64,000 nucleotides of DNA, taken from positions 64,001 to 128,000 of the forward strand of contig CAWKFG010000004.1 of the NCBI GenBank assembly GCA_963848965.1, written 5' to 3'. The notes under the pieces are model-generated. The model saw only the letters and a list, made by a program, of their open reading frames with translations, was not told the DNA's origin and did not search any database. Each line of letters begins with the position of its first letter. Positions within the stretch are counted from its first letter, which is position 1. The stretch comes from an uncultured bacterium (lineage in GTDB: Bacteria > Babelota > Babeliae > Babelales > Babelaceae). The translations under genes and the position numbers were made by a program. This document shows positions 1 through 64,000 of the stretch, piece after piece.

Positions 1-208
1 TTAAAAGTATAGCAAAGAAAAGAAAATTGTCATTTTCTCTAGAGAAAATAACTTCTTATTAAAGAACTCTTTAATAACGAAACTCAAACGCTTGTACAAT
101 GAAAAAAGCTTTAAGGCAGTTCTCCAGCTCATTTTACAATTTGAGTGCAATACGATAAACTATAAAGAGATACACAGAATTTATATGCACCTTACGTAAA
201 ACACACTC

Positions 209-2032
209 ATGGACCCTAAAAAATTAGACTTACAACAGTTTTCTCCCGATAAAATTCGGAATTTCTCGATTATTGCACATATTGATCACGGAAAATCAAC
301 ACTTGCTGATCGGCTTTTAGAAATCACAGGAACACTCTCTACTCGTCATAAGCATGAGCAATTTTTAGATAAGTTGCAGGTAGAGCGTGAACGTGGTATT
401 ACCGTAAAAGCACAATCTGCTTCGATGCTCTATACCTATAATGGTCAAAATTATCTACTGAATTTGATTGATACTCCAGGGCACGTCGACTTTAGCTATG
501 AAGTGTCCCGCTCTTTATATGCCTGTCAAGGAGCAGTATTGCTTGTTGATGCTACACAGGGCGTACAAGCACAGACTATGGCTAACTTTTATCTGGCTTT
601 TGAGCAAGATTTAACCATTGTACCGGTTATTAACAAAATAGATATAGCAAGTGCAGATCCTGCTCGTGTTGCAAAAGAGATGAAACAGCTTTTTGATTTT
701 AATGAAAGCGAGATTTTAAAAGCCTCTGCAAAGACGGGTATTGGAATTACCGATCTTCTTAACAGCGTTATTGAGCGAATACCAGCTCCTCAAAGTACTG
801 TAGATGCGCCACTTAAAGCTCTTTTATTTGATTCATGGTTTGACAGTTATAAAGGAGTTGTCTGTCTTATTGCTCTCAAAGACGGTACTATGAGGCGGGG
901 AGACAAAATTACGCTAGCTCAATTGCAAAGAGATTATGAAGTATTAGAACTTGGTCTTATGTACCCTAATGAAACTCCTCTAGATGCACTCTATGCAGGG
1001 CAGGTAGGCTATGTTATTGCAGGCATGAAGACAGTACAAGAAGCACGAGTGGGTGAAACTATTTATCATAGTAAAAAGCCTGTTGTACCATTTCCTGGAT
1101 TTAAGCCTGCAAAGCCAATGGTATTTGCTGGTATTTTTCCTGTAGAAAATGAAGATTTTGATGTCTTACGTGACTCAATTGAAAAGCTTACACTTAACGA
1201 TGCAAGTGTAAAAGTAGAAAAGAAAAATTCTACAGCGCTTGGCCTTGGTTTTAGATGTGGCTTTTTAGGCTTATTACATATGGACGTATTCAAGCAACGT
1301 CTTGAGCAAGAATATGGACTTTCAGTTATTATTACAGCACCAAGCGTGTTATACAAAATAAAATTAGCATATACTAACGAAATGATAAGTATTGAAAGTC
1401 CATCAGATTTTCCTGATCCGCAAAAGATAGACACTGTATACGAGCCTGTTATTGATGCTACTATTATTATGCCAAAAATGTATTTAGGCTCTATTATAAA
1501 ACTGTGTCAAGATAAACGGGGCGTACAGCAAGGTCTTGAATATTTAAATGAAGACCGCATAATATTACGGTATCGGCTTCCTTTAAATGAAGTTGCTACC
1601 GATTTTTATGACCAGTTAAAATCATTAACATCGGGATATGCAAGTCTTGATTATGAAGAATCAGATTATCAAGCAAGCGATTTAGTAAAAATGGATATCT
1701 TGCTTAACGGTAAGCCTGTTGATGCACTTTCTACTATTGTACACAGAGAGAGTGCTTACAATGTTGGTAGAGAGCTTGCTGAAAAATTGAGAAAAGTTAT
1801 TCCACGGCAGCTTTTTGAAATTGTTATTCAAGCTGCTATTGGAGCTAAGATTCTAGCACGAGAGTCAATTTCAGCACTGCGCAAAAACGTAACAGCTAAA
1901 TGTTATGGTGGTGATATTACTCGTAAACGTAAATTACTTGAAAAACAAAAAGAAGGTAAAAAGAAAATGAAACAAGTTGGTAACGTAGAAGTACCGCAAG
2001 AAGCATTCTTAACCATACTTAAAAAAGAGTAA
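209..2032 (+). CDS. lepA: Translation factor 4 (LepA/GUF1) GTPase
   Basis: RNFSIIAHIDHGKSTLADR, DTPGHVDF, NKID and C-terminal AKCYGGDITRKRKLLEKQKEGKKKMK motifs. Confidence 0.98.
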   Translation: MDPKKLDLQQFSPDKIRNFSIIAHIDHGKSTLADRLLEITGTLSTRHKHEQFLDKLQVERERGITVKAQSASMLYTYNGQNYLLNLIDTPGHVDFSYEVSRSLYACQGAVLLVDATQGVQAQTMANFYLAFEQDLTIVPVINKIDIASADPARVAKEMKQLFDFNESEILKASAKTGIGITDLLNSVIERIPAPQSTVDAPLKALLFDSWFDSYKGVVCLIALKDGTMRRGDKITLAQLQRDYEVLELGLMYPNETPLDALYAGQVGYVIAGMKTVQEARVGETIYHSKKPVVPFPGFKPAKPMVFAGIFPVENEDFDVLRDSIEKLTLNDASVKVEKKNSTALGLGFRCGFLGLLHMDVFKQRLEQEYGLSVIITAPSVLYKIKLAYTNEMISIESPSDFPDPQKIDTVYEPVIDATIIMPKMYLGSIIKLCQDKRGVQQGLEYLNEDRIILRYRLPLNEVATDFYDQLKSLTSGYASLDYEESDYQASDLVKMDILLNGKPVDALSTIVHRESAYNVGRELAEKLRKVIPRQLFEIVIQAAIGAKILARESISALRKNVTAKCYGGDITRKRKLLEKQKEGKKKMKQVGNVEVPQEAFLTILKKE

Positions 2033-2038
2033 AGTATC

Positions 2039-3130
2039 ATGACTCCACATGAACGTGACGCAGATGCTCGTTCCCATTTATTTTCAGGTAATGTCTTTAT
2101 TTTTCACAGCTTTGATGTGGGTGAAGACATTAACCTCGAGCGCGTAAAAGATCTTCAGCTTCTTTTACGACGTCCTTTGATTCTCTCAAAGTATTTTAAA
2201 AATTATCATATTCCCCTTGCAGTAGAGCTTCCACATCCTCATACAAGCTCGCGCTGCGTAAGTGCCAAGTTACATAACTTTGGTGTTATTTCACTTGCTT
2301 ATAAAATACCATTTCGTGAAACACTTGATGATTTACGAACGCATATTAATGGTATTGAAGATGAATATCGTGAACAAAGTGTTATTGATGCAGGCTCTCT
2401 TTTTAAAAAAATAAAGTCTGAGATCAAGCAGCCGAAGTTTTTTCACTTACGAAGATCATATGTATTAATTCAAGTTGACCCAGATTCTGCATTAGATATT
2501 GTACAGCTTAAAGAGCGGTACGGCGGCATTATTGCTTCTACATTGCGTTTTGAAACTGAGTCACTGTCTGAATATCAAAAGAATGAGATTCTTGACTCTG
2601 CGATTGGTTATTATCGTGGTGATCTTATTATCATAGATACTGAAGCCGCATTCATTTATGATGATGAATATGAAGAATTTTTAGATCTTTTTGAGTTTGC
2701 AAATATGCAGCAACTTGAATTGCAGTACTTTGACAGAGTATTAGATCAACAATTGAACGCTGTGTATGAACGAGAGATTAAAAAGCTGCCATTACGCTCC
2801 TATTTACCTTTTGTAGGTACATTACGGAGTGACCTAGTGAGCGATCTTGGTAAATTAAAGGTAGATATTTCAGTAATTACTGAACGACTTGAAAATAGTA
2901 TTAAACTTGCAGGTGAAGCCTATTACTCTGAGCTTTATAGCCTCCTTGTTGAAAAACTTGATATAGGAAACTGGCGCGAATCTATTACTCGTAAACTTGA
3001 AATTATTATTGACGTACGAACAGTCTATGAAAATAAGGTTGAAGCATTACGAGAGGATCTTCTTTCAGTTCTTATTATCGTTCTTATTTTTATTGAGCTT
3101 GTAGTGGGTATTTTACACTACTTTAAATAG
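2039..3130 (+). CDS. RMD1/DUF155-like membrane-anchored protein
   Basis: ELQYFDRVLD, ITERLENSIKLAGEAYYSELY, WRESITRKLE and C-terminal TM helix LIIVLIFIEL. Confidence 0.65.
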   Translation: MTPHERDADARSHLFSGNVFIFHSFDVGEDINLERVKDLQLLLRRPLILSKYFKNYHIPLAVELPHPHTSSRCVSAKLHNFGVISLAYKIPFRETLDDLRTHINGIEDEYREQSVIDAGSLFKKIKSEIKQPKFFHLRRSYVLIQVDPDSALDIVQLKERYGGIIASTLRFETESLSEYQKNEILDSAIGYYRGDLIIIDTEAAFIYDDEYEEFLDLFEFANMQQLELQYFDRVLDQQLNAVYEREIKKLPLRSYLPFVGTLRSDLVSDLGKLKVDISVITERLENSIKLAGEAYYSELYSLLVEKLDIGNWRESITRKLEIIIDVRTVYENKVEALREDLLSVLIIVLIFIELVVGILHYFK

Positions 3131-3178
3131 ATGTATAACGTAGTAAATGCTCTAGACTATGCCATTGAATAAAAAACA

Positions 3179-3202
3179 TGAGGCACCCTATAGGGTGCCT
3201 CA
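3179..3202. terminator. Palindromic hairpin between convergent genes
   Basis: TGAGGCACCCTATAGGGTGCCTCA is a perfect 24-bp palindrome. Confidence 0.7.
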
Positions 3203-3225
3203 CTAATTTTCACTTTAAGCTATGC

Positions 3226-3651
3226 TTAACGGGTAGCTGCTCTACGCCCTTCTTCTCTTGATTCCCCAGCGCCAAACATCTCTTTTATTCTTCCGAGTAC
3301 ACCTTTTGGTTCTTCTTTTCTTGTTCCTCTATCATCTCTTCTATCTTCTCTTCTGCGGTCATCTCTTCTTCTAAAGTCTCTTCTTAATCTATCAAAGAAA
3401 CCTCTACCTTCAAGTCTATGTTGTGCTCGTTTAAGATTAGATTCAGCACGGCTGATAAAATCAGCTTTAGCTCTACGAGCTTTTAAGCAACGACCAACTT
3501 CTTGCCAAAATGCAACAGTTTGTCTTCTACGTTCTGTTCTACTTTCTTTTTTCGGTCTCGTATCTCGAGTTGATCGTGTTTGTGCAAAGATCTCAGAGTA
3601 GGTTATGAAAGATGTTCCAACGAGGGCTACAAAAAGAATAGTTCTTTTCAT
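3226..3651 (-). CDS. Arg-rich secreted hypothetical protein
   Basis: AAGGAG RBS, N-terminal signal peptide, low-complexity R/D/E region. Confidence 0.7.
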   Translation of the reverse strand: MKRTILFVALVGTSFITYSEIFAQTRSTRDTRPKKESRTERRRQTVAFWQEVGRCLKARRAKADFISRAESNLKRAQHRLEGRGFFDRLRRDFRRRDDRRREDRRDDRGTRKEEPKGVLGRIKEMFGAGESREEGRRAATR

Positions 3652-3965
3652 GTGATTCTCCTTATATAGGCTATTTATTTTACTTTTATCTATCTTTTTT
3701 ACTTTAAATTATTTACTAATTGAAAATCAAGAAAGAGTATCTTTTTTGCATTTTTTCAAGAAATACTCCTCAAGGGCTAAGTTCTTCATTGTTCTCAATA
3801 ACATCTATAAAAGCACTCTTAGGGGTAAAGGTGGGAAGAAGTCTACTAACATCAGACACAATAACCCCTTACCTTGAAGAAAATTCATATTACAATTTGA
3901 CAAATTTTACTAGTGCTATAGAATGGTTCTTATGTTATGTGTTGAACGTTATTAAGAAAGTATAT

Positions 3966-6218
3966 ATGAACTATAAATTAGCCATTTTTGGCATTCTTTG
4001 TGCTCTTAGCTTCTCTTGCCTTAGTATGAAAAGGACTCATGAAGAAGATGACCAACAGCCTGCTAAAAAGCAAGCTACTTTTACTTCATCACAAGTAGCT
4101 CTTATAAAAAGCATTATTGAACAGGATACTGAACAAATAAAAGCATTGTGGGCACAACAGCAAGATTGGCAAAGTTTATTACTAGGATGCGCTTACGCAT
4201 TACGCTCCGGTAAACAAGAAATCCTAAAAACTCTCATTGCATTAAATCTAAGAGATGCGCATGGCAAAACCATTTTAATAACAGCAGTTATAACAGGACA
4301 GATTCAATTCGTCTCAGCTCTTATTGCATCTGGTGCTGATGTTAATGCACAAGATATATTCGGCTGGACACCGCTCTTTTACGCACTACATTATGGCAAT
4401 AAAGCACTTGTACAACTGCTTCTTAACGCTGGAGCTTCTACAACTATAGCTGATCCTTTTGGTTATGCATGTAGTTATCTCGATATCTTATTACAATCAA
4501 GCAAAAAAAAATCGTGGAATACCATGGAACGGCTCCTTGAAGCTATAGAAACAAAGCATAGATATGTTGAAGGAAATGCCTACGACACTACTCCTGATAT
4601 GCATACGGCTATTTCAGGGCTTATGATCGCTGCAGCACATGGCAATAAAGAGCTTGTAGAACTTTTTCTCCAAACTGATTGTGATATAGATGACGAATCA
4701 TTAGCAGGTTCTGCACTTATTCTTGCTTATAAACATGGACAAAATGATATAGTCAGAATGCTTTTAGAAAAAGGCGCAGAGATAAATGCAGTAGACTACG
4801 ACGAGGCTACAGTGCTCGCATTAGCCGCAGCTAAAAATGATACAGAAATGGTAGAAGATCTTATACAAGCAGGAGCAGATGTTAATGAAGGATCAACTCT
4901 TCATAAAGCTGCCGAAACTGGACAAACATCTATGGTTAAACTACTACTTAATCGAGGAGCAGATGCAACACAACGAGGTCACTGCTACCGACATGGAACA
5001 CCCCTTCACCTTGCTGTAATGGAGGGTTATTTAGACACTGTTAATACTCTTCTTGAAGCAGGAATAGATCCTGATATTCAAGATGGGACTGGCTTTCCCC
5101 CTCTTGTTCATGCAGTAAATGATCACCACAAAGACATAATAAAAAGATTTTTAGAAGTAAGTAAAAATCTTGATTTCAAGCTTCTTGCTGCTGCATATAT
5201 AGGAGATACCGCACTGGTTAAAAGCCTTCTTGACCAAGGAGCAAATATTAACATTGAAGGTATTCTCGCAATGACTCCTCTCATTATAGCAGCTGAAGAA
5301 AACCATAACGACGTTGTTAAAGTATTGCTTGAGCACGGAGCTCACTTTGTCCCAGCTAACAATGCAGGTGATGATGTATATTGGGCAAGCCCCTTAAGCG
5401 CTGCCGCTGCTGAAGGAAATATAGAGCTTATACATACTCTTATAGCTTCTGGTGATCCCTTACGAGATAATGCTCTTGTTCGAGCTATCGATGAAGGTAA
5501 TTTTAAGGCAGCTCTCACGCTTTTGGCATATGGAGCAAATCCTACATTCGACCAAGATCCTCAAGTTAGCAGATCAGCACTAGAATTGGCCGAACGCCCA
5601 GCCTCTAAAGATCTTCATTTTATTTGTACAATGTGCACAAATGCAGAAATTCAGGAGTATATTAAAAGTCCTGGTGAATGTACCGCTAGGTTTATAAATA
5701 CTTGTGTCCAGAATAACAATCTCATATGCGATAGCACGTATCATCAATCACCACTAGTATGGGCATGTATCTTTGATCACAAGGAAATTGTACAATTATT
5801 GATTGATGAATGTAAAAAATATCCTCTTTTAAGAGCTCTGTTTAATAGCAAAGATGTTCAAGGCAGAACCCCTTTAATGTATGCCATCATTTGCCAAAGT
5901 TATGAAATAGCGGAACTTTTGTTATCAGTAGGTGACACATTATCAGATACCTCTATAATAGATGTAAACAAAAGAGATAAAGATGACAATACCGCTCTTT
6001 ATTATGCCGTTAAAGCAGGTAACTTAAGACTTGTCAATGCTCTTTTAAATGCTGGTGCTAAAGTACAAACAAAATGTATTGAACTTGCAGCACAAATGTA
6101 TAACAAAGAGATAATGATTAATCTGCTTTTTGCCTCTGCTAAAACATTTGGCGCTTTAGCAAATAATCCTGCTCATACTCAAGCTCAAGAAAAGCTTCCT
6201 CGCCTCTTTAAAACATAA
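3966..6218 (+). CDS. Secreted ankyrin-repeat protein (likely start 3966, not 3720)
   Basis: Many ankyrin repeats (GKTILITA, GWTPLFYA, GTPLHLA, GRTPLMYA); signal peptide MNYKLAIFGILCALSFSCLS begins at 3966. Confidence 0.9.
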   Translation: MNYKLAIFGILCALSFSCLSMKRTHEEDDQQPAKKQATFTSSQVALIKSIIEQDTEQIKALWAQQQDWQSLLLGCAYALRSGKQEILKTLIALNLRDAHGKTILITAVITGQIQFVSALIASGADVNAQDIFGWTPLFYALHYGNKALVQLLLNAGASTTIADPFGYACSYLDILLQSSKKKSWNTMERLLEAIETKHRYVEGNAYDTTPDMHTAISGLMIAAAHGNKELVELFLQTDCDIDDESLAGSALILAYKHGQNDIVRMLLEKGAEINAVDYDEATVLALAAAKNDTEMVEDLIQAGADVNEGSTLHKAAETGQTSMVKLLLNRGADATQRGHCYRHGTPLHLAVMEGYLDTVNTLLEAGIDPDIQDGTGFPPLVHAVNDHHKDIIKRFLEVSKNLDFKLLAAAYIGDTALVKSLLDQGANINIEGILAMTPLIIAAEENHNDVVKVLLEHGAHFVPANNAGDDVYWASPLSAAAAEGNIELIHTLIASGDPLRDNALVRAIDEGNFKAALTLLAYGANPTFDQDPQVSRSALELAERPASKDLHFICTMCTNAEIQEYIKSPGECTARFINTCVQNNNLICDSTYHQSPLVWACIFDHKEIVQLLIDECKKYPLLRALFNSKDVQGRTPLMYAIICQSYEIAELLLSVGDTLSDTSIIDVNKRDKDDNTALYYAVKAGNLRLVNALLNAGAKVQTKCIELAAQMYNKEIMINLLFASAKTFGALANNPAHTQAQEKLPRLFKT

Positions 6219-6238
6219 CTACCAGAATAACTTCATAT

Positions 6239-6273
6239 AAAAAGGCTCTGGTTTATTTGCCAGAGCCTTTTTT
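6239..6273. terminator. Bidirectional intrinsic terminator
   Basis: AAAAAGGCTCTGG-loop-CCAGAGCCTTTTT between convergent ankyrin genes. Confidence 0.85.
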
Positions 6274-6288
6274 GTACTATAGTATCTA

Positions 6289-8511
6289 CTACTTGAAAAG
6301 AGCCGCATAAGGGCTTCCGTCTTCTTTCTTCTGCATTGATAAAAGAAGTATAATAGTTATTTCTTTATACTCTAGCTCTGTGGCTAGTTTAAGAGCAGGT
6401 ATCCTTAACGTATAGAACGGGTTAAGAGCAAGGATCTCATGAACTAAGTATATATCATTATGTAAGACAGCATGTGTTAAAGTTGAATGTAATAAAACAC
6501 TAGAGGGTGTACTTGGATAGCAAACTTCCTCAAAAGCTTGCACATTAATACCACTTTTTACAAGAGGAAGAAGTAATCGTATGCATTCTTTGTTCTTATG
6601 CCTTATAGCATAGATTAAAGCAGTATAACCACTTTTATCCTGAGCATTGATATACCATTGAGGAGGGTTACATGCAAGAAGCTTTTTCACGTTCTGAGTA
6701 TGGCCAAGTATACATGCCCACATAAGTACTGTTTGATGAAAACAATTATTATGCGCCTGAGGAGTCTCTGGATATACAAGCGCACCCTTAACACATGTTC
6801 TTAAGTATCTATTTTTACTCAAAAATTGTGTCGTATACCAGTCAATATACCGATCTGGATCATCTGCATAATTTTTAAACCCTTCATTCATATAAAACTT
6901 AATAAGTGCCTGTGGCTCATCCCAGACTTCCCTGCTAAACCATTTCATAGCTTTATAAACAGAAGCATTATGTGCAAGTAAGAGACTTATATTCTTTAGA
7001 TTTCTATACTCTGCAGCGTACACAAGAGCTGTTTTACGCTTATAATCCTTAAATTGTGTATCTGCACCTGCTTGTAGCAAAAGGTTTGTTATGCCATTAT
7101 TTTCACCTTTGCGTACTGAATGTATGAGCGCAGTAGCTAGTTTATGATCATCGGTTACATTTAAGTCTGCTCCTCTTTCTATGAGTATACGCACAACATC
7201 AGTATGCCCATTTCGCACTGTACTTATAAGAGGAGTCTCAGGATCGTCTCTATCTCCATTAATTTCTGCCTTATGATCAAGCAATAAATTTACTATATCT
7301 ACAAAACCGTTGCTAGCTGCAACTTCAAGGAGTAAGCGAGAATCGCTCGTATATAAATTAGGCGAAATCCCCTTTTTTAAGAAGAGAGATACAAGAGCTT
7401 TATATCCTTCTTCTACCGCCAATATAAGCGCTAGTTCTTCTCTTTTAAGACCTTCCAGCTCCTTATAGATGCCACTCTTTTCAACTTCATAATGCCTTTT
7501 CATAAGTGCTCGTAGTTCATGAATAACCTTATCGTTTTTACATTGAAGAAAAGCTTCATGGCCTATAAGCTCAACTGCATAATGATCAAGTAAAGGATAG
7601 GTAATTTCTTGATTACTTTTCTTTAAAGCCCAATCTAGAGCATTAAAACCTTGAGCATTACAGATCTTTGCATCAGCTCCTTTCTGCATAAGCAAGGCTA
7701 CAATTTCAGGACAATTTCTATCTACAGCGATCATCAAAGCTGTTTTTCCAGTAGTATTTTCTAGACTATTAATAGGTACCCCAGATGTAATAAGTTCATG
7801 CACTAATTCTTTGGCATTAAGATATACCGCTGCAAATAAAAGAATACATGCATCTGACTGTAGTACTTGGCCGATAAGGTCTTCTAGGTCTTTAGAAGAG
7901 TATAAAGAAGCTAAACTTATAGTAGATATATCTTTGTCTTTTACTATATGCTTTAAAATCACCGCAGCACACATACTATCCCCTTTTTCAAGAGCAGAGT
8001 GTAAAGCATCAGAAAGAACGTTCTGTCTGTCTGCAACCTTATATTCAAAAAGCAAATCTACTATTTCAGCATCTCTTTTTTCTAAAGCATAATACAGTGC
8101 ATTATGCTCCATTTCATTTTGCATGTGTACTAGAGCACCAGCTTTAAGCAGTGTGTGTACAATACCTCTATACCCATTTTTTACAGCAAGAATAAGCGGC
8201 GAATTACCATATTGATCTGTTTCATTACTATTTGCACCAGCATTAATAAGCCTTGTTACAAGTTCTTCATAACCATTTGTTGCCGCAAATGTAAGAGCTG
8301 TATCTCCTACAAAATCATGATTATTACTATCTTCATCACCTTGCAAAGCTCGATTAACTCTCTCTACTGTCCATTCTGACCATGACTCAATAAAGTGGTC
8401 ACCACCTTTTCTACATATTCTCTTATACGGTGGCGTTACATTTTTATTGTTTTCTCTTTTCATGCTATAAGTACTAAAACTAAAAAGCATTATACATAGG
8501 TATATAAGCAT
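6289..8511 (-). CDS. Secreted ankyrin-repeat protein
   Basis: GDTALTFAA, GNSPLILAV, GKTALMIAV, ETPLISTV, GYTALIYA repeats; N-terminal signal peptide. Confidence 0.92.
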   Translation of the reverse strand: MLIYLCIMLFSFSTYSMKRENNKNVTPPYKRICRKGGDHFIESWSEWTVERVNRALQGDEDSNNHDFVGDTALTFAATNGYEELVTRLINAGANSNETDQYGNSPLILAVKNGYRGIVHTLLKAGALVHMQNEMEHNALYYALEKRDAEIVDLLFEYKVADRQNVLSDALHSALEKGDSMCAAVILKHIVKDKDISTISLASLYSSKDLEDLIGQVLQSDACILLFAAVYLNAKELVHELITSGVPINSLENTTGKTALMIAVDRNCPEIVALLMQKGADAKICNAQGFNALDWALKKSNQEITYPLLDHYAVELIGHEAFLQCKNDKVIHELRALMKRHYEVEKSGIYKELEGLKREELALILAVEEGYKALVSLFLKKGISPNLYTSDSRLLLEVAASNGFVDIVNLLLDHKAEINGDRDDPETPLISTVRNGHTDVVRILIERGADLNVTDDHKLATALIHSVRKGENNGITNLLLQAGADTQFKDYKRKTALVYAAEYRNLKNISLLLAHNASVYKAMKWFSREVWDEPQALIKFYMNEGFKNYADDPDRYIDWYTTQFLSKNRYLRTCVKGALVYPETPQAHNNCFHQTVLMWACILGHTQNVKKLLACNPPQWYINAQDKSGYTALIYAIRHKNKECIRLLLPLVKSGINVQAFEEVCYPSTPSSVLLHSTLTHAVLHNDIYLVHEILALNPFYTLRIPALKLATELEYKEITIILLLSMQKKEDGSPYAALFK

Positions 8512-8585
8512 ATTTTTTCCTATTTTAATTTTATTTTTTCAAAGATACTAATAAGCATAGAGAAAAAGAACATTTTGTAAAGAAA

Positions 8586-9113
8586 TTACTCTGCTACACT
8601 TACTTGAGCAGGTCGCAGGACATGTCCTTTATGACGGTACCCTTTTTTAAACACAGAAACAATGGAGCCCGATGACTTATCTGATTTCACTTGCATGATT
8701 GCTTCATGAATTTCAGGATCAAACATATCAGTTTCTGTTATTTCTTCTACCTCATGTTTTTTCAAAAATTTCTGGAATGATTTAGTAATAAGTTCAATAC
8801 CAACAAGATGTGATGTAATTTCTGCAGGCAGTTCTTGTAGACGTAATTGCTCTAATGCTCGTTCAAAATCATCAACAATAGGCAAGATATCATCTATAAC
8901 TGTTTCTTGCCCATGGGCTATCCATTGAACTCGCTCTTTTTCAACACGCCTTCTAAAATTATCAAATTCCGCTTGTAAGTAGAGTTGGCGTTCACGTGCT
9001 TCTTGTAAAGAAGCGTGACATTCTTGTAACTCAGCCTCACAGCACTGTTCTTTTGTACATGCCTGTGGACAAGAAGATCCATTTTCGTTTTCCATTATAA
9101 GTACCCTATTCAA
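8586..9113 (-). CDS. grpE: Nucleotide exchange factor GrpE
   Basis: AEFDNFRRR, LPIVDDFERAL, FDPEIHEA, GY...VLRPAQVSV. Confidence 0.96.
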   Translation of the reverse strand: MNRVLIMENENGSSCPQACTKEQCCEAELQECHASLQEARERQLYLQAEFDNFRRRVEKERVQWIAHGQETVIDDILPIVDDFERALEQLRLQELPAEITSHLVGIELITKSFQKFLKKHEVEEITETDMFDPEIHEAIMQVKSDKSSGSIVSVFKKGYRHKGHVLRPAQVSVAE

Positions 9114-9172
9114 AATCTACTGTAATAATGCTTTTATCTTTATAATACTCTATTTTGCAAAAATTATGAAGA

Positions 9173-10546
9173 TCAGCGCTCTCTAAACAGCATAAGCCCT
9201 ACTCCATAAGCAAGCGCAGAGACAAGAAGTCCATCAATTTCCGCAGAGATAAGTAACCCTTTTTCAAAAAATAACAGGATAAAGAATGTACCTAGCCCGC
9301 CAAAGACACTCAGATAAGCAGCACGCTTATTTATCCACCATGATTCTTTAGGAGCATAATAGGCAATAAGCAATGGTACTAACAATCCTGAAACGGGCAC
9401 TGCATAACTATCTACAAGTATTTTTATAAGATCACTAAACATAAATGCTAGAAATATTCCAATAGATCCTACTATAAGCATAACACCTTTAGAAATAAGT
9501 AGTTGATGTCGCTTATCAAGAGCAGGCAATTCAAAATCCTGTACAATATTACTACTTATAGCGCATAGTACTGCATTAGCACTAGAAATAATTGCAGCAA
9601 ACACTCCGTATACGACAAGCATAACAACAAGCGTCGGATACAACTGATCAAAATATGAGATTAAAGGACTTGCTGCTTCATTTAACGGGATACCTATCAC
9701 ACGTGCTTTCATACCAAAATATAAGGGGATAAATGCGAAAAGCAGTAAAAACAAGGCTGCAATACCAGCTCCTATTACTGCAAGACGTGAGGTACGTGAT
9801 GCAAAAAATACCTGCGCTAAATCTTGCTCAATCAAAGAATAGAGCGCAGGCATTAAAGGTATCACCATAAGGCGTGAAAGATCTGTTCCCTCTGCAAGCT
9901 TAAAAAATGCATGCTTTGTAAACGCAACACGCCACAACTCTGTAGGATTGCTTACTACATCTATGAAAAAGAGACTTACAAAAACGACAATGATTAACGA
10001 TAGTTGAAAGATATCATTTTGTACAATTGCTCGTAGCCCTCCAAGCATTGCATAGAGAATAATACCCAACCAGAACAAAATAAACACAAAAGCATTATAC
10101 ATTCCTAAAGAAACAAGCAATGTTTTTGAACCAACTACTTGAGCAGCAAAGATTCCACCAAGCGAAATAATAGAACATAATGATGCAACTTTCTTTAAAA
10201 AAGATGAATTATAATGCGTTTGAAAAATCTGCGCTGTCGTTTCAATATTCAACGCCCGCAAACGAGAAGCAATACCAAACGACAAAAGCATAAAACCAGC
10301 GCATACTCCTAACACATACAGTATGCCAAAATATCCTATCATATATGCTTCTTTTGAAGTACCAAGCAAAAACCCTCCCCCTAATTGTGTTGCAATAAGC
10401 GAGATAGTAATTTGAAATAAATTAAGATTTCTACCTGCTAAAAAATAGTCTTCAAGTGATTTTACCGATCGAGAAACAAGATATCCTACCACAAAGTAAA
10501 TAGCACCCAACAAAAGAAAAATTATAAGAAATGCTGTTCTTTCCAT
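9173..10546 (-). CDS. Sodium:solute symporter family transporter
   Basis: DYFLAGR, ATQLGGG, GGLRAIVQND; about 13 hydrophobic segments. Confidence 0.92.
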   Translation of the reverse strand: MERTAFLIIFLLLGAIYFVVGYLVSRSVKSLEDYFLAGRNLNLFQITISLIATQLGGGFLLGTSKEAYMIGYFGILYVLGVCAGFMLLSFGIASRLRALNIETTAQIFQTHYNSSFLKKVASLCSIISLGGIFAAQVVGSKTLLVSLGMYNAFVFILFWLGIILYAMLGGLRAIVQNDIFQLSLIIVVFVSLFFIDVVSNPTELWRVAFTKHAFFKLAEGTDLSRLMVIPLMPALYSLIEQDLAQVFFASRTSRLAVIGAGIAALFLLLFAFIPLYFGMKARVIGIPLNEAASPLISYFDQLYPTLVVMLVVYGVFAAIISSANAVLCAISSNIVQDFELPALDKRHQLLISKGVMLIVGSIGIFLAFMFSDLIKILVDSYAVPVSGLLVPLLIAYYAPKESWWINKRAAYLSVFGGLGTFFILLFFEKGLLISAEIDGLLVSALAYGVGLMLFRER

Positions 10547-10800
10547 AGAGCCTCTTTAAAAAAAATAACACTATTTTGTAGTGTACCATGAGTTTTATGA
10601 TATCTCCAGATCCTCAATATACAAAGGCTAGGGTTGCCTATCCCACTCATTACTTTCTGTCTCTTTGAATAAAAAGCACATAAAAGCTTCAAATCCCGTT
10701 GAGTTTAAGCAGATAGCCACATCAATTATTGACAAATATAAAAACATAGAACCATACTTGGAGTAATATAGTTTAAATAATATCTACTTAAGGAGAATAT

Positions 10801-11112
10801 ATGAAATTTTACGCATTTTTAGCACTAGCGCTTTTAAGCGCTGGTACAGTTTTTGGAATGGAGCTAGTTTTACCAGGACATGTAGTAAAACAGAAACAGA
10901 AGAAAGGGATACAGGAAATAACTCTTGAAGCATCAACACAAGCTGAATATAATGAAATTATGCAAAAACTAAGTAACTTAGCAAAACAACATCCAGGTTC
11001 AGTAGTAGCTGGCAAAGGAGAAAAAGAAGCTCCTGCAGGTACAACACCCATTAGACTATGGGTAAAACCGAAATTTAAGAAGCCTAAAAAGCAAGGAAAG
11101 ATGCAAAAATAA
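10801..11112 (+). CDS. Small secreted Lys-rich hypothetical protein
   Basis: AAGGAG RBS, signal peptide, upstream TTGACA...CATACT promoter-like pair. Confidence 0.75.
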   Translation: MKFYAFLALALLSAGTVFGMELVLPGHVVKQKQKKGIQEITLEASTQAEYNEIMQKLSNLAKQHPGSVVAGKGEKEAPAGTTPIRLWVKPKFKKPKKQGKMQK

Positions 11113-11204
11113 AGGAGTTGCGGTATTCACCCTTATCTATTTACTTAAAGGTCACCACCTTTGTTAATTAGGCAGCAGTGACCTTTTCATATCCTCTAAA
11201 TACC

Positions 11205-11969
11205 TTAAAATGGATTTTCAGTTTTTATAAACGTGCACGGTATACCAAAAACTTTCTGAAGATGCTCTCCAAGAGCCATTGGACCTACAGTTTCTGTAGT
11301 GTAGTGTCCCAAACCTAAGAAAGATATACCTTCTTCATGTGCACTATCCCACACAGGTTCATCAAATCTACCAGTTATAAAACAGTCAGCTCCTGCATGA
11401 GCTGCAGCAACAATAGATTTCTCTGCACCTCCAGAAACAATTGCAACAGAAGAAATAGAATCTTTTACTTTTACAAACGCAGCAGGACGGCCATAGTATT
11501 TCTCTACTTTTCTTTTAAATTCATCAAAAGATACTGGCACAAGATGACCTATGACACCAATAGGTACTTTATAATACTCTGCAAACGGTTGTAAATTCTG
11601 AAGTCCAAGATCAAGAGCAGCCCTATAGTTGTTGCCCAGCTCTCGGTGAGCATCAAGAGGCAAATGATACCCTAATAACGCAATATCATGCTTTATCAAA
11701 ACTTGAATCTTTTTGTAAAGAGTACCAACTAATGGATAAGGATCTCCCTTTTTAAAAATTCCATGATGAACAATAAGTGCCTGCACTCCTAAACGTGCAG
11801 CTTCTTCTAGTGTTTCAAGACTTGCTGTCACTGCTGTAGCAAGAGAAGTAATAGGACCAGTATGTCCTACCTGAACACCGTTTGGAGCCATATCTTCCAT
11901 TTTCATCGGATCAAGAAGCGCGTTTAAATAAGAGCTTAGTTCACTGAGTGTAATAGTTTTTTCTTTCAT
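11205..11969 (-). CDS. Nif3-like dinuclear metal centre protein (YbgI family)
   Basis: NGVQV, IVHHG, YHLPLDAH...GNN, GHYTTE motifs. Confidence 0.93.
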   Translation of the reverse strand: MKEKTITLSELSSYLNALLDPMKMEDMAPNGVQVGHTGPITSLATAVTASLETLEEAARLGVQALIVHHGIFKKGDPYPLVGTLYKKIQVLIKHDIALLGYHLPLDAHRELGNNYRAALDLGLQNLQPFAEYYKVPIGVIGHLVPVSFDEFKRKVEKYYGRPAAFVKVKDSISSVAIVSGGAEKSIVAAAHAGADCFITGRFDEPVWDSAHEEGISFLGLGHYTTETVGPMALGEHLQKVFGIPCTFIKTENPF

Positions 11970-12182
11970 ACAACCTTTCTAAAGGAGTGTTGATGGTAAA
12001 GTACCTCAAAAAGATCTGCAAAAAGCATAGAGCAAAATACAGGTACTTACAACTTTACCTTTACAAGCAACTGTACTTTTCACATTTTAAAAATAGTTTT
12101 TCAACAAACAAATTATTGAAAATATGCTAGAAAATAAGCTATTCTATCTAAAAATAGACAAATATAAAACAGAGAGGCTAGT

Positions 12183-12773
12183 ATGAATCGTAACAACCTT
12201 GTAGATGAGCTCAGCATTATTTTAGTAAAAAATCATATTTTTTCTTTTACTGATGCACAAGCCTTACGAAAAGCATTTGCCAATCGCGATGATATAACCT
12301 ATGAAGACTTTCTTTTAGAGCAAGGCGTTGTAGAAAAAGATGATCTTCTTCAAGCATTGTCTGAATACTATAAAGTTCCTGCAATGGATGTTATAGGTGA
12401 ATTTTTTAATCATCAATTTTTACGACTTATTCCTAAAGATGTTATGATTCGTCATTCTATGATTCCTCTCTGGCGTGATGCCGATACTCTTACTGTAGTA
12501 GCAGCTGACCCAAGTGATCCTCATCTACCAGTAGTATTAGGCAAATATGTAACACACAATATTACGTTTATGGTAGGAATTGCACAAGACATTGACGAAA
12601 CAATTGAAGAATTCTATGATCAGTCTGATACTTATCAACCTAACGACATTGCAAATCGTCTTATGGAACGCAGTAGCTTTGATGAATATTCACCAGAACG
12701 ACTTGAAACTGAAAGAGGACAAATAATACCTCTTATGGTTGAAGAAACCGACGATGACTATGAAAGTAAATAG
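12183..12773 (+). CDS. Stand-alone GspE/PilB N-terminal (MshEN/T2SSE_N-like) domain protein
   Basis: LLEQGVVEKDDLLQALSEYYKVP and LIPKDVMIRHSMIPL...LTVVAADP; no ATPase domain. Confidence 0.7.
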   Translation: MNRNNLVDELSIILVKNHIFSFTDAQALRKAFANRDDITYEDFLLEQGVVEKDDLLQALSEYYKVPAMDVIGEFFNHQFLRLIPKDVMIRHSMIPLWRDADTLTVVAADPSDPHLPVVLGKYVTHNITFMVGIAQDIDETIEEFYDQSDTYQPNDIANRLMERSSFDEYSPERLETERGQIIPLMVEETDDDYESK

Positions 12774-12853
12774 TACGTATTAATAAGCCTACTGGCAATA
12801 AATTATAACAGACAGCCTTTTTCTCTTGTATCTTCACATACAATTATTATATT

Positions 12854-14008
12854 GTGAACAGAGAAAGGAGAAAACGCTGTATGAAGCACATATACCAGGT
12901 AATAGTTGTATTCTTACTCATTTGTACTCATGCTCTTAAAGCTTCTACTTTTAATAGAAGTTTTTTTTATCGAGCGTCTTCTTTTTGGGGCGAACCACGA
13001 TTTGAAAGAAATGGTTTAACTACTCTTGATATAGCACTTTCTGGAGGCTCTACCCATAAAGGACGTAATAAATGTGGCGACACGACAGATATTCTTTCTA
13101 TCTATAGTTCGGACGTTTCTTTTACGCCTTCACACAATCAGGTCTGCAAGCGTGGCACTTTTGACCTTTTTGAAGCAAATTTTAATCTTTATCAAAACCT
13201 GTGTTATGGCCTATTTTGGCATTTTCATCTACCAGTAGTGCTTGCTCGATTATCTCCTTGTAGCAATAAAGCTCACACAAAAATCTCTAAAAAACCGTTA
13301 CCGTTATGGCGACAGACTGCAGAACATTTTGAGTCCTTTTTAGAAAAATGTACTTTCTGCGTACGCTCTTTTAAAAAAGCAGCTCTTTCAGATGCTTCTC
13401 TTCTTTTAGGCTGGACACATTCATTTGATGGTCCCTGTTACTCAGATTTTATTGATGTAACCTTACAAGCTGGCATCTTATTTCCAACAGGCAAAAAGAA
13501 AAATAATGCTCTCTTATTTGACATTCCTTATGGTTATAATGGCCATTGGGGTTTCTCTTTTATTAGCGACATAGCTCTAGGAGCATGTGATTGGCTTACC
13601 GTAGGGCTTCATAGTGATGCTATAGCTTTTGGCAGTAGAACAAACTGTATAGACGCAAACAAAGAATTTCGAATTTCTGCAGGACCTGTATGGCGATTAG
13701 GAGCATATATGAAAGCAGACCATTTTTGTAGCCCTCTCTCCTTAGTAGTTGCTTTTGCTTATGAGCAGAAAAATAGTGACAGAGTGCACCTGAAAAATAA
13801 TACTGTTCCGGACGCACTTGTAGCTGGTACACAAAAGTGGTCACGATGGTTGTTACATATTTTATTTGAGTATGATTTTACGATAGAAGAAAGCATTATT
13901 GGCCCTCGTATAGGTTTTTTTTATAATAGAGAGCTTGCAGGTAAGCGTGTATTTTCTACTCATACTGGCGGCGGCTTTCTAGGTCTTGATGTTACCTGGT
14001 GCTTTTAA
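12854..14008 (+). CDS. Secreted, possibly outer-membrane hypothetical protein (start may be MKHIYQ at 12881)
   Basis: Signal peptide, alternating beta-strand patterns, C-terminal aromatic residue (LDVTWCF). Confidence 0.55.
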   Translation: MNRERRKRCMKHIYQVIVVFLLICTHALKASTFNRSFFYRASSFWGEPRFERNGLTTLDIALSGGSTHKGRNKCGDTTDILSIYSSDVSFTPSHNQVCKRGTFDLFEANFNLYQNLCYGLFWHFHLPVVLARLSPCSNKAHTKISKKPLPLWRQTAEHFESFLEKCTFCVRSFKKAALSDASLLLGWTHSFDGPCYSDFIDVTLQAGILFPTGKKKNNALLFDIPYGYNGHWGFSFISDIALGACDWLTVGLHSDAIAFGSRTNCIDANKEFRISAGPVWRLGAYMKADHFCSPLSLVVAFAYEQKNSDRVHLKNNTVPDALVAGTQKWSRWLLHILFEYDFTIEESIIGPRIGFFYNRELAGKRVFSTHTGGGFLGLDVTWCF

Positions 14009-14446
14009 AGTATAGATAAGCCTATTAAGCAAAATAACTGTTTTAGAGTATACAAGACTATTCTCTTTACAAAAGATTGCACAGAATTCCTCTTTGATTA
14101 TCTCTAAGAGCTCAATAAGCCCCGCTTTATCTTCTTGCTTTTGTGTTTGAATAATACTACGTAAACTTCTATATTCTCTCCACAACTCTTCTACCATTTT
14201 GACAAGCTCTGTACAAATTTCCTTTCTTTGCTCATCTGTTGTATGAATAGCTCGTACTAAATCAAGATTTGTCCATACATCCATGCAACGCTTTAAAAAG
14301 CTTTCATATGAAGGCGCTTTACGAGCAAAAAAACCCCAAAATCTATACACACATTCATAATCTTTTTCACAGAAAGTAGAAAGCGCTATTGAAAGCATTC
14401 CACAGAGCCATACTACCGAACTTTTTTTTATCATAATCACTTTCAT
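13979..14446 (-). CDS. Hypothetical helical protein with signal peptide
   Basis: 155-aa ORF with hydrophobic N-terminus. Confidence 0.55.
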   Translation of the reverse strand: MKVIMIKKSSVVWLCGMLSIALSTFCEKDYECVYRFWGFFARKAPSYESFLKRCMDVWTNLDLVRAIHTTDEQRKEICTELVKMVEELWREYRSLRSIIQTQKQEDKAGLIELLEIIKEEFCAIFCKENSLVYSKTVILLNRLIYTLKAPGNIKT

Positions 14447-14686
14447 TATAAGCGCATTTTTAAGAGAGCATTGCTATTATAATATTTGCAAATTGAATTA
14501 GCAAAAGTCAATAATTTGAATTATTAATTTAAGAATGAATTATAAAAATAAAAAACTATGTACATCTCTCTGTTCCTCTACCGACCAGAGCTTAGTAACA
14601 AAAATAGCGCCTTATTGACTAACATAAAATTATATATTACAATATGTTTAAATTTAATATAACAAATTTAAATTAAGGCTTTCAAT

Positions 14687-15673
14687 ATGAATAAATCATT
14701 GTTGGTAAGTATCTTCTCAATCATACTTATAATCAATGCCTATGGCATGGAACAGAACTCTTCTTCTTATACAAGCGATGAATCAACTGAATTTTTAGAT
14801 GCAGCAAAAGACGGATCTCTAGAAAGAATTAAAGCTCTTTTAGAAGTAGGCGCTGATATTAATGCGCAAGATCAATGGGGCCGTACAGCATTATACTATG
14901 CTACAAAATATGGACATAAAGAAGTAGTAAAGATATTGCTTAATCGTAACGCTGATAGCAATATACAAGATCAAAGTGGCGTTTCTTGCTTAATGTGTGC
15001 AGCAGAGCGTAATTGCAAAGAGTTAGCAGCTTTACTAATAGCACGTGGAGCTCACATTAATGCTCACGATAAGTATCGTAACAGCGTCTTAAGCTATGCA
15101 ACAAAAAATAATCATTCTGGTATGGCTCAATTTCTAAATCTTTGCAACACTGAGCACGTACAAGCATATCTTAAAGATCCTCAAGCATACGCTGATGTTA
15201 ATCAGTCTGAGAGCACTTTCACAACAAAGCTTATGCTTGCATGCATCTTTGGGCATAGTGAGATTATAGCTTCATATAGAGACTGTACTTCAGAATATCT
15301 TAATAGCAAAGATTCTAACGGATACACCGCATTTGAATATGCTCTCCTTTATAATCTTGATAGCGCAGCTGCACTTCTTACTATTTTTGATACAAAAATT
15401 GAATGGTTTGACGCATCAGACACAAAAGTACAAGATTTAAACTTAAAAGACGATGCCTTGAGCAATGCATTTATATCAATAGCAGCTTACTTAACTGGCG
15501 TAAAACTAGACAAAAGAAAAGCGTTATTCAACTACGCAGTAGAGAATAATCATCAACCTCTCGTGCAAGCACTTTTAAATACTGGCCATCTTAAGCATTT
15601 ACCACACGATCTTTTTCGAGAGCTTTTATTTTTTACAACTTCTTGTAAGAGTAATAACAGGACCTATTTTTAA
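14687..15673 (+). CDS. Secreted ankyrin-repeat protein
   Basis: GRTALYYA, GVSCLMCAA, GYTAFEYA repeats; signal peptide; C-terminal LKHLPHDLFRELL. Confidence 0.9.
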   Translation: MNKSLLVSIFSIILIINAYGMEQNSSSYTSDESTEFLDAAKDGSLERIKALLEVGADINAQDQWGRTALYYATKYGHKEVVKILLNRNADSNIQDQSGVSCLMCAAERNCKELAALLIARGAHINAHDKYRNSVLSYATKNNHSGMAQFLNLCNTEHVQAYLKDPQAYADVNQSESTFTTKLMLACIFGHSEIIASYRDCTSEYLNSKDSNGYTAFEYALLYNLDSAAALLTIFDTKIEWFDASDTKVQDLNLKDDALSNAFISIAAYLTGVKLDKRKALFNYAVENNHQPLVQALLNTGHLKHLPHDLFRELLFFTTSCKSNNRTYF

Positions 15674-15766
15674 GCATAAGACTACTATCTCCATAAAGCA
15701 AAGATAAAACTTTTGCTTTGTGGAGATATCACTCACATAAGAGCTATAAGTGAGATTCTTGACTCA

Positions 15767-16567
15767 TTACCAATAAAGATTTTTTTCGTAACCAAGATCA
15801 ATAAGTAGTTTACCTGCAACTCTTTTAAAGGCTATCTTATGCACTTGCTTAAAATGTTGCTTCCAAGAGCCAATTTTACCCTCTCTAAAAGTCACATTAG
15901 GTGCACCAAAGATAACGAAAGCTATTTCCTGAGCTCGTGTTCGTGTTATAGGATATCCTAAATGAGAGGCTATATTCATAATCTCTCTAATTTGGTCATG
16001 AGTACTCCCTCCTCCCTTAGATCCTACAAGTGATTCAAAACGCGTTGTATATATCATAGGTTGGTAACGCCATGGCATATAAAAATTACGGTACACAGAA
16101 TCAATATTTTTTGGCCGAGTACTATATTGCTCATATTCATGAAATAATGAATAGTTATCGATCAGGAAAAGTATCATTTCATCAAAGCTATACTTTTGGT
16201 AAGCTTTCCATTTTTCTTTATGTGCTAATTTGTACACCCAATAAGCCATAGATATGATATTATCTCGAGGATCACGTAAAATTAAGACTCCTCTAAAGTT
16301 ATGTGCCTTCAATTGTTCAACATGTTTGAAAGTATATGTTGCATGACAAAAAAGGAATCTATCAGAAGGAAATTCCTCAAGGTTAAGATGGTCTATGCGA
16401 GTCCACGGTTCTCCGCAGGGCTTATGCCTTTTACCAGTTATATGCTGTATACATTCGATAAGTAAATGTGTACCTGACTTAGGAACTGATGTAACAAAAG
16501 TATTATCGTACTTAGCTTGAAGCATTGAAAACCCTATAAGTACCATGATTACTACTGAATGCTTCAT
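15767..16567 (-). CDS. PAPS-dependent sulfotransferase (secreted)
   Basis: 5'-PSB PKSGTH, 3'-PB LRDPRDNIIS, C-terminal FREGKIGSWK. Confidence 0.9.
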   Translation of the reverse strand: MKHSVVIMVLIGFSMLQAKYDNTFVTSVPKSGTHLLIECIQHITGKRHKPCGEPWTRIDHLNLEEFPSDRFLFCHATYTFKHVEQLKAHNFRGVLILRDPRDNIISMAYWVYKLAHKEKWKAYQKYSFDEMILFLIDNYSLFHEYEQYSTRPKNIDSVYRNFYMPWRYQPMIYTTRFESLVGSKGGGSTHDQIREIMNIASHLGYPITRTRAQEIAFVIFGAPNVTFREGKIGSWKQHFKQVHKIAFKRVAGKLLIDLGYEKNLYW

Positions 16568-17475
16568 ACATTCCCTCCTTTGCTCTTTTTAGCTTTTTTA
16601 GTCCAAGAAACATCCCAATAATGTACAGCAAATGATTCAGCCTTAATCCATTGTTTTACTTGCTTATAACTCTTTATATCTTTCTGAAAGTGTGCTATAG
16701 GATAAAAGAATGTATTAGGAAATAACACGCAGCGCTTGCTTTGTCCTTGTCTTTTTAGATAGTGCATAATCATATTAGTAAAATGGATAGGACCTGTATA
16801 AGTTACAGTAGCATTCATACTAACTTCATTCTTAGGCTTCCTTTTCATATTTTCTATGCAATACTTTAAAATAGGATGGCCTGCGGCTGCACCAATAAGA
16901 GCATTATTCACACGAAGTTCCCGTCTAAAGACAATACCCGCATAAAAATCAAGACCATGGTGAAGCAGATCAAACGGACGTATACACTCAAAGTCAGTAT
17001 CGGCATAGAGCCCTCCAAATCTGTAAAGAATCTCATAGCGCGCAATATCGGCCTTTTCCCCATAGTTTGATGCTGCATTATAAAGCTCCTTATTGCGTAA
17101 CCCAAAAGCTTCAACATCTTTATCGGTCCAAAGTATATATTTCCAATCTGGATGCAATCGACGCCATGATGCCTGCAATTGCTTGTATCGGTCAGGTAAG
17201 GGAGAGCCGAGCCATATTTGATGAATTATTTTAGGGATTGTCGGCTTATGCGAATAGGCAAAATTGCGTAAAAAGTTTGTGTCATAAGTTTCTTTGGCAA
17301 GTCTCCAATGAATATTATTCAGTAAAAAGGGTGTATAAATCTTAAACCGAGATGAAGGCACCATGCTTTGATTAAAATCTATTCTAAGATGATGAGGCAA
17401 CATATATGCTTTACTCATTATAGCTATATTGAGCACTAGACCAAGTAGAGCATATGTATAGTAAGTACGGATCAT
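16564..17475 (-). CDS. Glycosyltransferase family 32 (DXD, OCH1-like)
   Basis: IPKIIHQIW, KADIARYEILYRFGGLYADTD, TGP, AVHYW. Confidence 0.92.
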   Translation of the reverse strand: MIRTYYTYALLGLVLNIAIMSKAYMLPHHLRIDFNQSMVPSSRFKIYTPFLLNNIHWRLAKETYDTNFLRNFAYSHKPTIPKIIHQIWLGSPLPDRYKQLQASWRRLHPDWKYILWTDKDVEAFGLRNKELYNAASNYGEKADIARYEILYRFGGLYADTDFECIRPFDLLHHGLDFYAGIVFRRELRVNNALIGAAAGHPILKYCIENMKRKPKNEVSMNATVTYTGPIHFTNMIMHYLKRQGQSKRCVLFPNTFFYPIAHFQKDIKSYKQVKQWIKAESFAVHYWDVSWTKKAKKSKGGNV

Positions 17476-17494
17476 TGTATTCCTTATATGTATA

Positions 17495-18322
17495 TTACCA
17501 GTGTAAATTTGCTTCGTAGCCTAAACGTACAAGTAATTCTCCGGCTACAGCTTTAAAGGCTCTTTTATGCATTGGTTTAAAATGGCTTTTCCAGGAACCT
17601 ATTTGTCCTTCTCTAAAGGTCTTACTATTTGTATCGAACACCTTATGAGCAACTTCTTGCGCTTTTTGGTCATCAAAAGGCACAGATAAGTGACGTGCTA
17701 TATTTCTAATCTCTCTGAGTTGCTTTTGAGCATCTCCCCCTCCTTGAGGACCAATTAAATCTTCAAATTTAGTAGTATACATAAATGGGCACTTTTGCCA
17801 TGGCAGGTAAAGCTTCGTGTATACATCATAGAGATTTTTAATATGCAGAGAATTTACATAGTTCGGATAGCTATCAAATTGAGCATGCTCATTAATAAGC
17901 TTCATAAGTAATTCGTCTATAGAAAGCTTGCTAGTAGGATGATTTTTTGAATACCAGTAAGCTCGTGAGACGATAACATCTCTTGGGTCTCTAATAATAA
18001 ATATTCCTTTAAAGTTGTTTCTTTTTAATGCTCCAACATTTTGAGCACTATAAATAGCATGAGTACCTAAAAAGCGATTATCTGGAAGATTCTTTAAGGC
18101 TTTGGGTTTTAGAACGGTAAGGGGTTGGCCTACAAACTTAAGAGATTTTTGCGTGATAAGTTCTACACATGTACTTAAAACATGAGTTCCTGATTTGGGT
18201 AAAGCCGTAATAAATGCCTTGTGTTGATCAGCGGCTTGTGTAAGAAATGTCAGTGAGCTGGCTAACAGCACCCCCTTAATAGATCTCAATACCTGTAGTA
18301 ATATCATACGTATAGTCCTCAT
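17495..18322 (-). CDS. PAPS-dependent sulfotransferase (paralog of 15767..16567)
   Basis: PKSGTH, IRDPRDVIVS, FREGQIGSWK. Confidence 0.9.
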   Translation of the reverse strand: MRTIRMILLQVLRSIKGVLLASSLTFLTQAADQHKAFITALPKSGTHVLSTCVELITQKSLKFVGQPLTVLKPKALKNLPDNRFLGTHAIYSAQNVGALKRNNFKGIFIIRDPRDVIVSRAYWYSKNHPTSKLSIDELLMKLINEHAQFDSYPNYVNSLHIKNLYDVYTKLYLPWQKCPFMYTTKFEDLIGPQGGGDAQKQLREIRNIARHLSVPFDDQKAQEVAHKVFDTNSKTFREGQIGSWKSHFKPMHKRAFKAVAGELLVRLGYEANLHW

Positions 18323-18421
18323 ACCTAGAAATTAGACTTGTTTGTGTTATTCTAGGTAAAAGTAAAAAGCACAGTCAATAGCTTTTATATCTTTTTGTAA
18401 AGAAGCTTAGCTATTAACTGC

Positions 18422-18597
18422 TCAATTTCTATGTGATATCCCACTTTTCAGAAAGCATTTTAAGGAATTTTTTCCCTTGATAGCAATACCATCAGCAACT
18501 ATTGTTTCAAAATGCTTAGCTTTCAACTCTTGGATGTATTTTTTTTGTATAATCTGATCGAGAGTACATTGTGCAGCAACTTCTAAAGTTTCTCCCA
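18422..18597 (-). pseudogene. C-terminal remnant of an AAA-associated PD-(D/E)XK nuclease protein
   Basis: LEVAAQCTLDQIIQKKYIQEL...GIAIKGK resembles the AL-QI--KKY--EL...GIAF-GK tail of that family; abuts the TnpB remnant. Confidence 0.55.
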
Positions 18598-18904
18598 ATA
18601 ACGGATGGGGCAAATTTGTTTTTATGCTTGGCTATAAATTGGCAGAGAGAGGCAAACAGCTTATAAAGATAGACAAATGGTTTCCTTCATCAAAGATGTG
18701 TTCTTCATGCAGTAGTATAAAAGAACGTCTAGAACTATCAGAAAGATGGTATGATTGTCAGCATTGTGGGTACTCTCAAGAGAGAGATATCAATGCTGCT
18801 AGAAATATTAGAACCGTGGGGATCACGGGGATAGCTTGATAAATATCCTGAGGCTGCTCAGGAGTTCCCAAGAAGCCCCCACCTCTTAGGTGGAGGTAGT
18901 TCAC
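18598..18904 (+). mobile_element. tnpB: IS200/IS605-family remnant: TnpB C-terminus plus right end
   Basis: GWGKFVFMLGYK, PSSKMCSSC...CQHCG...RDINAARNI zinc finger/RuvC-III; right end GAAGCCCCCACCTCTTAGGTGGAGGTAGTTCAC. Confidence 0.9.
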
Positions 18905-18977
18905 CTTCATATGTATCGCTTAGTATAACAAGAAGGCAAATAAAGAAAGCAACAGAGTATTTATCACTTATAGTACC

Positions 18978-19082
18978 TTATCTATTAAACCAAGCTCCGG
19001 GCCTATTAGTCTCATAATATGCTACCCAAGGGCCACCTAGGGTCAACTTACTAGCATTGCCAAGCATACGGATAGTTTTCAT
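18978..19082 (-). CDS. Lasso peptide precursor A1 (34 aa)
   Basis: Hand translation MKTIRMLGNASKLTL|GGPWVAYYETNRPGAWFNR; AAGGAG RBS; Thr-2, Gly1, Glu9. Confidence 0.9.
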   Translation of the reverse strand: MKTIRMLGNASKLTLGGPWVAYYETNRPGAWFNR

Positions 19083-19115
19083 CGTGTATCTCCTTTTAAG
19101 GTATGTTAAATTTTC

Positions 19116-19144
19116 CTTGAGGAATACCACATGCATTCCTCAAG
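19116..19144. other. Stem-loop between precursors A2 and A1
   Basis: CTTGAGGAAT-9 nt-ATTCCTCAAG, perfect 10-bp stem with no clear U-tract. Confidence 0.6.
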
Positions 19145-19304
19145 AATTAATAAACCTATTTTTCACGGGAAAGGATAAGCCATCCCAATCTTACTTCACC
19201 AGCAACCTTCGCCTACATCAAGGGGCTGTCTTCCTTCGTCTATCGGCAGCAGGCGAGCATTGCACCTGACATAACCATCTTTAGAAATCTAGTTAGTTTA
19301 CCTT

Positions 19305-19436
19305 CTAATGCCCACACCAATGAGGCCTTAGTCCAAGCTCATTTCTGTTACCATTGCAATACCCTAGAGTAAGTAATGATGCTTTCCCAATCTCAACGGC
19401 TCTACTTTCTTTTTTGTTTAGTTTTATCTTATGCAT
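19305..19436 (-). CDS. Lasso peptide precursor A2 (43 aa, two Cys in core)
   Basis: MHKIKLNKKESRAVEIGKASLLTL|GYCNGNRNELGLRPHWCGH; AAGGA RBS; Thr-2, Gly1, Glu9. Confidence 0.9.
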   Translation of the reverse strand: MHKIKLNKKESRAVEIGKASLLTLGYCNGNRNELGLRPHWCGH

Positions 19437-19454
19437 TGCAGTTCCTTTCATTAA

Positions 19455-20383
19455 GAGCCTATCTCTAAAATGGAAAAAAGGTTGAAAATATAATAAAATC
19501 TCCTTCTAAAGAATCGCGATCAACGATCAAGAAGGAGATTTACACATGTGTCATACAAAAAATTGTTATGAAGTATGCATAAACAAGAAGTTTCTTATAA
19601 CTCCAAATTTATGGAAAGATATAGAAAAAATAATACCAAAAATAAGCGAAAAATCAAAGCGGGGAAGACCCTCAATGGATATGAAAAGAGCAATAAATGG
19701 TATCTATTATCTGTTAAGGACAGGTATACAATGGAATGCATTGCCTAGATGCTTTGGATCGTACTCTGCTGTCCATAAACTGTTTCAAAAATTAAGGTCT
19801 GTCGAGTTCTTTAAATATTTATGGTATGCTGAACTTGACCAATATGATAAAATTCACGGACTTAGTCTAGAAACTCAAGCTGCTGATTGTGTTTATATTA
19901 AAGCGCCCTTGGGTTCAGAGAAAACAGGCAAGAGCCCAGTAGATAGGAGAAAATTAGGAACAAAACGAAGCATATTAACTGATAAAAACGGTATAGTTAT
20001 CGGTTGTGCGTTAGGTAGCGCTAATCAGCACGATTCTCAGCTATTTTTGGATACCTTATTATCCATTCCTAAGCATATATCCATGCCTTATAGCAAAATT
20101 ATAAGTTTAGATGCAGCTTATGATTCAGCGCAAATAAGAGCCTACTTGCTGCATTACAGCTATGTACCTAAAATAATGAAAAATAAAAGAAAAGCTAAAA
20201 ATAAAGTTTATGGTGTACCAGAAGGTTATCAACGCTGGTTCATTGAACCTACGCATTCATGGCTCAATCGGTTTAGGCGCTTGTTTGTTCGTTATGAAAA
20301 ATACGCTTTAAACTATATGGCTATGGTTTATTTTGCCGTAGCTATCATTATTTTTAACAAATTATGAATTTACGGATAGGCTC
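19455..20383 (+). mobile_element. IS5-family element (IS1031-like), 929 bp
   Basis: Imperfect TIRs GAGCCTATCTCTAAA / TTTACGGATAGGCTC; 3-bp TAA duplication at 19452-19454 and 20384-20386. Confidence 0.9.
19546..20367 (+). CDS. IS5-family DDE transposase
   Basis: RGRP...GIYYLLRTGIQWNALP, AADC, GTKRSILTD, LDAAYDS, RWFIEPTHSWLNRFRRLFVRYEK. Confidence 0.95.
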   Translation: MCHTKNCYEVCINKKFLITPNLWKDIEKIIPKISEKSKRGRPSMDMKRAINGIYYLLRTGIQWNALPRCFGSYSAVHKLFQKLRSVEFFKYLWYAELDQYDKIHGLSLETQAADCVYIKAPLGSEKTGKSPVDRRKLGTKRSILTDKNGIVIGCALGSANQHDSQLFLDTLLSIPKHISMPYSKIISLDAAYDSAQIRAYLLHYSYVPKIMKNKRKAKNKVYGVPEGYQRWFIEPTHSWLNRFRRLFVRYEKYALNYMAMVYFAVAIIIFNKL

Positions 20384-20495
20384 TAAAGTATAATTAAACT
20401 TTATCATAAGAGTTTCTCTAATTAGCATTAAAGAATACATCAAACAATAGACTAAGTATTTTTAAAAGTAGTGGTTAAAGCTTTTGTAAGTAATC

Positions 20496-20657
20496 TCACA
20501 TCCATTTATTTACTTTTACCGGTAGCTCTAAACCATTAAAGCCTCTACCCATAGTAAGATTTACCGCTGAACCAATCTGCATAACAGAAGTTTGTAGGAA
20601 AAAAATCTTCTTATTATTAGCCTTATCTTTAATTACAGTACTATTTGTATAATGCAT
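20496..20657 (-). CDS. Lasso peptide precursor A3 (53 aa)
   Basis: MHYTNSTVIKDKANNKKIFFLQTSVMQIGSAVNLTM|GRGFNGLELPVKVNKWM; AAGGA RBS; Thr-2, Gly1, Glu8. Confidence 0.88.
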   Translation of the reverse strand: MHYTNSTVIKDKANNKKIFFLQTSVMQIGSAVNLTMGRGFNGLELPVKVNKWM

Positions 20658-21128
20658 TTTTTCCTTCGATAGTAATTATAAATTGTGATCCTAAAAATAT
20701 ACGCAATAAAAATACTAACAAGATAAACCTTATTGTCAAATAGGCATCAAAATAGCGATTGTTACACTCTCTTAAAAAAGAACTAAAACAACAAAAAGCA
20801 TATGCTCTATTTAGAATTTTTTTATTATTATAATTTATTACTGCAACTAATAACTTTGGTATAATTTTCGATAGTAAACTATACATTTATCCTTACTCTA
20901 TCTCTAAAATAGCTTTATAAAAGCTGTTATAGTTGCGATAACAGCAAAAAGTCCTGTTATCATGAAGCTTAATATACTGAACACTGTTAATAATTATGTA
21001 TATGCCACTAGCATCTTACGTAGATATTTGACTTTTTAGAGCTATAAATCATACTGGAAAAAGTAATTTCTATACTCTGCAAAAATATTATAATGACAGG
21101 CTTCATTACTAAATCGAAAGGTATAATT

Positions 21129-21293
21129 GTGATTACTCCTCAAAATTACAAGCAAAAAAGTGCTCGCGTAAATACAGTGGCTATCAAAGAATTGGGTAGT
21201 GCTTGTTTTCTTACTCTTGGTTGGCAAACTAAGAATGCTAAAGAATACATGCGATCATCTTCTTATTTGAAAAACTCCAAGAGTAAGCTTTGA
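21129..21293 (+). CDS. Lasso peptide precursor A4 (GTG start; tail probably chimeric)
   Basis: (M)ITPQNYKQKSARVNTVAIKELGSACFLTL|GWQTKNAKEYMRSSSYLKNSKSKL; AAGG upstream of GTG; Glu9; lies within track ORF 21093..21293. Confidence 0.75.
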   Translation: MITPQNYKQKSARVNTVAIKELGSACFLTLGWQTKNAKEYMRSSSYLKNSKSKL

Positions 21294-21358
21294 GACAAGA
21301 CCTATTTAACAACTATTTTTTTGCTAGTTTTCTTAATAGCATTAAAAATTTTTTGCAT
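21255..21358 (-). pseudogene. Frameshifted, truncated lasso precursor (paralog of A6)
   Basis: MQKIFNAIKKTSKKIVVK[fs]IGLVSKLTL|GVF... compared with A6 MQKAFNTIKKTSEKIALREIGLASKLTR|GVF. Confidence 0.8.
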
Positions 21359-21465
21359 ACTATATTCCTTTAAATTAAATAGCACTGTAGAGATAAACTT
21401 TATGAATTTTAAACAAATAATATTTGTCGAATGTCAAGCGAGTAGTTTTTTATGAAATACGTTTA

Positions 21466-21588
21466 AGTAAAATGCAGCAATTCTTACTATTATACTATGT
21501 AAATTAATTATATATCTGAGATGAAATATTCTTAAAGCATAATACACTTAACTTGACATTTAAAAAACTTAAAGCATACTAGAAAAAA
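21466..21588. repeat. 123-bp direct repeat, copy 1, with sigma70-like promoter
   Basis: Matches 28517..28639 with one mismatch by eye; contains TTGACA-16 nt-CATACT. Confidence 0.9.
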
Positions 21589-21716
21589 GAAAACTTGACA
21601 TCTTGTAAGATCACACAAAAAACAGCATTTTTTAATCTTGATGATAAGCTATATGCTGAAGCAGAATAGCATATACGCATAAGAAGAGCTGTAATTTTTA
21701 ATTGAAAAGTATCTGT

Positions 21717-21883
21717 ATGTTTATAAGACAAAATATTCAATAGAAAGATTGTATCAAAGTAAATACCGTTAAGATAACCAGAGCAATAGTTAAGGAGCCC
21801 GGCAATAGCTCAGCCCTTACGCTTGGAATACTAAAAATGCTAAAGAATATATGAGAACTTCGTGTATTTGGGTGAAAAGCTAA
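21717..21883 (+). pseudogene. Lasso precursor pseudogene (paralog of A4)
   Basis: MFIRQNIQ*KDCIKVNTVKITRAIVKEPGNSSALTL|G[fs]TKNAKEYMRTSCIWVKS*. Confidence 0.8.
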
Positions 21884-21990
21884 AAATCAATAGAGGATTT
21901 ATAGACATCTTAATCATAAAAACTATCTAGTCAGTGTAGTTTAATCAAGCAGTTATATTAATCAAGGAGGGAATAAATTTAGGGGAAACT

Positions 21991-24900
21991 ATGAAAAATG
22001 TATGTTCTTTTGTTTTAACCGTATGTCTTTTGTCTTTTCAACTGAGTAAGCCAATGGAAAAGGAGACAGCCAGAGAACAAGATATACAAGAAGACAAAGA
22101 AAACATTATATATTTAGAAAGCATTGAAGGAGAACTTGTTCCTTTATCGAGCTCATATCTTCCTCCTGCTTTTGCTTTCACAGTATCTGCTTATCCAGCC
22201 TCTCTAGTTCCTATAAAACAACCATTAGATACTTTAACTTTAGCATGTGATATCCTGCAAGCAAAAAATAAAGATATCTCTCGCCTTATCAATGATTATA
22301 TTGCAGGAGGTTACCTAGAAAGATTCAAACCTGCTCCTTTAAAGAAACCAATTAGAGATGTATTACAAAAGGTTCGTACACTCATAGAAACTCTTCAATT
22401 TCTAAAAATAAGCCAAGAATGCTTGGCCCGTACCTTAAAATACTGCCTACATAATGAACATGTACAGAAAGCTATAACGAGTAAGCTCTTTGTTTATTTA
22501 GAAAGCAAAGAAGGTACCTTGGTTTCTTTTCCGCTTCAATTTCTTCCTCCAGATTTCACTCGAAGATTACCTCAGATAAACCTCGATTTTATAGACAATG
22601 ATATCGTCATCGATTGTAATGACTACCCTACTCGCACTTTAGAGCTTGCACGCGAAATTTTGATACACTACATAGGACTTATCTCTACTACTTACAAAGA
22701 AGCTCATCAACAAGCACTATTAAACAAAGTTGAAGACTATTTGAAGACAGACTCTTCTAATGGAATCATACAAAAAGCGCAAAATCTTTTGAAATTAGTA
22801 AGGTTTCTTAGAGTAAGCCAAGACTGCTTTAACGCTCTTTTACAAAAATGTGCAGCAATAATTAAATGCGATCAAAAAGAACTTTTTTATTCTTGCGATG
22901 CTTTTCATAAAGAGATAGCAGAAGAGAATCTCAAGTCGTGTATACGACCATTAGAAGAGCAAAGCAGCTGGCATCCTTTATCCCTTCACTCTCCTCAAAA
23001 ACAGAGTCTCTCCTTTTCAGTAAAGAAGCTTGAAGATCTACTTTATATAGCTCCTCAGAAAAGAAGAGAACTTGCATTTACTATAGCACTAAAGTATGAA
23101 GATAGAAATATTCATTTGCCTGTTCAGCACCTTATTGATCACAAATCATGGCAAGCTTTAGATGTACTCTGTGGACCTAAATCAAATCCTGAATCATATT
23201 TTGCACATGCTATTGACCGTACATCAACAGAAATAGGAAAAGCGCTCTTTTATTCAAAGCTTCTACAGCCTCTTGATGCTATCCAAGAGCTCAAGAAAAG
23301 GCAATCCATTGTTCAAGAGCTTGCTGGCAACAAAGAGATCTTTGATAAGCTTGATGGGTTATTCAAAGATTTCTTTAGTGAGCTTAAAGGCAAAAATGAA
23401 CAAATGGAAGCAAAAAAATATGAGAATAATATATTAGCCTTCTTTACAGAAAACGATCCCTTTAAAGAATTACTCAAGCTTGATATCACCAATCTCAAGG
23501 GAGCCGCAAAATGGATAAACTCTAACGAGCTCATGGTAACGCTAAAAAGAGGTAAAGATATTATTCCAGATATCATTATCAATATAACAACAAAACAGAT
23601 AAAAAATATTATTCCACAACAGATTAAACAGCTCTTTGACGCGTTTATGCCTGCACTTGCTTCTGAGGCAGGCTCCTGGGCAGCTTCTCAAGCTTGGAAC
23701 TCATTATCTACAAAATTTTTTCCTGACCCTGCTCATCTATCACCACGCTTACTCCAATGGGCGGCTTCTGCTGTAAGCAAAGTACCAAAGGCACATATAC
23801 AGCAAACCATGATGCTTCTTGTTGCAAAGTTTATCTGCTCATTAACATGCTCTAGCGACGAAGATGATTTTGTTAAAGGAATGGTAGAGATGAACTTCTG
23901 TCTTCAGACAAGGCTTATATTACTTGCAAAATATATTACTCTCATGAAAAATGTCTATAATATAGTAAGCACATCACCTAAACTTAAAGAGTATCTACCG
24001 TTTCTAGAAGCCCTCGATCTTGGGCAGGAGCATCATCAAGATATTCTCGCTCATCTCTGGTATTGGTGTAATGAGCTTACTCATCCTGCATCGTTTGAAC
24101 AGTTTATCAATAAGCTCTGTACTGCTACTTTTGATGAAAAAGATGACTCTTGGGCAAAATATCATTTCGGTCGAATAATAGCAACGTATTGCCTTGTTGA
24201 AGTTCATAAAGAACGGCTTTTTGAGGCAGTTATGGCACTATCTGAGCTTGATTCATATCTTTCAGTTGCACGATTGTATAATGAATCGCAGGATAAACCA
24301 AATAAGTATAGCTTTGTCAATTATGATACGTCAGAAACACCCATTATTGATCTTAAAAACTTTTGGAATCCTTGTGTTGGATATAATGCAGTAGCTAATA
24401 CCCTAACTATGGGTACTGATAACCATCCAAAAGACATTATCATTACAGGCCCAAACACGGGTGGCAAATCAACACTCATGAGAGCTCTTATCTTCACCAT
24501 TCTTATGGCACAATCAGTAGGAATAGCTCCTGCTCAACCAGGTTCACATATTACGCTATTTTCAAATATACGAGCGTATCTTAACATCACTGATGATGCT
24601 TCACAAGATGCGTCCTTATTCAAAGCAAGTGCTCAACGAGCCCGAGAGCTTTTAGATGCTGCATTAAAAACAAGAGGACTTTCTCTTACACTCTTTGATG
24701 AAATATATAATGGAACTGATCCTAAGTTAGGTGAATCATTAGCATATGCTACTCTTAAATTTCTTAACGATAGCGCTCGCTTTTCTCACAACATGTGTAT
24801 AACTACAACTCACTTTCCCTGTGTTCAAAAGCTACGCAGAGAGCATACAGGAACTGCATTAGGTACTAATTTTGGATATTTTAGAGTATTTGATATAGAA

Positions 24901-25497
24901 GATCCTAACACCCTCTTTAAAATTAAACCTGGTATTTGTACTAAATCAAATGCTTTTAAAGTAGCAGAGGATAGCTTCAAACTGAGTGAAGATAATAACT
25001 TATACTCAAAGATTCTTGAAGATGCAAAAGAATATTATGGACAGAATTTTGAAGAACAAAAGGGCATACTTGCAGATCCTCATTACTTGGATTTATTGAG
25101 AAGGTCTCCTACTGCATTACTTGAAATGATCCAATTAATAAAAAGCAGCCCTAATCGATGTAAAGAATACCAAGATCTCCTTTTAAGAATGGCGTACCTT
25201 GATAGTTTTATAGCACTTATTGAGCATAAGAAAAATATCTTAGCAGAGAATAATATCACTCTTGCTACATTACTTAACCTTACTAATTCTCAAGGTAGAA
25301 CAGTTCTTCATAACGGAGCACTTGATCTTATTGAAGATGAAGCTCTTATAACAAAACTCATAAACTATGGAGCAAATCCACAAGTGACAGATAACTATGG
25401 AAGAAAACCATTACACTATACTCAAAAGAATACCCTTATAGAAGAGCTGCTCAATCGCTATGAAAGACCGGCCCGCTCAAAGTCAATAAAATTATAA
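21991..25497 (+). CDS. Secreted MutS-domain-V ATPase protein with C-terminal ankyrin repeat
   Basis: Signal peptide; IIITGPNTGGKST, LFDEIYNGT, ITTTHF; GRTVLHNG/GANPQVTDNYGRKPLHY; no mismatch-binding GDFYE motif. Confidence 0.85.
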   Translation: MKNVCSFVLTVCLLSFQLSKPMEKETAREQDIQEDKENIIYLESIEGELVPLSSSYLPPAFAFTVSAYPASLVPIKQPLDTLTLACDILQAKNKDISRLINDYIAGGYLERFKPAPLKKPIRDVLQKVRTLIETLQFLKISQECLARTLKYCLHNEHVQKAITSKLFVYLESKEGTLVSFPLQFLPPDFTRRLPQINLDFIDNDIVIDCNDYPTRTLELAREILIHYIGLISTTYKEAHQQALLNKVEDYLKTDSSNGIIQKAQNLLKLVRFLRVSQDCFNALLQKCAAIIKCDQKELFYSCDAFHKEIAEENLKSCIRPLEEQSSWHPLSLHSPQKQSLSFSVKKLEDLLYIAPQKRRELAFTIALKYEDRNIHLPVQHLIDHKSWQALDVLCGPKSNPESYFAHAIDRTSTEIGKALFYSKLLQPLDAIQELKKRQSIVQELAGNKEIFDKLDGLFKDFFSELKGKNEQMEAKKYENNILAFFTENDPFKELLKLDITNLKGAAKWINSNELMVTLKRGKDIIPDIIINITTKQIKNIIPQQIKQLFDAFMPALASEAGSWAASQAWNSLSTKFFPDPAHLSPRLLQWAASAVSKVPKAHIQQTMMLLVAKFICSLTCSSDEDDFVKGMVEMNFCLQTRLILLAKYITLMKNVYNIVSTSPKLKEYLPFLEALDLGQEHHQDILAHLWYWCNELTHPASFEQFINKLCTATFDEKDDSWAKYHFGRIIATYCLVEVHKERLFEAVMALSELDSYLSVARLYNESQDKPNKYSFVNYDTSETPIIDLKNFWNPCVGYNAVANTLTMGTDNHPKDIIITGPNTGGKSTLMRALIFTILMAQSVGIAPAQPGSHITLFSNIRAYLNITDDASQDASLFKASAQRARELLDAALKTRGLSLTLFDEIYNGTDPKLGESLAYATLKFLNDSARFSHNMCITTTHFPCVQKLRREHTGTALGTNFGYFRVFDIEDPNTLFKIKPGICTKSNAFKVAEDSFKLSEDNNLYSKILEDAKEYYGQNFEEQKGILADPHYLDLLRRSPTALLEMIQLIKSSPNRCKEYQDLLLRMAYLDSFIALIEHKKNILAENNITLATLLNLTNSQGRTVLHNGALDLIEDEALITKLINYGANPQVTDNYGRKPLHYTQKNTLIEELLNRYERPARSKSIKL

Positions 25498-25530
25498 CTC
25501 GATAAGAAAACAGTACGAAAGGATACTTGT

Positions 25531-26880
25531 ATGAATCATCTGTTAAAGAAGAGAAGCAAACAAGCGTTATTTTTTGTGAGCCTCTCTTTTACCTCTTTAT
25601 CATTACTGGGTATGCAAAAAGCGCCTTCACCACATGATAGAGCTAGCAATATAGAAGAAGGATCTAAAAGCAACCGAAGGAGAGCTCTCCTTTTAGGATT
25701 AAAACAGTCAAGTGTATCATCAAGTGATGGCCAAACCATTATTCTTGAGCCCTATTTACTTTCGCCGGAAGCCCTAGAGTATATTACCGACAACCGAGAG
25801 CAATTTGATGGTGAATTAAGTACTAACGTATGGAAACTTATTTTTTGGCTCTACCGTACTAGTAACGATATTGATAGCAGTTCTCCTGTTACTTTTAATG
25901 ATGACCCCTTCATTGAATACAAGGTTAAAAATCAAGATGTATTAAAGCTGATAGGGAGGCTACCACTTCTTTACCTCAAAGATTCAGTTTTAGAGACATT
26001 CATAAAAGCTTATGTTGCTTTTAGTAAGGGAACCATAGATGCCAAAGCTCTCTTACATTATCATGATACTCTTTATACTAGTGAGCCCAGCTCTCGACAA
26101 AGAGATCTTTATCAAAAGCTGTGCCTAACCTTGCTTGATAAGTGTTACTATTTACGCTATAAAAAGCATCTTCCTTTTGCTCAAGAGCTTTTAGGAACTG
26201 TATCAATTCAAGAATTATTAGAGCATGGGAGAATTACGTTTCCTCAAGCATCGTTTCATCAACTTAGAAGTACTCTCCACAATGAGGAAGGCAGCTCATT
26301 TTTACCAGAAAACCCAACACTCAAGCTTCGAGATAGTTCCTTGTCAAGTCTTAATGGATGGCAAACTATTTTGAACAATATACAAGCAGATAGTATCTAT
26401 GCAATTGATTTAAGTAATAACTGCTTACAAACGCTTGACCCTCTTTCTGAGCTTACAAACTTTAAAGCGCTTACCGTACTTAGGTTAGATCATAATAAAT
26501 TAAAAACTCTCCCCTTAGAATTACTTAAAGATTGTACCGCTCTTATGGTACTTGATCTTTCGCATAACCCATTAAATGAATTTTCTCCAGAAGACCTTGC
26601 TGTACTTATAGCTCCATGTTCACATCTTCAAGAGCTCTCTATTGCTCATACAGATATGAAGGGAAAGCTTACTGCAGAGCACTTTGCGCGTAACCCTTCT
26701 TTAAAAAAAATAGATTACAAGAATTGTTCACAGTTGTGTGTTTCAGAATCTGTAGATAAACTAAATGCTATGCGTGAGGAATTTACTTTAGATAACAGAT
26801 TTGTCGTTATAGGCGGCTTTTTAGCTTTTATAGTAATAGCTATTCTTGTAGGAAAACATATTATGCATCGTTCTGCATAA
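25531..26880 (+). CDS. Leucine-rich repeat protein with signal peptide and C-terminal TM helix
   Basis: IDLSNNCL, LRLDHNKL, LDLSHNPL, LSIAHTDM repeats. Confidence 0.88.
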   Translation: MNHLLKKRSKQALFFVSLSFTSLSLLGMQKAPSPHDRASNIEEGSKSNRRRALLLGLKQSSVSSSDGQTIILEPYLLSPEALEYITDNREQFDGELSTNVWKLIFWLYRTSNDIDSSSPVTFNDDPFIEYKVKNQDVLKLIGRLPLLYLKDSVLETFIKAYVAFSKGTIDAKALLHYHDTLYTSEPSSRQRDLYQKLCLTLLDKCYYLRYKKHLPFAQELLGTVSIQELLEHGRITFPQASFHQLRSTLHNEEGSSFLPENPTLKLRDSSLSSLNGWQTILNNIQADSIYAIDLSNNCLQTLDPLSELTNFKALTVLRLDHNKLKTLPLELLKDCTALMVLDLSHNPLNEFSPEDLAVLIAPCSHLQELSIAHTDMKGKLTAEHFARNPSLKKIDYKNCSQLCVSESVDKLNAMREEFTLDNRFVVIGGFLAFIVIAILVGKHIMHRSA

Positions 26881-27049
26881 GTGATATATACGTAAAGGAC
26901 CCCAAGTGTAAATAAGCACTTGTATATGAATTTAAGATTAAAGCTTAGTTACTATACCTTACATCTTTCTCTTATACATATGGCAATTGCTTATATCTAC
27001 AAGCAACAAAATGCCGTTATCTTAACTTATTAATAGAAAGGAATAAAAC

Positions 27050-27156
27050 ATACAGCGTACTATTAAAAAGCTCGGTGCCGCCTCTGGTTTAAACCCACGG
27101 TACTGCCATCAAAGCGTTTTGAGGGCGGCCTGTGAGCTGGGCTTACTTACGAATAG
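27050..27156 (+). pseudogene. Degenerate lasso precursor
   Basis: AAGGA RBS, then ATA in place of a start codon: QRTIKKLGAASGL[+1 A]TH|GTAIKAF then a stop or second frameshift. Confidence 0.55.
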
Positions 27157-27210
27157 TAATTATAAGATTAAATCCTGGTATTACTATAATAAATTAAACG
27201 AAAGGTCACT

Positions 27211-27735
27211 ATGAAGTTTATTTTATTCTCATTCTTTACAGTTGCTTTCCTTATGTCTTCGGTTCAGGCAATGGAGCCTGCAGATAACCAAGGCAGAAAA
27301 ACGCAAGACCAAGCTATGACAACAAAAGATTTGCTAGAGCGAGGATTCCAACACCAAAGCCAAAGTAGCTTAGGAATTGGATTACTTGGTGCTGGGACAC
27401 TTTTATTTCTCTATGGCATAGCAAATGGTTCAATGGGGGCTGGTTTATTGAGTCTCTGTGCAGCTGCTGGCGGCTTACTTGCACTGCCTACACATCCTCT
27501 TACTGAAGAAGAAAAGAGAAAGCTTGAGGAAGCTAGAAGTATGTGTAAACCTGAATATAACCGGGGATATAATGAGGGATACTCACAAGGATATTACCAA
27601 GGGTATAATAGTGGACATAGTCAGAGTCAAAATTCTGGTACCGCACAAGGATATTCTCAAGGCTATAATCACGGGTACTCCCAAGGGCAAAATTCCTCTC
27701 CAGGTGCTGGGTCTCTCTTTAAAACTAATAAATAA
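27211..27735 (+). CDS. Secreted/membrane protein with GYxxG-repeat tail
   Basis: Signal peptide, two Gly-rich hydrophobic segments, YNRGYNEGYSQGYYQGYNSG repeats. Confidence 0.8.
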   Translation: MKFILFSFFTVAFLMSSVQAMEPADNQGRKTQDQAMTTKDLLERGFQHQSQSSLGIGLLGAGTLLFLYGIANGSMGAGLLSLCAAAGGLLALPTHPLTEEEKRKLEEARSMCKPEYNRGYNEGYSQGYYQGYNSGHSQSQNSGTAQGYSQGYNHGYSQGQNSSPGAGSLFKTNK

Positions 27736-27799
27736 ACTGTTTCTGCAGAAAAACTTTTCTTAAACAGTACTCGGTAATCTCTGTAAGAGAGCATAATAA

Positions 27800-27824
27800 A
27801 ACCCCAGCTTTATCGGCTGGGGTT
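27800..27824. terminator. Terminator hairpin downstream of precursor A5
   Basis: AACCCCAGC-7 nt-GCTGGGGTT with an A-run on the left (U-tract on the minus strand). Confidence 0.75.
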
Positions 27825-27844
27825 ATAAACTGTTTGGGTATAGT

Positions 27845-27994
27845 TTATTTTTTAATTGGCCACTTATTACCTTTAACAGGTAATTCTAAACCATTTCCTT
27901 TAATACCCATAGTAAGAGTCACTGCTGAGCCAACTGAAACAACTGCGCTCTGTAGTTTTGAAGCTATTTTATTATGTGTTTTTTTATGTAACAT
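27845..27994 (-). CDS. Lasso peptide precursor A5 (49 aa)
   Basis: MLHKKTHNKIASKLQSAVVSVGSAVTLTM|GIKGNGLELPVKGNKWPIKK; AAGGA RBS; Glu8. Confidence 0.9.
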   Translation of the reverse strand: MLHKKTHNKIASKLQSAVVSVGSAVTLTMGIKGNGLELPVKGNKWPIKK

Positions 27995-28041
27995 GAGTAT
28001 CCTTTCTCATAAAATAATTAAAAAATGTCTTAACAAAAAGT

Positions 28042-28192
28042 TTATCTTTCTGAACGGTTTGTCATCCAACCTGGTCTTATAAGCTCAGATCGCTTTGAAG
28101 TAATGGCCTACGCGGTAGCTATGTATAATAGCCTATTTTGCAGACTAAATGTTTTTTCCTAGCTACTTTATTTAAATTACAAATTTTTTCAT
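28042..28192 (-). pseudogene. Lasso precursor pseudogene
   Basis: Broken leader ...HLVCKIGYYT*LPR, then a frameshifted core remnant AITSKRSELIRPGWMTNRSER similar to A6 NKKSELFRPTW. Confidence 0.7.
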
Positions 28193-28197
28193 AGTCA

Positions 28198-28335
28198 TTA
28201 TTCTACCCATGTTGGTCTAAAGAGCTCAGATTTTTTATTTGAGAAAACTCCGCGAGTAAGCTTTGATGCAAGACCTATCTCACGAAGAGCTATTTTTTCG
28301 CTAGTTTTCTTAATAGTATTAAAAGCTTTTTGCAT
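28198..28335 (-). CDS. Lasso peptide precursor A6 (45 aa)
   Basis: MQKAFNTIKKTSEKIALREIGLASKLTR|GVFSNKKSELFRPTWVE; Thr-2, Gly1, Glu9. Confidence 0.88.
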   Translation of the reverse strand: MQKAFNTIKKTSEKIALREIGLASKLTRGVFSNKKSELFRPTWVE

Positions 28336-28516
28336 GATATATTTCTCTAAATTAGATAAATTAAAAACAATTTACAATCAAATAATAACAAGCTTAAAAA
28401 ATAAATCAAGTGGTGCTGTAAAGATAAATTTATGGATATTAAATGACTAATAATTTTAAATAAATAGTATTTGTCGGATGTATAGCGACTGTCTTTTTAT
28501 GTAAACAAAGAGTTCT

Positions 28517-28639
28517 AGTAAAATGCAGCAGTTCTTACTATTATACTATGTAAATTAATTATATATCTGAGATGAAATATTCTTAAAGCATAATACACTT
28601 AACTTGACATTTAAAAAACTTAAAGCATACTAGAAAAAA
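28517..28639. repeat. 123-bp direct repeat, copy 2; likely promoter of lasso B-C
   Basis: Near-identical to 21466..21588; TTGACA-16-CATACT lies about 50 nt upstream of the B gene start. Confidence 0.9.
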
Positions 28640-28679
28640 AGAAACTTAAATAAATTGTAAGATTACACAGGACAATGTT

Positions 28680-29429
28680 ATGTTTTTTCGCTTACAATCC
28701 CCTATTTATGCAACACACTGTGATAGCGGAATTATTATTTTAGATTTAAAGCAAGATAAATACTTTAGCCTTACTGATGAGGCTGTTCACTTTCTTACTG
28801 AAATATTAAAAAGAGAATTTGTTCTTAAAGACGCTCATTATATCCCTTGTGATGAAACAGTGCCTGATGAAGAACATATATTTGATTCTTGGATACACTA
28901 TTTTTTAGAAGAAGGATTTATTGAGCCTAGCAATCAGAAAGATGTCTCTAAGCCATTAAGGACAGCCTTAGTATCAGGCGGTCTTGCAGATTACCAATGG
29001 GATACTAAAGATAAACTTTCCTCTTTTTCTCAGTCACCTAAGCTTTTAGTAATGCAATTATTTTTCCTCGTAATGCGCGTAGATTTTATTTTAAAACGCA
29101 AGGGAATACAAGGAATCTTAGATAAAATAAATGTATATAAACGCAAGCATAAGGTATACAAAGAACCAACTCAAAGTGATATAGAAGCGCTTTCTGCTGC
29201 ACTTGATGTCGCTTGCTCTCTGTACCCAAAAAAAATGTATTGCCTTGCATGGGCATCATCATTTGTCTTAATAGCTCTTAAAAAAGGGCTAAAGTGTAAT
29301 CTTGTTATTGGCGTACAATCACCTCCCTTTTATGCTCACGCATGGGCTCAAGTAGGAGAAACGGTTATTAATGATGCAACCATAGTAAAAGAACGTCTTT
29401 CAATCCTCTTAAAGGAACCATTTAGTTAA
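28680..29429 (+). CDS. Lasso peptide B protein (fused RRE/PqqD-like + transglutaminase-like leader peptidase)
   Basis: N-terminal GIIILDLKQDKYFSL; C-terminal CLAWAS...LVIGVQSPPFYAHAW...VIND with a Cys-His-Asp triad. Confidence 0.93.
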   Translation: MFFRLQSPIYATHCDSGIIILDLKQDKYFSLTDEAVHFLTEILKREFVLKDAHYIPCDETVPDEEHIFDSWIHYFLEEGFIEPSNQKDVSKPLRTALVSGGLADYQWDTKDKLSSFSQSPKLLVMQLFFLVMRVDFILKRKGIQGILDKINVYKRKHKVYKEPTQSDIEALSAALDVACSLYPKKMYCLAWASSFVLIALKKGLKCNLVIGVQSPPFYAHAWAQVGETVINDATIVKERLSILLKEPFS

Positions 29430-29438
29430 GGAATAGCT

Positions 29439-31241
29439 ATGCCTCTTATTGCCGGTGCTCTTTTAAAGCATCCTTCTACGCACCTTACTGATAAACTTAT
29501 ACATTACACAAAAAAAATACTTACAGAAGAATCGTATACTATTAATCAGCAGCCCTATGCACTCATTATAGGTGGAAAAAGAGCAGAAGAATCATCTTTA
29601 GAACAGGTTCAAGTACTTCCTCATAATGAGGGAATTATGGTTGGCAGACTCTTTGATAAAGTTACTTACAAGCCCTGCTATGCGCAAGGAGCAAGCTCTA
29701 TCGTGCATACAAAAGGAAAGTCTTTGAGCGACCGCTATTGGGGACGGTATATTCTTGCTCTTTTAGATACCTCTCATAGATCTATTACTCTTTTTAGAGA
29801 TCCACAAGGCCTTTCATCGCTCTTTATTATTGAGATACCCGAAGGAATTTTTTTTGCGTCTGAGATTTCAGTTCTGTATGATATCCTTGAGATAAAGCCA
29901 GAACTTGATTGGACCTATTTAACTTCATATGTTTCTGGTGCCCACAATATTACTTATAGAACACCTTTTCATGGCATTACAGAGCTCTTTCCAGGATATG
30001 GAGTAACCCTTTCACCTAAGGGAATCGAAACTCCATTTCTTTTTTGGGATCCTACTGAGCTTTCGTCTCAATGTAAAACTGAACAAGAATATGAAGATAA
30101 GCTCATTGCAACATTTTCTTCTTGTACACAAGCTTGGACACAAGGAGTTTCAGGTATAGGAGTTGAATTTTCCGGAGGTATTGATTCTTCATCAGTGCTT
30201 ATGATGCTCAAAAAAGTGGCATTACCAGAGCAGCGTATTGTTGGATTTAATTTTTTCCATCCTGCCGTTGCTTCATCTGATGAGCGGGAACATGCAAAGA
30301 AAGTTGCTACTGCTTGCCAAGTAGATGTTGATTATATAAATTTACAAGATTATGCATATTTAAACTTTCAAACGGTTGAAAGATTTGATAAGCCCTCCTC
30401 TTTCTTGCTCGATCTGGGATGGAATAAAGAAATGGCGCGGAGAATACAAAGCTATGGAGATCTTGAAATCATGTGTGGCCAAGGAGGCGACCATCTTTTT
30501 ATGGCACCACCTCCAGTAGAATCAATTGCCGATTATCTAATTTTACAAGGCTTTAGGGGCATCACTCCTAAAATTAAAGATATAAGCGCTTACTATCGTA
30601 TGCCATTGCTTAGTGTTTTATCAAAAAATCTTTCTTCATTTGTTCACTATAAGCGAGGAAACCTTAAGCATATAGAATTGCTCTATGAACCAACCAATTG
30701 GATGAATCAGTCATTTAAAGAAAAACTTAATAAAGACATATTCCAAGTTCCTTTTTGGCATAAGCTTAAGAATCTTCCTCCTGCTAAAGTGCAGCATATC
30801 TTTGCTCTGTATCAAGCAACTCTCTATATAGATAGAGGGCACAGAATAGCACATAAGCCAGTTATTAACCCACTTCTCTCTCAACCTCTTGTTGAGCTCG
30901 CTCTTGCAGTACCTACCTATCAACTATATGGAAATGGTTATGATAGAGTACAGTTTAGAAAAGCAATGTACCAATTTACAAAACACGATTACATATGGCG
31001 TAAAACTAAAGGCGAAACGAGCGGCATACTTATGATTGCCTTTAACCGTCAAATTAAAGAAATCACTGAATATCTCTTAGAAGGTAAGTTTGCTCAAGAA
31101 AAATTGGTAGATAAAAATCTTCTTTACAATCATATCCAAGATATAAGGCATGGAAAAAACGATAACATATGGGCTATTATTAACCTTCTTGCTGCAGAGC
31201 TTTGGCTTCATTCATGGGATACTACAACGCGTAAAGAGTAA
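29439..31241 (+). CDS. Lasso cyclase (asparagine-synthetase-like macrolactam synthetase)
   Basis: FRDPQG, SGGIDSS ATP loop, GQGGDHLF, PLLSQPLVELALAVP, WRKTKG; no N-terminal Cys; directly follows B. Confidence 0.93.
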   Translation: MPLIAGALLKHPSTHLTDKLIHYTKKILTEESYTINQQPYALIIGGKRAEESSLEQVQVLPHNEGIMVGRLFDKVTYKPCYAQGASSIVHTKGKSLSDRYWGRYILALLDTSHRSITLFRDPQGLSSLFIIEIPEGIFFASEISVLYDILEIKPELDWTYLTSYVSGAHNITYRTPFHGITELFPGYGVTLSPKGIETPFLFWDPTELSSQCKTEQEYEDKLIATFSSCTQAWTQGVSGIGVEFSGGIDSSSVLMMLKKVALPEQRIVGFNFFHPAVASSDEREHAKKVATACQVDVDYINLQDYAYLNFQTVERFDKPSSFLLDLGWNKEMARRIQSYGDLEIMCGQGGDHLFMAPPPVESIADYLILQGFRGITPKIKDISAYYRMPLLSVLSKNLSSFVHYKRGNLKHIELLYEPTNWMNQSFKEKLNKDIFQVPFWHKLKNLPPAKVQHIFALYQATLYIDRGHRIAHKPVINPLLSQPLVELALAVPTYQLYGNGYDRVQFRKAMYQFTKHDYIWRKTKGETSGILMIAFNRQIKEITEYLLEGKFAQEKLVDKNLLYNHIQDIRHGKNDNIWAIINLLAAELWLHSWDTTTRKE

Positions 31242-31334
31242 TATACCCTAAGAAAGATCTTATAACATAAGAGAGAGTTATTTTAGAAGACTACTAGCCG
31301 AGTACCGAGTCTCAATAAATACTTACTTAAATAG

Positions 31335-34300
31335 ATGTGGGAGAAAATGAAAATTATATATACACTTATCTTACTTTTAGGTACTGCTTTATTCAAAACA
31401 GTTGCACCAATGGAAGATATTCAAAGAGTACATACTCCTCACACGAAAAGTTTTGTATATCTCATAAGCGCAGAAAACGATACAATTGTTTTACGCTCTC
31501 AGCTCCTCTCTCCAGAAGCTTTACAAAAAAAGGATTCTTCTAATACTATCGACTGTAGATCATACCCTACAGAAGTAATAGAGCTAGCATGCAAAATTCT
31601 TGAATCGAAAGACCAAGACACCTCTCAGCTTATCAATAACTACCTTGTAGCAGGATACTTAAAAAAATTAAAACAAAGTATCTTAAAACAGCCAACAATA
31701 AACCTTCTACAAAAGGTTCATAATCTTTTAGATATCTTACGATCCTTAAAAGCAAGTCAAAAATGTTTGAAAACTACTTTACGATTTTGCTTGAATAACG
31801 AGTATGTTCAAAAGGCTATAACAAACAAACCTTTTGTATACTTAGAAAGTACTGAAGGAAAACTACTGCCTCTTCCTTTTCAATTCCTTCCTCAAGATTT
31901 CATTCAAAGACTTTGGCATTCAAACCTAGATTTTATTGATAATGATATCATTATCGATTGCAGCGCCTACTCGTTGCATAATCTAGAGCTTGCATGCGAG
32001 ATATTAGTTTATCAAACAAGCCCACACTCTCTTAAGAAAGTTGAAGAATATCTCAAGGGAAATACGATTGGAGAGTCACTACAAAAAGCTCGTGATCTTT
32101 TAAAAGTTATAAGGTTTTTTGGAATAAGCAAAGATACTTTTGATGTTCTCTTACAAGCATGCGCGAAGACAACTAACTGTGAACCTAATGAGCTTTTTTA
32201 CTCCCGAGAAGATCTTTATAAAGAGGCTACAGAGGAAAATTTAAAGTCATTATCCTTAAGCTCTTCTCCTCAAGCTACAGAAGAAAACAGCACTTGGATA
32301 CGTAATGAGCTTAATACTCAGCTCAATCTTTCACCACTTGCTCGGCGCAAGATAGCCTTTACTATGGCATTACAGCACGAAAATCAAGATCCTACAACAA
32401 GCCTTTCTTATATTATTGATCAAAAGTCATGGCAAGATCTAGAACTACTGTGCGGACCAAAGTCAAATCCACATTTCTGCTTTGCCAGCGCCGTTGATCG
32501 TACATCAACAGAGATAGGCAAAGCACTCTTGTATACTAGGCTTTTACAACCGCTTACTACTATTCAAGAGCTTAAAAAAAGACAATCTATTGTTCAAGAA
32601 CTACTTAAGCCATCGATATTTCAAGAACTGGATGCCCTTTTTGCACAGTTTTTTAAAGAGCCAAAACATGAAAATAATGTTCTATCTTTTCTCAACGGTG
32701 CTGACTTTTTCAAAAATGAATTAAGCTATAATGAAATACAAATTCCTTTCTTTGCTAAATTCTCTCAGTGGTTTAATACCAATGAGATTACAGGCTTTTG
32801 GAGCGCTTCTGATAAACTTATTTATAAAATTAGTAATACACTCCTACAGGGGAAGACAAAAACATATGAATTTTGCCTCAATGGTTTAGAGTATTTCTCG
32901 ATAATCAAAAATAATAGGCCTCGTATAGATGAAACTATAGAATTCATTAAGTGTTGCTTTAAGTTCTTTATACCCAAGCTCGTTAACGCAACTTCTGAGA
33001 AGTCCTCTAAGCAGGCCTCTGATATGGTTTCTAAATATATAGTAAATGAAAAAATATCCTTAGGGATACCATTTACTAAGTACAAGCTACCTCAAGAGCC
33101 TTCATTCACATCTCCTATTTTTGGTGCTACACTCGGCTGGGCTTATAGCTCTTTTTTAGGAGCGCCGCACATGCTCACGGAAAGCATAATAACAACCTCA
33201 GTAATGCACGTTGTAACACACTTGCTCTATAGTGCGATGAGTGATAATAATTACAGTAGAGCAATTCAAGGATTAGCAGAGGCAAGCATATGCCTCCAGG
33301 AAAAGCTTATACTACTTTCAAAATATGTTAAATTTATCAAAGAGCTTCATACTTTTCTGAAAAATAAGTCACCAAAGCTTTTAGAGCTTATTCCTTCTTT
33401 ACAAGCTTTAGATCTAGGACAAGAAACTCCTCGTCAAAATGTATTCTCTTATTTCTGGCATTTTCCTACAGATATTACCAAGCAGTACATCTTTACAGAC
33501 GCAACGTCTTTCGAGCAGTTCATAAGTAAGCTCTGTAGTGCAACTTTTGATGAGCAAGGTAATATTTTTTCAAGGTATCATATTGGTCGTGTTATCGCAG
33601 TTTATCGCCTTGTAGATCTTCATAAAGAAAGACTTTCTGCCACTGCCACAGCACTTGCAGAACTTGACGCATATCTTTCAGTTGCACGATTGTATAATGA
33701 ATCGCAAGATAAACCAAATAAATATAGCTTTGTTAATTATGATACGTCAGAAACACCTGTTATTGATCTTAAAAACTTTTGGAATCCTTGTGTTGGATAT
33801 GATGCAGTAGCTAATACCTTAACTATGGGTATTGATAATCATCCAAAAGACCTTATAATTACAGGGCCAAATACCGGTGGTAAATCAACACTTATGAGGG
33901 CTCTTGTTTCTGCTATTTTAATGGGCCAATCATTAGGCATAGTTCCTGCACAAGAAGGATCACACATAACATTATTCTCAAATATACGCGCATATCTTAA
34001 TATAACTGATGATTCGTCGCTAGGTCTTTCTTTATTCTGGGCAAGTGCTAGGCGAGCTAAAGAGCTTTTAGAGGCAGCACAAAGACCAACAGGCCATTCA
34101 CTTACACTTTTTGATGAGATATATAATGGAACTGCTCCGAAAATAGGCGAATCTTTAGCCTATGGCACCCTTCTATTTATGACCGATAGCAATCATTGTC
34201 CTCGAAATATATGTATAACTACGACTCACTATCCTTTTGTACAACAATTACGAGAAGAGATAGATACCAAATGTGCTTATTATAGAATAAGCGATAAAGA

Positions 34301-34916
34301 AGATTCTGAAAATCGCTATAAACTTTTACCAGGTATTTATACAGAGTCCAACGGCCTTACTATTGCTCAAGAAGTAGGACTTAACGATGAAATTAGTAGA
34401 AACTCAAAACACTACTGTGAGCAAAAATACAAAAATAGTAATCTTAATTGCTTATTTAAGCCAGAAGCTCTCTTAAATACCTGTAAGGAAGAAGGGTTCA
34501 TATTCCTTATGAAACTTATAAAACAGAGCGAAATGAGAGCTTGGCTTCACGAGTTACTTTTAACAGCACCTTATGGCTATCATTTAGTAGAGCTAGCAAT
34601 AAAGCATGCAGTTAATCTCAAGTCATTCCTCAATCTTACAGATGATAAAGGCAGAACAGTACTTCATCGCGCAGCTATAAGAGATGCTAAAAACGGTGCA
34701 CTTATAAGCTTTCTTATCAAACAGGGAGCAAGCCTATGGATGTACGATGCTAAAGGCAAAAGGCCGCGAGACTACGCTTTACCGGACACTGTTGTCTGGA
34801 AGATATTAGTAGATGCAGAAAATACTCAAGGAACATATTTTGAGCAGCTACCTCAAGCATTAAGAGATAGACTCCAGAACTACATTACATATAATAAGAG
34901 AGCTGACGCTTTGTAA
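31335..34916 (+). CDS. Secreted MutS-domain-V ATPase/ankyrin protein, paralog of 21991..25497 (start possibly 31347)
   Basis: Signal peptide MKIIYTLILLLG; GPNTGGKST, LFDEIYNGT, TTHY; GRTVLHRAA ankyrin. Confidence 0.85.
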   Translation: MWEKMKIIYTLILLLGTALFKTVAPMEDIQRVHTPHTKSFVYLISAENDTIVLRSQLLSPEALQKKDSSNTIDCRSYPTEVIELACKILESKDQDTSQLINNYLVAGYLKKLKQSILKQPTINLLQKVHNLLDILRSLKASQKCLKTTLRFCLNNEYVQKAITNKPFVYLESTEGKLLPLPFQFLPQDFIQRLWHSNLDFIDNDIIIDCSAYSLHNLELACEILVYQTSPHSLKKVEEYLKGNTIGESLQKARDLLKVIRFFGISKDTFDVLLQACAKTTNCEPNELFYSREDLYKEATEENLKSLSLSSSPQATEENSTWIRNELNTQLNLSPLARRKIAFTMALQHENQDPTTSLSYIIDQKSWQDLELLCGPKSNPHFCFASAVDRTSTEIGKALLYTRLLQPLTTIQELKKRQSIVQELLKPSIFQELDALFAQFFKEPKHENNVLSFLNGADFFKNELSYNEIQIPFFAKFSQWFNTNEITGFWSASDKLIYKISNTLLQGKTKTYEFCLNGLEYFSIIKNNRPRIDETIEFIKCCFKFFIPKLVNATSEKSSKQASDMVSKYIVNEKISLGIPFTKYKLPQEPSFTSPIFGATLGWAYSSFLGAPHMLTESIITTSVMHVVTHLLYSAMSDNNYSRAIQGLAEASICLQEKLILLSKYVKFIKELHTFLKNKSPKLLELIPSLQALDLGQETPRQNVFSYFWHFPTDITKQYIFTDATSFEQFISKLCSATFDEQGNIFSRYHIGRVIAVYRLVDLHKERLSATATALAELDAYLSVARLYNESQDKPNKYSFVNYDTSETPVIDLKNFWNPCVGYDAVANTLTMGIDNHPKDLIITGPNTGGKSTLMRALVSAILMGQSLGIVPAQEGSHITLFSNIRAYLNITDDSSLGLSLFWASARRAKELLEAAQRPTGHSLTLFDEIYNGTAPKIGESLAYGTLLFMTDSNHCPRNICITTTHYPFVQQLREEIDTKCAYYRISDKEDSENRYKLLPGIYTESNGLTIAQEVGLNDEISRNSKHYCEQKYKNSNLNCLFKPEALLNTCKEEGFIFLMKLIKQSEMRAWLHELLLTAPYGYHLVELAIKHAVNLKSFLNLTDDKGRTVLHRAAIRDAKNGALISFLIKQGASLWMYDAKGKRPRDYALPDTVVWKILVDAENTQGTYFEQLPQALRDRLQNYITYNKRADAL

Positions 34917-35119
34917 TTGGTAGAAGAAATAATTTTTCTAGATACAACGATATCTTTCTGTTGGGACTTAGGAATCACGAGCTGAAGGAGATTAGCTTAC
35001 TCATATCTAGTCAACCTTCAGCTTGTTAAGTATTAAGCTTCTATTAGCTATCTAGCGCCTTTTACTAAAATAATTAACGTCTTTATTCAAGCCGATTTAA
35101 GCCTATAAATTATGCTCTA

Positions 35120-35281
35120 TCACTTCTTAATTGGCGGTATTTCATCATTTCGTGGTTTAGCACCTGATTCCATACGGAATCCAAGGGGCCAACCCAGAGT
35201 TAATAAAGAAGCATAACCTAACTCTTTTAATTGTGCTTTTTTGCTTACCGTATTTTCATTGTTGTACGTTGAAGGTGACAT
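35120..35281 (-). CDS. Lasso peptide precursor A7 (53 aa)
   Basis: MSPSTYNNENTVSKKAQLKELGYASLLTL|GWPLGFRMESGAKPRNDEIPPIKK; GGAG RBS; Glu9. Confidence 0.9.
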   Translation of the reverse strand: MSPSTYNNENTVSKKAQLKELGYASLLTLGWPLGFRMESGAKPRNDEIPPIKK

Positions 35282-35515
35282 GATATCTCCGTTATTGATT
35301 AAAGTAAAAATTCACTTTTTAATTCTTCCTCATCATTGTAAATCTATCATAAAGGCTTGTCAAAAAGACCCTTTGCCTTTAAAAATCTTGCTACCTAGTA
35401 ATTGCCTTATTTCATTAAAAACAGCAAATTTCTTTCTGGGATTATCCCCTAATTAAATTAGAGACAGCTGTTTATAATAGATCAACGAATAACAAGCTAA
35501 CACTGAGGGTAGCAG

Positions 35516-35543
35516 TTGACTTGGTTACATATTCCGCTAAAAT
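35516..35543 (+). promoter_or_regulatory. sigma70-like promoter upstream of A8
   Basis: TTGACT-16 nt-TAAAAT. Confidence 0.45.
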
Positions 35544-35649
35544 GTTACTATATAAATTATTGTTTTTAAATACCTCTAACTTTGGATAAAAATAAATTTT
35601 ATAAAATTTCAGATGTTAAGAATTTAATCTTTTAACTCATGGAGATACT

Positions 35650-35784
35650 ATGTTCATTACAAAAAACCATAACAACAAAAAAGCGAATGTTAAAGCGATT
35701 GGTAATGCTTCTTTAATTACCCTTGGTACTCGCGGTCACAGTGTTGAAATGGCTAAACCTATAAACTATGGTGTCAAAAGATAG
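35650..35784 (+). CDS. Lasso peptide precursor A8 (44 aa)
   Basis: MFITKNHNNKKANVKAIGNASLITL|GTRGHSVEMAKPINYGVKR; GGAG RBS; Glu8. Confidence 0.9.
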   Translation: MFITKNHNNKKANVKAIGNASLITLGTRGHSVEMAKPINYGVKR

Positions 35785-35815
35785 TAATACGGTTAATGAT
35801 AGCAATAAATTTAAT

Positions 35816-35846
35816 AAGGCATAGGTCACTTAATGACTTATGCCTT
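35816..35846. terminator. Hairpin between A8 and the convergent ankyrin gene
   Basis: AAGGCATAGGTCA-loop-TGACTTATGCCTT. Confidence 0.75.
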
Positions 35847-35877
35847 TACTAATTAAGAAATATGTTAATTTACTACA

Positions 35878-37269
35878 TTATACGGTATCAACAGCTGGAA
35901 TATTTCCTTTCAAAGATAAGAATAGCTCTTGAATAAGCTCTTTAGGCAACAACTGTAAATAATTTTGTGGTCGCGTAGAATCACTGCGTTGTGCAAGAGC
36001 AGCTATTTTCTTTAGAGCATGCTCACATAGCAACTGATATATTTGAGAGCGCTTTTCACTGCACTTTGAACCTTCACGCATAAGAATGATCTTAATAAGC
36101 ACAAGAGCTTCAAATGGATCTGTACCAAAATTAAGCAAGAGTTTAACAATTTCTATTCGGTTCTGAGCTACTGCATACATAAGAGCTCGAGATAAATGTG
36201 CTTGTTCTTCTTGCGTATAAGCAACAGCAGCATCAGAGCACACTAGCCATGTACGCACAGAATAAGGAACAAATAATTTAAGCCACGATAAAGAATACGA
36301 TAAAAATCCTTGGCTACGAGCCTGGGCTCTATCTTGAATTTCAATAAGGCATTTTTGAACATCTGTATAAGAATTTGTAATAATTGCATACTCAAGGGGA
36401 TTCGTAAAGCATGCTTGCAAAAGCTCTTTCATTGTTGTTTCGTTAACTCCATCAAAAACGAAAGGAAAGCTACTTCCCCCATTCTCTTCAGGCCTATTGA
36501 GTAAACCATAGATACAAAGGAGCCGCACTATTGCATTATACCTAGGTTCGCTAGTAAATATTCCATCTTTAATAAGATTGTGTCTAATCACAAATTCATG
36601 GAGATAATTAAGCGTTGCCCCCGCGCGAAGAAGCATTTCAACATATTTGGCATGACCGAGTACTATAGCAACCCATAGTGCATCTCTTGCTGAATTGCCC
36701 TTTATAGAAGCCTTGCAGCTTATAAGAAGCTTTACTAGAGATTCGTGATTATGCAAGATAGCTTGATAGAGAGGCCAACTTTTTTCAGCTTCCATACCGC
36801 CTATATGATATTTATCACAATTATTAATAAACTCAAGCCCATACCTATCTGGATGAGCTCCTTTATCAAGTGCTTCTTGCGCATCTACAAGGTCTCCTTT
36901 AATTGCAGCCCTGAGTAATGTACAATTAAGGTGAAACTGTAGTGGGTTCTCTGCTTTTATATGTAAGTAAGTAGTGAGTGAATCTGCACTATACTCATAC
37001 TCACTTTTATTAAAATGTGCCCCTTTTTCCAATAGATGAATACAGATATCCCAATACCCCTTATGTGCAGCACATTCTAAAGCTCTATTGCAACTCTTAT
37101 CTTTACTATTACCATTTGCACCCTGAGCAAGCAAAGCAGAAACTAGTGAAATATTATCTTTTTGAATAGCCTTTATTAATTGCATATCTAAGGAGGAACC
37201 CTTTTCCATGCTATAGCAGAAACTCTCTCCTAAAATTACAAGACTACTTAGTAAAAATCTAAAATACAC
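35878..37269 (-). CDS. Secreted ankyrin protein with C-terminal F-box-like motif
   Basis: Ankyrin repeats; ends NYLQLLPKELIQELFLSL. Confidence 0.88.
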   Translation of the reverse strand: MYFRFLLSSLVILGESFCYSMEKGSSLDMQLIKAIQKDNISLVSALLAQGANGNSKDKSCNRALECAAHKGYWDICIHLLEKGAHFNKSEYEYSADSLTTYLHIKAENPLQFHLNCTLLRAAIKGDLVDAQEALDKGAHPDRYGLEFINNCDKYHIGGMEAEKSWPLYQAILHNHESLVKLLISCKASIKGNSARDALWVAIVLGHAKYVEMLLRAGATLNYLHEFVIRHNLIKDGIFTSEPRYNAIVRLLCIYGLLNRPEENGGSSFPFVFDGVNETTMKELLQACFTNPLEYAIITNSYTDVQKCLIEIQDRAQARSQGFLSYSLSWLKLFVPYSVRTWLVCSDAAVAYTQEEQAHLSRALMYAVAQNRIEIVKLLLNFGTDPFEALVLIKIILMREGSKCSEKRSQIYQLLCEHALKKIAALAQRSDSTRPQNYLQLLPKELIQELFLSLKGNIPAVDTV

Positions 37270-37274
37270 GGCTG

Positions 37275-37763
37275 CTATCCCTTATTATTTTGAGCTTTAG
37301 AGCTATGTAGTTCTTCTCGTACTTTCATAAGCAAGATACCAAGCATATTCTTTCCTGTACCATCTCCGGCATCACCCCAATAAGCATCATTGGCAGTATG
37401 TTCAACAAGCAATGCATTACCAGTTGATAGAAGTATATCCTGTAAAGCTTTATGCTGCGTAAATTTAGCTCTTAGAGCTTCTAACATGATGTCATTTTTT
37501 ACCTGTTCCCAATCAGCTCTTAACGGCAACGACCGATTACGCCCTTGAGCTGCAACATCAATAGCTCGCACAGTGTTTCTAATTTCCTCTTCATACACAG
37601 TTCCTTCAAATTTCATCGCTTGAAAGTAGTGCTCAACTGTAGGCCATTTCTTTTCCTTAAGATAAATCTGGGCCGGATAAAAATTAGAAAATTCACCAAA
37701 CTTATCTGCTACTTTATAAAAGTTAATTGTGTTCATAGATAATATGTCTATTTTAATATACAT
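37275..37763 (-). CDS. NADAR (YbiA-like) N-glycosidase
   Basis: FSNFY, PTVEHYFQAMKF, LRADWEQVK, AKFTQH, DAYWG, GKNMLGILLMKVR. Confidence 0.95.
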   Translation of the reverse strand: MYIKIDILSMNTINFYKVADKFGEFSNFYPAQIYLKEKKWPTVEHYFQAMKFEGTVYEEEIRNTVRAIDVAAQGRNRSLPLRADWEQVKNDIMLEALRAKFTQHKALQDILLSTGNALLVEHTANDAYWGDAGDGTGKNMLGILLMKVREELHSSKAQNNKG

Positions 37764-37779
37764 TTTCTTCAGTGCTGTG

Positions 37780-38073
37780 CTAACTATCTATTGATTGAAT
37801 ACCACCAGTTTCTGGTACTTGAAAGACAATTACTCTTTCACAGACCTTACAATTATAATAATGGATCACCTTACTTTCTACAATAGGCGCCCATTGAGCC
37901 TTTTTGCAATATTCACAAACTACTACAAGTTTACGCTTGATTCGTGGAAATTTGGAAATCACCTTTTTTACTTTTTTATTTACATCTCCTACTACTTCTT
38001 TGTTATCTTGTTCCATTGCATGGATAGATATCATACAAAGACTAGCTACAAAAACCATTAACGATTGTTTCAT
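37780..38073 (-). CDS. Small secreted zinc-ribbon-like protein
   Basis: Signal peptide; CEYC and CKVC pairs. Confidence 0.65.
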   Translation of the reverse strand: MKQSLMVFVASLCMISIHAMEQDNKEVVGDVNKKVKKVISKFPRIKRKLVVVCEYCKKAQWAPIVESKVIHYYNCKVCERVIVFQVPETGGIQSIDS

Positions 38074-38150
38074 AATTTTCTATTCCTATTAAAAGTAATC
38101 TAATTGTTAACTATGTTGAGTTTACAAGCAAATTATAGAGTATCAACAGC

Positions 38151-39836
38151 TCACTTATCCCGTGTTAAAAATAAAAATAGTTCTTTAATAAGCTCTTGAG
38201 GCAATACCTGTAAATAATTCTGTTGTTGGCCTTGATTATTAAATCTCGCAATAGTAACTATTTTTTGCAAGGCTCGCTCAAGTAAGAATTTGTAAATTTG
38301 ACAGCGCTTTTCACCACACTTTGAACCTTCGCGCATAAGAATAATCTTGATAAGAGCAAGAGCTTCAAAAGGATCTGTACCAAAATCAAGCAATAGTTTA
38401 ACAACTTCTTTACGATTCTGACCTACTGCATACATAAGAGCTCGTGAAAGCTGTGCCCGTTCTTCTTGTGTGTAAGCTATAGAATCATCTGACCATGTTA
38501 CTATTGCACGCAGAGAAAGAGGTACAATTGAAGACCCTAACACAGACAAACAATACGGCAAAAGATTTTGGTTGCGAGCACGCGCTCTACTTTGAAGCTC
38601 AGTAAGGCATTTTTGGACACCAAAATAAGAACCAGTGAGCGCAGCATACTCAAGAGGATCTGAAAACACTTTCTTGAAAACAGAACTTATGTGTGAGTTT
38701 TCTCGCATAGTTTGCAATATCGAACCACTAAACGGGTAAAATCGTAGAGGATAAGCTCGATTCTCTTGCCCTTCAGATTGATTATTATAACCATACATAC
38801 ATAGAAGCTTTAATATTTCGCATCGCTTTACAAAAAGATCCTCTTCTATAAGTATCTTTTCAAGTAAGTATTTAACCGAAAAGGAATAGCGACCTGGTAA
38901 CGCTCCTGCCTGTAAAAGCTCCTCAACACAAGCACTATGATGTGTACTTATAGCATGATCAATAATAGAGCCATGAGTATCGTCCTCAGAAGCATCTAAA
39001 ACAATTGAAGCCTTACATTTTATAAGAAGATTTATAAGTGCTTTATGATTATGAAAAACTGCTTGATAGAGAGGCCTTACTTGTTTCGCATCCCAAAAAC
39101 GTTCTTTTCCTATAAGCTCACGAGCATACCCATTAGGATCAGCACCGTGCTTAAGTGCTTCTTCTGCATCTTGGTAATTACCCTCTTTTGCAGCTTTTAT
39201 CAGCTTACAATTAAGGTCACACAGAGGTATATTCTTTGCTCTTATTATAAGAAGCTCTTTAAAGAGCGGAAATAATTGTGACTTTATGTGAATATGCCGA
39301 GCTCCTCTTTCTACTAACAGGAAAGCACTATCCCACTGCGCCTTATTTACTGCATCATCTAAAGCAGTTTTACCATCAAATGGATTAATTCCCGGCTTCG
39401 GTTTGTCCCTATAGTTACAATCTGCACCTGCATCTAAGAGTATTCTTACTATTTCTTTGTGCCCATATTTTGCAGCACGTCTTAACGGAGACTTTCTACA
39501 GTTTTTATGAGTAACCTGAGCCCCAGAAGCAAGAAGTAAACAAACCATATCTTTGTCACCTTTTTTGGCAGCAATACTTAAAGGAGTTTGATAGCTTTCG
39601 TGATGACTCATATACTTTATACGCTTACCAGTATAGACAGGCCATGTAGGACCTTTATAAAATTTGAAGACATAATTAGGATTTGCACCCTGCACAAGCA
39701 AACTGGAAGCTAGAACTTTATCCTCATTTTCAATAGCTTTTAAAAATTGCTTTTTCAAAGATATCGGTTTTTCCATTGCATAACAAAGCGGCATAAGCAA
39801 AAGGTTCAAGCTACATAAAACTATTCTAAAATACAT
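38151..39836 (-). CDS. Secreted ankyrin protein with C-terminal F-box-like motif
   Basis: TPLSIAA, SPLRRAA, GKTALDDAV; ends NYLQVLPQELIKELFLFL. Confidence 0.88.
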   Translation of the reverse strand: MYFRIVLCSLNLLLMPLCYAMEKPISLKKQFLKAIENEDKVLASSLLVQGANPNYVFKFYKGPTWPVYTGKRIKYMSHHESYQTPLSIAAKKGDKDMVCLLLASGAQVTHKNCRKSPLRRAAKYGHKEIVRILLDAGADCNYRDKPKPGINPFDGKTALDDAVNKAQWDSAFLLVERGARHIHIKSQLFPLFKELLIIRAKNIPLCDLNCKLIKAAKEGNYQDAEEALKHGADPNGYARELIGKERFWDAKQVRPLYQAVFHNHKALINLLIKCKASIVLDASEDDTHGSIIDHAISTHHSACVEELLQAGALPGRYSFSVKYLLEKILIEEDLFVKRCEILKLLCMYGYNNQSEGQENRAYPLRFYPFSGSILQTMRENSHISSVFKKVFSDPLEYAALTGSYFGVQKCLTELQSRARARNQNLLPYCLSVLGSSIVPLSLRAIVTWSDDSIAYTQEERAQLSRALMYAVGQNRKEVVKLLLDFGTDPFEALALIKIILMREGSKCGEKRCQIYKFLLERALQKIVTIARFNNQGQQQNYLQVLPQELIKELFLFLTRDK

Positions 39837-39865
39837 TACTTACCTTTCACTTACTATATTTACTA

Positions 39866-41218
39866 CTAGACGTAAGCACTGAGCAGCGTATAAGCATACT
39901 TTGAAAGAAAAAAAAGTGTTAATTCTTGCGTAATTTCACGAGGAAGAAAGTGTAAATAGTTGGATCGCACACTCAAGCCATCATATTGTGCAAGATCAAG
40001 TATACGCTGTTCAGCTTGTTTAAAAAGCGCTTCATAAAGCTGTGATTGTTCTGAATTAGGTTTTATGCCATCACGAAGTGCAATAACCCATGCTAATTCA
40101 AGAGCCGGATATGGATCTGCACCAAACTCAAGTAAACGCTCACTCATGCGCTTTCGTCCCTGTCCTATTGCACACATAAGAGCATTTGAAAGTCGAACGT
40201 GCTCTTCTTGAGTATAACGCACCGAGGGATCAGGATATTTTACTGAACAAGGATCCCAATACGTCTTCAAACATGTTAGATAGTATGTAGCAAGAGACTG
40301 ACAACGTGCTTGAGCAGTACGCTGAAGTTCCTTAAGCAGCTCGAACAATTCTTTAGCATCATACCATACAACTGCATGCTCAAGTGGATCTGGAAAGATC
40401 CTTTGATAAGTGTCCCTATAGCTCATGCTCTTATCTCTCTCACTCATACTTGGTGCCCCATATATACAAAACAATCGCATTATTTTGTATGTCGTAATAG
40501 GTTCACTATACCGCAATGTAGATAGAAGAGCCAAAAAATTTAAAGGCTTTGCCCCTGCCTCTAAAAGAGCTTTAACAACAGCTATTTGACCGAGTGCTGT
40601 AGCAGTATCAATAGCCTCTCCTTTAACATTAGCCTTACGACTAATAAGCAGCTCAGCAAGATTCTCATGTTTATGAATCATTGCTTGATGTAGGGGCCAG
40701 GTTTCTCTTACTTTATCAATAGGGTAACCACTTATATACAGGATATATGAATAGCCATCAGGGTCGGCACCTTGATCAAGCGCCTCTACCGCACTTTGAT
40801 AATTTCCTTCTTCTGCAGCTTTAAGCAATGTATTGTTAAGTTTAAAGGTACTTGTATCTGCTTTCAAGAGCATAAGCACAATGCCGTGTCTATTACAACA
40901 TACAGCATGATCCAAAGCAGTTTTTCCTTCTCCATCTTTTGCATTAAAATCTGCACCCTTGCTAAGAAGCAGCGCTACTATATCTTCGTGGCCCATTATT
41001 GTAGCCATTGTCAAAAGAGTACAACCATTACTATATCGAGTATCAATAATGTGAGGCTTCTCGTCAATAGGACTAGAAAGCAAAACAGTAACTTCCTGTA
41101 TCTTTCCACCCCAGACAGCTTCAAATAGATTTTTGTTATTTGGCACTTCTTCTTCCATACTATAGCAATAAGATCCATACAAGATTACGAGACTGCTCAA
41201 CAAAAATCTAAAATGCAT
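39866..41218 (-). CDS. Secreted ankyrin protein with C-terminal F-box-like motif
   Basis: GCTLLTMA, GKTALDHAV; ends NYLHFLPREITQELTLF. Confidence 0.88.
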   Translation of the reverse strand: MHFRFLLSSLVILYGSYCYSMEEEVPNNKNLFEAVWGGKIQEVTVLLSSPIDEKPHIIDTRYSNGCTLLTMATIMGHEDIVALLLSKGADFNAKDGEGKTALDHAVCCNRHGIVLMLLKADTSTFKLNNTLLKAAEEGNYQSAVEALDQGADPDGYSYILYISGYPIDKVRETWPLHQAMIHKHENLAELLISRKANVKGEAIDTATALGQIAVVKALLEAGAKPLNFLALLSTLRYSEPITTYKIMRLFCIYGAPSMSERDKSMSYRDTYQRIFPDPLEHAVVWYDAKELFELLKELQRTAQARCQSLATYYLTCLKTYWDPCSVKYPDPSVRYTQEEHVRLSNALMCAIGQGRKRMSERLLEFGADPYPALELAWVIALRDGIKPNSEQSQLYEALFKQAEQRILDLAQYDGLSVRSNYLHFLPREITQELTLFFLSKYAYTLLSAYV

Positions 41219-41399
41219 AAAATTTTCCTAATTATAATAACTATTAGACAACAAAAATTATTGTACCATAGTCTTTATACTTTTACCAGTTCGTAAAAGT
41301 ATGTGAATAGGCATAAAAATTTACCAAACAGATTACCAGACCTTTTATTTGTGACAATTAAGAATAACAGATATACCAGCTCCAAAACCTAGAAAATGA

Positions 41400-41426
41400 T
41401 AAACGAGGGATTAAGTCCCTCGTTTA
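41400..41426 (-). terminator. Intrinsic terminator
   Basis: TAAACGAGGGA-TTAAG-TCCCTCGTTTA downstream of the 41474..41830 gene. Confidence 0.7.
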
Positions 41427-41473
41427 TTTGCAAATTTAATGCAGTACTTTTTTGTGGATTATTAGGACACTCT

Positions 41474-41830
41474 CTACATAGTGGCTGATGGCAGTTGAGC
41501 ATTCTCCTTACCAACAAATTCGGCAAACTTCTTTGCTGGATAAATAAGACATTTTTTGCCACTTTTGGTAGAAAATGTGCCTATATACCCTTCTTCCGGT
41601 TCTGAAATCTCTTGCGTTGTACCTCCTGGACACGCCATAACCGTCGTAAAGACCTTCTGTGTATCTTCATCAAGAGAACAAGTAGCTTTGTTCGCTTCAC
41701 TGTTCCATATACAGTTGATAAAAGATTCTTCAAAATTAGGATTGAGAGTTAATTTATACTCATCGGCATGAATAGTACCTAAAAACAGTAAACTTATTGT
41801 TGCAAAAATTGAAATAAAGATCTTTTTCAT
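41474..41830 (-). CDS. Small secreted Cys-containing protein
   Basis: AAGGAG RBS, signal peptide ending IHA, four Cys. Confidence 0.75.
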   Translation of the reverse strand: MKKIFISIFATISLLFLGTIHADEYKLTLNPNFEESFINCIWNSEANKATCSLDEDTQKVFTTVMACPGGTTQEISEPEEGYIGTFSTKSGKKCLIYPAKKFAEFVGKENAQLPSATM

Positions 41831-42068
41831 TTTTATCTCCTTTAAATTATACGATTTTATTTAATTTATATTATAAGATATTTAATAGCAATGAAACAAT
41901 AGTTTAATAACATTAAGCCTATTGTAAAAATTAAGAACTATAGCTGCTATTAAAATTTCTATCAAGTACTCTAAAGTGTGAAAGAGATATTACAAGAAGA
42001 ACTTGGTCAAATTTTACAAGCAGAAAACCCACTCAAAAATAGTAAAATAGATCAGATTGAATTTCCTA

Positions 42069-42359
42069 CTAAATTATAGAGCAAAGAGATTGCTGATCCT
42101 CTGAACCTTCTTGAAATTCTAGAAAGTCATTAGAAATCCAATAATGACAACTGTTACATGGAACAGAAACATCCATATGTCTGAAATCAGGAAGCATCTT
42201 AAAAGTCTGCCATGTTCGACAGCTCGGACATTGAGCTGTTGCCGTGAGCATTTTTTCTGAATTTTGAGTCACTTTCTCCATTGTATCTTTAGGTTTTTGC
42301 ATTGGATACAGTGGTATAATAAAAGCTATTGATACAATAATAATAAAAAGTTTGTTCAT
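42069..42359 (-). CDS. Small secreted zinc-ribbon-like protein
   Basis: Signal peptide; CPSC and CNSC pairs. Confidence 0.65.
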   Translation of the reverse strand: MNKLFIIIVSIAFIIPLYPMQKPKDTMEKVTQNSEKMLTATAQCPSCRTWQTFKMLPDFRHMDVSVPCNSCHYWISNDFLEFQEGSEDQQSLCSII

Positions 42360-42424
42360 AAATAACCCTTATAATTTTTACAGAATAGTAAAAAAGGGAG
42401 TTGATTCTCAACTCCCTCATCAAT

Positions 42425-42916
42425 TTAGAAAGGCAAATCGTCTTCGAACGCATCTTTAAATACAGCATCTGGTACTGTATCATCACTTGATGTATCTTTA
42501 TCTTTAGACTTCATAGATGCTCCTTTTGCTGGAGCTGCTTGAGAAGGAGTAATACCAGATTCATCAGTTACGCCTTCTGCTTGCTGGTTGCTGCCCAAGA
42601 AGACAACTCGTTCAGCTACAATAGCATGACGGCGTCTTGTTTGGCCTTCTGCTTCCCAAGTATCTAACTTTAAACGTCCTTCTACAAGCACTGGACGTCC
42701 TTTTTGTAGATATTGTCTACAATTGTCTGCTTGTGGTCCCCAGACTTCAACATCAACGTAACAAACTTCTTGTACAAGCAACCCTGTTTGCTTGTTACGA
42801 AATTGCCTGTTTGATGCAATACTTAATTTACAAAGCCCTTGCCCTGATTGCTGCTGCTTATAATCTGGATCTCTTGTAAGATTACCAATCATAATGATGC
42901 GATTATAACTTGCCAC
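42425..42916 (-). CDS. ssb: Single-stranded DNA-binding protein
   Basis: NRIIMIGNLTRDP, KGRPVLVEGRL, acidic tail DDLPF. Confidence 0.97.
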   Translation of the reverse strand: MASYNRIIMIGNLTRDPDYKQQQSGQGLCKLSIASNRQFRNKQTGLLVQEVCYVDVEVWGPQADNCRQYLQKGRPVLVEGRLKLDTWEAEGQTRRRHAIVAERVVFLGSNQQAEGVTDESGITPSQAAPAKGASMKSKDKDTSSDDTVPDAVFKDAFEDDLPF

Positions 42917-43002
42917 TGTATACCTCTTTTTTAGTAGAAGCGTTATACTCTTTAATGAATAGTATAACAGAAATGCAAATTTAAAAAAGCGGTTCTACTC
43001 TA

Positions 43003-43392
43003 TTAAGCAGCCGATTGTGGTGTTTTAATAGAGGTTACAAACTTCTTGAGTTCAGCAAGCTCTTTGTCATACTGTTCTTTTCGCTCTCTTAATTTCTGCA
43101 AGTGTGCTGAAAGTTGCTGACGAGACGCTGTAGAAAAGAATGACTTTTTTTCTCCTTGCGCTATATCTTCAATTTGTCTGTACAGTTCTTGTTGAAGTTG
43201 AGCATTCAATTCAATAGTTTTACTTTCCTGCTGCACAAGCGTAGCAAGAAGTTCTACTGTTTCTTGACGCAATTGATTTAATGATTTTCTTTTTTCTTGC
43301 GCTGGTGTCACTAAAAAGCTTTCTCCAAAACACCAAAATGCAAATGCAAGCATAAGAAGCATGAGTGCTTTAAGCATATAATGTATCTTCAT
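43003..43392 (-). CDS. Hypothetical coiled-coil exported protein
   Basis: Hydrophobic N-terminus, Q/E/K-rich helices; 4-nt overlap with the upstream gene. Confidence 0.65.
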   Translation of the reverse strand: MKIHYMLKALMLLMLAFAFWCFGESFLVTPAQEKRKSLNQLRQETVELLATLVQQESKTIELNAQLQQELYRQIEDIAQGEKKSFFSTASRQQLSAHLQKLRERKEQYDKELAELKKFVTSIKTPQSAA

Positions 43393-43976
43393 GATAATAA
43401 TCCTTTATAACCAATATACGTATAATGAAAGAGAGTGCCTAGTGTAAGCGCAGTTATAGTATATAAAAAAACGTAAAAAGTAGTAACCGGCATCCAATGT
43501 AAGAAAGCACAGATAAAGAGCCACCACATGAATAAAACCTGCACAACAGCTGCTAATTTTCCAAGCCACGTAGGACGTATAGAAACTGCATGTTTTACAA
43601 AGCTTACATAGCCTGCTCCTAGAACTAATAACAGCTCTTTAAGAAGTACTATTACAACGAACCAACGAGGGAGCTTAAATAACGGTGAATCAACGAATGC
43701 TAGTGTAATATAGCAAGAACCCAAGAGCAATTTATCTGCTATAGGGTCTAAGTATGCACCAAGTGGAGTCTCTTCTTGTAAGAATCGTGCTAATGCTCCA
43801 TCTATTACATCGGTAATTGCAGCACCAGTAAAAAGCACAAATGCCGTACCCCACTCGTGTATCAGCATACTATAAACAATACAAGGAATAAGTGCTATAC
43901 GAGCAAGCGTAAAGCATGTTGAAAGCGTAATAGTTTTAGGTAAAAAGAAGTTCTTATTTACTTTTGTCTCTATCAT
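43389..43976 (-). CDS. CDP-alcohol phosphatidyltransferase (PgsA-like)
   Basis: TDVIDGALAR...GAYLDPIADK signature. Confidence 0.93.
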   Translation of the reverse strand: MIETKVNKNFFLPKTITLSTCFTLARIALIPCIVYSMLIHEWGTAFVLFTGAAITDVIDGALARFLQEETPLGAYLDPIADKLLLGSCYITLAFVDSPLFKLPRWFVVIVLLKELLLVLGAGYVSFVKHAVSIRPTWLGKLAAVVQVLFMWWLFICAFLHWMPVTTFYVFLYTITALTLGTLFHYTYIGYKGLLS

Positions 43977-45030
43977 ACTGAGTAATTACCCCACCACCAA
44001 GACATTGTGTTCCATCGTATATAACAGCAAATTGACCAGCAGCAATACCCTGATCCCGTTCCTGCAGCTTGATCATATAGCACTGATCATCAAGCTTTGT
44101 CACTGTTCCTTTATGGCATCTAACGCCATGACGTACTTTAATAGAGTACTCGTTACCTGATGTAGGCACATCGCCAATCCAATTGCACGCCATTATGTTA
44201 AATGTATCACGCACTTTGTCTTCTGTATAGTAGGCACGAGAAATGAGCACGGTATTTGTTTCTGGATTTTTTGAAACAACATACCATGGCCCTCCAGGAA
44301 GACCAAGTCCTTGGCGTTGCCCAACAGTGTAATACCAAAAGCCCTTATGCTTTCCTAGCACTTTACCCGTTTCATATTCAACAAGATCACCTTCTTTATC
44401 GCCCATATGATGGCGAATAAAGTCACTAAACTTGAGTTTACCCAAAAAGCAGATACCCTGGCTATCTTTACGATCTTTATTGGGTAGATTATATGCAAGA
44501 GCTTTTTGACGTACTTCTTTTTTACTCATATGTCCAATAGGAAAGAGAGCGCGCTTAAGCTGCGCTTGGTTTACATGAGATAGAAAATAGGTTTGATCTT
44601 TTATAGGATCCGGAGCAGTAAAAAGCAGAGAGCGGTCACTTGCATGCTTCACTTGAGCATAATGGCCTGTTGCTACATAATCAAAAGAGTCACCTATATA
44701 CTTTAAAAATGCACCAAACTTCACTCGTTGATTACACAAAATGTCAGGGTTAGGGGTACGCCCTGCCTTAATTTCTGCAATAGTATAGGCAACCACTTCA
44801 TCCCAATATTCTCTTTGAAAGGAAACTACCTCTAAAGGAACATTCGCTTGTTTGCATACTGCTTCTACATATGCTAGATCTTCTTGCCAAGGACAGGTGC
44901 CCAAATAAGAAAGTTCATCTTCAAGCCAGATCTTTAAATAAAAGGCAGTAACCGCATAACCCTGCTCCTGCAATAAACGCAAAGCAACAGAGCTATCAAC
45001 TCCTCCTGAAACTAATACGGCTACCTTCAT
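43954..45030 (-). CDS. mnmA: tRNA 2-thiouridylase MnmA
   Basis: SGGVDSS, TPNPDILCN, ATGHYA, KDQTYFL, DSQGICF, TVGQRQG. Confidence 0.97.
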   Translation of the reverse strand: MKVAVLVSGGVDSSVALRLLQEQGYAVTAFYLKIWLEDELSYLGTCPWQEDLAYVEAVCKQANVPLEVVSFQREYWDEVVAYTIAEIKAGRTPNPDILCNQRVKFGAFLKYIGDSFDYVATGHYAQVKHASDRSLLFTAPDPIKDQTYFLSHVNQAQLKRALFPIGHMSKKEVRQKALAYNLPNKDRKDSQGICFLGKLKFSDFIRHHMGDKEGDLVEYETGKVLGKHKGFWYYTVGQRQGLGLPGGPWYVVSKNPETNTVLISRAYYTEDKVRDTFNIMACNWIGDVPTSGNEYSIKVRHGVRCHKGTVTKLDDQCYMIKLQERDQGIAAGQFAVIYDGTQCLGGGVITQYDRDKSK

Positions 45031-45189
45031 ATTTTTTCTTTCAAATAGAAAATATAACAGTGTCTATTATACTTCTTATTATACACAGATAGAAAAAAAT
45101 GACAAGATGCTCTAAAGCAGCCCTGCTTATAAAACTTTAATAAAATAAAGAAAAAAGGTGTCGTAAAGGGCCTCTTTGGGCCCTTTAAT

Positions 45190-45474
45190 TTATGGTTGAC
45201 CTTGACCAAATTGAGTAGCAGTTCCTCGACCTTGACCTGGCTGAACAACAGTTCCAACTGATGGTTCTGCAAGGGTACCACCACCTGGTTCTTGTGTCAC
45301 TACAATGAAGGTAGGTGTGCCTCCTGGAGTTCCTGTAGTCACTACCGCTTCACCCGGTATAACCCCTCGAGCTCCTTCTGGTTGTGCTATAAATACTGAT
45401 GTAGGGCCAGGTTCTCCACCACCAAACAAACCTGCTGTAAAAAACATTGAGATTAAAAGCATGATCTTCATCAT
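45190..45474 (-). CDS. Small secreted Gly/Pro/Thr-rich protein, paralog of 48984..49265
   Basis: AAGGAG RBS before MMKIMLL; shared EPGP...GAR...VGTVVQPGQG; hairpin terminator follows. Confidence 0.75.
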   Translation of the reverse strand: MMKIMLLISMFFTAGLFGGGEPGPTSVFIAQPEGARGVIPGEAVVTTGTPGGTPTFIVVTQEPGGGTLAEPSVGTVVQPGQGRGTATQFGQGQP

Positions 45475-45677
45475 ATACTCCTTTGTTAAGATTATTATTT
45501 TCATTATTGTAAGAGTACCGTGTATTTATCAAATCATTCAATAAAAACAGACATTTTTTTCTTGAAAAGTGCTCTAAAATGCACTATTTTCAGCAAGTTC
45601 TAGTAGTAAAAAGAATAGTTGCTACTATATAAAGCTAATAATAAAAAAAGGCCCCCTAAGGAGCCCTTGATAAAAGG

Positions 45678-47252
45678 TTAACTACATTCAGGCCGGCAAA
45701 AAAGTTGAACTGGACAGAATTTGCCTTGTAAAGCAACTGAAAAAGCATTGTTGCAAATTCGCGCAAAACCATCAGTATCAATACCAAAGAAAGGTGGATA
45801 AATATTAATAAAGCTAAACACTTCAAAATATTCTTCAATGAACTCTTCTGGATCTATACCCTGCCCTCGTAAGCAATCCTGAAATTGAGGACTTATAAGA
45901 ATATCTCCAAATGTTTGAAATGGCCCTTGCGGTGTTAATGGAATCTTACACACAATGCTTAAAAATGGTCCAAAGTTAGCAAGCGAGATTTGATTGACAG
46001 CAACAGGATCTGCATTAATAGCTCGTATTGCTAAATCTAAAAATGTTTTTGGACGAGCTTCTTCATCCGACTCTAAAATTTCTGCTGTAGCTTCTAACAC
46101 TGGAAATACGAGTGCTGACTGAATATCATTAGAAGGAGTAAAAATTTCTGATTGAGGGAACGTTGCCCCTAGAACTGTTTGAAAGTTAAGCGGTATCTTT
46201 AAGCTTTCAAGCAACTGCGCAAAGAGCTTAGCGCCAGTTGTATCAATAAACGGCTCATTTGCTCCACTATCAAGATAAAGACATTTAGAACGTAGTTGCT
46301 CTTGTACAGATCTGCTCTTTTGAACGAGAGTATAAGGATCATTACGTAACCACCTTTGAAGAACACTCCTATTTGGAGTAAGCTTACCATTAGTAATCAC
46401 AGGAGAAAAATCCTCATTAACAAGGATAGGCAAATCAACTTTAAATGGTTCTTTTTCTACATTAGGACTCAAAGCAGCAGAAAGCGCAAAAAGCTGATAA
46501 GTATTCGGACCATTAGTTGGCACTACCTTTCCTGCTCCTGGACCTGCACCTGGAATTTCAAGCAATACTTTATTGTAAAAATCAGGATTAAATACCTGAG
46601 GTGCCATTGCAATAATAGTCGAAGGACTATGAGCTGCCACTGCTCCGTATACATCTGGATGCTTTATAGTAAGGAGAAATGCTGCATAAGCACCCATTGA
46701 ATGCCCAGCGATTTGTGTTGAAGCCGCATCAGTTCTTGTTCTATAATGCTCATTAACAAAAGTACGAAGCTCATTAACAATATAGTCTTCAAAGTTACCA
46801 TTAAGCTCTGAATTTACGAAAAAGCTTCCAAGATATCCATTACTTAAGCTTCCATCAGGTTTGACTATAATGACTGGCGGCAACTGCCCTGTTTCAATTA
46901 ACAAGTCAACAACGGGAAAAATACTTGCATAACTTGAGAAATTCTGACCAAAGCCATGAAGAAAATAGATCACTGGATATTGCTCTGTATTACCAGCGTC
47001 ATTATATCCTCGAGGAAGATATACTTCAAAATATCTAAATGGATCTTCTGCTGATTCCTGATTTGTCGGAGATGGTCCTACATTTGTAGTAGGCGCAAAT
47101 CCATCATAGACAAGCAAGCTTCCTGATTGAGTTTGTCGAACTACGCTTTTTTTTACGCCTTTAGGGCACGATTTACAACTTTTTGCATTGATGAATAAGG
47201 GCGAGAATACTAATAATGCAAGCCCAAGAAATTGTAGAGTTAATCTTTTCAT
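45678..47252 (-). CDS. Secreted alpha/beta-hydrolase esterase
   Basis: VYLPRGY, YPVIYFLHG, GHSMG nucleophile elbow; signal peptide. Confidence 0.9.
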   Translation of the reverse strand: MKRLTLQFLGLALLVFSPLFINAKSCKSCPKGVKKSVVRQTQSGSLLVYDGFAPTTNVGPSPTNQESAEDPFRYFEVYLPRGYNDAGNTEQYPVIYFLHGFGQNFSSYASIFPVVDLLIETGQLPPVIIVKPDGSLSNGYLGSFFVNSELNGNFEDYIVNELRTFVNEHYRTRTDAASTQIAGHSMGAYAAFLLTIKHPDVYGAVAAHSPSTIIAMAPQVFNPDFYNKVLLEIPGAGPGAGKVVPTNGPNTYQLFALSAALSPNVEKEPFKVDLPILVNEDFSPVITNGKLTPNRSVLQRWLRNDPYTLVQKSRSVQEQLRSKCLYLDSGANEPFIDTTGAKLFAQLLESLKIPLNFQTVLGATFPQSEIFTPSNDIQSALVFPVLEATAEILESDEEARPKTFLDLAIRAINADPVAVNQISLANFGPFLSIVCKIPLTPQGPFQTFGDILISPQFQDCLRGQGIDPEEFIEEYFEVFSFINIYPPFFGIDTDGFARICNNAFSVALQGKFCPVQLFCRPECS

Positions 47253-47275
47253 AAGGTCCTTATAGCTTATAATTT

Positions 47276-48727
47276 TTACTGTGCACCCAAACGTTGTTCA
47301 AAATACGGAGTATAAAAGATACCATTTGGATCAAAGATTCGACGTACTGCATTAAATGCATCAACATTTTGTTTGCCGTACAGTCTAATAGTTTTTTCGA
47401 CTGTTAAAAACTCTGGATTATTACCCCATGAAGGACGTCCTTCATATTTAAGCAAGATATCATTAAAATCTCGCAAAATATTTGTAGCTTGTTCAGATTT
47501 ATCTGGGAAGATAATAATGAATCCAATAAGCCATGAAGGTCTATTTGTCGGACTTAAATATGAAAAGTTTGCATCAGAAACAAAACGTACTTCAGAGGTT
47601 GCTATAAACTCAATACCTCGTGCTTTATAGTCTTGGACAAGCTTTACAAAATCAGCAAGTGCTTGACGAACAAACTCTGCTCGCACAGAAAGCTCATTAA
47701 TACGAGCACGGCTTACAGCACTTTCATGAAAGAAGGAAACTGACTTATAAAAGAATTCAACTACACCAGAAGCAATTCCTCCTGCAATAATAGCTTCGTT
47801 AATAGCTGCATATGCAGAAACAGGTAATAGCGGGTTTACAATAGCATTTACTTCTCCTACAGCAGCAGAGTTTGCAAGATAGCGTGCAAAATTACGTGTG
47901 CTATTATTTGTTACTGGAGCATTAGTTACATTAAAAGTCTGTACTAGTGTTGATTCACTTACCGGATCTAGCAATAATTGAAAATGCTCTTGAGTTGCAA
48001 GCAATCTATCAATTTTAGGAACTACAGTAGCAAGCGGAACTACTTCAGCAACAACATCGCGCTTAGTAGCAGGAAAGCACTGTAATGTAGCAGCATAAAT
48101 AACACCAAGCACTCCTAAGCTCACACGTGCTGCAGGAAGCCATTCAGGATGAGATGATGATGACACAATTTGCAAATTACCTCGCCCATCAACAAATTGA
48201 ATCTCAAGCGCTGCATCTGCATAACTGCCATGACGCCCACTACCATGAACAGCATTAGCCAACATACCGCCAACAGTAATTTCATATGCACCTGGCTGAT
48301 CTATTAATTCCAAGCCATGCTTTGCAAGTTCTCGAGATAAGTTATAAAGACTTACGCCCCCTTGCGCTTTTACCGTCATTTTATGAAGATCTATTTCTAA
48401 TATCTTATCTAAACCGCGCATGCTAATAAGATAATTATCCTCTCCTACTTCTACATCTCCGCCACCTGGTTCACCCTCTCCTGGAAACCCTGCAATAACA
48501 GAATGTAATCCTCCAAAAGGTCGTATTTTCTTTCCATCAGTTATAGCAGTACGTACTGTAGCTTGTAATTCTTCTAATGTTCGTGGCATAAAAATGCGTG
48601 CTGCACACGTAGTATTTCCTGAAGAATCTATTATACAATTACCATTCTCACCTTCATGAGCAATAACCTGAAAAATATGTAACAGAGAATAGCATATAAT
48701 TATTCTTTGCATGATGAAATAATTCAT
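47276..48727 (-). CDS. FAD-linked oxidase, aldonolactone (ALO/GULO) family
   Basis: GGLHS, ITVGGMLANAVHGSG, SLGVLGVI, EVRF, GRPSWG, RRIFDPNGIF. Confidence 0.85.
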   Translation of the reverse strand: MNYFIMQRIIICYSLLHIFQVIAHEGENGNCIIDSSGNTTCAARIFMPRTLEELQATVRTAITDGKKIRPFGGLHSVIAGFPGEGEPGGGDVEVGEDNYLISMRGLDKILEIDLHKMTVKAQGGVSLYNLSRELAKHGLELIDQPGAYEITVGGMLANAVHGSGRHGSYADAALEIQFVDGRGNLQIVSSSSHPEWLPAARVSLGVLGVIYAATLQCFPATKRDVVAEVVPLATVVPKIDRLLATQEHFQLLLDPVSESTLVQTFNVTNAPVTNNSTRNFARYLANSAAVGEVNAIVNPLLPVSAYAAINEAIIAGGIASGVVEFFYKSVSFFHESAVSRARINELSVRAEFVRQALADFVKLVQDYKARGIEFIATSEVRFVSDANFSYLSPTNRPSWLIGFIIIFPDKSEQATNILRDFNDILLKYEGRPSWGNNPEFLTVEKTIRLYGKQNVDAFNAVRRIFDPNGIFYTPYFEQRLGAQ

Positions 48728-48983
48728 TGATCTCCTTTTTTTAAAGAGCGGCTCTAGTATTGAAGATCAAAATTACTTCCTGGCTTTGAGAATGTCAACC
48801 AAAACTATTTGTTCATCTTGTATATTACTGAAGAGATTTATAATTCTTCTCTTTAAGAAGTAGGAGCTCAGATACAGGTATTACTATATATTTTGCGCGA
48901 AAGTTCTACAATTGAAGTTGTAAAGGAGAAGACTAGATATGGAATTGCTAAATAGCCGCAAGGGCTCAATTGAGCCCTTTTAT

Positions 48984-49265
48984 TTATGGTCTACCAATTT
49001 GTGTAGCAGGACCTTGCCCAGGTTGTACCACTGTACCAACTGCTATAGGCATCTCTGGACCAGAGCCAGACTCTTGTACTACTGAAATAACTCGAGGCCG
49101 CCCAGTTACATCTCCTCTAAAACTAGTAGTCATTCCTTCTTGTGGTATAATAGTTCGCCTTGCTCCTCCAGGATATCGTATTGATATAACCTCAGGACCA
49201 GGTTCAGATCCAGCACCAAAAAGTGCGGTAGTTAAAAATAATGCAAATAAAAGCATAATCTTCAT
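48984..49265 (-). CDS. Small secreted Gly/Pro/Thr-rich protein
   Basis: AAGGAG RBS, signal peptide MKIMLLFALFLTTALFG; terminator AAGGGCTCAATTGAGCCCTT follows. Confidence 0.75.
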   Translation of the reverse strand: MKIMLLFALFLTTALFGAGSEPGPEVISIRYPGGARRTIIPQEGMTTSFRGDVTGRPRVISVVQESGSGPEMPIAVGTVVQPGQGPATQIGRP

Positions 49266-49550
49266 AGCATACTCCTTTATTGTAATTGTTATTTAATTTA
49301 TTAAAGTAATAGTATCACGTATTAAGCACAACATTCAATTAAAAACAGTATTTTTCGCTTAAAACCCTCTTCAAAACAACATTTTCAATAATTTATACTT
49401 AAAAAAACATTTTTAGCGCTACCAAAATCGACTTTTTTAGAGCTTCTTCTAAAAGTCAACCATGTATTAACCACTATATAATTCACAGAGCTTCCAGAGT
49501 GTGGTATTCTTGAAATACGATAAAAATATACTGCAGCTTCAGGAGGCATC

Positions 49551-51212
49551 ATGAATAGTATTGAACACATTCAAAAAAGTTTTACCGATTTTGTTCAAAA
49601 ACAGTTTTCTGTAGATCTTACAAAGCTTCCTCTGTTTGTTTTTAATCTCAATACAAGTAGTGTCAAAGAGCAGTTTGGTGATATAAGTACCAATATCCCT
49701 TTTATCTTAGCTAAAGAGCTTAAAAAGAACCCTCAAGAGATAGCCGCTTCTATTACCAAAGGTATACAAAATCAGTATATCCAAAAGTTAGAAGTAGCAG
49801 GAGCAGGTTTTATTAACATCTATCTTACTCATGAAGCAGTACAACTTTTAGCGCAGCAGTTAGGAGCTGAAAAAGACTCATTCTTCAAACTTCCTAGTAC
49901 TGCACCACATCACAATTATTCAGTAGAATTTGTAAGCGCTAATCCTACAGGACCATTACATCTTGGCCACGGACGAGGTGGCATTATAGGAGATGTTCTC
50001 GGTAATATATTAAGATTTTTAGGTAACTCTGTAACAAAAGAATTTTACATTAATGATGCAGGCTCCCAAATGCAAAAACTAGGAGAGTCATTTAAAATAC
50101 GGTGTGAACAGCTTGCAGGATTTCCAGTACAAATTTCTGAAGAAGGCTATCACGGTGAATATCTTATTGAACTTGCAGAACAAGCACGTAAAGAATATGG
50201 CGATGCCCTTTCAAAACAGTCTGCTGAGTTTTATATAACCTACGCACATACACATCTTCTTAAAGCAATAGAAAATACACTTAAAAAATATGGTATCTCA
50301 TTTGACGTTTGGTTCTCTGAATCTCAACTTCACAAGAATGATGCAATAGCTCATGCAATTGCTTTTCTTATAGAAAGAGGCTATATCTACGAGCATGATA
50401 AAGCTCTTTGGTTTAAATCTACTGCATTTGGTGATGATAAAGATCGTGTTATCAAAAAGAATACAGGTGAGTTTACTTATGTAGCAGCAGATATAGCCTA
50501 TCTACAGAATAAAATGCAACGGGGCTTTGATAAGCTCATCATGATCTTAGGACAAGACCATCATAGCTACGTTACCCGCTTGAAAGCAGTCATGTCTGCT
50601 CTTGGCTATGATCCAGATCGATTAGACGTTATCCTTTATCAATTAGTAACTATAAAAGAAAGTGGTACTGCTTTACGTATGTCAAAACGTGCAGGACGAA
50701 TTGTTACGCTTAACGATGTTATTGATGAAGTAGGCGTAGATGTTGCACGATTCTTTTACCTTAACAAAAAAGCAGATGCGCACTTAGAGTTTGATATAGA
50801 TCTTGCTCTCAAGCAAACAGATGAAAATCCTGTCTATTATATTCAATATGCATATGTACGAATTAAGAGCATACTTGAAAAAGCTCAGCACGAAGAGTTT
50901 GTACAACAGCTGAGTAACATAACCCCTGCCGATAGTAAGTATATTACGGATGCGGAAAAGACACTCATTAAAAAGATAGCTACTCTTAAAGACCTCTTAG
51001 CATCTATTTCGCATAACTATCAAACGCACTTGCTTGCTTATTATGTTATTGAGCTTGCTCAAGCATTTCATAGCTATTATAATGCACATAAAGTTATTGA
51101 TAAAAACAATCTAGAACAAAGTAGAGGGCGCCTGTTTGTTATATCGCTGGTACAACAAACACTCAAAACGTGCTTTGACCTTTTAGGGATAAGCTCCCCT
51201 GAAAAGATGTGA
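49551..51212 (+). CDS. argS: Arginyl-tRNA synthetase
   Basis: VEFVSANPTGPLHLGHGR, GQDHHSY, MSKRAG, YIQYAYVR, LLGISSPEKM. Confidence 0.98.
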   Translation: MNSIEHIQKSFTDFVQKQFSVDLTKLPLFVFNLNTSSVKEQFGDISTNIPFILAKELKKNPQEIAASITKGIQNQYIQKLEVAGAGFINIYLTHEAVQLLAQQLGAEKDSFFKLPSTAPHHNYSVEFVSANPTGPLHLGHGRGGIIGDVLGNILRFLGNSVTKEFYINDAGSQMQKLGESFKIRCEQLAGFPVQISEEGYHGEYLIELAEQARKEYGDALSKQSAEFYITYAHTHLLKAIENTLKKYGISFDVWFSESQLHKNDAIAHAIAFLIERGYIYEHDKALWFKSTAFGDDKDRVIKKNTGEFTYVAADIAYLQNKMQRGFDKLIMILGQDHHSYVTRLKAVMSALGYDPDRLDVILYQLVTIKESGTALRMSKRAGRIVTLNDVIDEVGVDVARFFYLNKKADAHLEFDIDLALKQTDENPVYYIQYAYVRIKSILEKAQHEEFVQQLSNITPADSKYITDAEKTLIKKIATLKDLLASISHNYQTHLLAYYVIELAQAFHSYYNAHKVIDKNNLEQSRGRLFVISLVQQTLKTCFDLLGISSPEKM

Positions 51213-51674
51213 TTAAGTAGCTTTCTCTGCTTCCTTAGCACTCGATACTTGAGGAAAAGAATATTCACTTATTTCATCTTTTTGCTTGTCTTTTTCTCCA
51301 CGATTTAGAACTTGTGCTAATTTCTTAAGAAGAATAATTCTAAAAGAGTATTTCTCTAATTTTTTTTCCTGCTCTGTAGCACAGTTACGGCCTATAGCAG
51401 TTGTTATTCTTTTTAAAAGATAGAGACCAGAACCGACAAGAGCTCCTTTTCCAAAAGACATAAGGTTATCTTGTGTATGACATACTTCTCCATGCCTTAA
51501 GCGAGCATAAAGATTGGTATAAGTATAACACAAGAAAGGAATCGTAAAATCTCCTGTATAACCACTGTAGGCTCCTGCAAGAAAGTGTCCATCTGCTTTA
51601 ATGTCTTGTATAGCACTTGCAACAAATAGACTCATAAGTATACTCAATACTAGCTTTTGCATATATTCCTCCAA
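51213..51674 (-). CDS. Hypothetical exported protein
   Basis: Signal-peptide-like N-terminus, GGAGG RBS near the second Met. Confidence 0.55.
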   Translation of the reverse strand: MEEYMQKLVLSILMSLFVASAIQDIKADGHFLAGAYSGYTGDFTIPFLCYTYTNLYARLRHGEVCHTQDNLMSFGKGALVGSGLYLLKRITTAIGRNCATEQEKKLEKYSFRIILLKKLAQVLNRGEKDKQKDEISEYSFPQVSSAKEAEKAT

Positions 51675-51871
51675 ACAAAAATGTACACTACTGTTCTAAA
51701 TGATACCTTAACGATAGCAAAAAGAGCTATAAAAACAACTGGTTACAACAGAAATAACTTATAGTACACTAGAAAAGCGTCTTAAGAAAAAAGCAAACTA
51801 TTGAAAAAATAATTTCAAATTATTTAAAATAAATATACGTTAGCCTCTGGAGTACCTGGAGGTTTATTATA

Positions 51872-53014
51872 ATGAGGGGGGAAATGATGGTACTGAAGTA
51901 TGTGTGTGCACTAACGTGCACGTTAGTCATTTGTGTAATAGAAGCAAAAGAAAGTTTTATTGTAGGAGGATGGATTCCTTACTGGAGAGCAGCTGATGGA
52001 ATTCAATCAGTTAAAAGCCATATCTCATATTTAAACGAGCTTAGTCCATTTTCATACGAAGTTGATAAAAAGGGTATGATTACAGATCCCTTTGCACGAA
52101 AGCAAAAAGAGTGGGACGAGTTTTTTGAGCACTGTAGACAAAAAAAACTTAAGCTTATTCCTTCTATTTTTTGGAAAGATACAGAAGCAATGCACGCAAT
52201 TCTATCAAATAAAGCTGCTCGTCAAGCTCATATAAACCATATACTAGAAAAAATTACGGCAAAAAAGTTTAAAGGAGTTAACCTTAACTATGAACGAGTC
52301 AGCGGACAGGACAGGAATGCGTTTCTTGATTTTGTACAAGAGCTTTCTAGAAGACTCCATGCTAAAGGTTTAGAGCTCCATTTTACTATTGAAGGACGAA
52401 CAAGCGATAGAACATTTAGCCTTATTCGTAATAAAGAAGCTCATGACTCGCTTGGTGGTGCAACTAATCCTGCTCGAGATCTACCTAATCATCGCTATAA
52501 AACAATACTCTCTCATTGTTGCGATAGAGTTATTGTGATGGCCTATGATGAATGGGGAGAGGCTTATCGTTATAATTCAGCAAACCTAAAAAACAAATAC
52601 TATTTGTCACACTCATCAAAGCAGTGGATCGAGCAGATACTCAAATATATGCGTACTTTTATTCCTGCACGCAAACTCGTTCTGGGTATTCCAACTTACG
52701 GCCTTGAATTTGCCATTGCAATGAACGGTAAAACACTTGAGTTTAGAAAGACAAAAAGTCCTTCCTATATACGAGCAGTTGAACTAGCTCAAGAGCATAG
52801 ACGCAAGCCACGACGCACTGAAGGTGGCGAACTTTCGTTTACCTATCCTTGTGAAGGTGAAGAACGGTATATATGCTATCCTGATAGCACGTTTATAAAA
52901 GATCGTATAACGCTTGCTAAAAAGTGTGGCCTTAAAGGTATCTATCTCTTTAAGCTTGATGGAGCTGAAGACAAAAGAATGTGGCCTTATTTACGAGTTG
53001 CTCTTAAGTCTTAG
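51872..53014 (+). CDS. Glycoside hydrolase family 18-like protein
   Basis: FKGVNLNYE (DxDxE position), VMAYDE, KLVLGIPTYG, GLKGIYLFKL. Confidence 0.85.
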   Translation: MRGEMMVLKYVCALTCTLVICVIEAKESFIVGGWIPYWRAADGIQSVKSHISYLNELSPFSYEVDKKGMITDPFARKQKEWDEFFEHCRQKKLKLIPSIFWKDTEAMHAILSNKAARQAHINHILEKITAKKFKGVNLNYERVSGQDRNAFLDFVQELSRRLHAKGLELHFTIEGRTSDRTFSLIRNKEAHDSLGGATNPARDLPNHRYKTILSHCCDRVIVMAYDEWGEAYRYNSANLKNKYYLSHSSKQWIEQILKYMRTFIPARKLVLGIPTYGLEFAIAMNGKTLEFRKTKSPSYIRAVELAQEHRRKPRRTEGGELSFTYPCEGEERYICYPDSTFIKDRITLAKKCGLKGIYLFKLDGAEDKRMWPYLRVALKS

Positions 53015-55658
53015 TTTTTATATATTCTTTGAGCCGCCAAAGTACATCAAGAGCTTGTTTAGCAGTTAAATGTTCACAATCAAGCTGTGCAATCTCTGCT
53101 GCAAGCATACGTTCAGGCCCAGATTCTTGTTCTCGCTGGCTAATATAAGCTTCAAGCTCGCGCTTACGTTGCTCAAGTTCACTACATTTAGCTGCAAGAA
53201 CTTGAATATCTGATGAACTAGATGGAACATGGTAAAAATTGTGCCCTTCTTGGCTTAAGTTACTTAAAATCTCATGTGCACGCTGAAGAACGTGAGATGG
53301 CAACTGTGCTACTTTAGCAACTTCTAAACCAAAACTTCCGTCAGCAGTACCCTGTAAAATTCTATGTAAAAGAACAATACCAGAAGCAGTTCTTGTACTC
53401 GCTGCATAATAAGAAGCAATGCCAGGAAACTGTTCTGATAATGCTGTAAGCTCATGATAATGCGTTGCAAAAAGGCATCGTGCTTTAACGTTGGTATAGA
53501 TATACTCAACAACTGCTTGCGCAATAGCAAGACCATCAAACGTACTTGTTCCACGTCCTACCTCATCAAGAATAACTAAACTCTGATGAGTAGCTTGATT
53601 ACAAATAAGCGCCGTTTCTTCCATCTCTACTAAGAAAGTACTTTTTCCTTCAGCAACGTTATCTGCAGCACCTATACGAGTAAATATTCTATCGACCAAA
53701 GAGATATCTGCCTTTTTTGCAGGAACAAAGACACCCATATGCGCCATAAGCGTAATAAGAGCAACCTGACGCAAGAAGGTCGATTTACCACCCATGTTAG
53801 GCCCTGTAATAAGCCACAACGATTCCTTTTCTGAAAGTGAAACATTATTAGGAACAAATTTACTTTGCAACCTTATTTCAACAACTGGATGTCTTCCTTC
53901 TACTATAAGCAACTCATTACGATCATTGAATGTTGGTCGTGTATACCCTTGAGAGTAAGAGACATGTGCTAACGCAGCAAGTGCATCTATATAAGAAAGA
54001 GCTTGAGAAAGCCGTTTTAATATACCTACAAAAGATTCTACTTTCTGTTTGATTGTCTCGAAAACGTCTTTTTCAATTTCAGTAATTTCAGTGCGCGCTC
54101 TCATAAGGTCATATTCAAGATCACGAAGCTCCTGCGTGGTAAATCGCTCTCGATTTACTAATGTTTGGGTACGCATATAATGTGCTGGTACCAGATGCAA
54201 ATTTGCCTTAGTAACTTCTATACCATAGCCATGAGCACCATTAAACTTAATTTTAAGAGAATTGATGCCTGTTGCTTCTTGCTCTTTCCTTTCTAACATA
54301 ACAACTGCTTGAGCACCTTCTTCAACAAGCTTTCTGAGTCTATCAAGCTCACCATTATAGCCAGTTTTAACAAGCCACTCTTTTGTTGTATCATCATTAA
54401 TTGAGACCTGTAAAAAATCACACAGCTCTTTAAAGTCTGCTATTTTAGATCGTACAATACCAAGTAATGAACTAGTAGGCTGTGCATCAAGAAGCTGCGC
54501 TACTTCAGGCACCACCGTAAGCGCTCGCAATAGAGAAAGATAATCATGAACGGTTGCTCTACGTAATGCGATACGCCCTACAACACGTTCTATATCACCT
54601 ATTTCTTGAATAACTTTCCGTAGTTGTTCTTGTAATCCTATATCTTTTACCAAAGTTTCTACAGCATCGAGACGCTGCTCAATAAGTTCCTGTTTTATCA
54701 ATGGTCGCAAAATCCATTTTTTTACAGTACGAGAACCCATAGACGTTACTGCTTTGTCTAAAACAGCAAAAAGCGTATGTGAAGCACTACCATCTTGGCT
54801 ATTTTTCACAAGCTCTAAATTACGTTGAGTAGCAGCATCAAGCATAAGAAAATCTTCTTGTTGATAAGCAAAAAGCTGCTTAAGATGCATAAGACCGCGA
54901 TCATTATTGCGCTTAAGATAGGTATACAGCATAGTAATACCAAAGCCTACTGCATCTGAAGAATCAACAACAAGTGGTGATTGTGGAAACTGCTCTTTAA
55001 ACCATGCAAATGCATGATCTAAAGAATTATCTCCATGAGGATTAAACTTTTCTAAAGACAATGCAAAACCATGACGCTGAAGATGTAATGCAAAGCTATG
55101 TCCTGCCTTTGTATCAGGAAGAATAACTTCGTCTGGCATAAATCTACTTAACTCTGCTTCCAACAATGAAAGTGAAGTATCACGTAAAGATGTTACAAAA
55201 AGCTGCCCTGTAAGCAATTCTGCAAAAAGCAATGCCCACTTATGTTCTGTAGGAAAGAATGCACATAAATAAGATGCTGATTTCTCATCTAAAAGTTTAA
55301 TATCAGTAAGAGTTCCAGGCGTTAACACTTGTGTTACACCACGCTCAACAACCTTGCCCGCTTTTGCAGGCTCAAGTTGGTCACAGATTGCTACTTTAAA
55401 GCCGCCTTTGACAAGCTTTGTAAGATAATGATCAAGAACATGCACGGGAACACCGCACAATGGAATTGGCTGCCCTTGGGGCGTAGTTCCTCGTTGAGTA
55501 AGCGTAATACCTAAAAATGAAGACGCTTTTTGCGCATCTTCAAAGAACAGTTCATAAAAGTCTCCTACTTGAAAAAGCAAAAGTGTATCTGGATGTCTTT
55601 GCTTAATCTCGTGATATTGTCGCATAAGCGGAGAAAGATTTAATTTATCTGAACTCAT
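53004..55658 (-). CDS. mutS: DNA mismatch repair protein MutS
   Basis: SPLMRQY, GDFYELFFEDA, GPNMGGKST, STFLVEM, LDEVGRGT, ATHYHEL. Confidence 0.98.
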   Translation of the reverse strand: MSSDKLNLSPLMRQYHEIKQRHPDTLLLFQVGDFYELFFEDAQKASSFLGITLTQRGTTPQGQPIPLCGVPVHVLDHYLTKLVKGGFKVAICDQLEPAKAGKVVERGVTQVLTPGTLTDIKLLDEKSASYLCAFFPTEHKWALLFAELLTGQLFVTSLRDTSLSLLEAELSRFMPDEVILPDTKAGHSFALHLQRHGFALSLEKFNPHGDNSLDHAFAWFKEQFPQSPLVVDSSDAVGFGITMLYTYLKRNNDRGLMHLKQLFAYQQEDFLMLDAATQRNLELVKNSQDGSASHTLFAVLDKAVTSMGSRTVKKWILRPLIKQELIEQRLDAVETLVKDIGLQEQLRKVIQEIGDIERVVGRIALRRATVHDYLSLLRALTVVPEVAQLLDAQPTSSLLGIVRSKIADFKELCDFLQVSINDDTTKEWLVKTGYNGELDRLRKLVEEGAQAVVMLERKEQEATGINSLKIKFNGAHGYGIEVTKANLHLVPAHYMRTQTLVNRERFTTQELRDLEYDLMRARTEITEIEKDVFETIKQKVESFVGILKRLSQALSYIDALAALAHVSYSQGYTRPTFNDRNELLIVEGRHPVVEIRLQSKFVPNNVSLSEKESLWLITGPNMGGKSTFLRQVALITLMAHMGVFVPAKKADISLVDRIFTRIGAADNVAEGKSTFLVEMEETALICNQATHQSLVILDEVGRGTSTFDGLAIAQAVVEYIYTNVKARCLFATHYHELTALSEQFPGIASYYAASTRTASGIVLLHRILQGTADGSFGLEVAKVAQLPSHVLQRAHEILSNLSQEGHNFYHVPSSSSDIQVLAAKCSELEQRKRELEAYISQREQESGPERMLAAEIAQLDCEHLTAKQALDVLWRLKEYIKTKT

Positions 55659-55895
55659 AATTTTATACTATCTGTGTGCATGGTTATTTTTTTTATTGTA
55701 CCATATATCACCGTTTTTGCTAAGCACAAAATAGAAGCATAGAGTATCACTATAAACAATAGCACGTTACTACAGGTTCAAAAGGTAAAACTGATTGCCA
55801 AATATCAAATCAGGATCGACATAAATTGACAAACTTTAAATAATGACTATACTAAGAATTAAAAAATATAACCATTCTTTACGTATACGATATCA

Positions 55896-58800
55896 ATGAC
55901 CATGCAACGCTTTTTTTACCATTTTGTAATATGTTTATATGTGAGCTTTACAAGCTCTTTTTTATTCTCTATGCAAGCACCAGAAACAAGTATCTTTGAT
56001 GCACTTATTCCGCTTACTATAGAGAGTTATCATCATATAGTACCTCTAAAAGATGTGCTTAAGCATATTACTACCTATCAAAAAGTATCTCTTAACGGAA
56101 TAGATAAAATATCAGGGTTTCATTACTATGGACATCTTAATCCTTACATAGAGCATATGTTTGATGGAACTCTTATTAAAATTAATAGTCGATTCTGGAT
56201 CTTTACTTATGATGATATTAAACAATTTCATACTGGCTATATAATCTATCAAGGAAAAGTATATCAGCAGCCAAAAAGTTTCTTTCCTTCCTCATGGACC
56301 TTAAGTCAAGTTGCTACCTATATACAAGAATTAGCACAAGAAGGAGTTTGCCAAAGCAAGAGAGCACAAGAAACAGAACACACTTATTCTCTTATTATTA
56401 AACCTTCTTCAACAGATACTCTGCAGATTCCTCTTAAAGTAGCTCTTCATGCTTCTCTACCTGCGCATATTCTTACTATTTACCCTATTTTAAAAGAAAC
56501 AAAAAGAGTAGTTTTAAGCAATTTAGAGACGTTAGCAGTACAGCAAAAAGCAGCATATTCTATTGCTAAGAGCACCGCACCTAAAAGTACTTCAAATTTA
56601 CTTGAAGCTCTTTTAACACCATCGCACTCACTTTTTTCAGTTTTAGCATTACTTGAAGAATCTGATATACATGCCAAAAATGAAAAAGGACAAACTCCTT
56701 TAATGCTTGCAGCTCAAGCTGGCAACTGTGATCTTATTACCCTATTGCTAGAGCAAGAAGCAACTATAGAAGTCCAAGATATACTTGGTAATACAGCCTT
56801 GCACTATGCTATTGATTCTGGGATTTATGAAGCCGTATTAGGACTAGCACGACAAGTTATCATTAATAAAGCTAATAATCAAGGAGTAACCCCCCTCATT
56901 CGCGCATTACAAAGAAAGCAGTACGATATCGCTGAGTTACTGCTTTATCTTGGCGCTGAAGTTACCAGCACTGATACCTCTGGCTACACTCCTCTTATAC
57001 ATGCAGTTACGCATCATCATCTTACTCGACAAGAAACTCAAGCATGTATACCATTTATTGAAGCTTTAATAAAAAAAGGTGGCACTATAAATGCGCAAGA
57101 TAACGATGGTTCTACTGCTCTTATGCATGCTATAGCTCATCATAATACTATTCTTGCAAAATATCTGCTACAAAACCAAGCAGATTACAGGACTGTTAAA
57201 AACCAGCGAGAAGAAACTGCCTATACGCTAGCTGTTAACACTCATTTTCAAGAAATAATTTCTCTTATAGATCAGAAAGAGAACGAAAGGAAGATGGTAG
57301 CAGAACGTAAAGAACAACAAAAAAAGCAACGGGAATCTTTGCAGGCAATAAAATCAGAGATTATTAAAGATATGCTTTCTTCTTCATCGTTAAAACTACT
57401 ACCTTCTATAGACCAAGAACTCCTCAATAAAATGTTTTTATTTGCAGTAAAAGAGAATAAAGGCAAAGTTATAGAACAACTTCTTGTAAAGCTCAAAGAC
57501 TTTCTAAAGCCAGAAACCTATCACGAAGCATTGAGTCTTACTTTTACTCATAATGTAAGCATTTTTTCAACGCTTATACAGCACATGTCTTTAAAGAAAG
57601 AGCTCGCTGAAGAGTGGTTTCTAAAACTCTTAGAAGCTCACTACAAAGAACAAAAATGTAACTATAGCACTCTCCTTGCATTCTTAAGTACCAATCATCC
57701 CTCTGTTCTTACAAAAGCACTCCAAGCACAAGATTATCATAACTATCTCTTAAAATTTGTAGAACAGCGTATTGTACCATTTTCTCATACTCAAGCTGGC
57801 GAATTCCTTTTAGAAGCAGTACGTCACAATGCAGGCTCTCTTATTGAAAAGCTTCTTGCTGTTTATCCATCTGTCTTACCATATAAAAATGGTAAAGGAC
57901 AGAATGCTCTTATGATTGCAGCTCAAGCAGATCATCCTTCACTTATTACTGCTCTTTATAGAAAAGGATTACAGCTTCATGAGCAAGATAATTCAGGCAA
58001 AACTGCTATAAACTATGCCCCTGCAGGTAGTAGTGCTTTAAAAGAAATACAAACGCTTTGTACTCAAGAAGAGCGTGAAGAGCAAGAAAAGCAAAAAGTT
58101 AGACTTTTACAAGAACGTAAAAGCAAAATCGAAGAGCTACAACGACAAGGTTATTCATCTTTAATGATTGCAGCCTATTATAATGATGTCGATACCATTG
58201 AAAGAGATAAAATCACCAACATCAATAGTACGACTTCTAAAGGTATAACAGCAGTAATGGTTGCAATTGAGCGTAATAATAGAGAGGCCCTTGATGCTCT
58301 TTTTGCTAAACCCGGCCTTCTTATTAATGCACAAGATAAAACAGGAATGACTGCCCTTATGTATGCTGTAAAAAACAATAATGCTTCGCTTGTAGAAAAG
58401 CTTTTTGCTCAAGGAGCTTCAGCATTTATCCGTAACCAAACAGGCAAACAAGTATTCACCCTTACTAAAAGCATCTCAAGTAGTGTACAAAAACTGCTCG
58501 AAACATATGGGGCTCAAGAGCTTATGGCGCATCTAGCACCCGTATTTGATGCAACCGAAGAAGCTATTGTTGTTATGTTAGACGAAATTGATAAAAAAGT
58601 GCACTTTAATCAGCTTTCTTGTAAACTAAAAGCACATATTGCGAGTCTTCTCATACAGAAAAATGATTCAAAAGTGCTGAAATATTTTTTAAGAAAAGCA
58701 GCTCTTACCATAGACGATCTTATACACAATATGCCATTTAATCCTCTTGTTTACGCAGCAGATCGTTTAGACAGAGCTATGCTCTCTGTTTTTCTTACGC

Positions 58801-60305
58801 ATGCCGTGCACAATGGTAAAGAAGGCCCTGTAATAACAATGAATAGGTATCTTGATCAGCTTTTTTTTACTATACCAGCGTATTTCTCAAATATAGTTGC
58901 TTTCTGTAGACAGGGCATCGAGGAGGCCCATCTTCAGCGCCATCGGCCTCATACCACATTTGACATGGCTCTTAAATTACATGATTTCTTACCATTAATT
59001 GTACACTTTTACCTAGAAAGTAAATTTGAGGATATGAAAAAACTTATTACGATAATAAAACCGAAAGTAGATACTATTATCGTAGGCTATAACAACGGCA
59101 CTTCGTTACTCTTACATGCAATACTTCAGGGCGTAGATAATAACCTTATTACATTCTTGCTTAATTATACAGAAAACATAAATCATACAGACAACAAGGG
59201 CAATACTCCTCTTTTAGCTGCGTGTCTTCAAAATAAGCCTAATGCAGAGCTTGTACAACTTCTTATAGACCATAAAGCAGATGTTAATGCTTATAGTACC
59301 GAAGGGGCTTCTCCTTTGATGGCTGCCATCAGAAAAGGTCATTATGATATTGCAAAAATGCTTATTAAGGCTGGCGCTTCTGTCAATAAAAAGGAATATA
59401 TATCGACAGCGCCACTTCCTCTTGCTTGTGAATCTGGCAACATAGATATGGTAAAACTTCTTCTTGAGCATAACATTGATGTAAATCAAGCACCCCAAAG
59501 AGGAGACAGCGCTCTTATAAAGGTTTGCGCTACAAAAGATGCACAAATAGCACGACTTCTTATTGCACATAATGCTGATGTCAATAAACAAAATTCCACA
59601 GGTCTTACAGCACTAGCAATTGCAAGTAACAAGGGCTCTCTTACACTAGTAAAAATGCTGCTTGATGCAGGTGCAGACCCTAATATACAAAACCATTACG
59701 GAGAAACTGCGCTTGCTGCTGCTATAACACACATAAGACCAGAAACAGTAAATATAATTAAGCTTTTGCTTGAACATGGAGCTAATCCTAATAAAGAAGG
59801 TACTTTAGGGCATACTCCGCTTTTTGCAGCAGTACGCAATAATTGTGCTCAAGCCGCGCAGCTTCTACTTAATGCTAAAGCAGATGTTAATCATCAAGAT
59901 AAAGAAGGCTCTACTGCTCTTTTGGAAGCATGTAATATGGGTCATAAAGAACTCGTAAAAGTTCTTCTTGAACATAATGCTGACGTTAATACTGTATCTT
60001 ATGTTCAACGAATATCTCCTCTTATAGCAGCTTGTTCACCTGGAGGCTCATTTGTTCAACCTAATGAACAAAGTCAGGCAGGCAATTATAGCATTACAGA
60101 ACCCTTGAAAGAGAGTGCTAGCACTAAACAGAACAAAAAAGAGATTATAGAGATGCTTCTTGCTGTACCAGGAATTAATGTAGCATACGAAATGAGACCT
60201 GGATCTGGATATAATGCTCTTAAATTAGCACAAATGTGGAGTAATAAAGATGCAGTTAAACTCATAAAAGCTTATATGAGTAAAGCACAACAGCAAAAGA
60301 AATAG
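55896..60305 (+). CDS. Secreted EndoU-like nuclease domain + ankyrin-repeat protein
   Basis: N-terminal KHI...SGFH...KSFFPSSWT...ILTIYP, then three blocks of ankyrin repeats separated by coiled coils. Confidence 0.85.
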   Translation: MTMQRFFYHFVICLYVSFTSSFLFSMQAPETSIFDALIPLTIESYHHIVPLKDVLKHITTYQKVSLNGIDKISGFHYYGHLNPYIEHMFDGTLIKINSRFWIFTYDDIKQFHTGYIIYQGKVYQQPKSFFPSSWTLSQVATYIQELAQEGVCQSKRAQETEHTYSLIIKPSSTDTLQIPLKVALHASLPAHILTIYPILKETKRVVLSNLETLAVQQKAAYSIAKSTAPKSTSNLLEALLTPSHSLFSVLALLEESDIHAKNEKGQTPLMLAAQAGNCDLITLLLEQEATIEVQDILGNTALHYAIDSGIYEAVLGLARQVIINKANNQGVTPLIRALQRKQYDIAELLLYLGAEVTSTDTSGYTPLIHAVTHHHLTRQETQACIPFIEALIKKGGTINAQDNDGSTALMHAIAHHNTILAKYLLQNQADYRTVKNQREETAYTLAVNTHFQEIISLIDQKENERKMVAERKEQQKKQRESLQAIKSEIIKDMLSSSSLKLLPSIDQELLNKMFLFAVKENKGKVIEQLLVKLKDFLKPETYHEALSLTFTHNVSIFSTLIQHMSLKKELAEEWFLKLLEAHYKEQKCNYSTLLAFLSTNHPSVLTKALQAQDYHNYLLKFVEQRIVPFSHTQAGEFLLEAVRHNAGSLIEKLLAVYPSVLPYKNGKGQNALMIAAQADHPSLITALYRKGLQLHEQDNSGKTAINYAPAGSSALKEIQTLCTQEEREEQEKQKVRLLQERKSKIEELQRQGYSSLMIAAYYNDVDTIERDKITNINSTTSKGITAVMVAIERNNREALDALFAKPGLLINAQDKTGMTALMYAVKNNNASLVEKLFAQGASAFIRNQTGKQVFTLTKSISSSVQKLLETYGAQELMAHLAPVFDATEEAIVVMLDEIDKKVHFNQLSCKLKAHIASLLIQKNDSKVLKYFLRKAALTIDDLIHNMPFNPLVYAADRLDRAMLSVFLTHAVHNGKEGPVITMNRYLDQLFFTIPAYFSNIVAFCRQGIEEAHLQRHRPHTTFDMALKLHDFLPLIVHFYLESKFEDMKKLITIIKPKVDTIIVGYNNGTSLLLHAILQGVDNNLITFLLNYTENINHTDNKGNTPLLAACLQNKPNAELVQLLIDHKADVNAYSTEGASPLMAAIRKGHYDIAKMLIKAGASVNKKEYISTAPLPLACESGNIDMVKLLLEHNIDVNQAPQRGDSALIKVCATKDAQIARLLIAHNADVNKQNSTGLTALAIASNKGSLTLVKMLLDAGADPNIQNHYGETALAAAITHIRPETVNIIKLLLEHGANPNKEGTLGHTPLFAAVRNNCAQAAQLLLNAKADVNHQDKEGSTALLEACNMGHKELVKVLLEHNADVNTVSYVQRISPLIAACSPGGSFVQPNEQSQAGNYSITEPLKESASTKQNKKEIIEMLLAVPGINVAYEMRPGSGYNALKLAQMWSNKDAVKLIKAYMSKAQQQKK

Positions 60306-60306
60306 C

Positions 60307-61506
60307 TCAAAGCAACCTTTGAGCATTATCTTGTAGCTTTTTCAGTACATATAGTACTTGTTTTCGCTCTTCTTCTGTAACGTTTTGAAGTACTTTGTTC
60401 TCTACAACTTCATGAATAGGCCAGAGATGGCTAAGCATTTGTTCACCTTGCACAGTTATTTCAAGCACATCCTGCTGTTGAGTTACATAACCAGAGCCTA
60501 TAAGAGGTTCTGCAACTTTGTTCATATGCTCTCGTGTAGTACCAAACTCTTTACTTAATGTAGTTATGCTCTCTTTTCGATCACACGTAAGCATCATAAG
60601 TACTATAAGTTGTGTACTAGTAAGTGGAGAAACTTTCTTTAAATGATGGTCAAAGACACTTCTTACTAAATGAAGCGTTACTCCAAGCTCTCGCATAAAT
60701 GCACTTTGAATGTAGTGAGTAAGCATAGTGAGCACATGCTTTAATTTTAACTCATAGAGGCTAATGCCTGTAAATACTCCAACATTGAGCGATTCTACAA
60801 GGCCTCCCATAGGAACCTGAATAGTCATATCAGCTTCATTCATGAGTTCTGGAGAAACTCCTTCAGTTTCATTGCCTACGACAAGTGCAAGCGGTCTTTG
60901 AGGGAGTATACATTGTGATTGAATTGTTGGAGCTTCGGGACTTGTGGCAACTATATAAAAATTCTGAGCGCGCAGATACGCTACAGCCTCTTGAACAGAA
61001 TCACAAAGCGTAAATTTCATTTTAAATACATAGGCTCGCGAAGCCTCAATAACTTTTTTATAATAAGGATCAAAATCTTTATGAGTTGTCACAATATCAT
61101 AGATATTAAAAGCTGCAGCTGTTCGCATAATAGTTCCAATATTACCATGATCAAGTACCCTATCTAGCAATAGAGCAAAAGGACCCATAGTTCCATAAGT
61201 ATTAATATTTGTTATCGATGCCACTGCTATACACGATACAAGATAGGAAGTATCACTCACCTTTTTAAGTATACCTTCTGTTACTGCATGACAAGGAATG
61301 TTTTCTTGCATAAGCTCTGCAATAAAGGGAGACTCTCCTTCTTGAGGAGCATACAACACGTAATCAAAATGAGCACCTGCAATCCTTGCAAGCTCAATTA
61401 TACGAGCTTCTAATAGTAAAACTTTTTTATGAAGCATTCTTCCAGCTCCCGAAGAAAGCTCACGAGCAAGCACAATAAGAGGATGTTTAATCGAATCAAT
61501 AATCAT
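60307..61506 (-). CDS. TrmH/SpoU RNA methyltransferase fused to a MarR-like wHTH
   Basis: DHGNIGTIMRTA, VGNETEGVS, VESLNVGV; C-terminal LTSTQLIVL...ITTLSKEF...ITVQG. Confidence 0.85.
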   Translation of the reverse strand: MIIDSIKHPLIVLARELSSGAGRMLHKKVLLLEARIIELARIAGAHFDYVLYAPQEGESPFIAELMQENIPCHAVTEGILKKVSDTSYLVSCIAVASITNINTYGTMGPFALLLDRVLDHGNIGTIMRTAAAFNIYDIVTTHKDFDPYYKKVIEASRAYVFKMKFTLCDSVQEAVAYLRAQNFYIVATSPEAPTIQSQCILPQRPLALVVGNETEGVSPELMNEADMTIQVPMGGLVESLNVGVFTGISLYELKLKHVLTMLTHYIQSAFMRELGVTLHLVRSVFDHHLKKVSPLTSTQLIVLMMLTCDRKESITTLSKEFGTTREHMNKVAEPLIGSGYVTQQQDVLEITVQGEQMLSHLWPIHEVVENKVLQNVTEEERKQVLYVLKKLQDNAQRLL

Positions 61507-61671
61507 AGAATTACTCAGCTAAGATACTTTATCCAGTATACGTTTTATTATTCATACTAGTTTTATCATAGAAAATCTAACTAATCTAGAAGCATTGCTT
61601 ACGTACCCCAGTTTGAAGTTATACAGAAATCTAGGGTCCTGGGCTCATGCAATTGCACTTACTATGGCACA

Positions 61672-63819
61672 TTACTCAAGCTCTTTAAGTACCCATTGCG
61701 GCAGTTTAACAGTATAGCGCTCAATAAGCTCACGTAATAGAGGCTTATTAAAACTCATAAAAAGTTTTAGCAAAGAATACAAACAGGAGGTATTGAGTGT
61801 TTCCTGCTGAGATTTTTGGACATACTCTTCTTTAGTTAAAGAAGAAAGATCAAGAAAGTTACCTTCTAGAGAAATACAATGCAAGTAAATCAATACTGTC
61901 ATTTGTTGCCATGATGCTGGTTTAAATCCTCTTGGTATATAATGGAAGTGAACTTTATTTTTATCGGAGAGAACATAGAGAATGGAATGTTGGTTAGAAT
62001 AAACCTTTATACGTCGCACCGTACTTTCAAATGAATGAGGAGTTGGATCTAGTATACCTATTGTTGGATGACCATCTATAGTATACAACGTAGCATCAAG
62101 TTCTTCTGAATCTTTATGTTTCATCCATTTCCCCATAAAATGCGGCTCTAATAATAAAAAATAGGTACCATCTGCAGTCAAAAGCGGAGGATATTTAGAC
62201 GTAATACATTCACCATTAGGTTTTGTTATACACTTTATCTTATTACCATTGAACGCATAAAGACTATCTACTTTATAATCATCAGATACTGTATGAGACA
62301 ATAAAAAGTAAGGGCTATCTGCAGTACACGATGCAAAACATTGCTCAAAATATGCTATCTGTTTGCTTGTAAGAATATCCCAGAGAGCAACACAACAGCT
62401 GCCATGCGTATCTCTTAGATCTGAGTTTGAAGTACCAAAAAGGAGTTTTGTTCCACAAGGGCTCAAAACAATACCTAAATGATTCTCGTAAATATAATAT
62501 GGTATCTTATGCTCTAGAAAACATAGTTGCTTTTCTTGTTTTACATCCCAGACTTCTATGTGTTCAGGAAACATGACAGCAAGAATATTATGGCGCCTAT
62601 TAAAGTCATAATAACAACGTATTGTATTTGCTTGCTCTTTTTCAGATAACGTAAAATTAAACACACGTACTGCTTCACCTGTTGGTACAGTGATTACACA
62701 AGCATTATGAGGATTAACAGCAAGTAACGCGATATTTGAGAGAAAGTAAGCACAATGGTATGAATTATTTTCAATAACGAGCAGTTGTTTTCCTGTACTT
62801 GTATTCCATACTACAAGACGTCCATCTTCTGTTGCATAATTATATGTTGCAGGTTGAAGAATAACTAGTGCTTGAGAACTCTCGAAACAAAGATCACTAT
62901 GTCTAACAAATGCCCTTTTTGCATGTAGCTGCTGAAATAAGACTGCCTGTTTCTTACCCTTCAGGTCACAGGTAATATAGCGCCATACATTTTCCGCGCG
63001 CCGTACGTTTTCTGATTGCTGAACTGTTTCAACCGCTGCTAAAAAAGTGGTATCTGCTAACATCCCCTCTTCTAGTCTTACCTCATCATATTTTTTGTCT
63101 TTGTAACAATCTAAAGAGAGAGTATGCGTTGGATTCCTCAACTGGAATGTATTGTGCGATATTATCTGTAAAGAAGAATTATAGAGATAAAAGAGAGAAG
63201 CAATCTTGCGAGAAAGCTCTTCTGATATAGCAAAACCATTAGGTATCTTGAGAAAATCTTTGTCTGTTAAATTTTTTGCTATATATCTACACAAGGCTTC
63301 TACCAATAAAGGGACATCAAAAAAATCAGCTGCTATTAATAATGGCAGAGCAAGCTCCTGAAATTGCTTTTGCGCTAAGCGCTGATAGAGTTCTACTATT
63401 TTTTTATTAAGACACTTACCTTTTATTGCAGTACCCTCTAATTTGTTAACAAGCATAGTAACAAGAGATTCAAATTCGTCTACTATAAGAGCTGGCAAAG
63501 ACTCTATAGGCACCTGTTTATACAGCTGGGCAACTGAAAAAACTAAGCGAAAAAGAGTTCCAAAAACAGTACTATTAACAGAAGGAAGCTTAATACGAGA
63601 TTCTTGAGCCTCTTTAAATCCACCAAGCACAAGATGCTTAATTGTCTTAGAAAAGATACTCAATATACGTAATGCTCTTTTATTTAAAGTTACATGTTTA
63701 TCATCACTACAAACAAAAGTAATACCCTCTTCTGTAGATAGTTCTGATGCGTTCATACCAAAGAGAGGTAAAAACACAGAATAGGCATAAACACATAAAA
63801 GTAACTTTAGTCTTTTCAC
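61672..63819 (-). CDS. Secreted SKP1/BTB-like + beta-propeller (WD40-like) protein
   Basis: ITFVCSDDKHV, SKTIKHLV...FKEAQESRIKLPSVNS, LLIAADFFDVPLL; VVWNTSTG, EVWDV, SPCG...LWDI. Confidence 0.8.
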   Translation of the reverse strand: MKRLKLLLCVYAYSVFLPLFGMNASELSTEEGITFVCSDDKHVTLNKRALRILSIFSKTIKHLVLGGFKEAQESRIKLPSVNSTVFGTLFRLVFSVAQLYKQVPIESLPALIVDEFESLVTMLVNKLEGTAIKGKCLNKKIVELYQRLAQKQFQELALPLLIAADFFDVPLLVEALCRYIAKNLTDKDFLKIPNGFAISEELSRKIASLFYLYNSSLQIISHNTFQLRNPTHTLSLDCYKDKKYDEVRLEEGMLADTTFLAAVETVQQSENVRRAENVWRYITCDLKGKKQAVLFQQLHAKRAFVRHSDLCFESSQALVILQPATYNYATEDGRLVVWNTSTGKQLLVIENNSYHCAYFLSNIALLAVNPHNACVITVPTGEAVRVFNFTLSEKEQANTIRCYYDFNRRHNILAVMFPEHIEVWDVKQEKQLCFLEHKIPYYIYENHLGIVLSPCGTKLLFGTSNSDLRDTHGSCCVALWDILTSKQIAYFEQCFASCTADSPYFLLSHTVSDDYKVDSLYAFNGNKIKCITKPNGECITSKYPPLLTADGTYFLLLEPHFMGKWMKHKDSEELDATLYTIDGHPTIGILDPTPHSFESTVRRIKVYSNQHSILYVLSDKNKVHFHYIPRGFKPASWQQMTVLIYLHCISLEGNFLDLSSLTKEEYVQKSQQETLNTSCLYSLLKLFMSFNKPLLRELIERYTVKLPQWVLKELE

Positions 63820-63899
63820 AGAGCCCCACTCATATAAAATATTATTAATTAGTTTACAAAATATAATAAAAAAATAAAGTATTAAAGGTTATTATGACT

Positions 63900-63943
63900 T
63901 ATAAATAAGAAACAACTTCTATAAATAAGAAACAACTTCTATA
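63900..63943. repeat. 20-bp tandem duplication
   Basis: TATAAATAAGAAACAACTTC x2 plus TATA. Confidence 0.85.
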
Positions 63944-64000
63944 GAGGTAAAGCTTTGTATAGTGAAAATAAGATCCTCTATATGGATATAGAGCAAACAT

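Follow-up and report, generated by a model that had tools for sequence, protein, structure and literature searches.

Genes and features of the locus

The DNA analysed here, referred to as the window, is a stretch of 64,000 nucleotides. Judged by sequence affinity, its source is a Dependentiae (Babeliales) MAG of a reduced-genome, protist-associated lineage. LepA shares 80-84% identity with entries from Candidatus Dependentiae/Babeliaceae and, in a homolog search, the nearest relatives of the window cyclase C were from Babeliales MAGs, which agrees with the reduced-genome, protist-linked host proposed in an earlier reading of the letters alone (the sequence-only reading). The features of the locus are as follows.

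18624..18839, plus strand: TnpB/Cas12f-like transposon protein remnant, 71 aa (Pfam Cas12f1-like_TNB, E 3.6e-20; C-terminal domain only)
18978..19136, minus strand: precursor 1, leader ending ...MKTIRMLGNASKLTL, core GGPWVAYYE-TNRPGAWFNR; ring 9, tail 10
19305..19451, minus strand: precursor 2, core GYCNGNRNE-LGLRPHWCGH; ring 9
19546..20367, plus strand: IS4/IS5-family transposase (Pfam DUF4096 and DDE_Tnp_1)
20496..20657, minus strand: precursor 3, core GRGFNGLE-LPVKVNKWM; ring 8; paralog of precursor 5 (repeat D8)
21093..21293, plus strand: precursor 4, core GWQTKNAKE-YMRSSSYLKNSKSKL; ring 9
21258..21358, minus strand: decayed copy a, paralog of precursor 6; MQKIFNAIKKTSKKIVVK to a stop, then IGLVSKLTLGVFQIRR to a stop in the other frame (frameshift and stop)
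21783..21880, plus strand: decayed copy b, paralog of precursor 4 (repeat D6); leader ..GNSSALTLG, core WNTKNAKEYMRT..
21991..25497, plus strand: MutS-like paralog 1, 1168 aa; MutS_III, MutS_V with Walker A, C-terminal ankyrin repeat
25531..26880, plus strand: leucine-rich-repeat protein (Pfam LRR_8); signal-like N-terminus, C-terminal hydrophobic helix; effector-like neighbour
27047..27115, plus strand: decayed copy d, leader-like KKLGAASGLNPRY, reads LGAASGLNPRY; nhmmer E 0.12
27800..27824, minus strand: terminator-like hairpin, 9 bp, 6 GC, T-rich tail; 21 nt past the precursor 5 stop
27845..27994, minus strand: precursor 5, core GIKGNGLE-LPVKGNKWPIKK; ring 8
28045..28107, minus strand: decayed copy c, core remnant AITSKRSELIRPGWMTNRSER (...SKRSELIRPGW...); stop where the leader should be
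28198..28335, minus strand: precursor 6, core GVFSNKKSE-LFRPTWVE; ring 9
28680..29429, plus strand: B, fused leader-binding (RRE/B1-like, residues about 3-78) and B2 cysteine-protease protein
29439..31241, plus strand: C, Asn-synthetase-like, ATP-dependent macrolactam (lasso) cyclase (Pfam Asn_synthase, E 3.1e-20)
31335..34916, plus strand: MutS-like paralog 2, 1193 aa; 44% identical to paralog 1
35120..35281, minus strand: precursor 7, core GWPLGFRME-SGAKPRNDEIPPIKK; ring 9
35650..35784, plus strand: precursor 8, core GTRGHSVE-MAKPINYGVKR; ring 8

The eight open precursor frames and the four decayed copies of the sequence-only reading were all recovered at the same positions, the open frames with identical cores. 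The TnpB/Cas12f-like remnant forms the left edge of the precursor field. The IS element at 19546..20367 has four copies in the genome at 99-100% identity (blastn), another of which sits 2 kb from a MutS-like/precursor pair at 404-407 kb on contig C1. Precursor 1 likely starts at the ATG at 19082, which has AAGGAG ahead of it and gives a leader of 15 aa. In precursor 2, the Cys residues at core positions 3 and 17 could possibly form a ring-tail disulfide. Precursor 4 looks the weakest of the eight window genes and appears moribund: its RBS is not clear, with a weak AAAGG before a GTG only, and decayed copy a, on the opposite strand, overlaps its 3' end. Copy a matches the precursor 6 region through repeats D4 and D5 at 85%, copy b has a frameshift at the leader/core junction, and copy d has lost Thr(-2) and Gly1. 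Precursor 6 is divergent from B across a spacer of 344 nt. Precursor 7 has the region's best promoter-like site (TTGACA-17-TACAAT, 35363-35335) 54 nt ahead of it; the count of such sites was not above that of shuffles (73 vs 67.9 +/- 6.5).

Enzymes B and C

The homologies of B and C support their identification as lasso-type enzymes. B matches NCBIfam lasso_biosyn_B2 (NF033537) with 66 bits against a cut-off of 33 and Pfam Transglut_core3 with E 5.6e-17, and its residues Cys188, His220 and Asp232 are invariant in all 16 aligned homologs. The profile of its N-terminus matches the lasso RRE TfuB1 (6jx3) at E 0.02, the RRE matches of B being marginal (E 0.01-0.02). C follows after 9 nt, and its PP-loop SGGxDS is conserved without change in all 32 homologs of the alignment. 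The best NCBIfam matches of C are both lasso cyclases, NF033535 (90 bits, cut-off 525) and NF033561 (86 bits, cut-off 300), although it scores far under the curated cut-offs of these two families. The similarity of C to its homologs in Phenylobacterium and Roseateles/Paucibacter, which adjoin lasso-type precursors, extends over about 540 residues (E 1e-30 to 1e-45). No exporter was found in the window, and no isopeptidase or TonB receptor was seen there.

The precursor family

The genome holds 17 intact precursors: eight in the window, four at a second locus (locus 2) and five orphans. Together they occupy nine sites on two contigs, some of them hundreds of kb away from the enzymes. The lasso hallmarks invoked by the sequence-only reading, Thr-2, Gly1 and Glu8/9, are present in all 17. 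Leader ends are conserved and cores are unrelated; pairwise identity is 43% at leader positions -12..-1, 9.7% at ring positions 2-7 and 11.7% in the tail. The clear ribosome-binding sites described for most window frames were borne out, since RBS-like purine runs (GGAG, AAGGA, GAGG) stand 5-12 nt ahead of the ATG in seven of the eight, precursor 4 (21093) having none before its ATG. Among 16 of the precursors the motif is clear in 14, weak in precursor 6 and absent in precursor 4; the start region of the 17th, AGAGGAGG, also has a clear one, which gives 15 of 17 in all.

The strict leader motif, [ILVM]G.[AS]..[LIV]T.G, was counted in six-frame translation and compared with 200 first-order Markov shuffles of the window. 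The sequence-only reading had named shuffled DNA as the place where its leader motif might fail; the window holds eight matches and the shuffles a mean of 0.03 (maximum 1). The full pattern, in which the motif is followed by Glu at core position 8 or 9 and a stop 7-19 residues later, also occurs eight times in the window and in none of the 200 shuffles. Genome-wide there are 13 strict matches, compared with 0, 1, 2, 1 and 2 in five shuffled genomes; 12 of the 13 are precursor-like and the remaining one lies in a 147-aa frame (C4 3638-4078). A chance origin of the precursors is therefore excluded. Known precursor family models gave no match above threshold, with weak hits for two of the eight window frames (E 0.09-0.13); for example, the microcin J25-family model reached E 0.093 and 12.8 bits, under its cut-off of 23.

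Second locus and orphan precursors

The single B/C pair of the sequence-only reading is correct within the window, but a genome-wide tblastn found two B and three C genes. The additional ones are at locus 2, 700 kb away, which comprises an ABC exporter (two-gene ABC-2 type), B', C', the four precursors and C''. In a quick tree, window C clusters with C proteins from other genomes (P0001, P0002, P0004-6), and C' and C'' stand apart in a clade of their own (100% support). Locus 2 is a second, older enzyme lineage. As the MAG is 88.7% complete, additional enzyme genes could be absent from the assembly.

Leader position -6 is Ala or Ser in 13 precursors (the eight of the window and the five orphans) and Val in the four of locus 2 only. 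As the leader of all five orphans is of the window type, 13 precursors at eight sites are plausibly served by the window pair, an assignment by leader class that rests on one or two positions. Service of all precursors by one pair thus holds plausibly for the 13 but not for the four with the Val -6 leader.

A predicted complex suggests that window B would bind an orphan precursor in trans. Window B with the orphan precursor of contig C1 scored 0.66, compared with 0.01 for the best of three controls; as a rough guide, in which own alignments were used, 116 of 157 solved complexes and two of 215 mismatched pairs attained 0.66. Contact agreement between runs was at least 72% and partner pLDDT at least 53. 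Leader residues 17-25 are placed on B 19-35 and Thr28-Leu29-Gly30 at Cys188/His220. The prediction does not tell window B from B', and it may succeed through likeness to solved RRE-leader structures.

Interpretation and alternative explanations

This Dependentiae/Babeliales bacterium probably has a genuine lasso-peptide (RiPP) system, in which the precursor family has been strongly expanded and dispersed. The 17 different precursor genes, scattered and unusually many, suggest that a family of lasso peptides is made. An origin of the small frames by chance, or as a repeated non-coding element whose translation happens to give similar peptides, was considered, as the frames are short (44-66 aa), lie in AT-rich DNA and are unmatched above threshold by known precursor models. 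This explanation has a negligible probability and is refuted by the shuffles, where the full pattern was absent, and by conservation across genomes: in other genomes, 12 of the 15 nearest loci have the same motif ahead of cores beside B/C, and the DNA of the copies is mostly unalignable while the peptide motif is retained. It is also unlikely, though less remotely so, that only the enzyme-adjacent precursors (the four of locus 2, plus 28198 and 27845) are still produced and that the rest are leftovers, without product, of clusters duplicated and eroded in a shrinking genome. The four decayed copies, and precursor 4, with no RBS and a dead copy overlapping it, point in that direction, as does the relative L006, where five precursor frames persist although the C gene is split by an IS, so precursors can outlive their enzyme. 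However, all 17 open copies retain Thr-2, Gly1 and Glu8/9 while other core positions are about 10% identical, 15 of 17 keep an ATG with a clear RBS-like motif, and the neutral decay of the dead copies (frameshifts, stops, loss of Thr/Gly) has no counterpart in the intact ones. Some of the "intact" orphans may nevertheless be unexpressed relics, because four window copies are dead and precursor 4 looks moribund.

The dispersal appears to track segmental duplication in part, as 21221-21596 recurs at 28244-28647 at 85-96% identity. At six of the nine precursor sites, one of the genome's nine MutS-like genes is no more than 1 kb away, far above what chance would give; in 20,000 random placements the maximum was three sites, reached 34 times. 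MutS-like paralog 1 has a signal-peptide-like N-terminus and is without MutS domains I, II and IV. A functional tie, in which lasso peptides work with or on secreted MutS-like ATPases, e.g., as paired modulators or host-directed effector partners, would explain the adjacent, co-oriented genes, but we regard it as doubtful. In its favor, three orphan sites have gaps of 22-140 nt on the same strand, paralog 2 starts 94 nt past C on the same strand, and in the relative L010 one strand reads MutS-like, precursor, MutS-like, four precursors, B, C, with the four-precursor array beginning 7 nt past the second MutS-like stop. In addition, eight of 26 non-canonical MutS_V genes lie inside a 20-kb lasso locus, compared with about 0.4 expected (five of ten other Babeliales genomes). 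However, such paralogs also occur across the phylum in lasso-free genomes (MutS_V matches are found in 261 of 261, usually 1-5), half of the examined lasso loci have no MutS-like gene nearby, and around locus 2 none occurs within 125 kb. The counts are inflated by tandem copies and duplications, and co-amplification within a variable effector island would give the same picture.

Returning to the lasso-peptide reading, the leader motif (I/L/V)-x-E-(L/I)-G-x-A-S-x-L-T-x would dock as a strand onto the N-terminal RRE of B, the Cys188/His220/Asp232 site would cleave ahead of Gly1, and C would adenylate Glu8/9 and close an 8- or 9-residue ring over the tail. As with prochlorosins, about 13 different cores would probably be matured in trans by the single window pair, and locus 2 probably matures its own four precursors. 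Export would probably use the ABC-2 transporters found at locus 2 and beside the 432-kb orphan of C1. We infer a promiscuous cyclase that produces a library, which would fit conserved leaders (43%) with hypervariable cores (ring 10%). The scattering could have arisen as precursor genes were copied along with adjoining genes for secreted MutS-like ATPases; a tandem duplication of this kind is present in the window, IS and TnpB elements are found at the borders, and some copies are now decaying.

Comparison with relatives and known systems

The window-type cyclase was found in only 16 of 261 Dependentiae genomes. In the others that carry it, precursors are arrayed beside the B/C enzymes, and two relatives have up to four leader-core units fused in one ORF. 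Lasso clusters generally carry one to a few precursors, as the sequence-only reading assumed, but this does not extend to the present Dependentiae clade, where arrays of 4-10 are common. On these comparisons, what is special to this genome is the dispersal of the precursors, not their multiplicity. A literature search found no paper on lasso peptides from the Dependentiae phylum, in line with the earlier statement that no characterised system from such a lineage was known.

According to PMC13352647, the ring in the microcin J25 system (McjABCD) is closed on Glu8 of a precursor A that has Thr-2 and Gly1; B is fused, C is Asn-synthetase-like, and an ABC exporter confers immunity. The present system resembles it in the Thr-2/Gly1 precursor, fused B and Asn-synthetase-like C, and in the A/B/C/transporter set of locus 2. 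In contrast, the window locus is without a D gene, and the transporter of locus 2 is of the two-gene ABC-2 type rather than a McjD-type half-transporter; among the relatives, L003 has a McjD-like gene.

Caulosegnins I-III come from three precursors in one cluster (PMC13352647). The caulosegnin/astexin-type clusters of Alphaproteobacteria share with this system a fused B, several precursors for one enzyme set and rings of 8 and 9 residues. The leader end LG-x-A-x-x-x-T-x-G is a further likeness and is also found beside the C homologs in the Phenylobacterium and Roseateles loci. Astexin leaders may resemble these. However, there are 17 precursors here, not two or three, at nine sites on two contigs; the C clade is separate from proteobacterial outgroups with 100% support; the window shows no isopeptidase or TonB receptor; and the host is an obligate intracellular protist parasite.

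Prochlorosins, the ProcM lanthipeptides of Prochlorococcus/Synechococcus, are encoded in small genomes by many precursor genes whose leader is conserved and whose cores are hypervariable; some of these genes lie far from the one modifying enzyme. The likeness lies in architecture and logic, the leader here being 43% and the core about 10% identical between pairs. Chemistry and enzymes differ entirely, as an isopeptide lasso would be formed here by B and C and thioether rings are formed there by LanM. By analogy, this is a system that works like prochlorosins but stands outside that family.

Precursor genes in the window

Sequence analysis identifies a real lasso peptide system, which is notable for the number and scatter of its precursors, for its host lineage and for an unexplained tie to MutS-like genes. 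The eight short open reading frames that a sequence-only reading had proposed as precursors were all recovered where it placed them, with the cores exactly as it listed them. That reading had asked whether the leader motif exceeds shuffled DNA. The strict motif, [ILVM]G.[AS]..[LIV]T.G, occurs eight times in the six-frame translation of the window, compared with a mean of 0.03 and a maximum of 1 in 200 first-order Markov shuffles. The full pattern (the motif, Glu at core position 8 or 9 and a stop 7-19 residues further on) occurs eight times in the window and in 0/200 shuffles. In the whole genome, G000 (GCA_963848965.1), there are 13 occurrences of the motif, twelve of them precursor-like and the remaining one within a 147-aa frame, compared with 0, 1, 2, 1 and 2 in five shuffled genomes. 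Chance occurrence of the motif is ruled out by the window and genome shuffles.

The four decayed precursor copies that had been claimed are also present. Precursors are numbered 1-8 along the window.

Decayed precursor copies in the window
21258-21358, minus strand: copy a, paralog of the 28198 gene (precursor 6, 28198-28335, minus strand), frameshifted and stopped
21783-21880, plus strand: paralog of the 21093 gene (precursor 4, 21093-21293, plus strand), with a frameshift at the leader/core junction
27047-27115, plus strand: leader-like stretch in which Thr-2 and Gly1 are lost
28045-28107, minus strand: core remnant

A purine-rich, RBS-like run precedes the ATG in seven of the eight window genes, which agrees with the ribosome-binding sites reported for most of them. 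The exception is precursor 4, whose 3' end overlaps a dead copy on the opposite strand. All eight fall short of the cut-offs of the NCBIfam precursor models J25_fam_lasso and lasso_albusnod; two have sub-threshold matches (12.8 against 23 bits and 12.6 against 30 bits), and the other six have no match to the known lasso precursor families of NCBIfam. Precursor 2 contains Cys3 and Cys17, and a disulfide between ring and tail is possible in its product. Rfam and tRNA scans of the window gave no matches, and a promoter scan gave a site count not above that of shuffles.

The enzymes B and C

B (28680-29429, plus strand) scores 66 bits on the NCBIfam lasso B2 model NF033537, which has a cut-off of 33, and matches Pfam Transglut_core3 (E 5.6e-17). 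Like lasso B2 proteins, it is a transglutaminase-like cysteine protease with a Cys-His-Asp triad, and the triad residues Cys188, His220 and Asp232 are invariant in 16/16 aligned homologs. There are two marginal matches to RREs: to NF033530 (lasso PqqD, E 0.011) and, for residues 3-78 in a profile built from the 16-homolog alignment, to the lasso RRE protein TfuB1 (6jx3, E 0.02). Because the B2 model is passed and the N-terminal RRE matches, both marginal, are both to lasso RREs, B is best read as a fused B1-B2 protein.

C (29439-31241, plus strand) begins 9 nt after B. It is a member of the Asn_synthase family (Pfam, E 3.1e-20), and its PP-loop, S245-G-G-x-D-S250 (SGGxDS), is invariant in 32/32 aligned homologs; C is thus homologous to Asn synthetase and of the ATP-dependent type, as lasso cyclases are. 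A PDB profile search with C returned AsnB, CarA and PP-loop enzymes only, and single-sequence PDB searches with B and C gave nothing meaningful, the sole match of B being a chance one (E 0.97). The best NCBIfam matches of C are NF033535 (lass_lactam_cya, 90.4 bits) and NF033561 (albusnodin/ikarugamycin type, 85.8 bits), far under the curated lasso-cyclase cut-offs of 525 and 300 bits. Against lasso HMMs, the assignment of the pair therefore holds outright for B, and for C to the extent that lasso cyclases are its best matches, with the cut-offs missed. C falls outside both NCBIfam lasso-cyclase subfamilies, in a clade of its own. It can be aligned over ~540 residues (E 1e-30 to 1e-45) with C homologs of Sphingomonas, Caulobacter, Asticcacaulis, Rubrivivax and Roseateles, and the leader profile detects lasso-type precursors beside some such homologs, at loci L035, L036 (Phenylobacterium), L057 (Paucibacter) and L072 (Roseateles).

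Precursors and enzymes in the whole genome

The claim of one B/C pair is correct for the window and incorrect for the genome, in which tblastn finds two B and three C genes. A second B (52% identical) and two further C genes (46% and 44%) lie at 792.9-798.1 kb of contig C4, the contig of the window. The gene order of this second locus is an ABC ATPase (ABC_tran, E 4e-38), a 261-aa membrane protein (weak ABC2_membrane match, E 2.9e-4; at least four hydrophobic windows), B', C', four precursors on the minus strand and C''. In addition, an HMM search identified five intact orphan precursors with no enzyme nearby, which lie either on a different contig from the window B and C genes or over 320 kb away from them.

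Orphan precursors
C4 417235-417375, minus strand
C4 421171-421458, plus strand
C1 407407-407637, plus strand
C1 432415-432684, plus strand
C1 448464-448634, minus strand

G000 thus contains 17 intact precursors at nine sites. All 17 have the lasso hallmarks Thr-2 and Gly1, with Glu at position 8 in ten and at position 9 in seven, and their tails are 7-17 residues long. A clear RBS-like motif accompanies the ATG in 14 of the first 16 (that of precursor 6 is weak and precursor 4 has none), and the 17th has AGAGGAGG. Averaged over pairs of the first 16, identity is 43% at leader positions -12 to -1, 17% at -22 to -13, 9.7% at ring positions 2-7 and 11.7% in the first eight tail residues. Position -6 of the leader is Ala (12) or Ser (1) in the eight window and five orphan genes and Val in all four genes of the second locus, and this position sets apart two leader classes.

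A quick maximum-likelihood tree of C was built from 53 rows (32 rows of alignment A1, C'', 14 locus C proteins and 6 outgroups, with the partial matches P0030 and P0033 omitted). In this tree the window C groups with proteins P0001, P0002 and P0004-6 of other genomes, and C', C'' and P0010 form a separate clade with 100% support. Since there are two C lineages in the tree, G000 is best described as a genome with two old enzyme lineages, and the description of one pair applies to the window only. Because the window and orphan genes share one leader class, the analysis suggests that the window B/C pair serves 13 precursors.

Processing, binding and export

In the proposed pathway, the leader would dock on the RRE, B would cut before Gly1, and C would close Gly1 to Glu8 or Glu9 over the tail. 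A predicted complex of the window B with a C1-contig orphan precursor, with an alignment of 16 rows for each partner, scored 0.66 as the median of three runs, compared with 0.01 for the best of three controls. This mark is reached by 116 of 157 solved complexes and by 2 of 215 mismatched pairs, counts that apply only roughly here because the alignments were custom-made. At least 72% of contacts are shared between runs, and the partner's pLDDT is 53 or higher. The modelled contacts place leader residues 17-25 on B 19-35, which takes in the invariant I19, L21 and Y28, and Thr28-Leu29-Gly30 against Cys188 and His220 of B. Because RRE-leader complexes have already been solved, the result indicates likeness to them and not binding by this copy, and the window B and B' are not told apart. 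The support for a single enzyme set that may process all of these precursors consists of the shared leader class and this one predicted B-orphan complex.

No export or immunity transporter (D) was found within the 64-kb window; such genes are frequent in lasso clusters and not obligatory. Export is probably carried out by the ABC-2 pair of the second locus and by an ABC_tran/ABC2_membrane pair near the C1 432-kb orphan. This orphan (core GQWDRSFSE-LARPNAWPEWAKRK) lies directly upstream of the latter gene pair (L083:6415-8735, which is C1 432415-434735), forming a precursor-exporter module without B or C. A TolC-like outer-membrane efflux protein and a multicopper oxidase (L081:10523-13124, which is C4 421523-424124) adjoin the orphan at C4 421171-421458.

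Scattering of the precursors and the MutS-like genes

The segment 21221-21596 is repeated at 28244-28647 with 85-96% identity. The window also contains paralog pairs, namely precursors 3 (20496-20657, minus strand) and 5 (27845-27994, minus strand), decayed copy a and precursor 6, and two MutS-like genes (44% identical). These repeats and paralog pairs mark a tandem duplication, within the window, of a unit comprising precursors and a MutS-like gene, with B and C in one copy only. A 136-nt repeat before B (21461-21596 and 28512-28647) was considered as a mobile or regulatory element and rejected, as it has two copies only, within the segmental duplication.

Mobile elements in the precursor field
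18624-18839: TnpB remnant
19546-20367: IS4/5-family element

The IS4/5 element has four copies at 99-100% identity (window 19546-20367, C2 5633-6591, C1 401490-402434 and C1 120190-121120), so it has been mobile in recent times. Two copies adjoin precursor sites, and one is 2 kb from the MutS-like/precursor pair at C1 404-407 kb.

The MutS-like family, with nine copies in G000, has MutS_III and MutS_V domains, ankyrin repeats in some members and no mismatch-binding domain.

MutS-like genes
Window 21991-25497, plus strand: paralog 1
Window 31335-34916, plus strand: paralog 2, 94 nt after C
C4 417397-420207
C1 404295-407330
C1 445305-448358
L010:696-8548, embedded in the lasso operon of that locus

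Every MutS-like protein examined begins with a signal-peptide-like stretch, carries a Walker A motif and lacks membrane-spanning segments. On these features they resemble secreted ATPases and not transporters; the lack of membrane-spanning segments ruled them out as the missing transporter. The N-termini align poorly; Pfam gave nothing above noise for the N-terminal 360 residues of the MutS-like proteins or for the N-terminus of an LRR protein, and the ESM Atlas gave no usable match for paralog 1. A Skp1/BTB-like look of the N-terminal 'SSDGQ...' motif was considered and dropped, having no tool support. A canonical five-domain MutS is intact at window 53004-55658, and the MutS-like paralogs are therefore additions, not replacements.

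Of the nine precursor sites, six have one of the genome's nine non-canonical MutS_V genes at a distance below 1 kb, and four have one within 300 nt; among 20,000 random placements the maximum was three sites within 1 kb, reached 34 times. Three of the orphans share their strand with a MutS-like gene that is 22-140 nt away. In other Babeliales, 8 of 26 non-canonical MutS_V genes are inside a 20-kb lasso locus, compared with ~0.4 expected, and this was seen in 5 of 10 genomes. At L010, for example, the order on one strand is MutS-like, precursor, MutS-like, four precursors, B and C. A functional tie of the lasso precursors to the MutS-like genes would account for this linkage. However, MutS_V matches occur in all 261 Dependentiae genomes, usually 1-5 in each (the ten in G000 are the maximum, equalled by one other genome), a MutS-like neighbour is missing from half of the lasso loci examined, and no such gene lies within 125 kb of the second locus of G000. 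A functional tie is therefore judged rather unlikely, and co-amplification in an effector island is the likelier cause of the linkage. A broader proposal, that the Dependentiae lasso pathway is an in-host platform for peptide diversity and not a one-product microcin, with precursors co-amplified and probably co-transcribed with MutS-like effectors and with peptides acting with or on these, is considered slightly less likely again.

Host and surroundings

G000 comprises 1.73 Mb in 5 contigs with 37% G+C, the window being positions 64001-128000 of contig C4, and is rated 88.7% complete and 1.2% contaminated. LepA, on the same contig as the window, is 80-84% identical to Candidatus Dependentiae and Candidatus Babeliaceae entries, and the nearest relatives of C and B are in Babeliales MAGs. 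The host had been described as a probable reduced-genome protist parasite, which is right for a 1.73-Mb MAG of the Dependentiae, a phylum whose lifestyle is parasitic according to passages of PMC4776705 and PMC6561590. Ankyrin and LRR proteins are plentiful in the window. Two eukaryote-type sulfotransferase genes and a DXD glycosyltransferase (window 15767-18322) border the precursor field on its left; for the latter, Pfam gives a weak match (E 1.2e-5) to the catalytic glycosyltransferase domain of TcdA/TcdB. These could be tailoring enzymes and are more likely host-directed effectors.

It is not obvious what a bacterium that lives as an obligate parasite within protist cells would gain from a classical antibacterial, which raises the question of what role a lasso peptide has in a eukaryotic cell. 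Its recurrent linkage to the secreted-looking MutS-like ATPases is a concrete lead on that role.

Comparison across Dependentiae

The cyclase (E at most 1e-60) was found in 16 of 261 Dependentiae species genomes, 11 of 189 high-quality ones, spread over nine families, and G000 has the most copies, with three. Precursors were counted across genomes with a broader profile of 51 rows.

Precursor matches per genome
G000: 17
G068, G193: 10 each
G252: 8
G264: 7
G009: 6
G006, G116: 5 each
Remaining eight genomes: 1-4 each

Because several lasso-bearing Dependentiae carry 5-10 precursor matches, large precursor families are normal in this clade. Outside G000 the matches form tight arrays on the contig of the C gene, within about 8 kb, except for four matches in fragmented assemblies, two of them in G006 (on contig C5) and the other two in G193 (on C46). 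Among the genomes searched, dispersal over hundreds of kb is seen in G000 only.

Three forms of multiplication of the leader/core unit are seen: tandem genes, multi-cassette ORFs made by fusion (loci L003 and L006) and, in G000, 17 genes on two contigs. At L003:2858-4110 (plus strand), three consecutive ORFs (128, 111 and 148 aa) have 3, 3 and 4 in-frame leader-core cassettes with no stops between; ..ELGxATxLTxG precedes each of the 10 Gly1...Glu8/9 cores, and the internal 'leaders' are ~15 residues only. At L006:11752-12368 (plus strand) there are ORFs with 2 and 3 such cassettes. These fused ORFs, with up to four units per frame, would be the first multi-core lasso precursors and would need a new processing step, tail-end release. 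Also at L006 (8080-11581), the cyclase gene is split by a transposase gene (8661-9917) and five downstream precursor ORFs are open. Because these ORFs remain open beside a split cyclase, it appears that precursors can outlast their enzyme. B and C belonging to the same clade are also found at L013 and L015, in MAGs that bear the labels Phycisphaerales and Rickettsiaceae, and form long basal branches in the quick tree. Horizontal transfer between bacteria associated with protists, or mis-binning, could explain this.

Comparison with known systems

Lasso peptides are prized as very stable scaffolds, and descriptions of their enzymes usually list one to three substrates encoded alongside. In G000, judging from the leaders, one B/C pair appears to serve ~13 unrelated cores encoded genome-wide, which, if confirmed, would provide an enzyme pair that is promiscuous by nature, together with an existing panel of substrates. 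The literature searched held no real joint treatment of lasso peptides and Dependentiae, Babeliales, TM6, Babela, Vermiphilus, Chromulinavorax or Babelota; a paper that contains both terms uses them in unconnected passages, and large mining tables could list such clusters. Nothing relevant was found on multi-core lasso precursors, judged by titles. The enzyme's presence in the phylum is already on database record, because NCBI automatic annotation labels homologs in entries of Candidatus Dependentiae and Babeliales as 'lasso peptide biosynthesis B2 protein'.

The prochlorosin architecture resembles the layout in G000, which has a conserved leader (43%), a hypervariable core (~10%) and precursor genes far from the enzyme gene. 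The likeness is one of architecture; the chemistry differs, and the G000 system is not a member of that group. If confirmed, the system would carry the prochlorosin principle over into a second class of RiPP. Among characterised systems, the alphaproteobacterial clusters with a fused B come closest. In the caulosegnin cluster, as described in PMC13352647, three precursors with one enzyme set give 8- and 9-residue rings.

Follow-up and report, generated by a model that had tools for sequence, protein, structure and literature searches.

Lasso peptides are normally studied as products of compact gene clusters in free-living bacteria, and are commonly interpreted as weapons directed at closely related bacteria. 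The window analysed here, the whole 64,000-nucleotide stretch of a bacterial contig, instead carries an adjacent lasso peptidase gene and cyclase gene whose small precursor genes are mostly scattered, in a genome of the phylum Dependentiae (TM6), which the available parts of three sources describe as host-dependent or strictly intracellular (PMC4776705, PMC6561590, PMC12172432). Which substrates do the two enzymes serve, and by what route would the products be made and leave the cell? The reading that we consider probable is that positions 28680-31241 encode a working lasso maturation pair of a Dependentiae clade, which acts on small precursors in trans and relies on a distant exporter, the scatter of the precursors having arisen by old duplications. 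The lasso chemistry is ordinary; its host and gene layout are unusual. The enzyme pair is as follows.

28680..29429, plus strand: lasso B, 249 aa, an N-terminal RiPP recognition domain (residues about 1-85) fused to a transglutaminase-like Cys protease
29439..31241, plus strand: lasso cyclase C, 600 aa, Asn-synthetase-like, with PP-loop SGGIDSS and GQGGD; start 9 nt beyond the end of B, with AAGGA in front of it

The original prediction had described a fused B with an intact Cys-His-Asp triad. B matched Transglut_core3 (Pfam, E 5.6e-17) and lasso_biosyn_B2 (NCBIfam, 66 bits against a cut-off of 33), and the triad Cys188/His220/Asp232 was invariant in 18 of 18 aligned homologues, bearing out that description and identifying B as a leader peptidase of the transglutaminase-like Cys protease family. 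An AF2 model of B (pLDDT 88.2) placed its protease half near papain/transglutaminase-like Cys protease domains (Z 6.1-6.3, VIA-align). For the N-terminal 83 residues, the best structural matches were lasso B1 recognition domains whose structures were determined together with leader peptides, headed by 6jx3_B (Z 8.5, rmsd 2.7 Å, 77 residues aligned, VIA-align), and TfuB1 was matched by the B-family profile (E 0.0064). B therefore contains a RiPP recognition element of the PqqD-like winged-helix type, the binding of a leader to it being predicted by modelling. Foldseek of the whole B model against structures gave no row at E<=0.001, and phmmer of B against PDB sequences returned a chance-level row only.

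Both cyclase motifs named in the original prediction are present in the translation of C, which matched Asn_synthase (Pfam, E 3.1e-20) and has the SGGxDS PP-loop of ATP-dependent lactam synthetases related to asparagine synthetase B. The three cyclase paralogues of the genome agree at every S-G-G-D-S-S and G-G-G-D-H position, and residue 2 of C is a proline, as opposed to the Cys nucleophile of glutamine-dependent asparagine synthetases. These three cyclases are the only Asn_synthase matches above the Pfam cut-off in the genome; a fourth, weaker match is a tRNA thiolase-type gene. The best NCBIfam models for C are two lasso/macrolactam cyclase models, and C stays below the cut-offs of NF033535 (90.4 bits against 525) and NF033561 (85.8 bits against 300). 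Judged by these profile scores, C is a distant member and not an equivalog of either subfamily.

The window contains eight intact precursor genes, out of 17 genome-wide. Those of the window, with one remnant and one hairpin, are listed by position.

18978..19082, minus strand: P5, leader 15 aa if the start is MKTIRM (AGGAG 7 nt upstream); core GGPWVAYYETNRPGAWFNR, Glu9
19305..19451, minus strand: P4, leader 29 aa, or 24 aa when counted from the second ATG; core GYCNGNRNELGLRPHWCGH, Glu9, two Cys
20496..20657, minus strand: P6, leader 36 aa; core GRGFNGLELPVKVNKWM, Glu8; paralogue of P8
21093..21293, plus strand: P7, leader 42 aa; core GWQTKNAKEYMRSSSYLKNSKSKL, Glu9; no clear ribosome-binding site
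21744..21854, plus strand: degenerate precursor remnant, leader end kept, no acidic ring acceptor, early stop; E 0.29
27800..27824, minus strand: terminator-like hairpin, 9 pairs, 6 of them G-C, T-rich tail; directly 3' of P8
27845..27994, minus strand: P8, leader 29 aa; core GIKGNGLELPVKGNKWPIKK, Glu8; downstream of P3 on the same strand
28198..28335, minus strand: P3, leader 28 aa; core GVFSNKKSELFRPTWVE, Glu9; divergent from B, 344 bp apart
35120..35281, minus strand: P2, leader 29 aa; core GWPLGFRMESGAKPRNDEIPPIKK, Glu9; 11/12 promoter-like site 54 nt upstream
35650..35784, plus strand: P1, leader 25 aa; core GTRGHSVEMAKPINYGVKR, Glu8; GGAG 6 nt before the ATG

All eight window precursors, and all 17 in the genome, combine Thr at -2, a small residue at +1, Asp or Glu at +7 to +9 and a threadable tail. 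Across the genome, Thr-2 and Gly1 occur in 17 of 17, with Glu at position 8 in ten and at position 9 in seven; cores are 15-25 residues long. The P1 core has a similar counterpart in a genome from a different family (L038). P1, P2, P5, P6 and P8 each follow a Shine-Dalgarno-like sequence, and an alternative start of P5, the upstream ATG at 19136, would give a 33-aa leader. Promoter-like sites were found 38-107 nt upstream of P1, P2, P3, P6, P7 and B; we give them little weight because the scan as a whole was at shuffle level (67 sites against 63.5 +/- 9.5).

Short ORFs are generally unreliable, and this alone could suggest that the small frames arose by chance and that B and C act on something else. 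We find that scarcely credible, and it is already contradicted by two sets of observations. The leader/core motif occurred in 14 of 45,711 short frames, against none in reversed frames, a mean of 0.05 in shuffled frames and none in 497 k residues of long frames; a precursor HMM recovered its 15 seed matches at E 1e-10 to 1e-7, with the next frame at 0.29. Moreover, a scan with the B alignment identified relatives in other genomes that carry 63 leader-core units beside B/C in 16 loci, one B/C each, with the same leader end and Gly1/Glu8-9 layout; the corresponding scan with the cyclase alignment found none.

The clade is present in 16 of 261 Dependentiae genomes and, as far as searched, is limited almost entirely to this phylum (TM6/Babeliales), an assignment that looks new: the literature matches listed included no relevant lasso-peptide report for Dependentiae/Babeliales, and two Dependentiae genome papers contain neither 'lasso' nor 'MutS'. 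Two relatives hold several leader-core cassettes (2-4) in single reading frames (L029, L033). If real, these would be a multi-core precursor layout, which was not found described for lasso peptides in the titles and abstracts among the matches listed.

How the precursors might be recognized is indicated by their leaders. The eight window translations lack Y-x-x-P, as had been noted, and B is a single 249-aa frame, features that set the system apart from the split B1/B2 type. Window leaders span 15-42 residues; the lower end of the predicted range (15 to 36 aa) held, while its upper end fell short. Conservation is confined to about the last 10-12 residues, close to the ten or so first proposed. 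Together with the 15-residue leaders of P5 and of relatives, where they are complete (L036), this short element is consistent with the earlier proposal that a brief stretch of the leader suffices for recognition. Leaders as short as 15 residues look new.

Modelling of B with a leader, as the original prediction had suggested, placed the P1 leader on B (score 0.73; the best of three controls reached 0.01). In calibration, 116 of 157 solved complexes attained the mark used for this score, as did 2 of 215 mismatched pairs; contact agreement was at least 62% and partner pLDDT at least 53 in these runs. In the predicted complex, leader residues -13 to -5 lie on the recognition strand of B, contacting residues 26-36, and the scissile bond is located at Cys188/His220, with residues 187-189 and 217-221 contacting the cleavage site. 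The prediction may score well in part through likeness to solved recognition-domain/leader structures (5v1v, 6jx3). From these features we infer a conventional course of maturation. The leader end, [L/I]-G-x-[A/V]-[S/T]-x-[L/I]-T-x, would dock onto the recognition domain of B as an extra beta strand, and the Cys188/His220/Asp232 protease would cut after -1 to expose Gly1. C would then adenylate the Glu8 or Glu9 side chain, and the isopeptide ring would be closed around the tail.

That rings of 8 and 9 residues are both tolerated had also been predicted. Three relatives with a single lasso cyclase per genome (G183, G175, G062) mix Glu8 and Glu9 cores in one array, which supports the claim for the clade. 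A second lasso locus lies 698 kb away from the window pair. The genome (about 1.7 Mb, 88.7% complete) has three cyclases, two peptidases and the 17 precursor genes, and the second locus holds one B (B', 52% identical to B), two cyclases (C' and C'', 47% and 45% identical to C), four precursors and an ABC-2 transporter. Other B/C pairs elsewhere in the genome had been named as the finding that would tell against a broad window pair, and a second B with two cyclases realizes this in part. Since these enzymes share the same leader logic, perhaps only a few of the 13 precursors that do not belong to the second locus are matured by the window pair.

In the extreme, the window pair would mature P3 and P8 only, the rest being handled by the second locus or by cyclases matched to ring size, and no single set would be broad. 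Besides B', C' and C'', this division finds support in the presence of three cyclases for two ring sizes and in the divergence of C' and C'', which are nearly identical over residues 85-290 and differ mainly in 300-480, as would fit different substrate pockets. However, the second locus has its own four precursors, all Glu8, and all four carry Val at leader position -6, whereas Ala occupies that position in 12 of 17 (the dispersed leaders, like P3). Single-B/C relatives take up to 7-10 varied units of both ring sizes, and it was the distant P1 whose leader modelled well on the window B. We thus regard a strict division as unlikely, although it deserves to be taken seriously. Ala or Val at -6 was itself rejected as a guide to the B used because both are found within single-B arrays. 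On the reading that we prefer, a maturation pair acting in trans, the substrates would be P3 and P8, divergent from B, six more genes 4-10 kb away in the window and up to five elsewhere in the genome, with a possible overlap with the substrates of the second locus.

What scattered the precursors is suggested by the genes among which they lie.

19546..20367, plus strand: IS4/IS5-family transposase between P4 and P6, a context for locus rearrangement
21991..25497, plus strand: MutS-like paralogue 1, N-terminal signal-like hydrophobic segment, MutS_III and MutS_V, weak ankyrin match; lasso-linked subfamily
25531..26880, plus strand: LRR protein after MutS-like paralogue 1; the same gene pair lies beside the lasso locus of relative G242
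31335..34916, plus strand: MutS-like paralogue 2, directly after C; the order B-C-MutS-like also occurs in relative G146

Both MutS-like proteins have MutS_III and MutS_V only and lack domains I and IV of canonical MutS, while a true MutS with domains I to V is encoded at 53004-55658. Pfam searches of their N-terminal 360 residues and of the LRR protein N-terminus gave nothing above noise, and a protein atlas search with paralogue 2 gave no usable match. The dispersed precursors of this genome usually adjoin paralogues of the signal-sequence MutS-like gene, and the scatter most likely arose through old segmental duplications that would have carried a precursor and a MutS-like gene together.

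Such copies could be silent relics, with only the arrays beside the enzymes counting. The degenerate remnant and the missing ribosome-binding site of P7 mean that some copies may be decaying; the region also contains the transposase and a TnpB-like fragment, and dispersal is peculiar to this genome, five relatives keeping all 26 detected precursors inside enzyme loci. Against wholesale silence, all 13 copies outside the second locus retain an open frame, Thr-2, Gly1 and an acidic acceptor, and most are preceded by a Shine-Dalgarno-like sequence. In the paralogue pairs P6/P8 and R3/R4, 75% nucleotide identity persists only over about 80 nt, covering the leader end and core, while the 300-bp flanks have diverged beyond detection. 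We therefore consider it very unlikely that the dispersed precursors are relics, and continue with the view that they are substrates in trans.

Might the MutS-like genes have a part in this? Their linkage to B/C in 8 of 16 loci is the sole MutS-lasso link that holds across genomes. A general MutS-like/precursor pair outside this genome was rejected, as the flanks examined around eight paralogues that do not adjoin B/C, in six B-bearing relatives, contained no precursor. Nor do MutS-like genes mark lasso genomes, since they are present in 182 of the 261 genomes of the phylum. One bolder proposal holds that lasso precursors and signal-sequence MutS-like ATPases are conserved functional partners in Dependentiae, and that in this genome the pair has been duplicated to at least five sites, where two B and three C would serve it in trans. 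The MutS-like protein would then be an accessory factor (immunity, handling, delivery), or the peptides would act with effector-like MutS-like proteins on the protist host and not on rival bacteria. We think this improbable. The titles and abstracts among the literature matches listed included no relevant work linking lasso peptides and MutS.

For export, the window itself offers no candidate. In agreement with the original prediction, tblastn detected no ABC ATPase in the window, and Peptidase_S9 was absent from the window and from the second locus, the genome having five matches. No fused ABC_membrane and ABC_tran gene adjoins B/C, and the adjacent S9 peptidase of the isopeptidase (astexin) type is missing. 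The genome-wide search that had been proposed for both functions did recover a McjD-type ABC exporter gene (G000:C4:62094-63929), 28.75 kb upstream of B and starting 72 bases left of window base 1. Its product (611 aa, ABC_membrane and ABC_tran) is 49% identical to the ABC protein adjoining B/C in relative G146; orthologues adjoin B/C in 9 of 16 relatives' loci, and the exporter is found (E<=1e-100) in 14 of 16 B-bearing genomes versus 24 of 245 others. Housekeeping genes lie between exporter and B. This protein or the ABC-2 transporter of the second locus is most likely the exporter. An unlinked exporter had been one of two suggested routes, and this candidate would fit it; the other, release by lysis, is not needed.

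A third absence, that of tailoring genes, cannot be absolute because the region 15767-18322, at 0.65 kb from one precursor, encodes two sulfotransferases and a glycosyltransferase, which may yet act in tailoring. It stands in the sense that no such gene recurs in the loci of relatives: these genes were rejected as conserved cluster members, being multi-copy in the genome and without a match in 24 relatives' loci searched.

The locus thus raises the questions of what role a lasso peptide has inside a protist, why lasso genes travel with a MutS-like gene and how short a functional leader can be. Natural 15-residue leaders offer a ready-made minimal recognition tag for the last of these, and the practical claim of a broad-substrate enzyme pair is still testable.

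Comparison with known lasso systems separates the familiar from the unusual. In microcin J25 the ring is Gly1-Glu8, as in the present Glu8 cores, and leader recognition needs only the C-terminal end of the leader. Thr at -2 is also common to the two. According to the available part of PMC13352647, the mcjABCD cluster of Escherichia coli resembles the present system in its fused B peptidase and Asn-synthetase-like cyclase, and its McjD-type ABC exporter, which there also confers immunity, has a counterpart in this genome. The layouts differ: microcin J25 has one precursor within a four-gene cluster, whereas here the precursors, eight of them in the window out of 17 genome-wide, are mostly unlinked, and the exporter is 28.75 kb from B. 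The nearest B relatives outside Dependentiae-type loci are in fused-B clusters of Pandoraea/Burkholderia (L054-L066), in which the gene order is B, C, ABC exporter; their B proteins are 23-26% identical over the full length and their C proteins 23-24%, and the precursor HMM found nothing in three of these loci (L054, L055, L062).

The recognition domains of TfuB1/TbiB1 (PDB 6jx3, 5v1v and 5v1u; Z 8.5, 7.6 and 7.5) share the winged-helix fold of B, and their leaders occupy the same beta strand edge as predicted in the B model. They are separate B1 proteins of split B1/B2 systems, whereas B here is fused, and their leaders carry YxxPxL, which is absent from the window leaders; a leader devoid of YxxP is typical of the proteobacterial fused-B type (both from the part of PMC6784204 available). 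The caulosegnin cluster of Caulobacter segnis, as presented in the accessible part of PMC13352647, likewise has several precursors and one enzyme set that natively makes both 8- and 9-residue rings. Given the fused-B norm and the caulosegnin precedent, the missing YxxP and the dual ring size do not by themselves amount to novel leads for engineering. Caulosegnins have three precursors, all inside their cluster (PMC13352647, same part); here the precursors are more numerous and dispersed, in a genome with two B and three C.

The window encodes a real lasso peptide system with ordinary chemistry. The lasso peptidase (B) and lasso cyclase (C) genes predicted from the sequence are both genuine, intact frames:

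28680-29429, B, lasso peptidase, 249 aa
29439-31241, C, lasso cyclase, 600 aa; starts 9 nt after B, with AAGGA ahead

B matched Pfam Transglut_core3 (E 5.6e-17) and scored 66 bits against the NCBIfam lasso B2 model (cut-off 33). The predicted triad of Cys188, His220 and Asp232 is invariant across 18 aligned B homologues (16 of them from relatives, plus window B and its paralogue), as are several residues of the N-terminal part: F3, L5, A11, L21, D22, Y28 and S30. For residues 1-83 of an AlphaFold2 model built on this alignment (mean pLDDT 88.2, pTM 0.85), the best structural match was 6jx3_B (Z 8.5, rmsd 2.7 Å, 77 residues aligned), with 5v1v_A and 5v1u_A at Z 7.6 and 7.5; all three are lasso B1 recognition domains solved with leader peptides. 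Residues 96-249 matched papain/transglutaminase-like cysteine protease domains (Z 6.1-6.3). Foldseek alone returned no match to the model at E ≤ 0.001, and the B family sequence profile matched TfuB1 with E 0.0064. C matched Pfam Asn_synthase (E 3.1e-20) and carries the predicted SGGIDSS and GQGGD motifs, at positions kept in both C paralogues. Its top NCBIfam models are two lasso/macrolactam cyclase models, and it scored far under their curated cut-offs (90 bits versus 525; 86 versus 300). C is a distant cyclase, no equivalog of any described subfamily.

A motif search, followed by a profile made from the matches, identified eight intact small precursor genes (P1-P8) in the window, plus one degenerate remnant (21744-21854). 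Glu8 and Glu9 denote the ring acceptor, counted from the first core residue (+1); the last leader residue is -1.

18978-19082, minus strand, P5, leader 15 aa, Glu9
19305-19451, minus strand, P4, leader 29 aa, Glu9
20496-20657, minus strand, P6, leader 36 aa, Glu8
21093-21293, plus strand, P7, leader 42 aa, Glu9
27845-27994, minus strand, P8, leader 29 aa, Glu8
28198-28335, minus strand, P3, leader 28 aa, Glu9
35120-35281, minus strand, P2, leader 29 aa, Glu9
35650-35784, plus strand, P1, leader 25 aa, Glu8

All eight leaders end in [L/I/V]-G-x-A-[S/V/C]-x-[L/I]-T-x and all eight cores begin with Gly. Thr-2 and Gly1 are invariant in an alignment of 13 precursors, and nothing is conserved upstream of about -12, bearing out the expectation that conservation is restricted to the leader end. 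YxxP is absent from the translations of all eight window leaders, again as predicted. The anticipated leader range of 15 to 36 aa was right at its lower end (P5, whose length depends on an AGGAG 7 nt ahead of an inner ATG) but not at its upper end, which P7 extends to 42. Among the genome's 45,711 short frames, 14 contain the leader/core motif, versus none of the reversed frames, a mean of 0.05 over 20 residue shuffles and none across the 497 k residues of long frames. A 344-bp gap separates P3 from the divergently oriented B; P8 comes after P3, and behind P8 stands a 9-pair hairpin whose tail is T-rich.

Individual cores show further features. The P4 core, unlike the other window cores, has one cysteine in the ring (position 3) and one in the tail (position 17), a pair that could form a ring-to-tail disulfide. 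The P1 core agrees at 11 of 18 positions, counted by hand, with a core in a genome of another family (G183; L038 3586-3714, plus strand), including the stretch following the ring Glu; this likeness suggests a peptide type conserved phylum-wide. Arg-Pro or Lys-Pro a few residues past the ring Glu is common to many cores.

Complex prediction of B with P1, located 4.4 kb from C, scored 0.73 (three runs: 0.73, 0.74 and 0.68), the best of three controls reaching 0.01; 116 of 157 solved complexes and 2 of 215 mismatched pairs attain this benchmark. The runs had at least 62% contact agreement and a partner pLDDT of at least 53. Modeled contacts join the recognition domain's third strand (B 26-36) to P1 13-21 (leader -13 to -5), and B 187-189 and 217-221, around Cys188 and His220, to P1 23-27, spanning the cut. 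The model, which places the leader on the recognition strand, supports but does not show binding of the P1 leader by B; the score may reflect mere likeness to the solved complexes 5v1v and 6jx3. Reliance on a short GxAxxLTx element, as originally proposed, fits the model, which adds a few residues to the element on the upstream side of the Gly at -8.

The original prediction also held that one enzyme pair serves many precursors and both ring sizes, against the alternative that other B/C pairs in the genome serve the rest. The genome (1.73 Mb, 5 contigs, 88.7% complete) does contain a second B and two more cyclases, on the same contig 698 kb from the window pair, which bears the alternative out in part, but these enzymes have their own array. 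This second locus (L003) reads ABC ATPase, membrane protein, B', C', four precursors and C'' on the other strand; B' is 52% identical to B, and C' and C'' are 47% and 45% identical to C. Its four precursors all have Val at -6 and Glu8. Five further precursors lie outside both loci, R1 and R2 sharing the contig of B at a distance of about 325-329 kb and R3, R4 and R5 on another, making 17 precursors, two B and three C genes in the genome; the dispersed leaders belong to the Ala-6 type found beside window B. One additional whole-genome profile match, inside a 548-aa frame, was taken as false. C' and C'' (L003 10707-12494, plus strand; 13356-15113, minus strand) are 65% identical overall and mosaic, residues ~85-290 being nearly identical and the N-terminus and residues ~300-480 diverged, a pattern that suggests gene conversion or recent partial duplication.

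B homologues of 37-53% identity are present in 16 of 261 phylum genomes (this genome counted), from nine families; the next closest B proteins, from Pandoraea, are 23-26% identical. Public records with the same locus type are titled Candidatus Babeliales, candidate division TM6, Candidatus Dependentiae, Candidatus Babeliaceae and, once, Rhabdochlamydiaceae. That last contig (L045, 43% G+C), labeled as another phylum of protist-associated bacteria, repeats the C / ABC / B layout and holds a single precursor, which shares the common leader end and has a Glu8 core; it represents either inter-phylum cluster transfer or a mislabeled bin. Beside B/C in 16 loci of 15 relatives, we counted 63 leader-core units by profile and motif filter, leaving out HMM matches that failed the motif: 52 Glu8, 10 Glu9 and one ambiguous. 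Complete 15-residue leaders occur in all five units of one locus (L036). Ring sizes are mixed in G183 (seven units: 9, 9, 8, 9, 8, 8, 9), G175 (8, 8, 9) and G062, and in each of these genomes the sole lasso-type Asn_synthase match is the cyclase beside the array. This clade behavior backs the broad-substrate reading for the window pair, which is plausible, though the existence of a second enzyme set leaves it unproven here. The precursor scatter is peculiar to this genome, as all 26 precursor-like matches in five relatives searched whole sit within B/C loci.

Two relatives carry single frames with several cassettes (L029 6887-8139, minus strand, G062; L033 14085-14701, plus strand, G254). In G062, three frames (148, 111 and 128 aa) hold 4, 3 and 3 leader-core cassettes; in G254, two (75 and 113 aa) hold 2 and 3. 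Located between the ABC gene and C, with internal leaders of only ~12-14 residues, they look like a multi-core lasso precursor layout.

B and C are flanked by two of the nine MutS-like paralogues of this genome (G000). Such genes lie 181-707 bases from lasso precursors at five places, some with ankyrin repeats:

21991-25497, window, flanks B/C
31335-34916, window, flanks B/C
G000:C4:417556-419985, contig C4
C1:404796-407108, contig C1
C1:446172-448142, contig C1

Both flanking copies carry a hydrophobic, signal-like segment at the N-terminus and, of the MutS domains, III and V only, versus domains I-V in the window's true MutS. Of the nine precursor groups, six have a MutS-like paralogue within 1.5 kb (random placement: mean 0.27, six reached in 0 of 20,000). 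A MutS-like gene is near B/C in 8 of 16 relatives' loci (within the fetched 10 kb), and G146 has the window's B-C-MutS-like order. A quick maximum-likelihood tree covering 28 ATPase regions required 5 changes of the lasso-linked label versus 9.2 under shuffling (1 of 500 shuffles as low); in it, a clade with 99% SH-aLRT, drawn from three families, united the two window copies with a third from this genome and with those adjacent to lasso loci in G146 and G242. Given shared labels among kin and the quick tree, this link to lasso loci is suggestive only. General pairing of MutS-like genes with precursors is opposed by the family's occurrence in 182 of 261 phylum genomes and by the absence of precursors near eight of eight paralogues away from B/C in six B-bearing relatives. 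The simplest reading is an ancestral B-C-MutS-like locus followed by old segmental duplication of a precursor plus MutS-like gene, the duplicated precursors since being maintained by selection. Paralogue precursor pairs share 75% nucleotide identity, confined to leader end and core.

The window (21991-26880) and the G242 lasso locus (L035 13349-17226) share a MutS-like gene followed by an LRR protein gene, the LRR proteins being 29% identical over 302 residues. By eye, a ~150-residue module recurs behind the signal-like segments of both MutS-like proteins (twice each) and the LRR protein (21991-23070, 25531-26430, 31335-32414); Pfam gave no match over these regions. At 15767-18322 (minus strand), 0.65 kb from P5, a DXD-type glycosyltransferase gene sits between two sulfotransferase genes; each of the three is from a family with multiple copies in this genome, and none was found in relatives' lasso loci. 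Another glycosyltransferase-family gene lies upstream of the second locus (L003 5411-7087). A short frame that ends in a Cys-rich, zinc-ribbon-like stretch (18624-18839, plus strand) is by eye a putative TnpB fragment, and an IS4/IS5-family transposase gene (19546-20367, plus strand) sits among P5, P4 and P6.

The claim that no exporter is nearby was correct for the window, inside which we found no ABC ATPase, but an ABC gene starts 72 bases outside its left edge:

G000:C4:62094-63929, ABC_membrane + ABC_tran gene, 611 aa

It lies 28.75 kb from B, and its product is 49% identical to the ABC protein adjoining B/C in G146. Orthologues (46-48% identity) adjoin B/C in 9 of 16 relatives' loci, and more distant ones in two more. 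At E ≤ 1e-100 the protein is matched in 38 of 261 phylum genomes: 14 of 16 with B and 24 of 245 without. Between the ABC gene and B come housekeeping genes, lepA and grpE among them, so the ancestral cluster has been broken up. No isopeptidase was found nearby, as predicted: none of the genome's five Peptidase_S9 matches is beside a lasso locus.

What is unusual here is the phylum, the number and scatter of precursors, the 15-residue leaders, the MutS-like link and the multi-cassette frames of two relatives. The mainly open-access literature searched yielded no description of lasso peptides in Dependentiae, the MutS-like link or a multi-core lasso precursor layout. Neither leaders without YxxPxL nor mixed 8- and 9-residue rings from one enzyme set are new, judging from two reviews. 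Leaders that lack YxxPxL and have a short hydrophobic-x-x-x-Ala element and Thr-2 are described as the proteobacterial type (PMC6784204). The caulosegnin enzyme set natively makes both 8- and 9-residue rings (PMC13352647).
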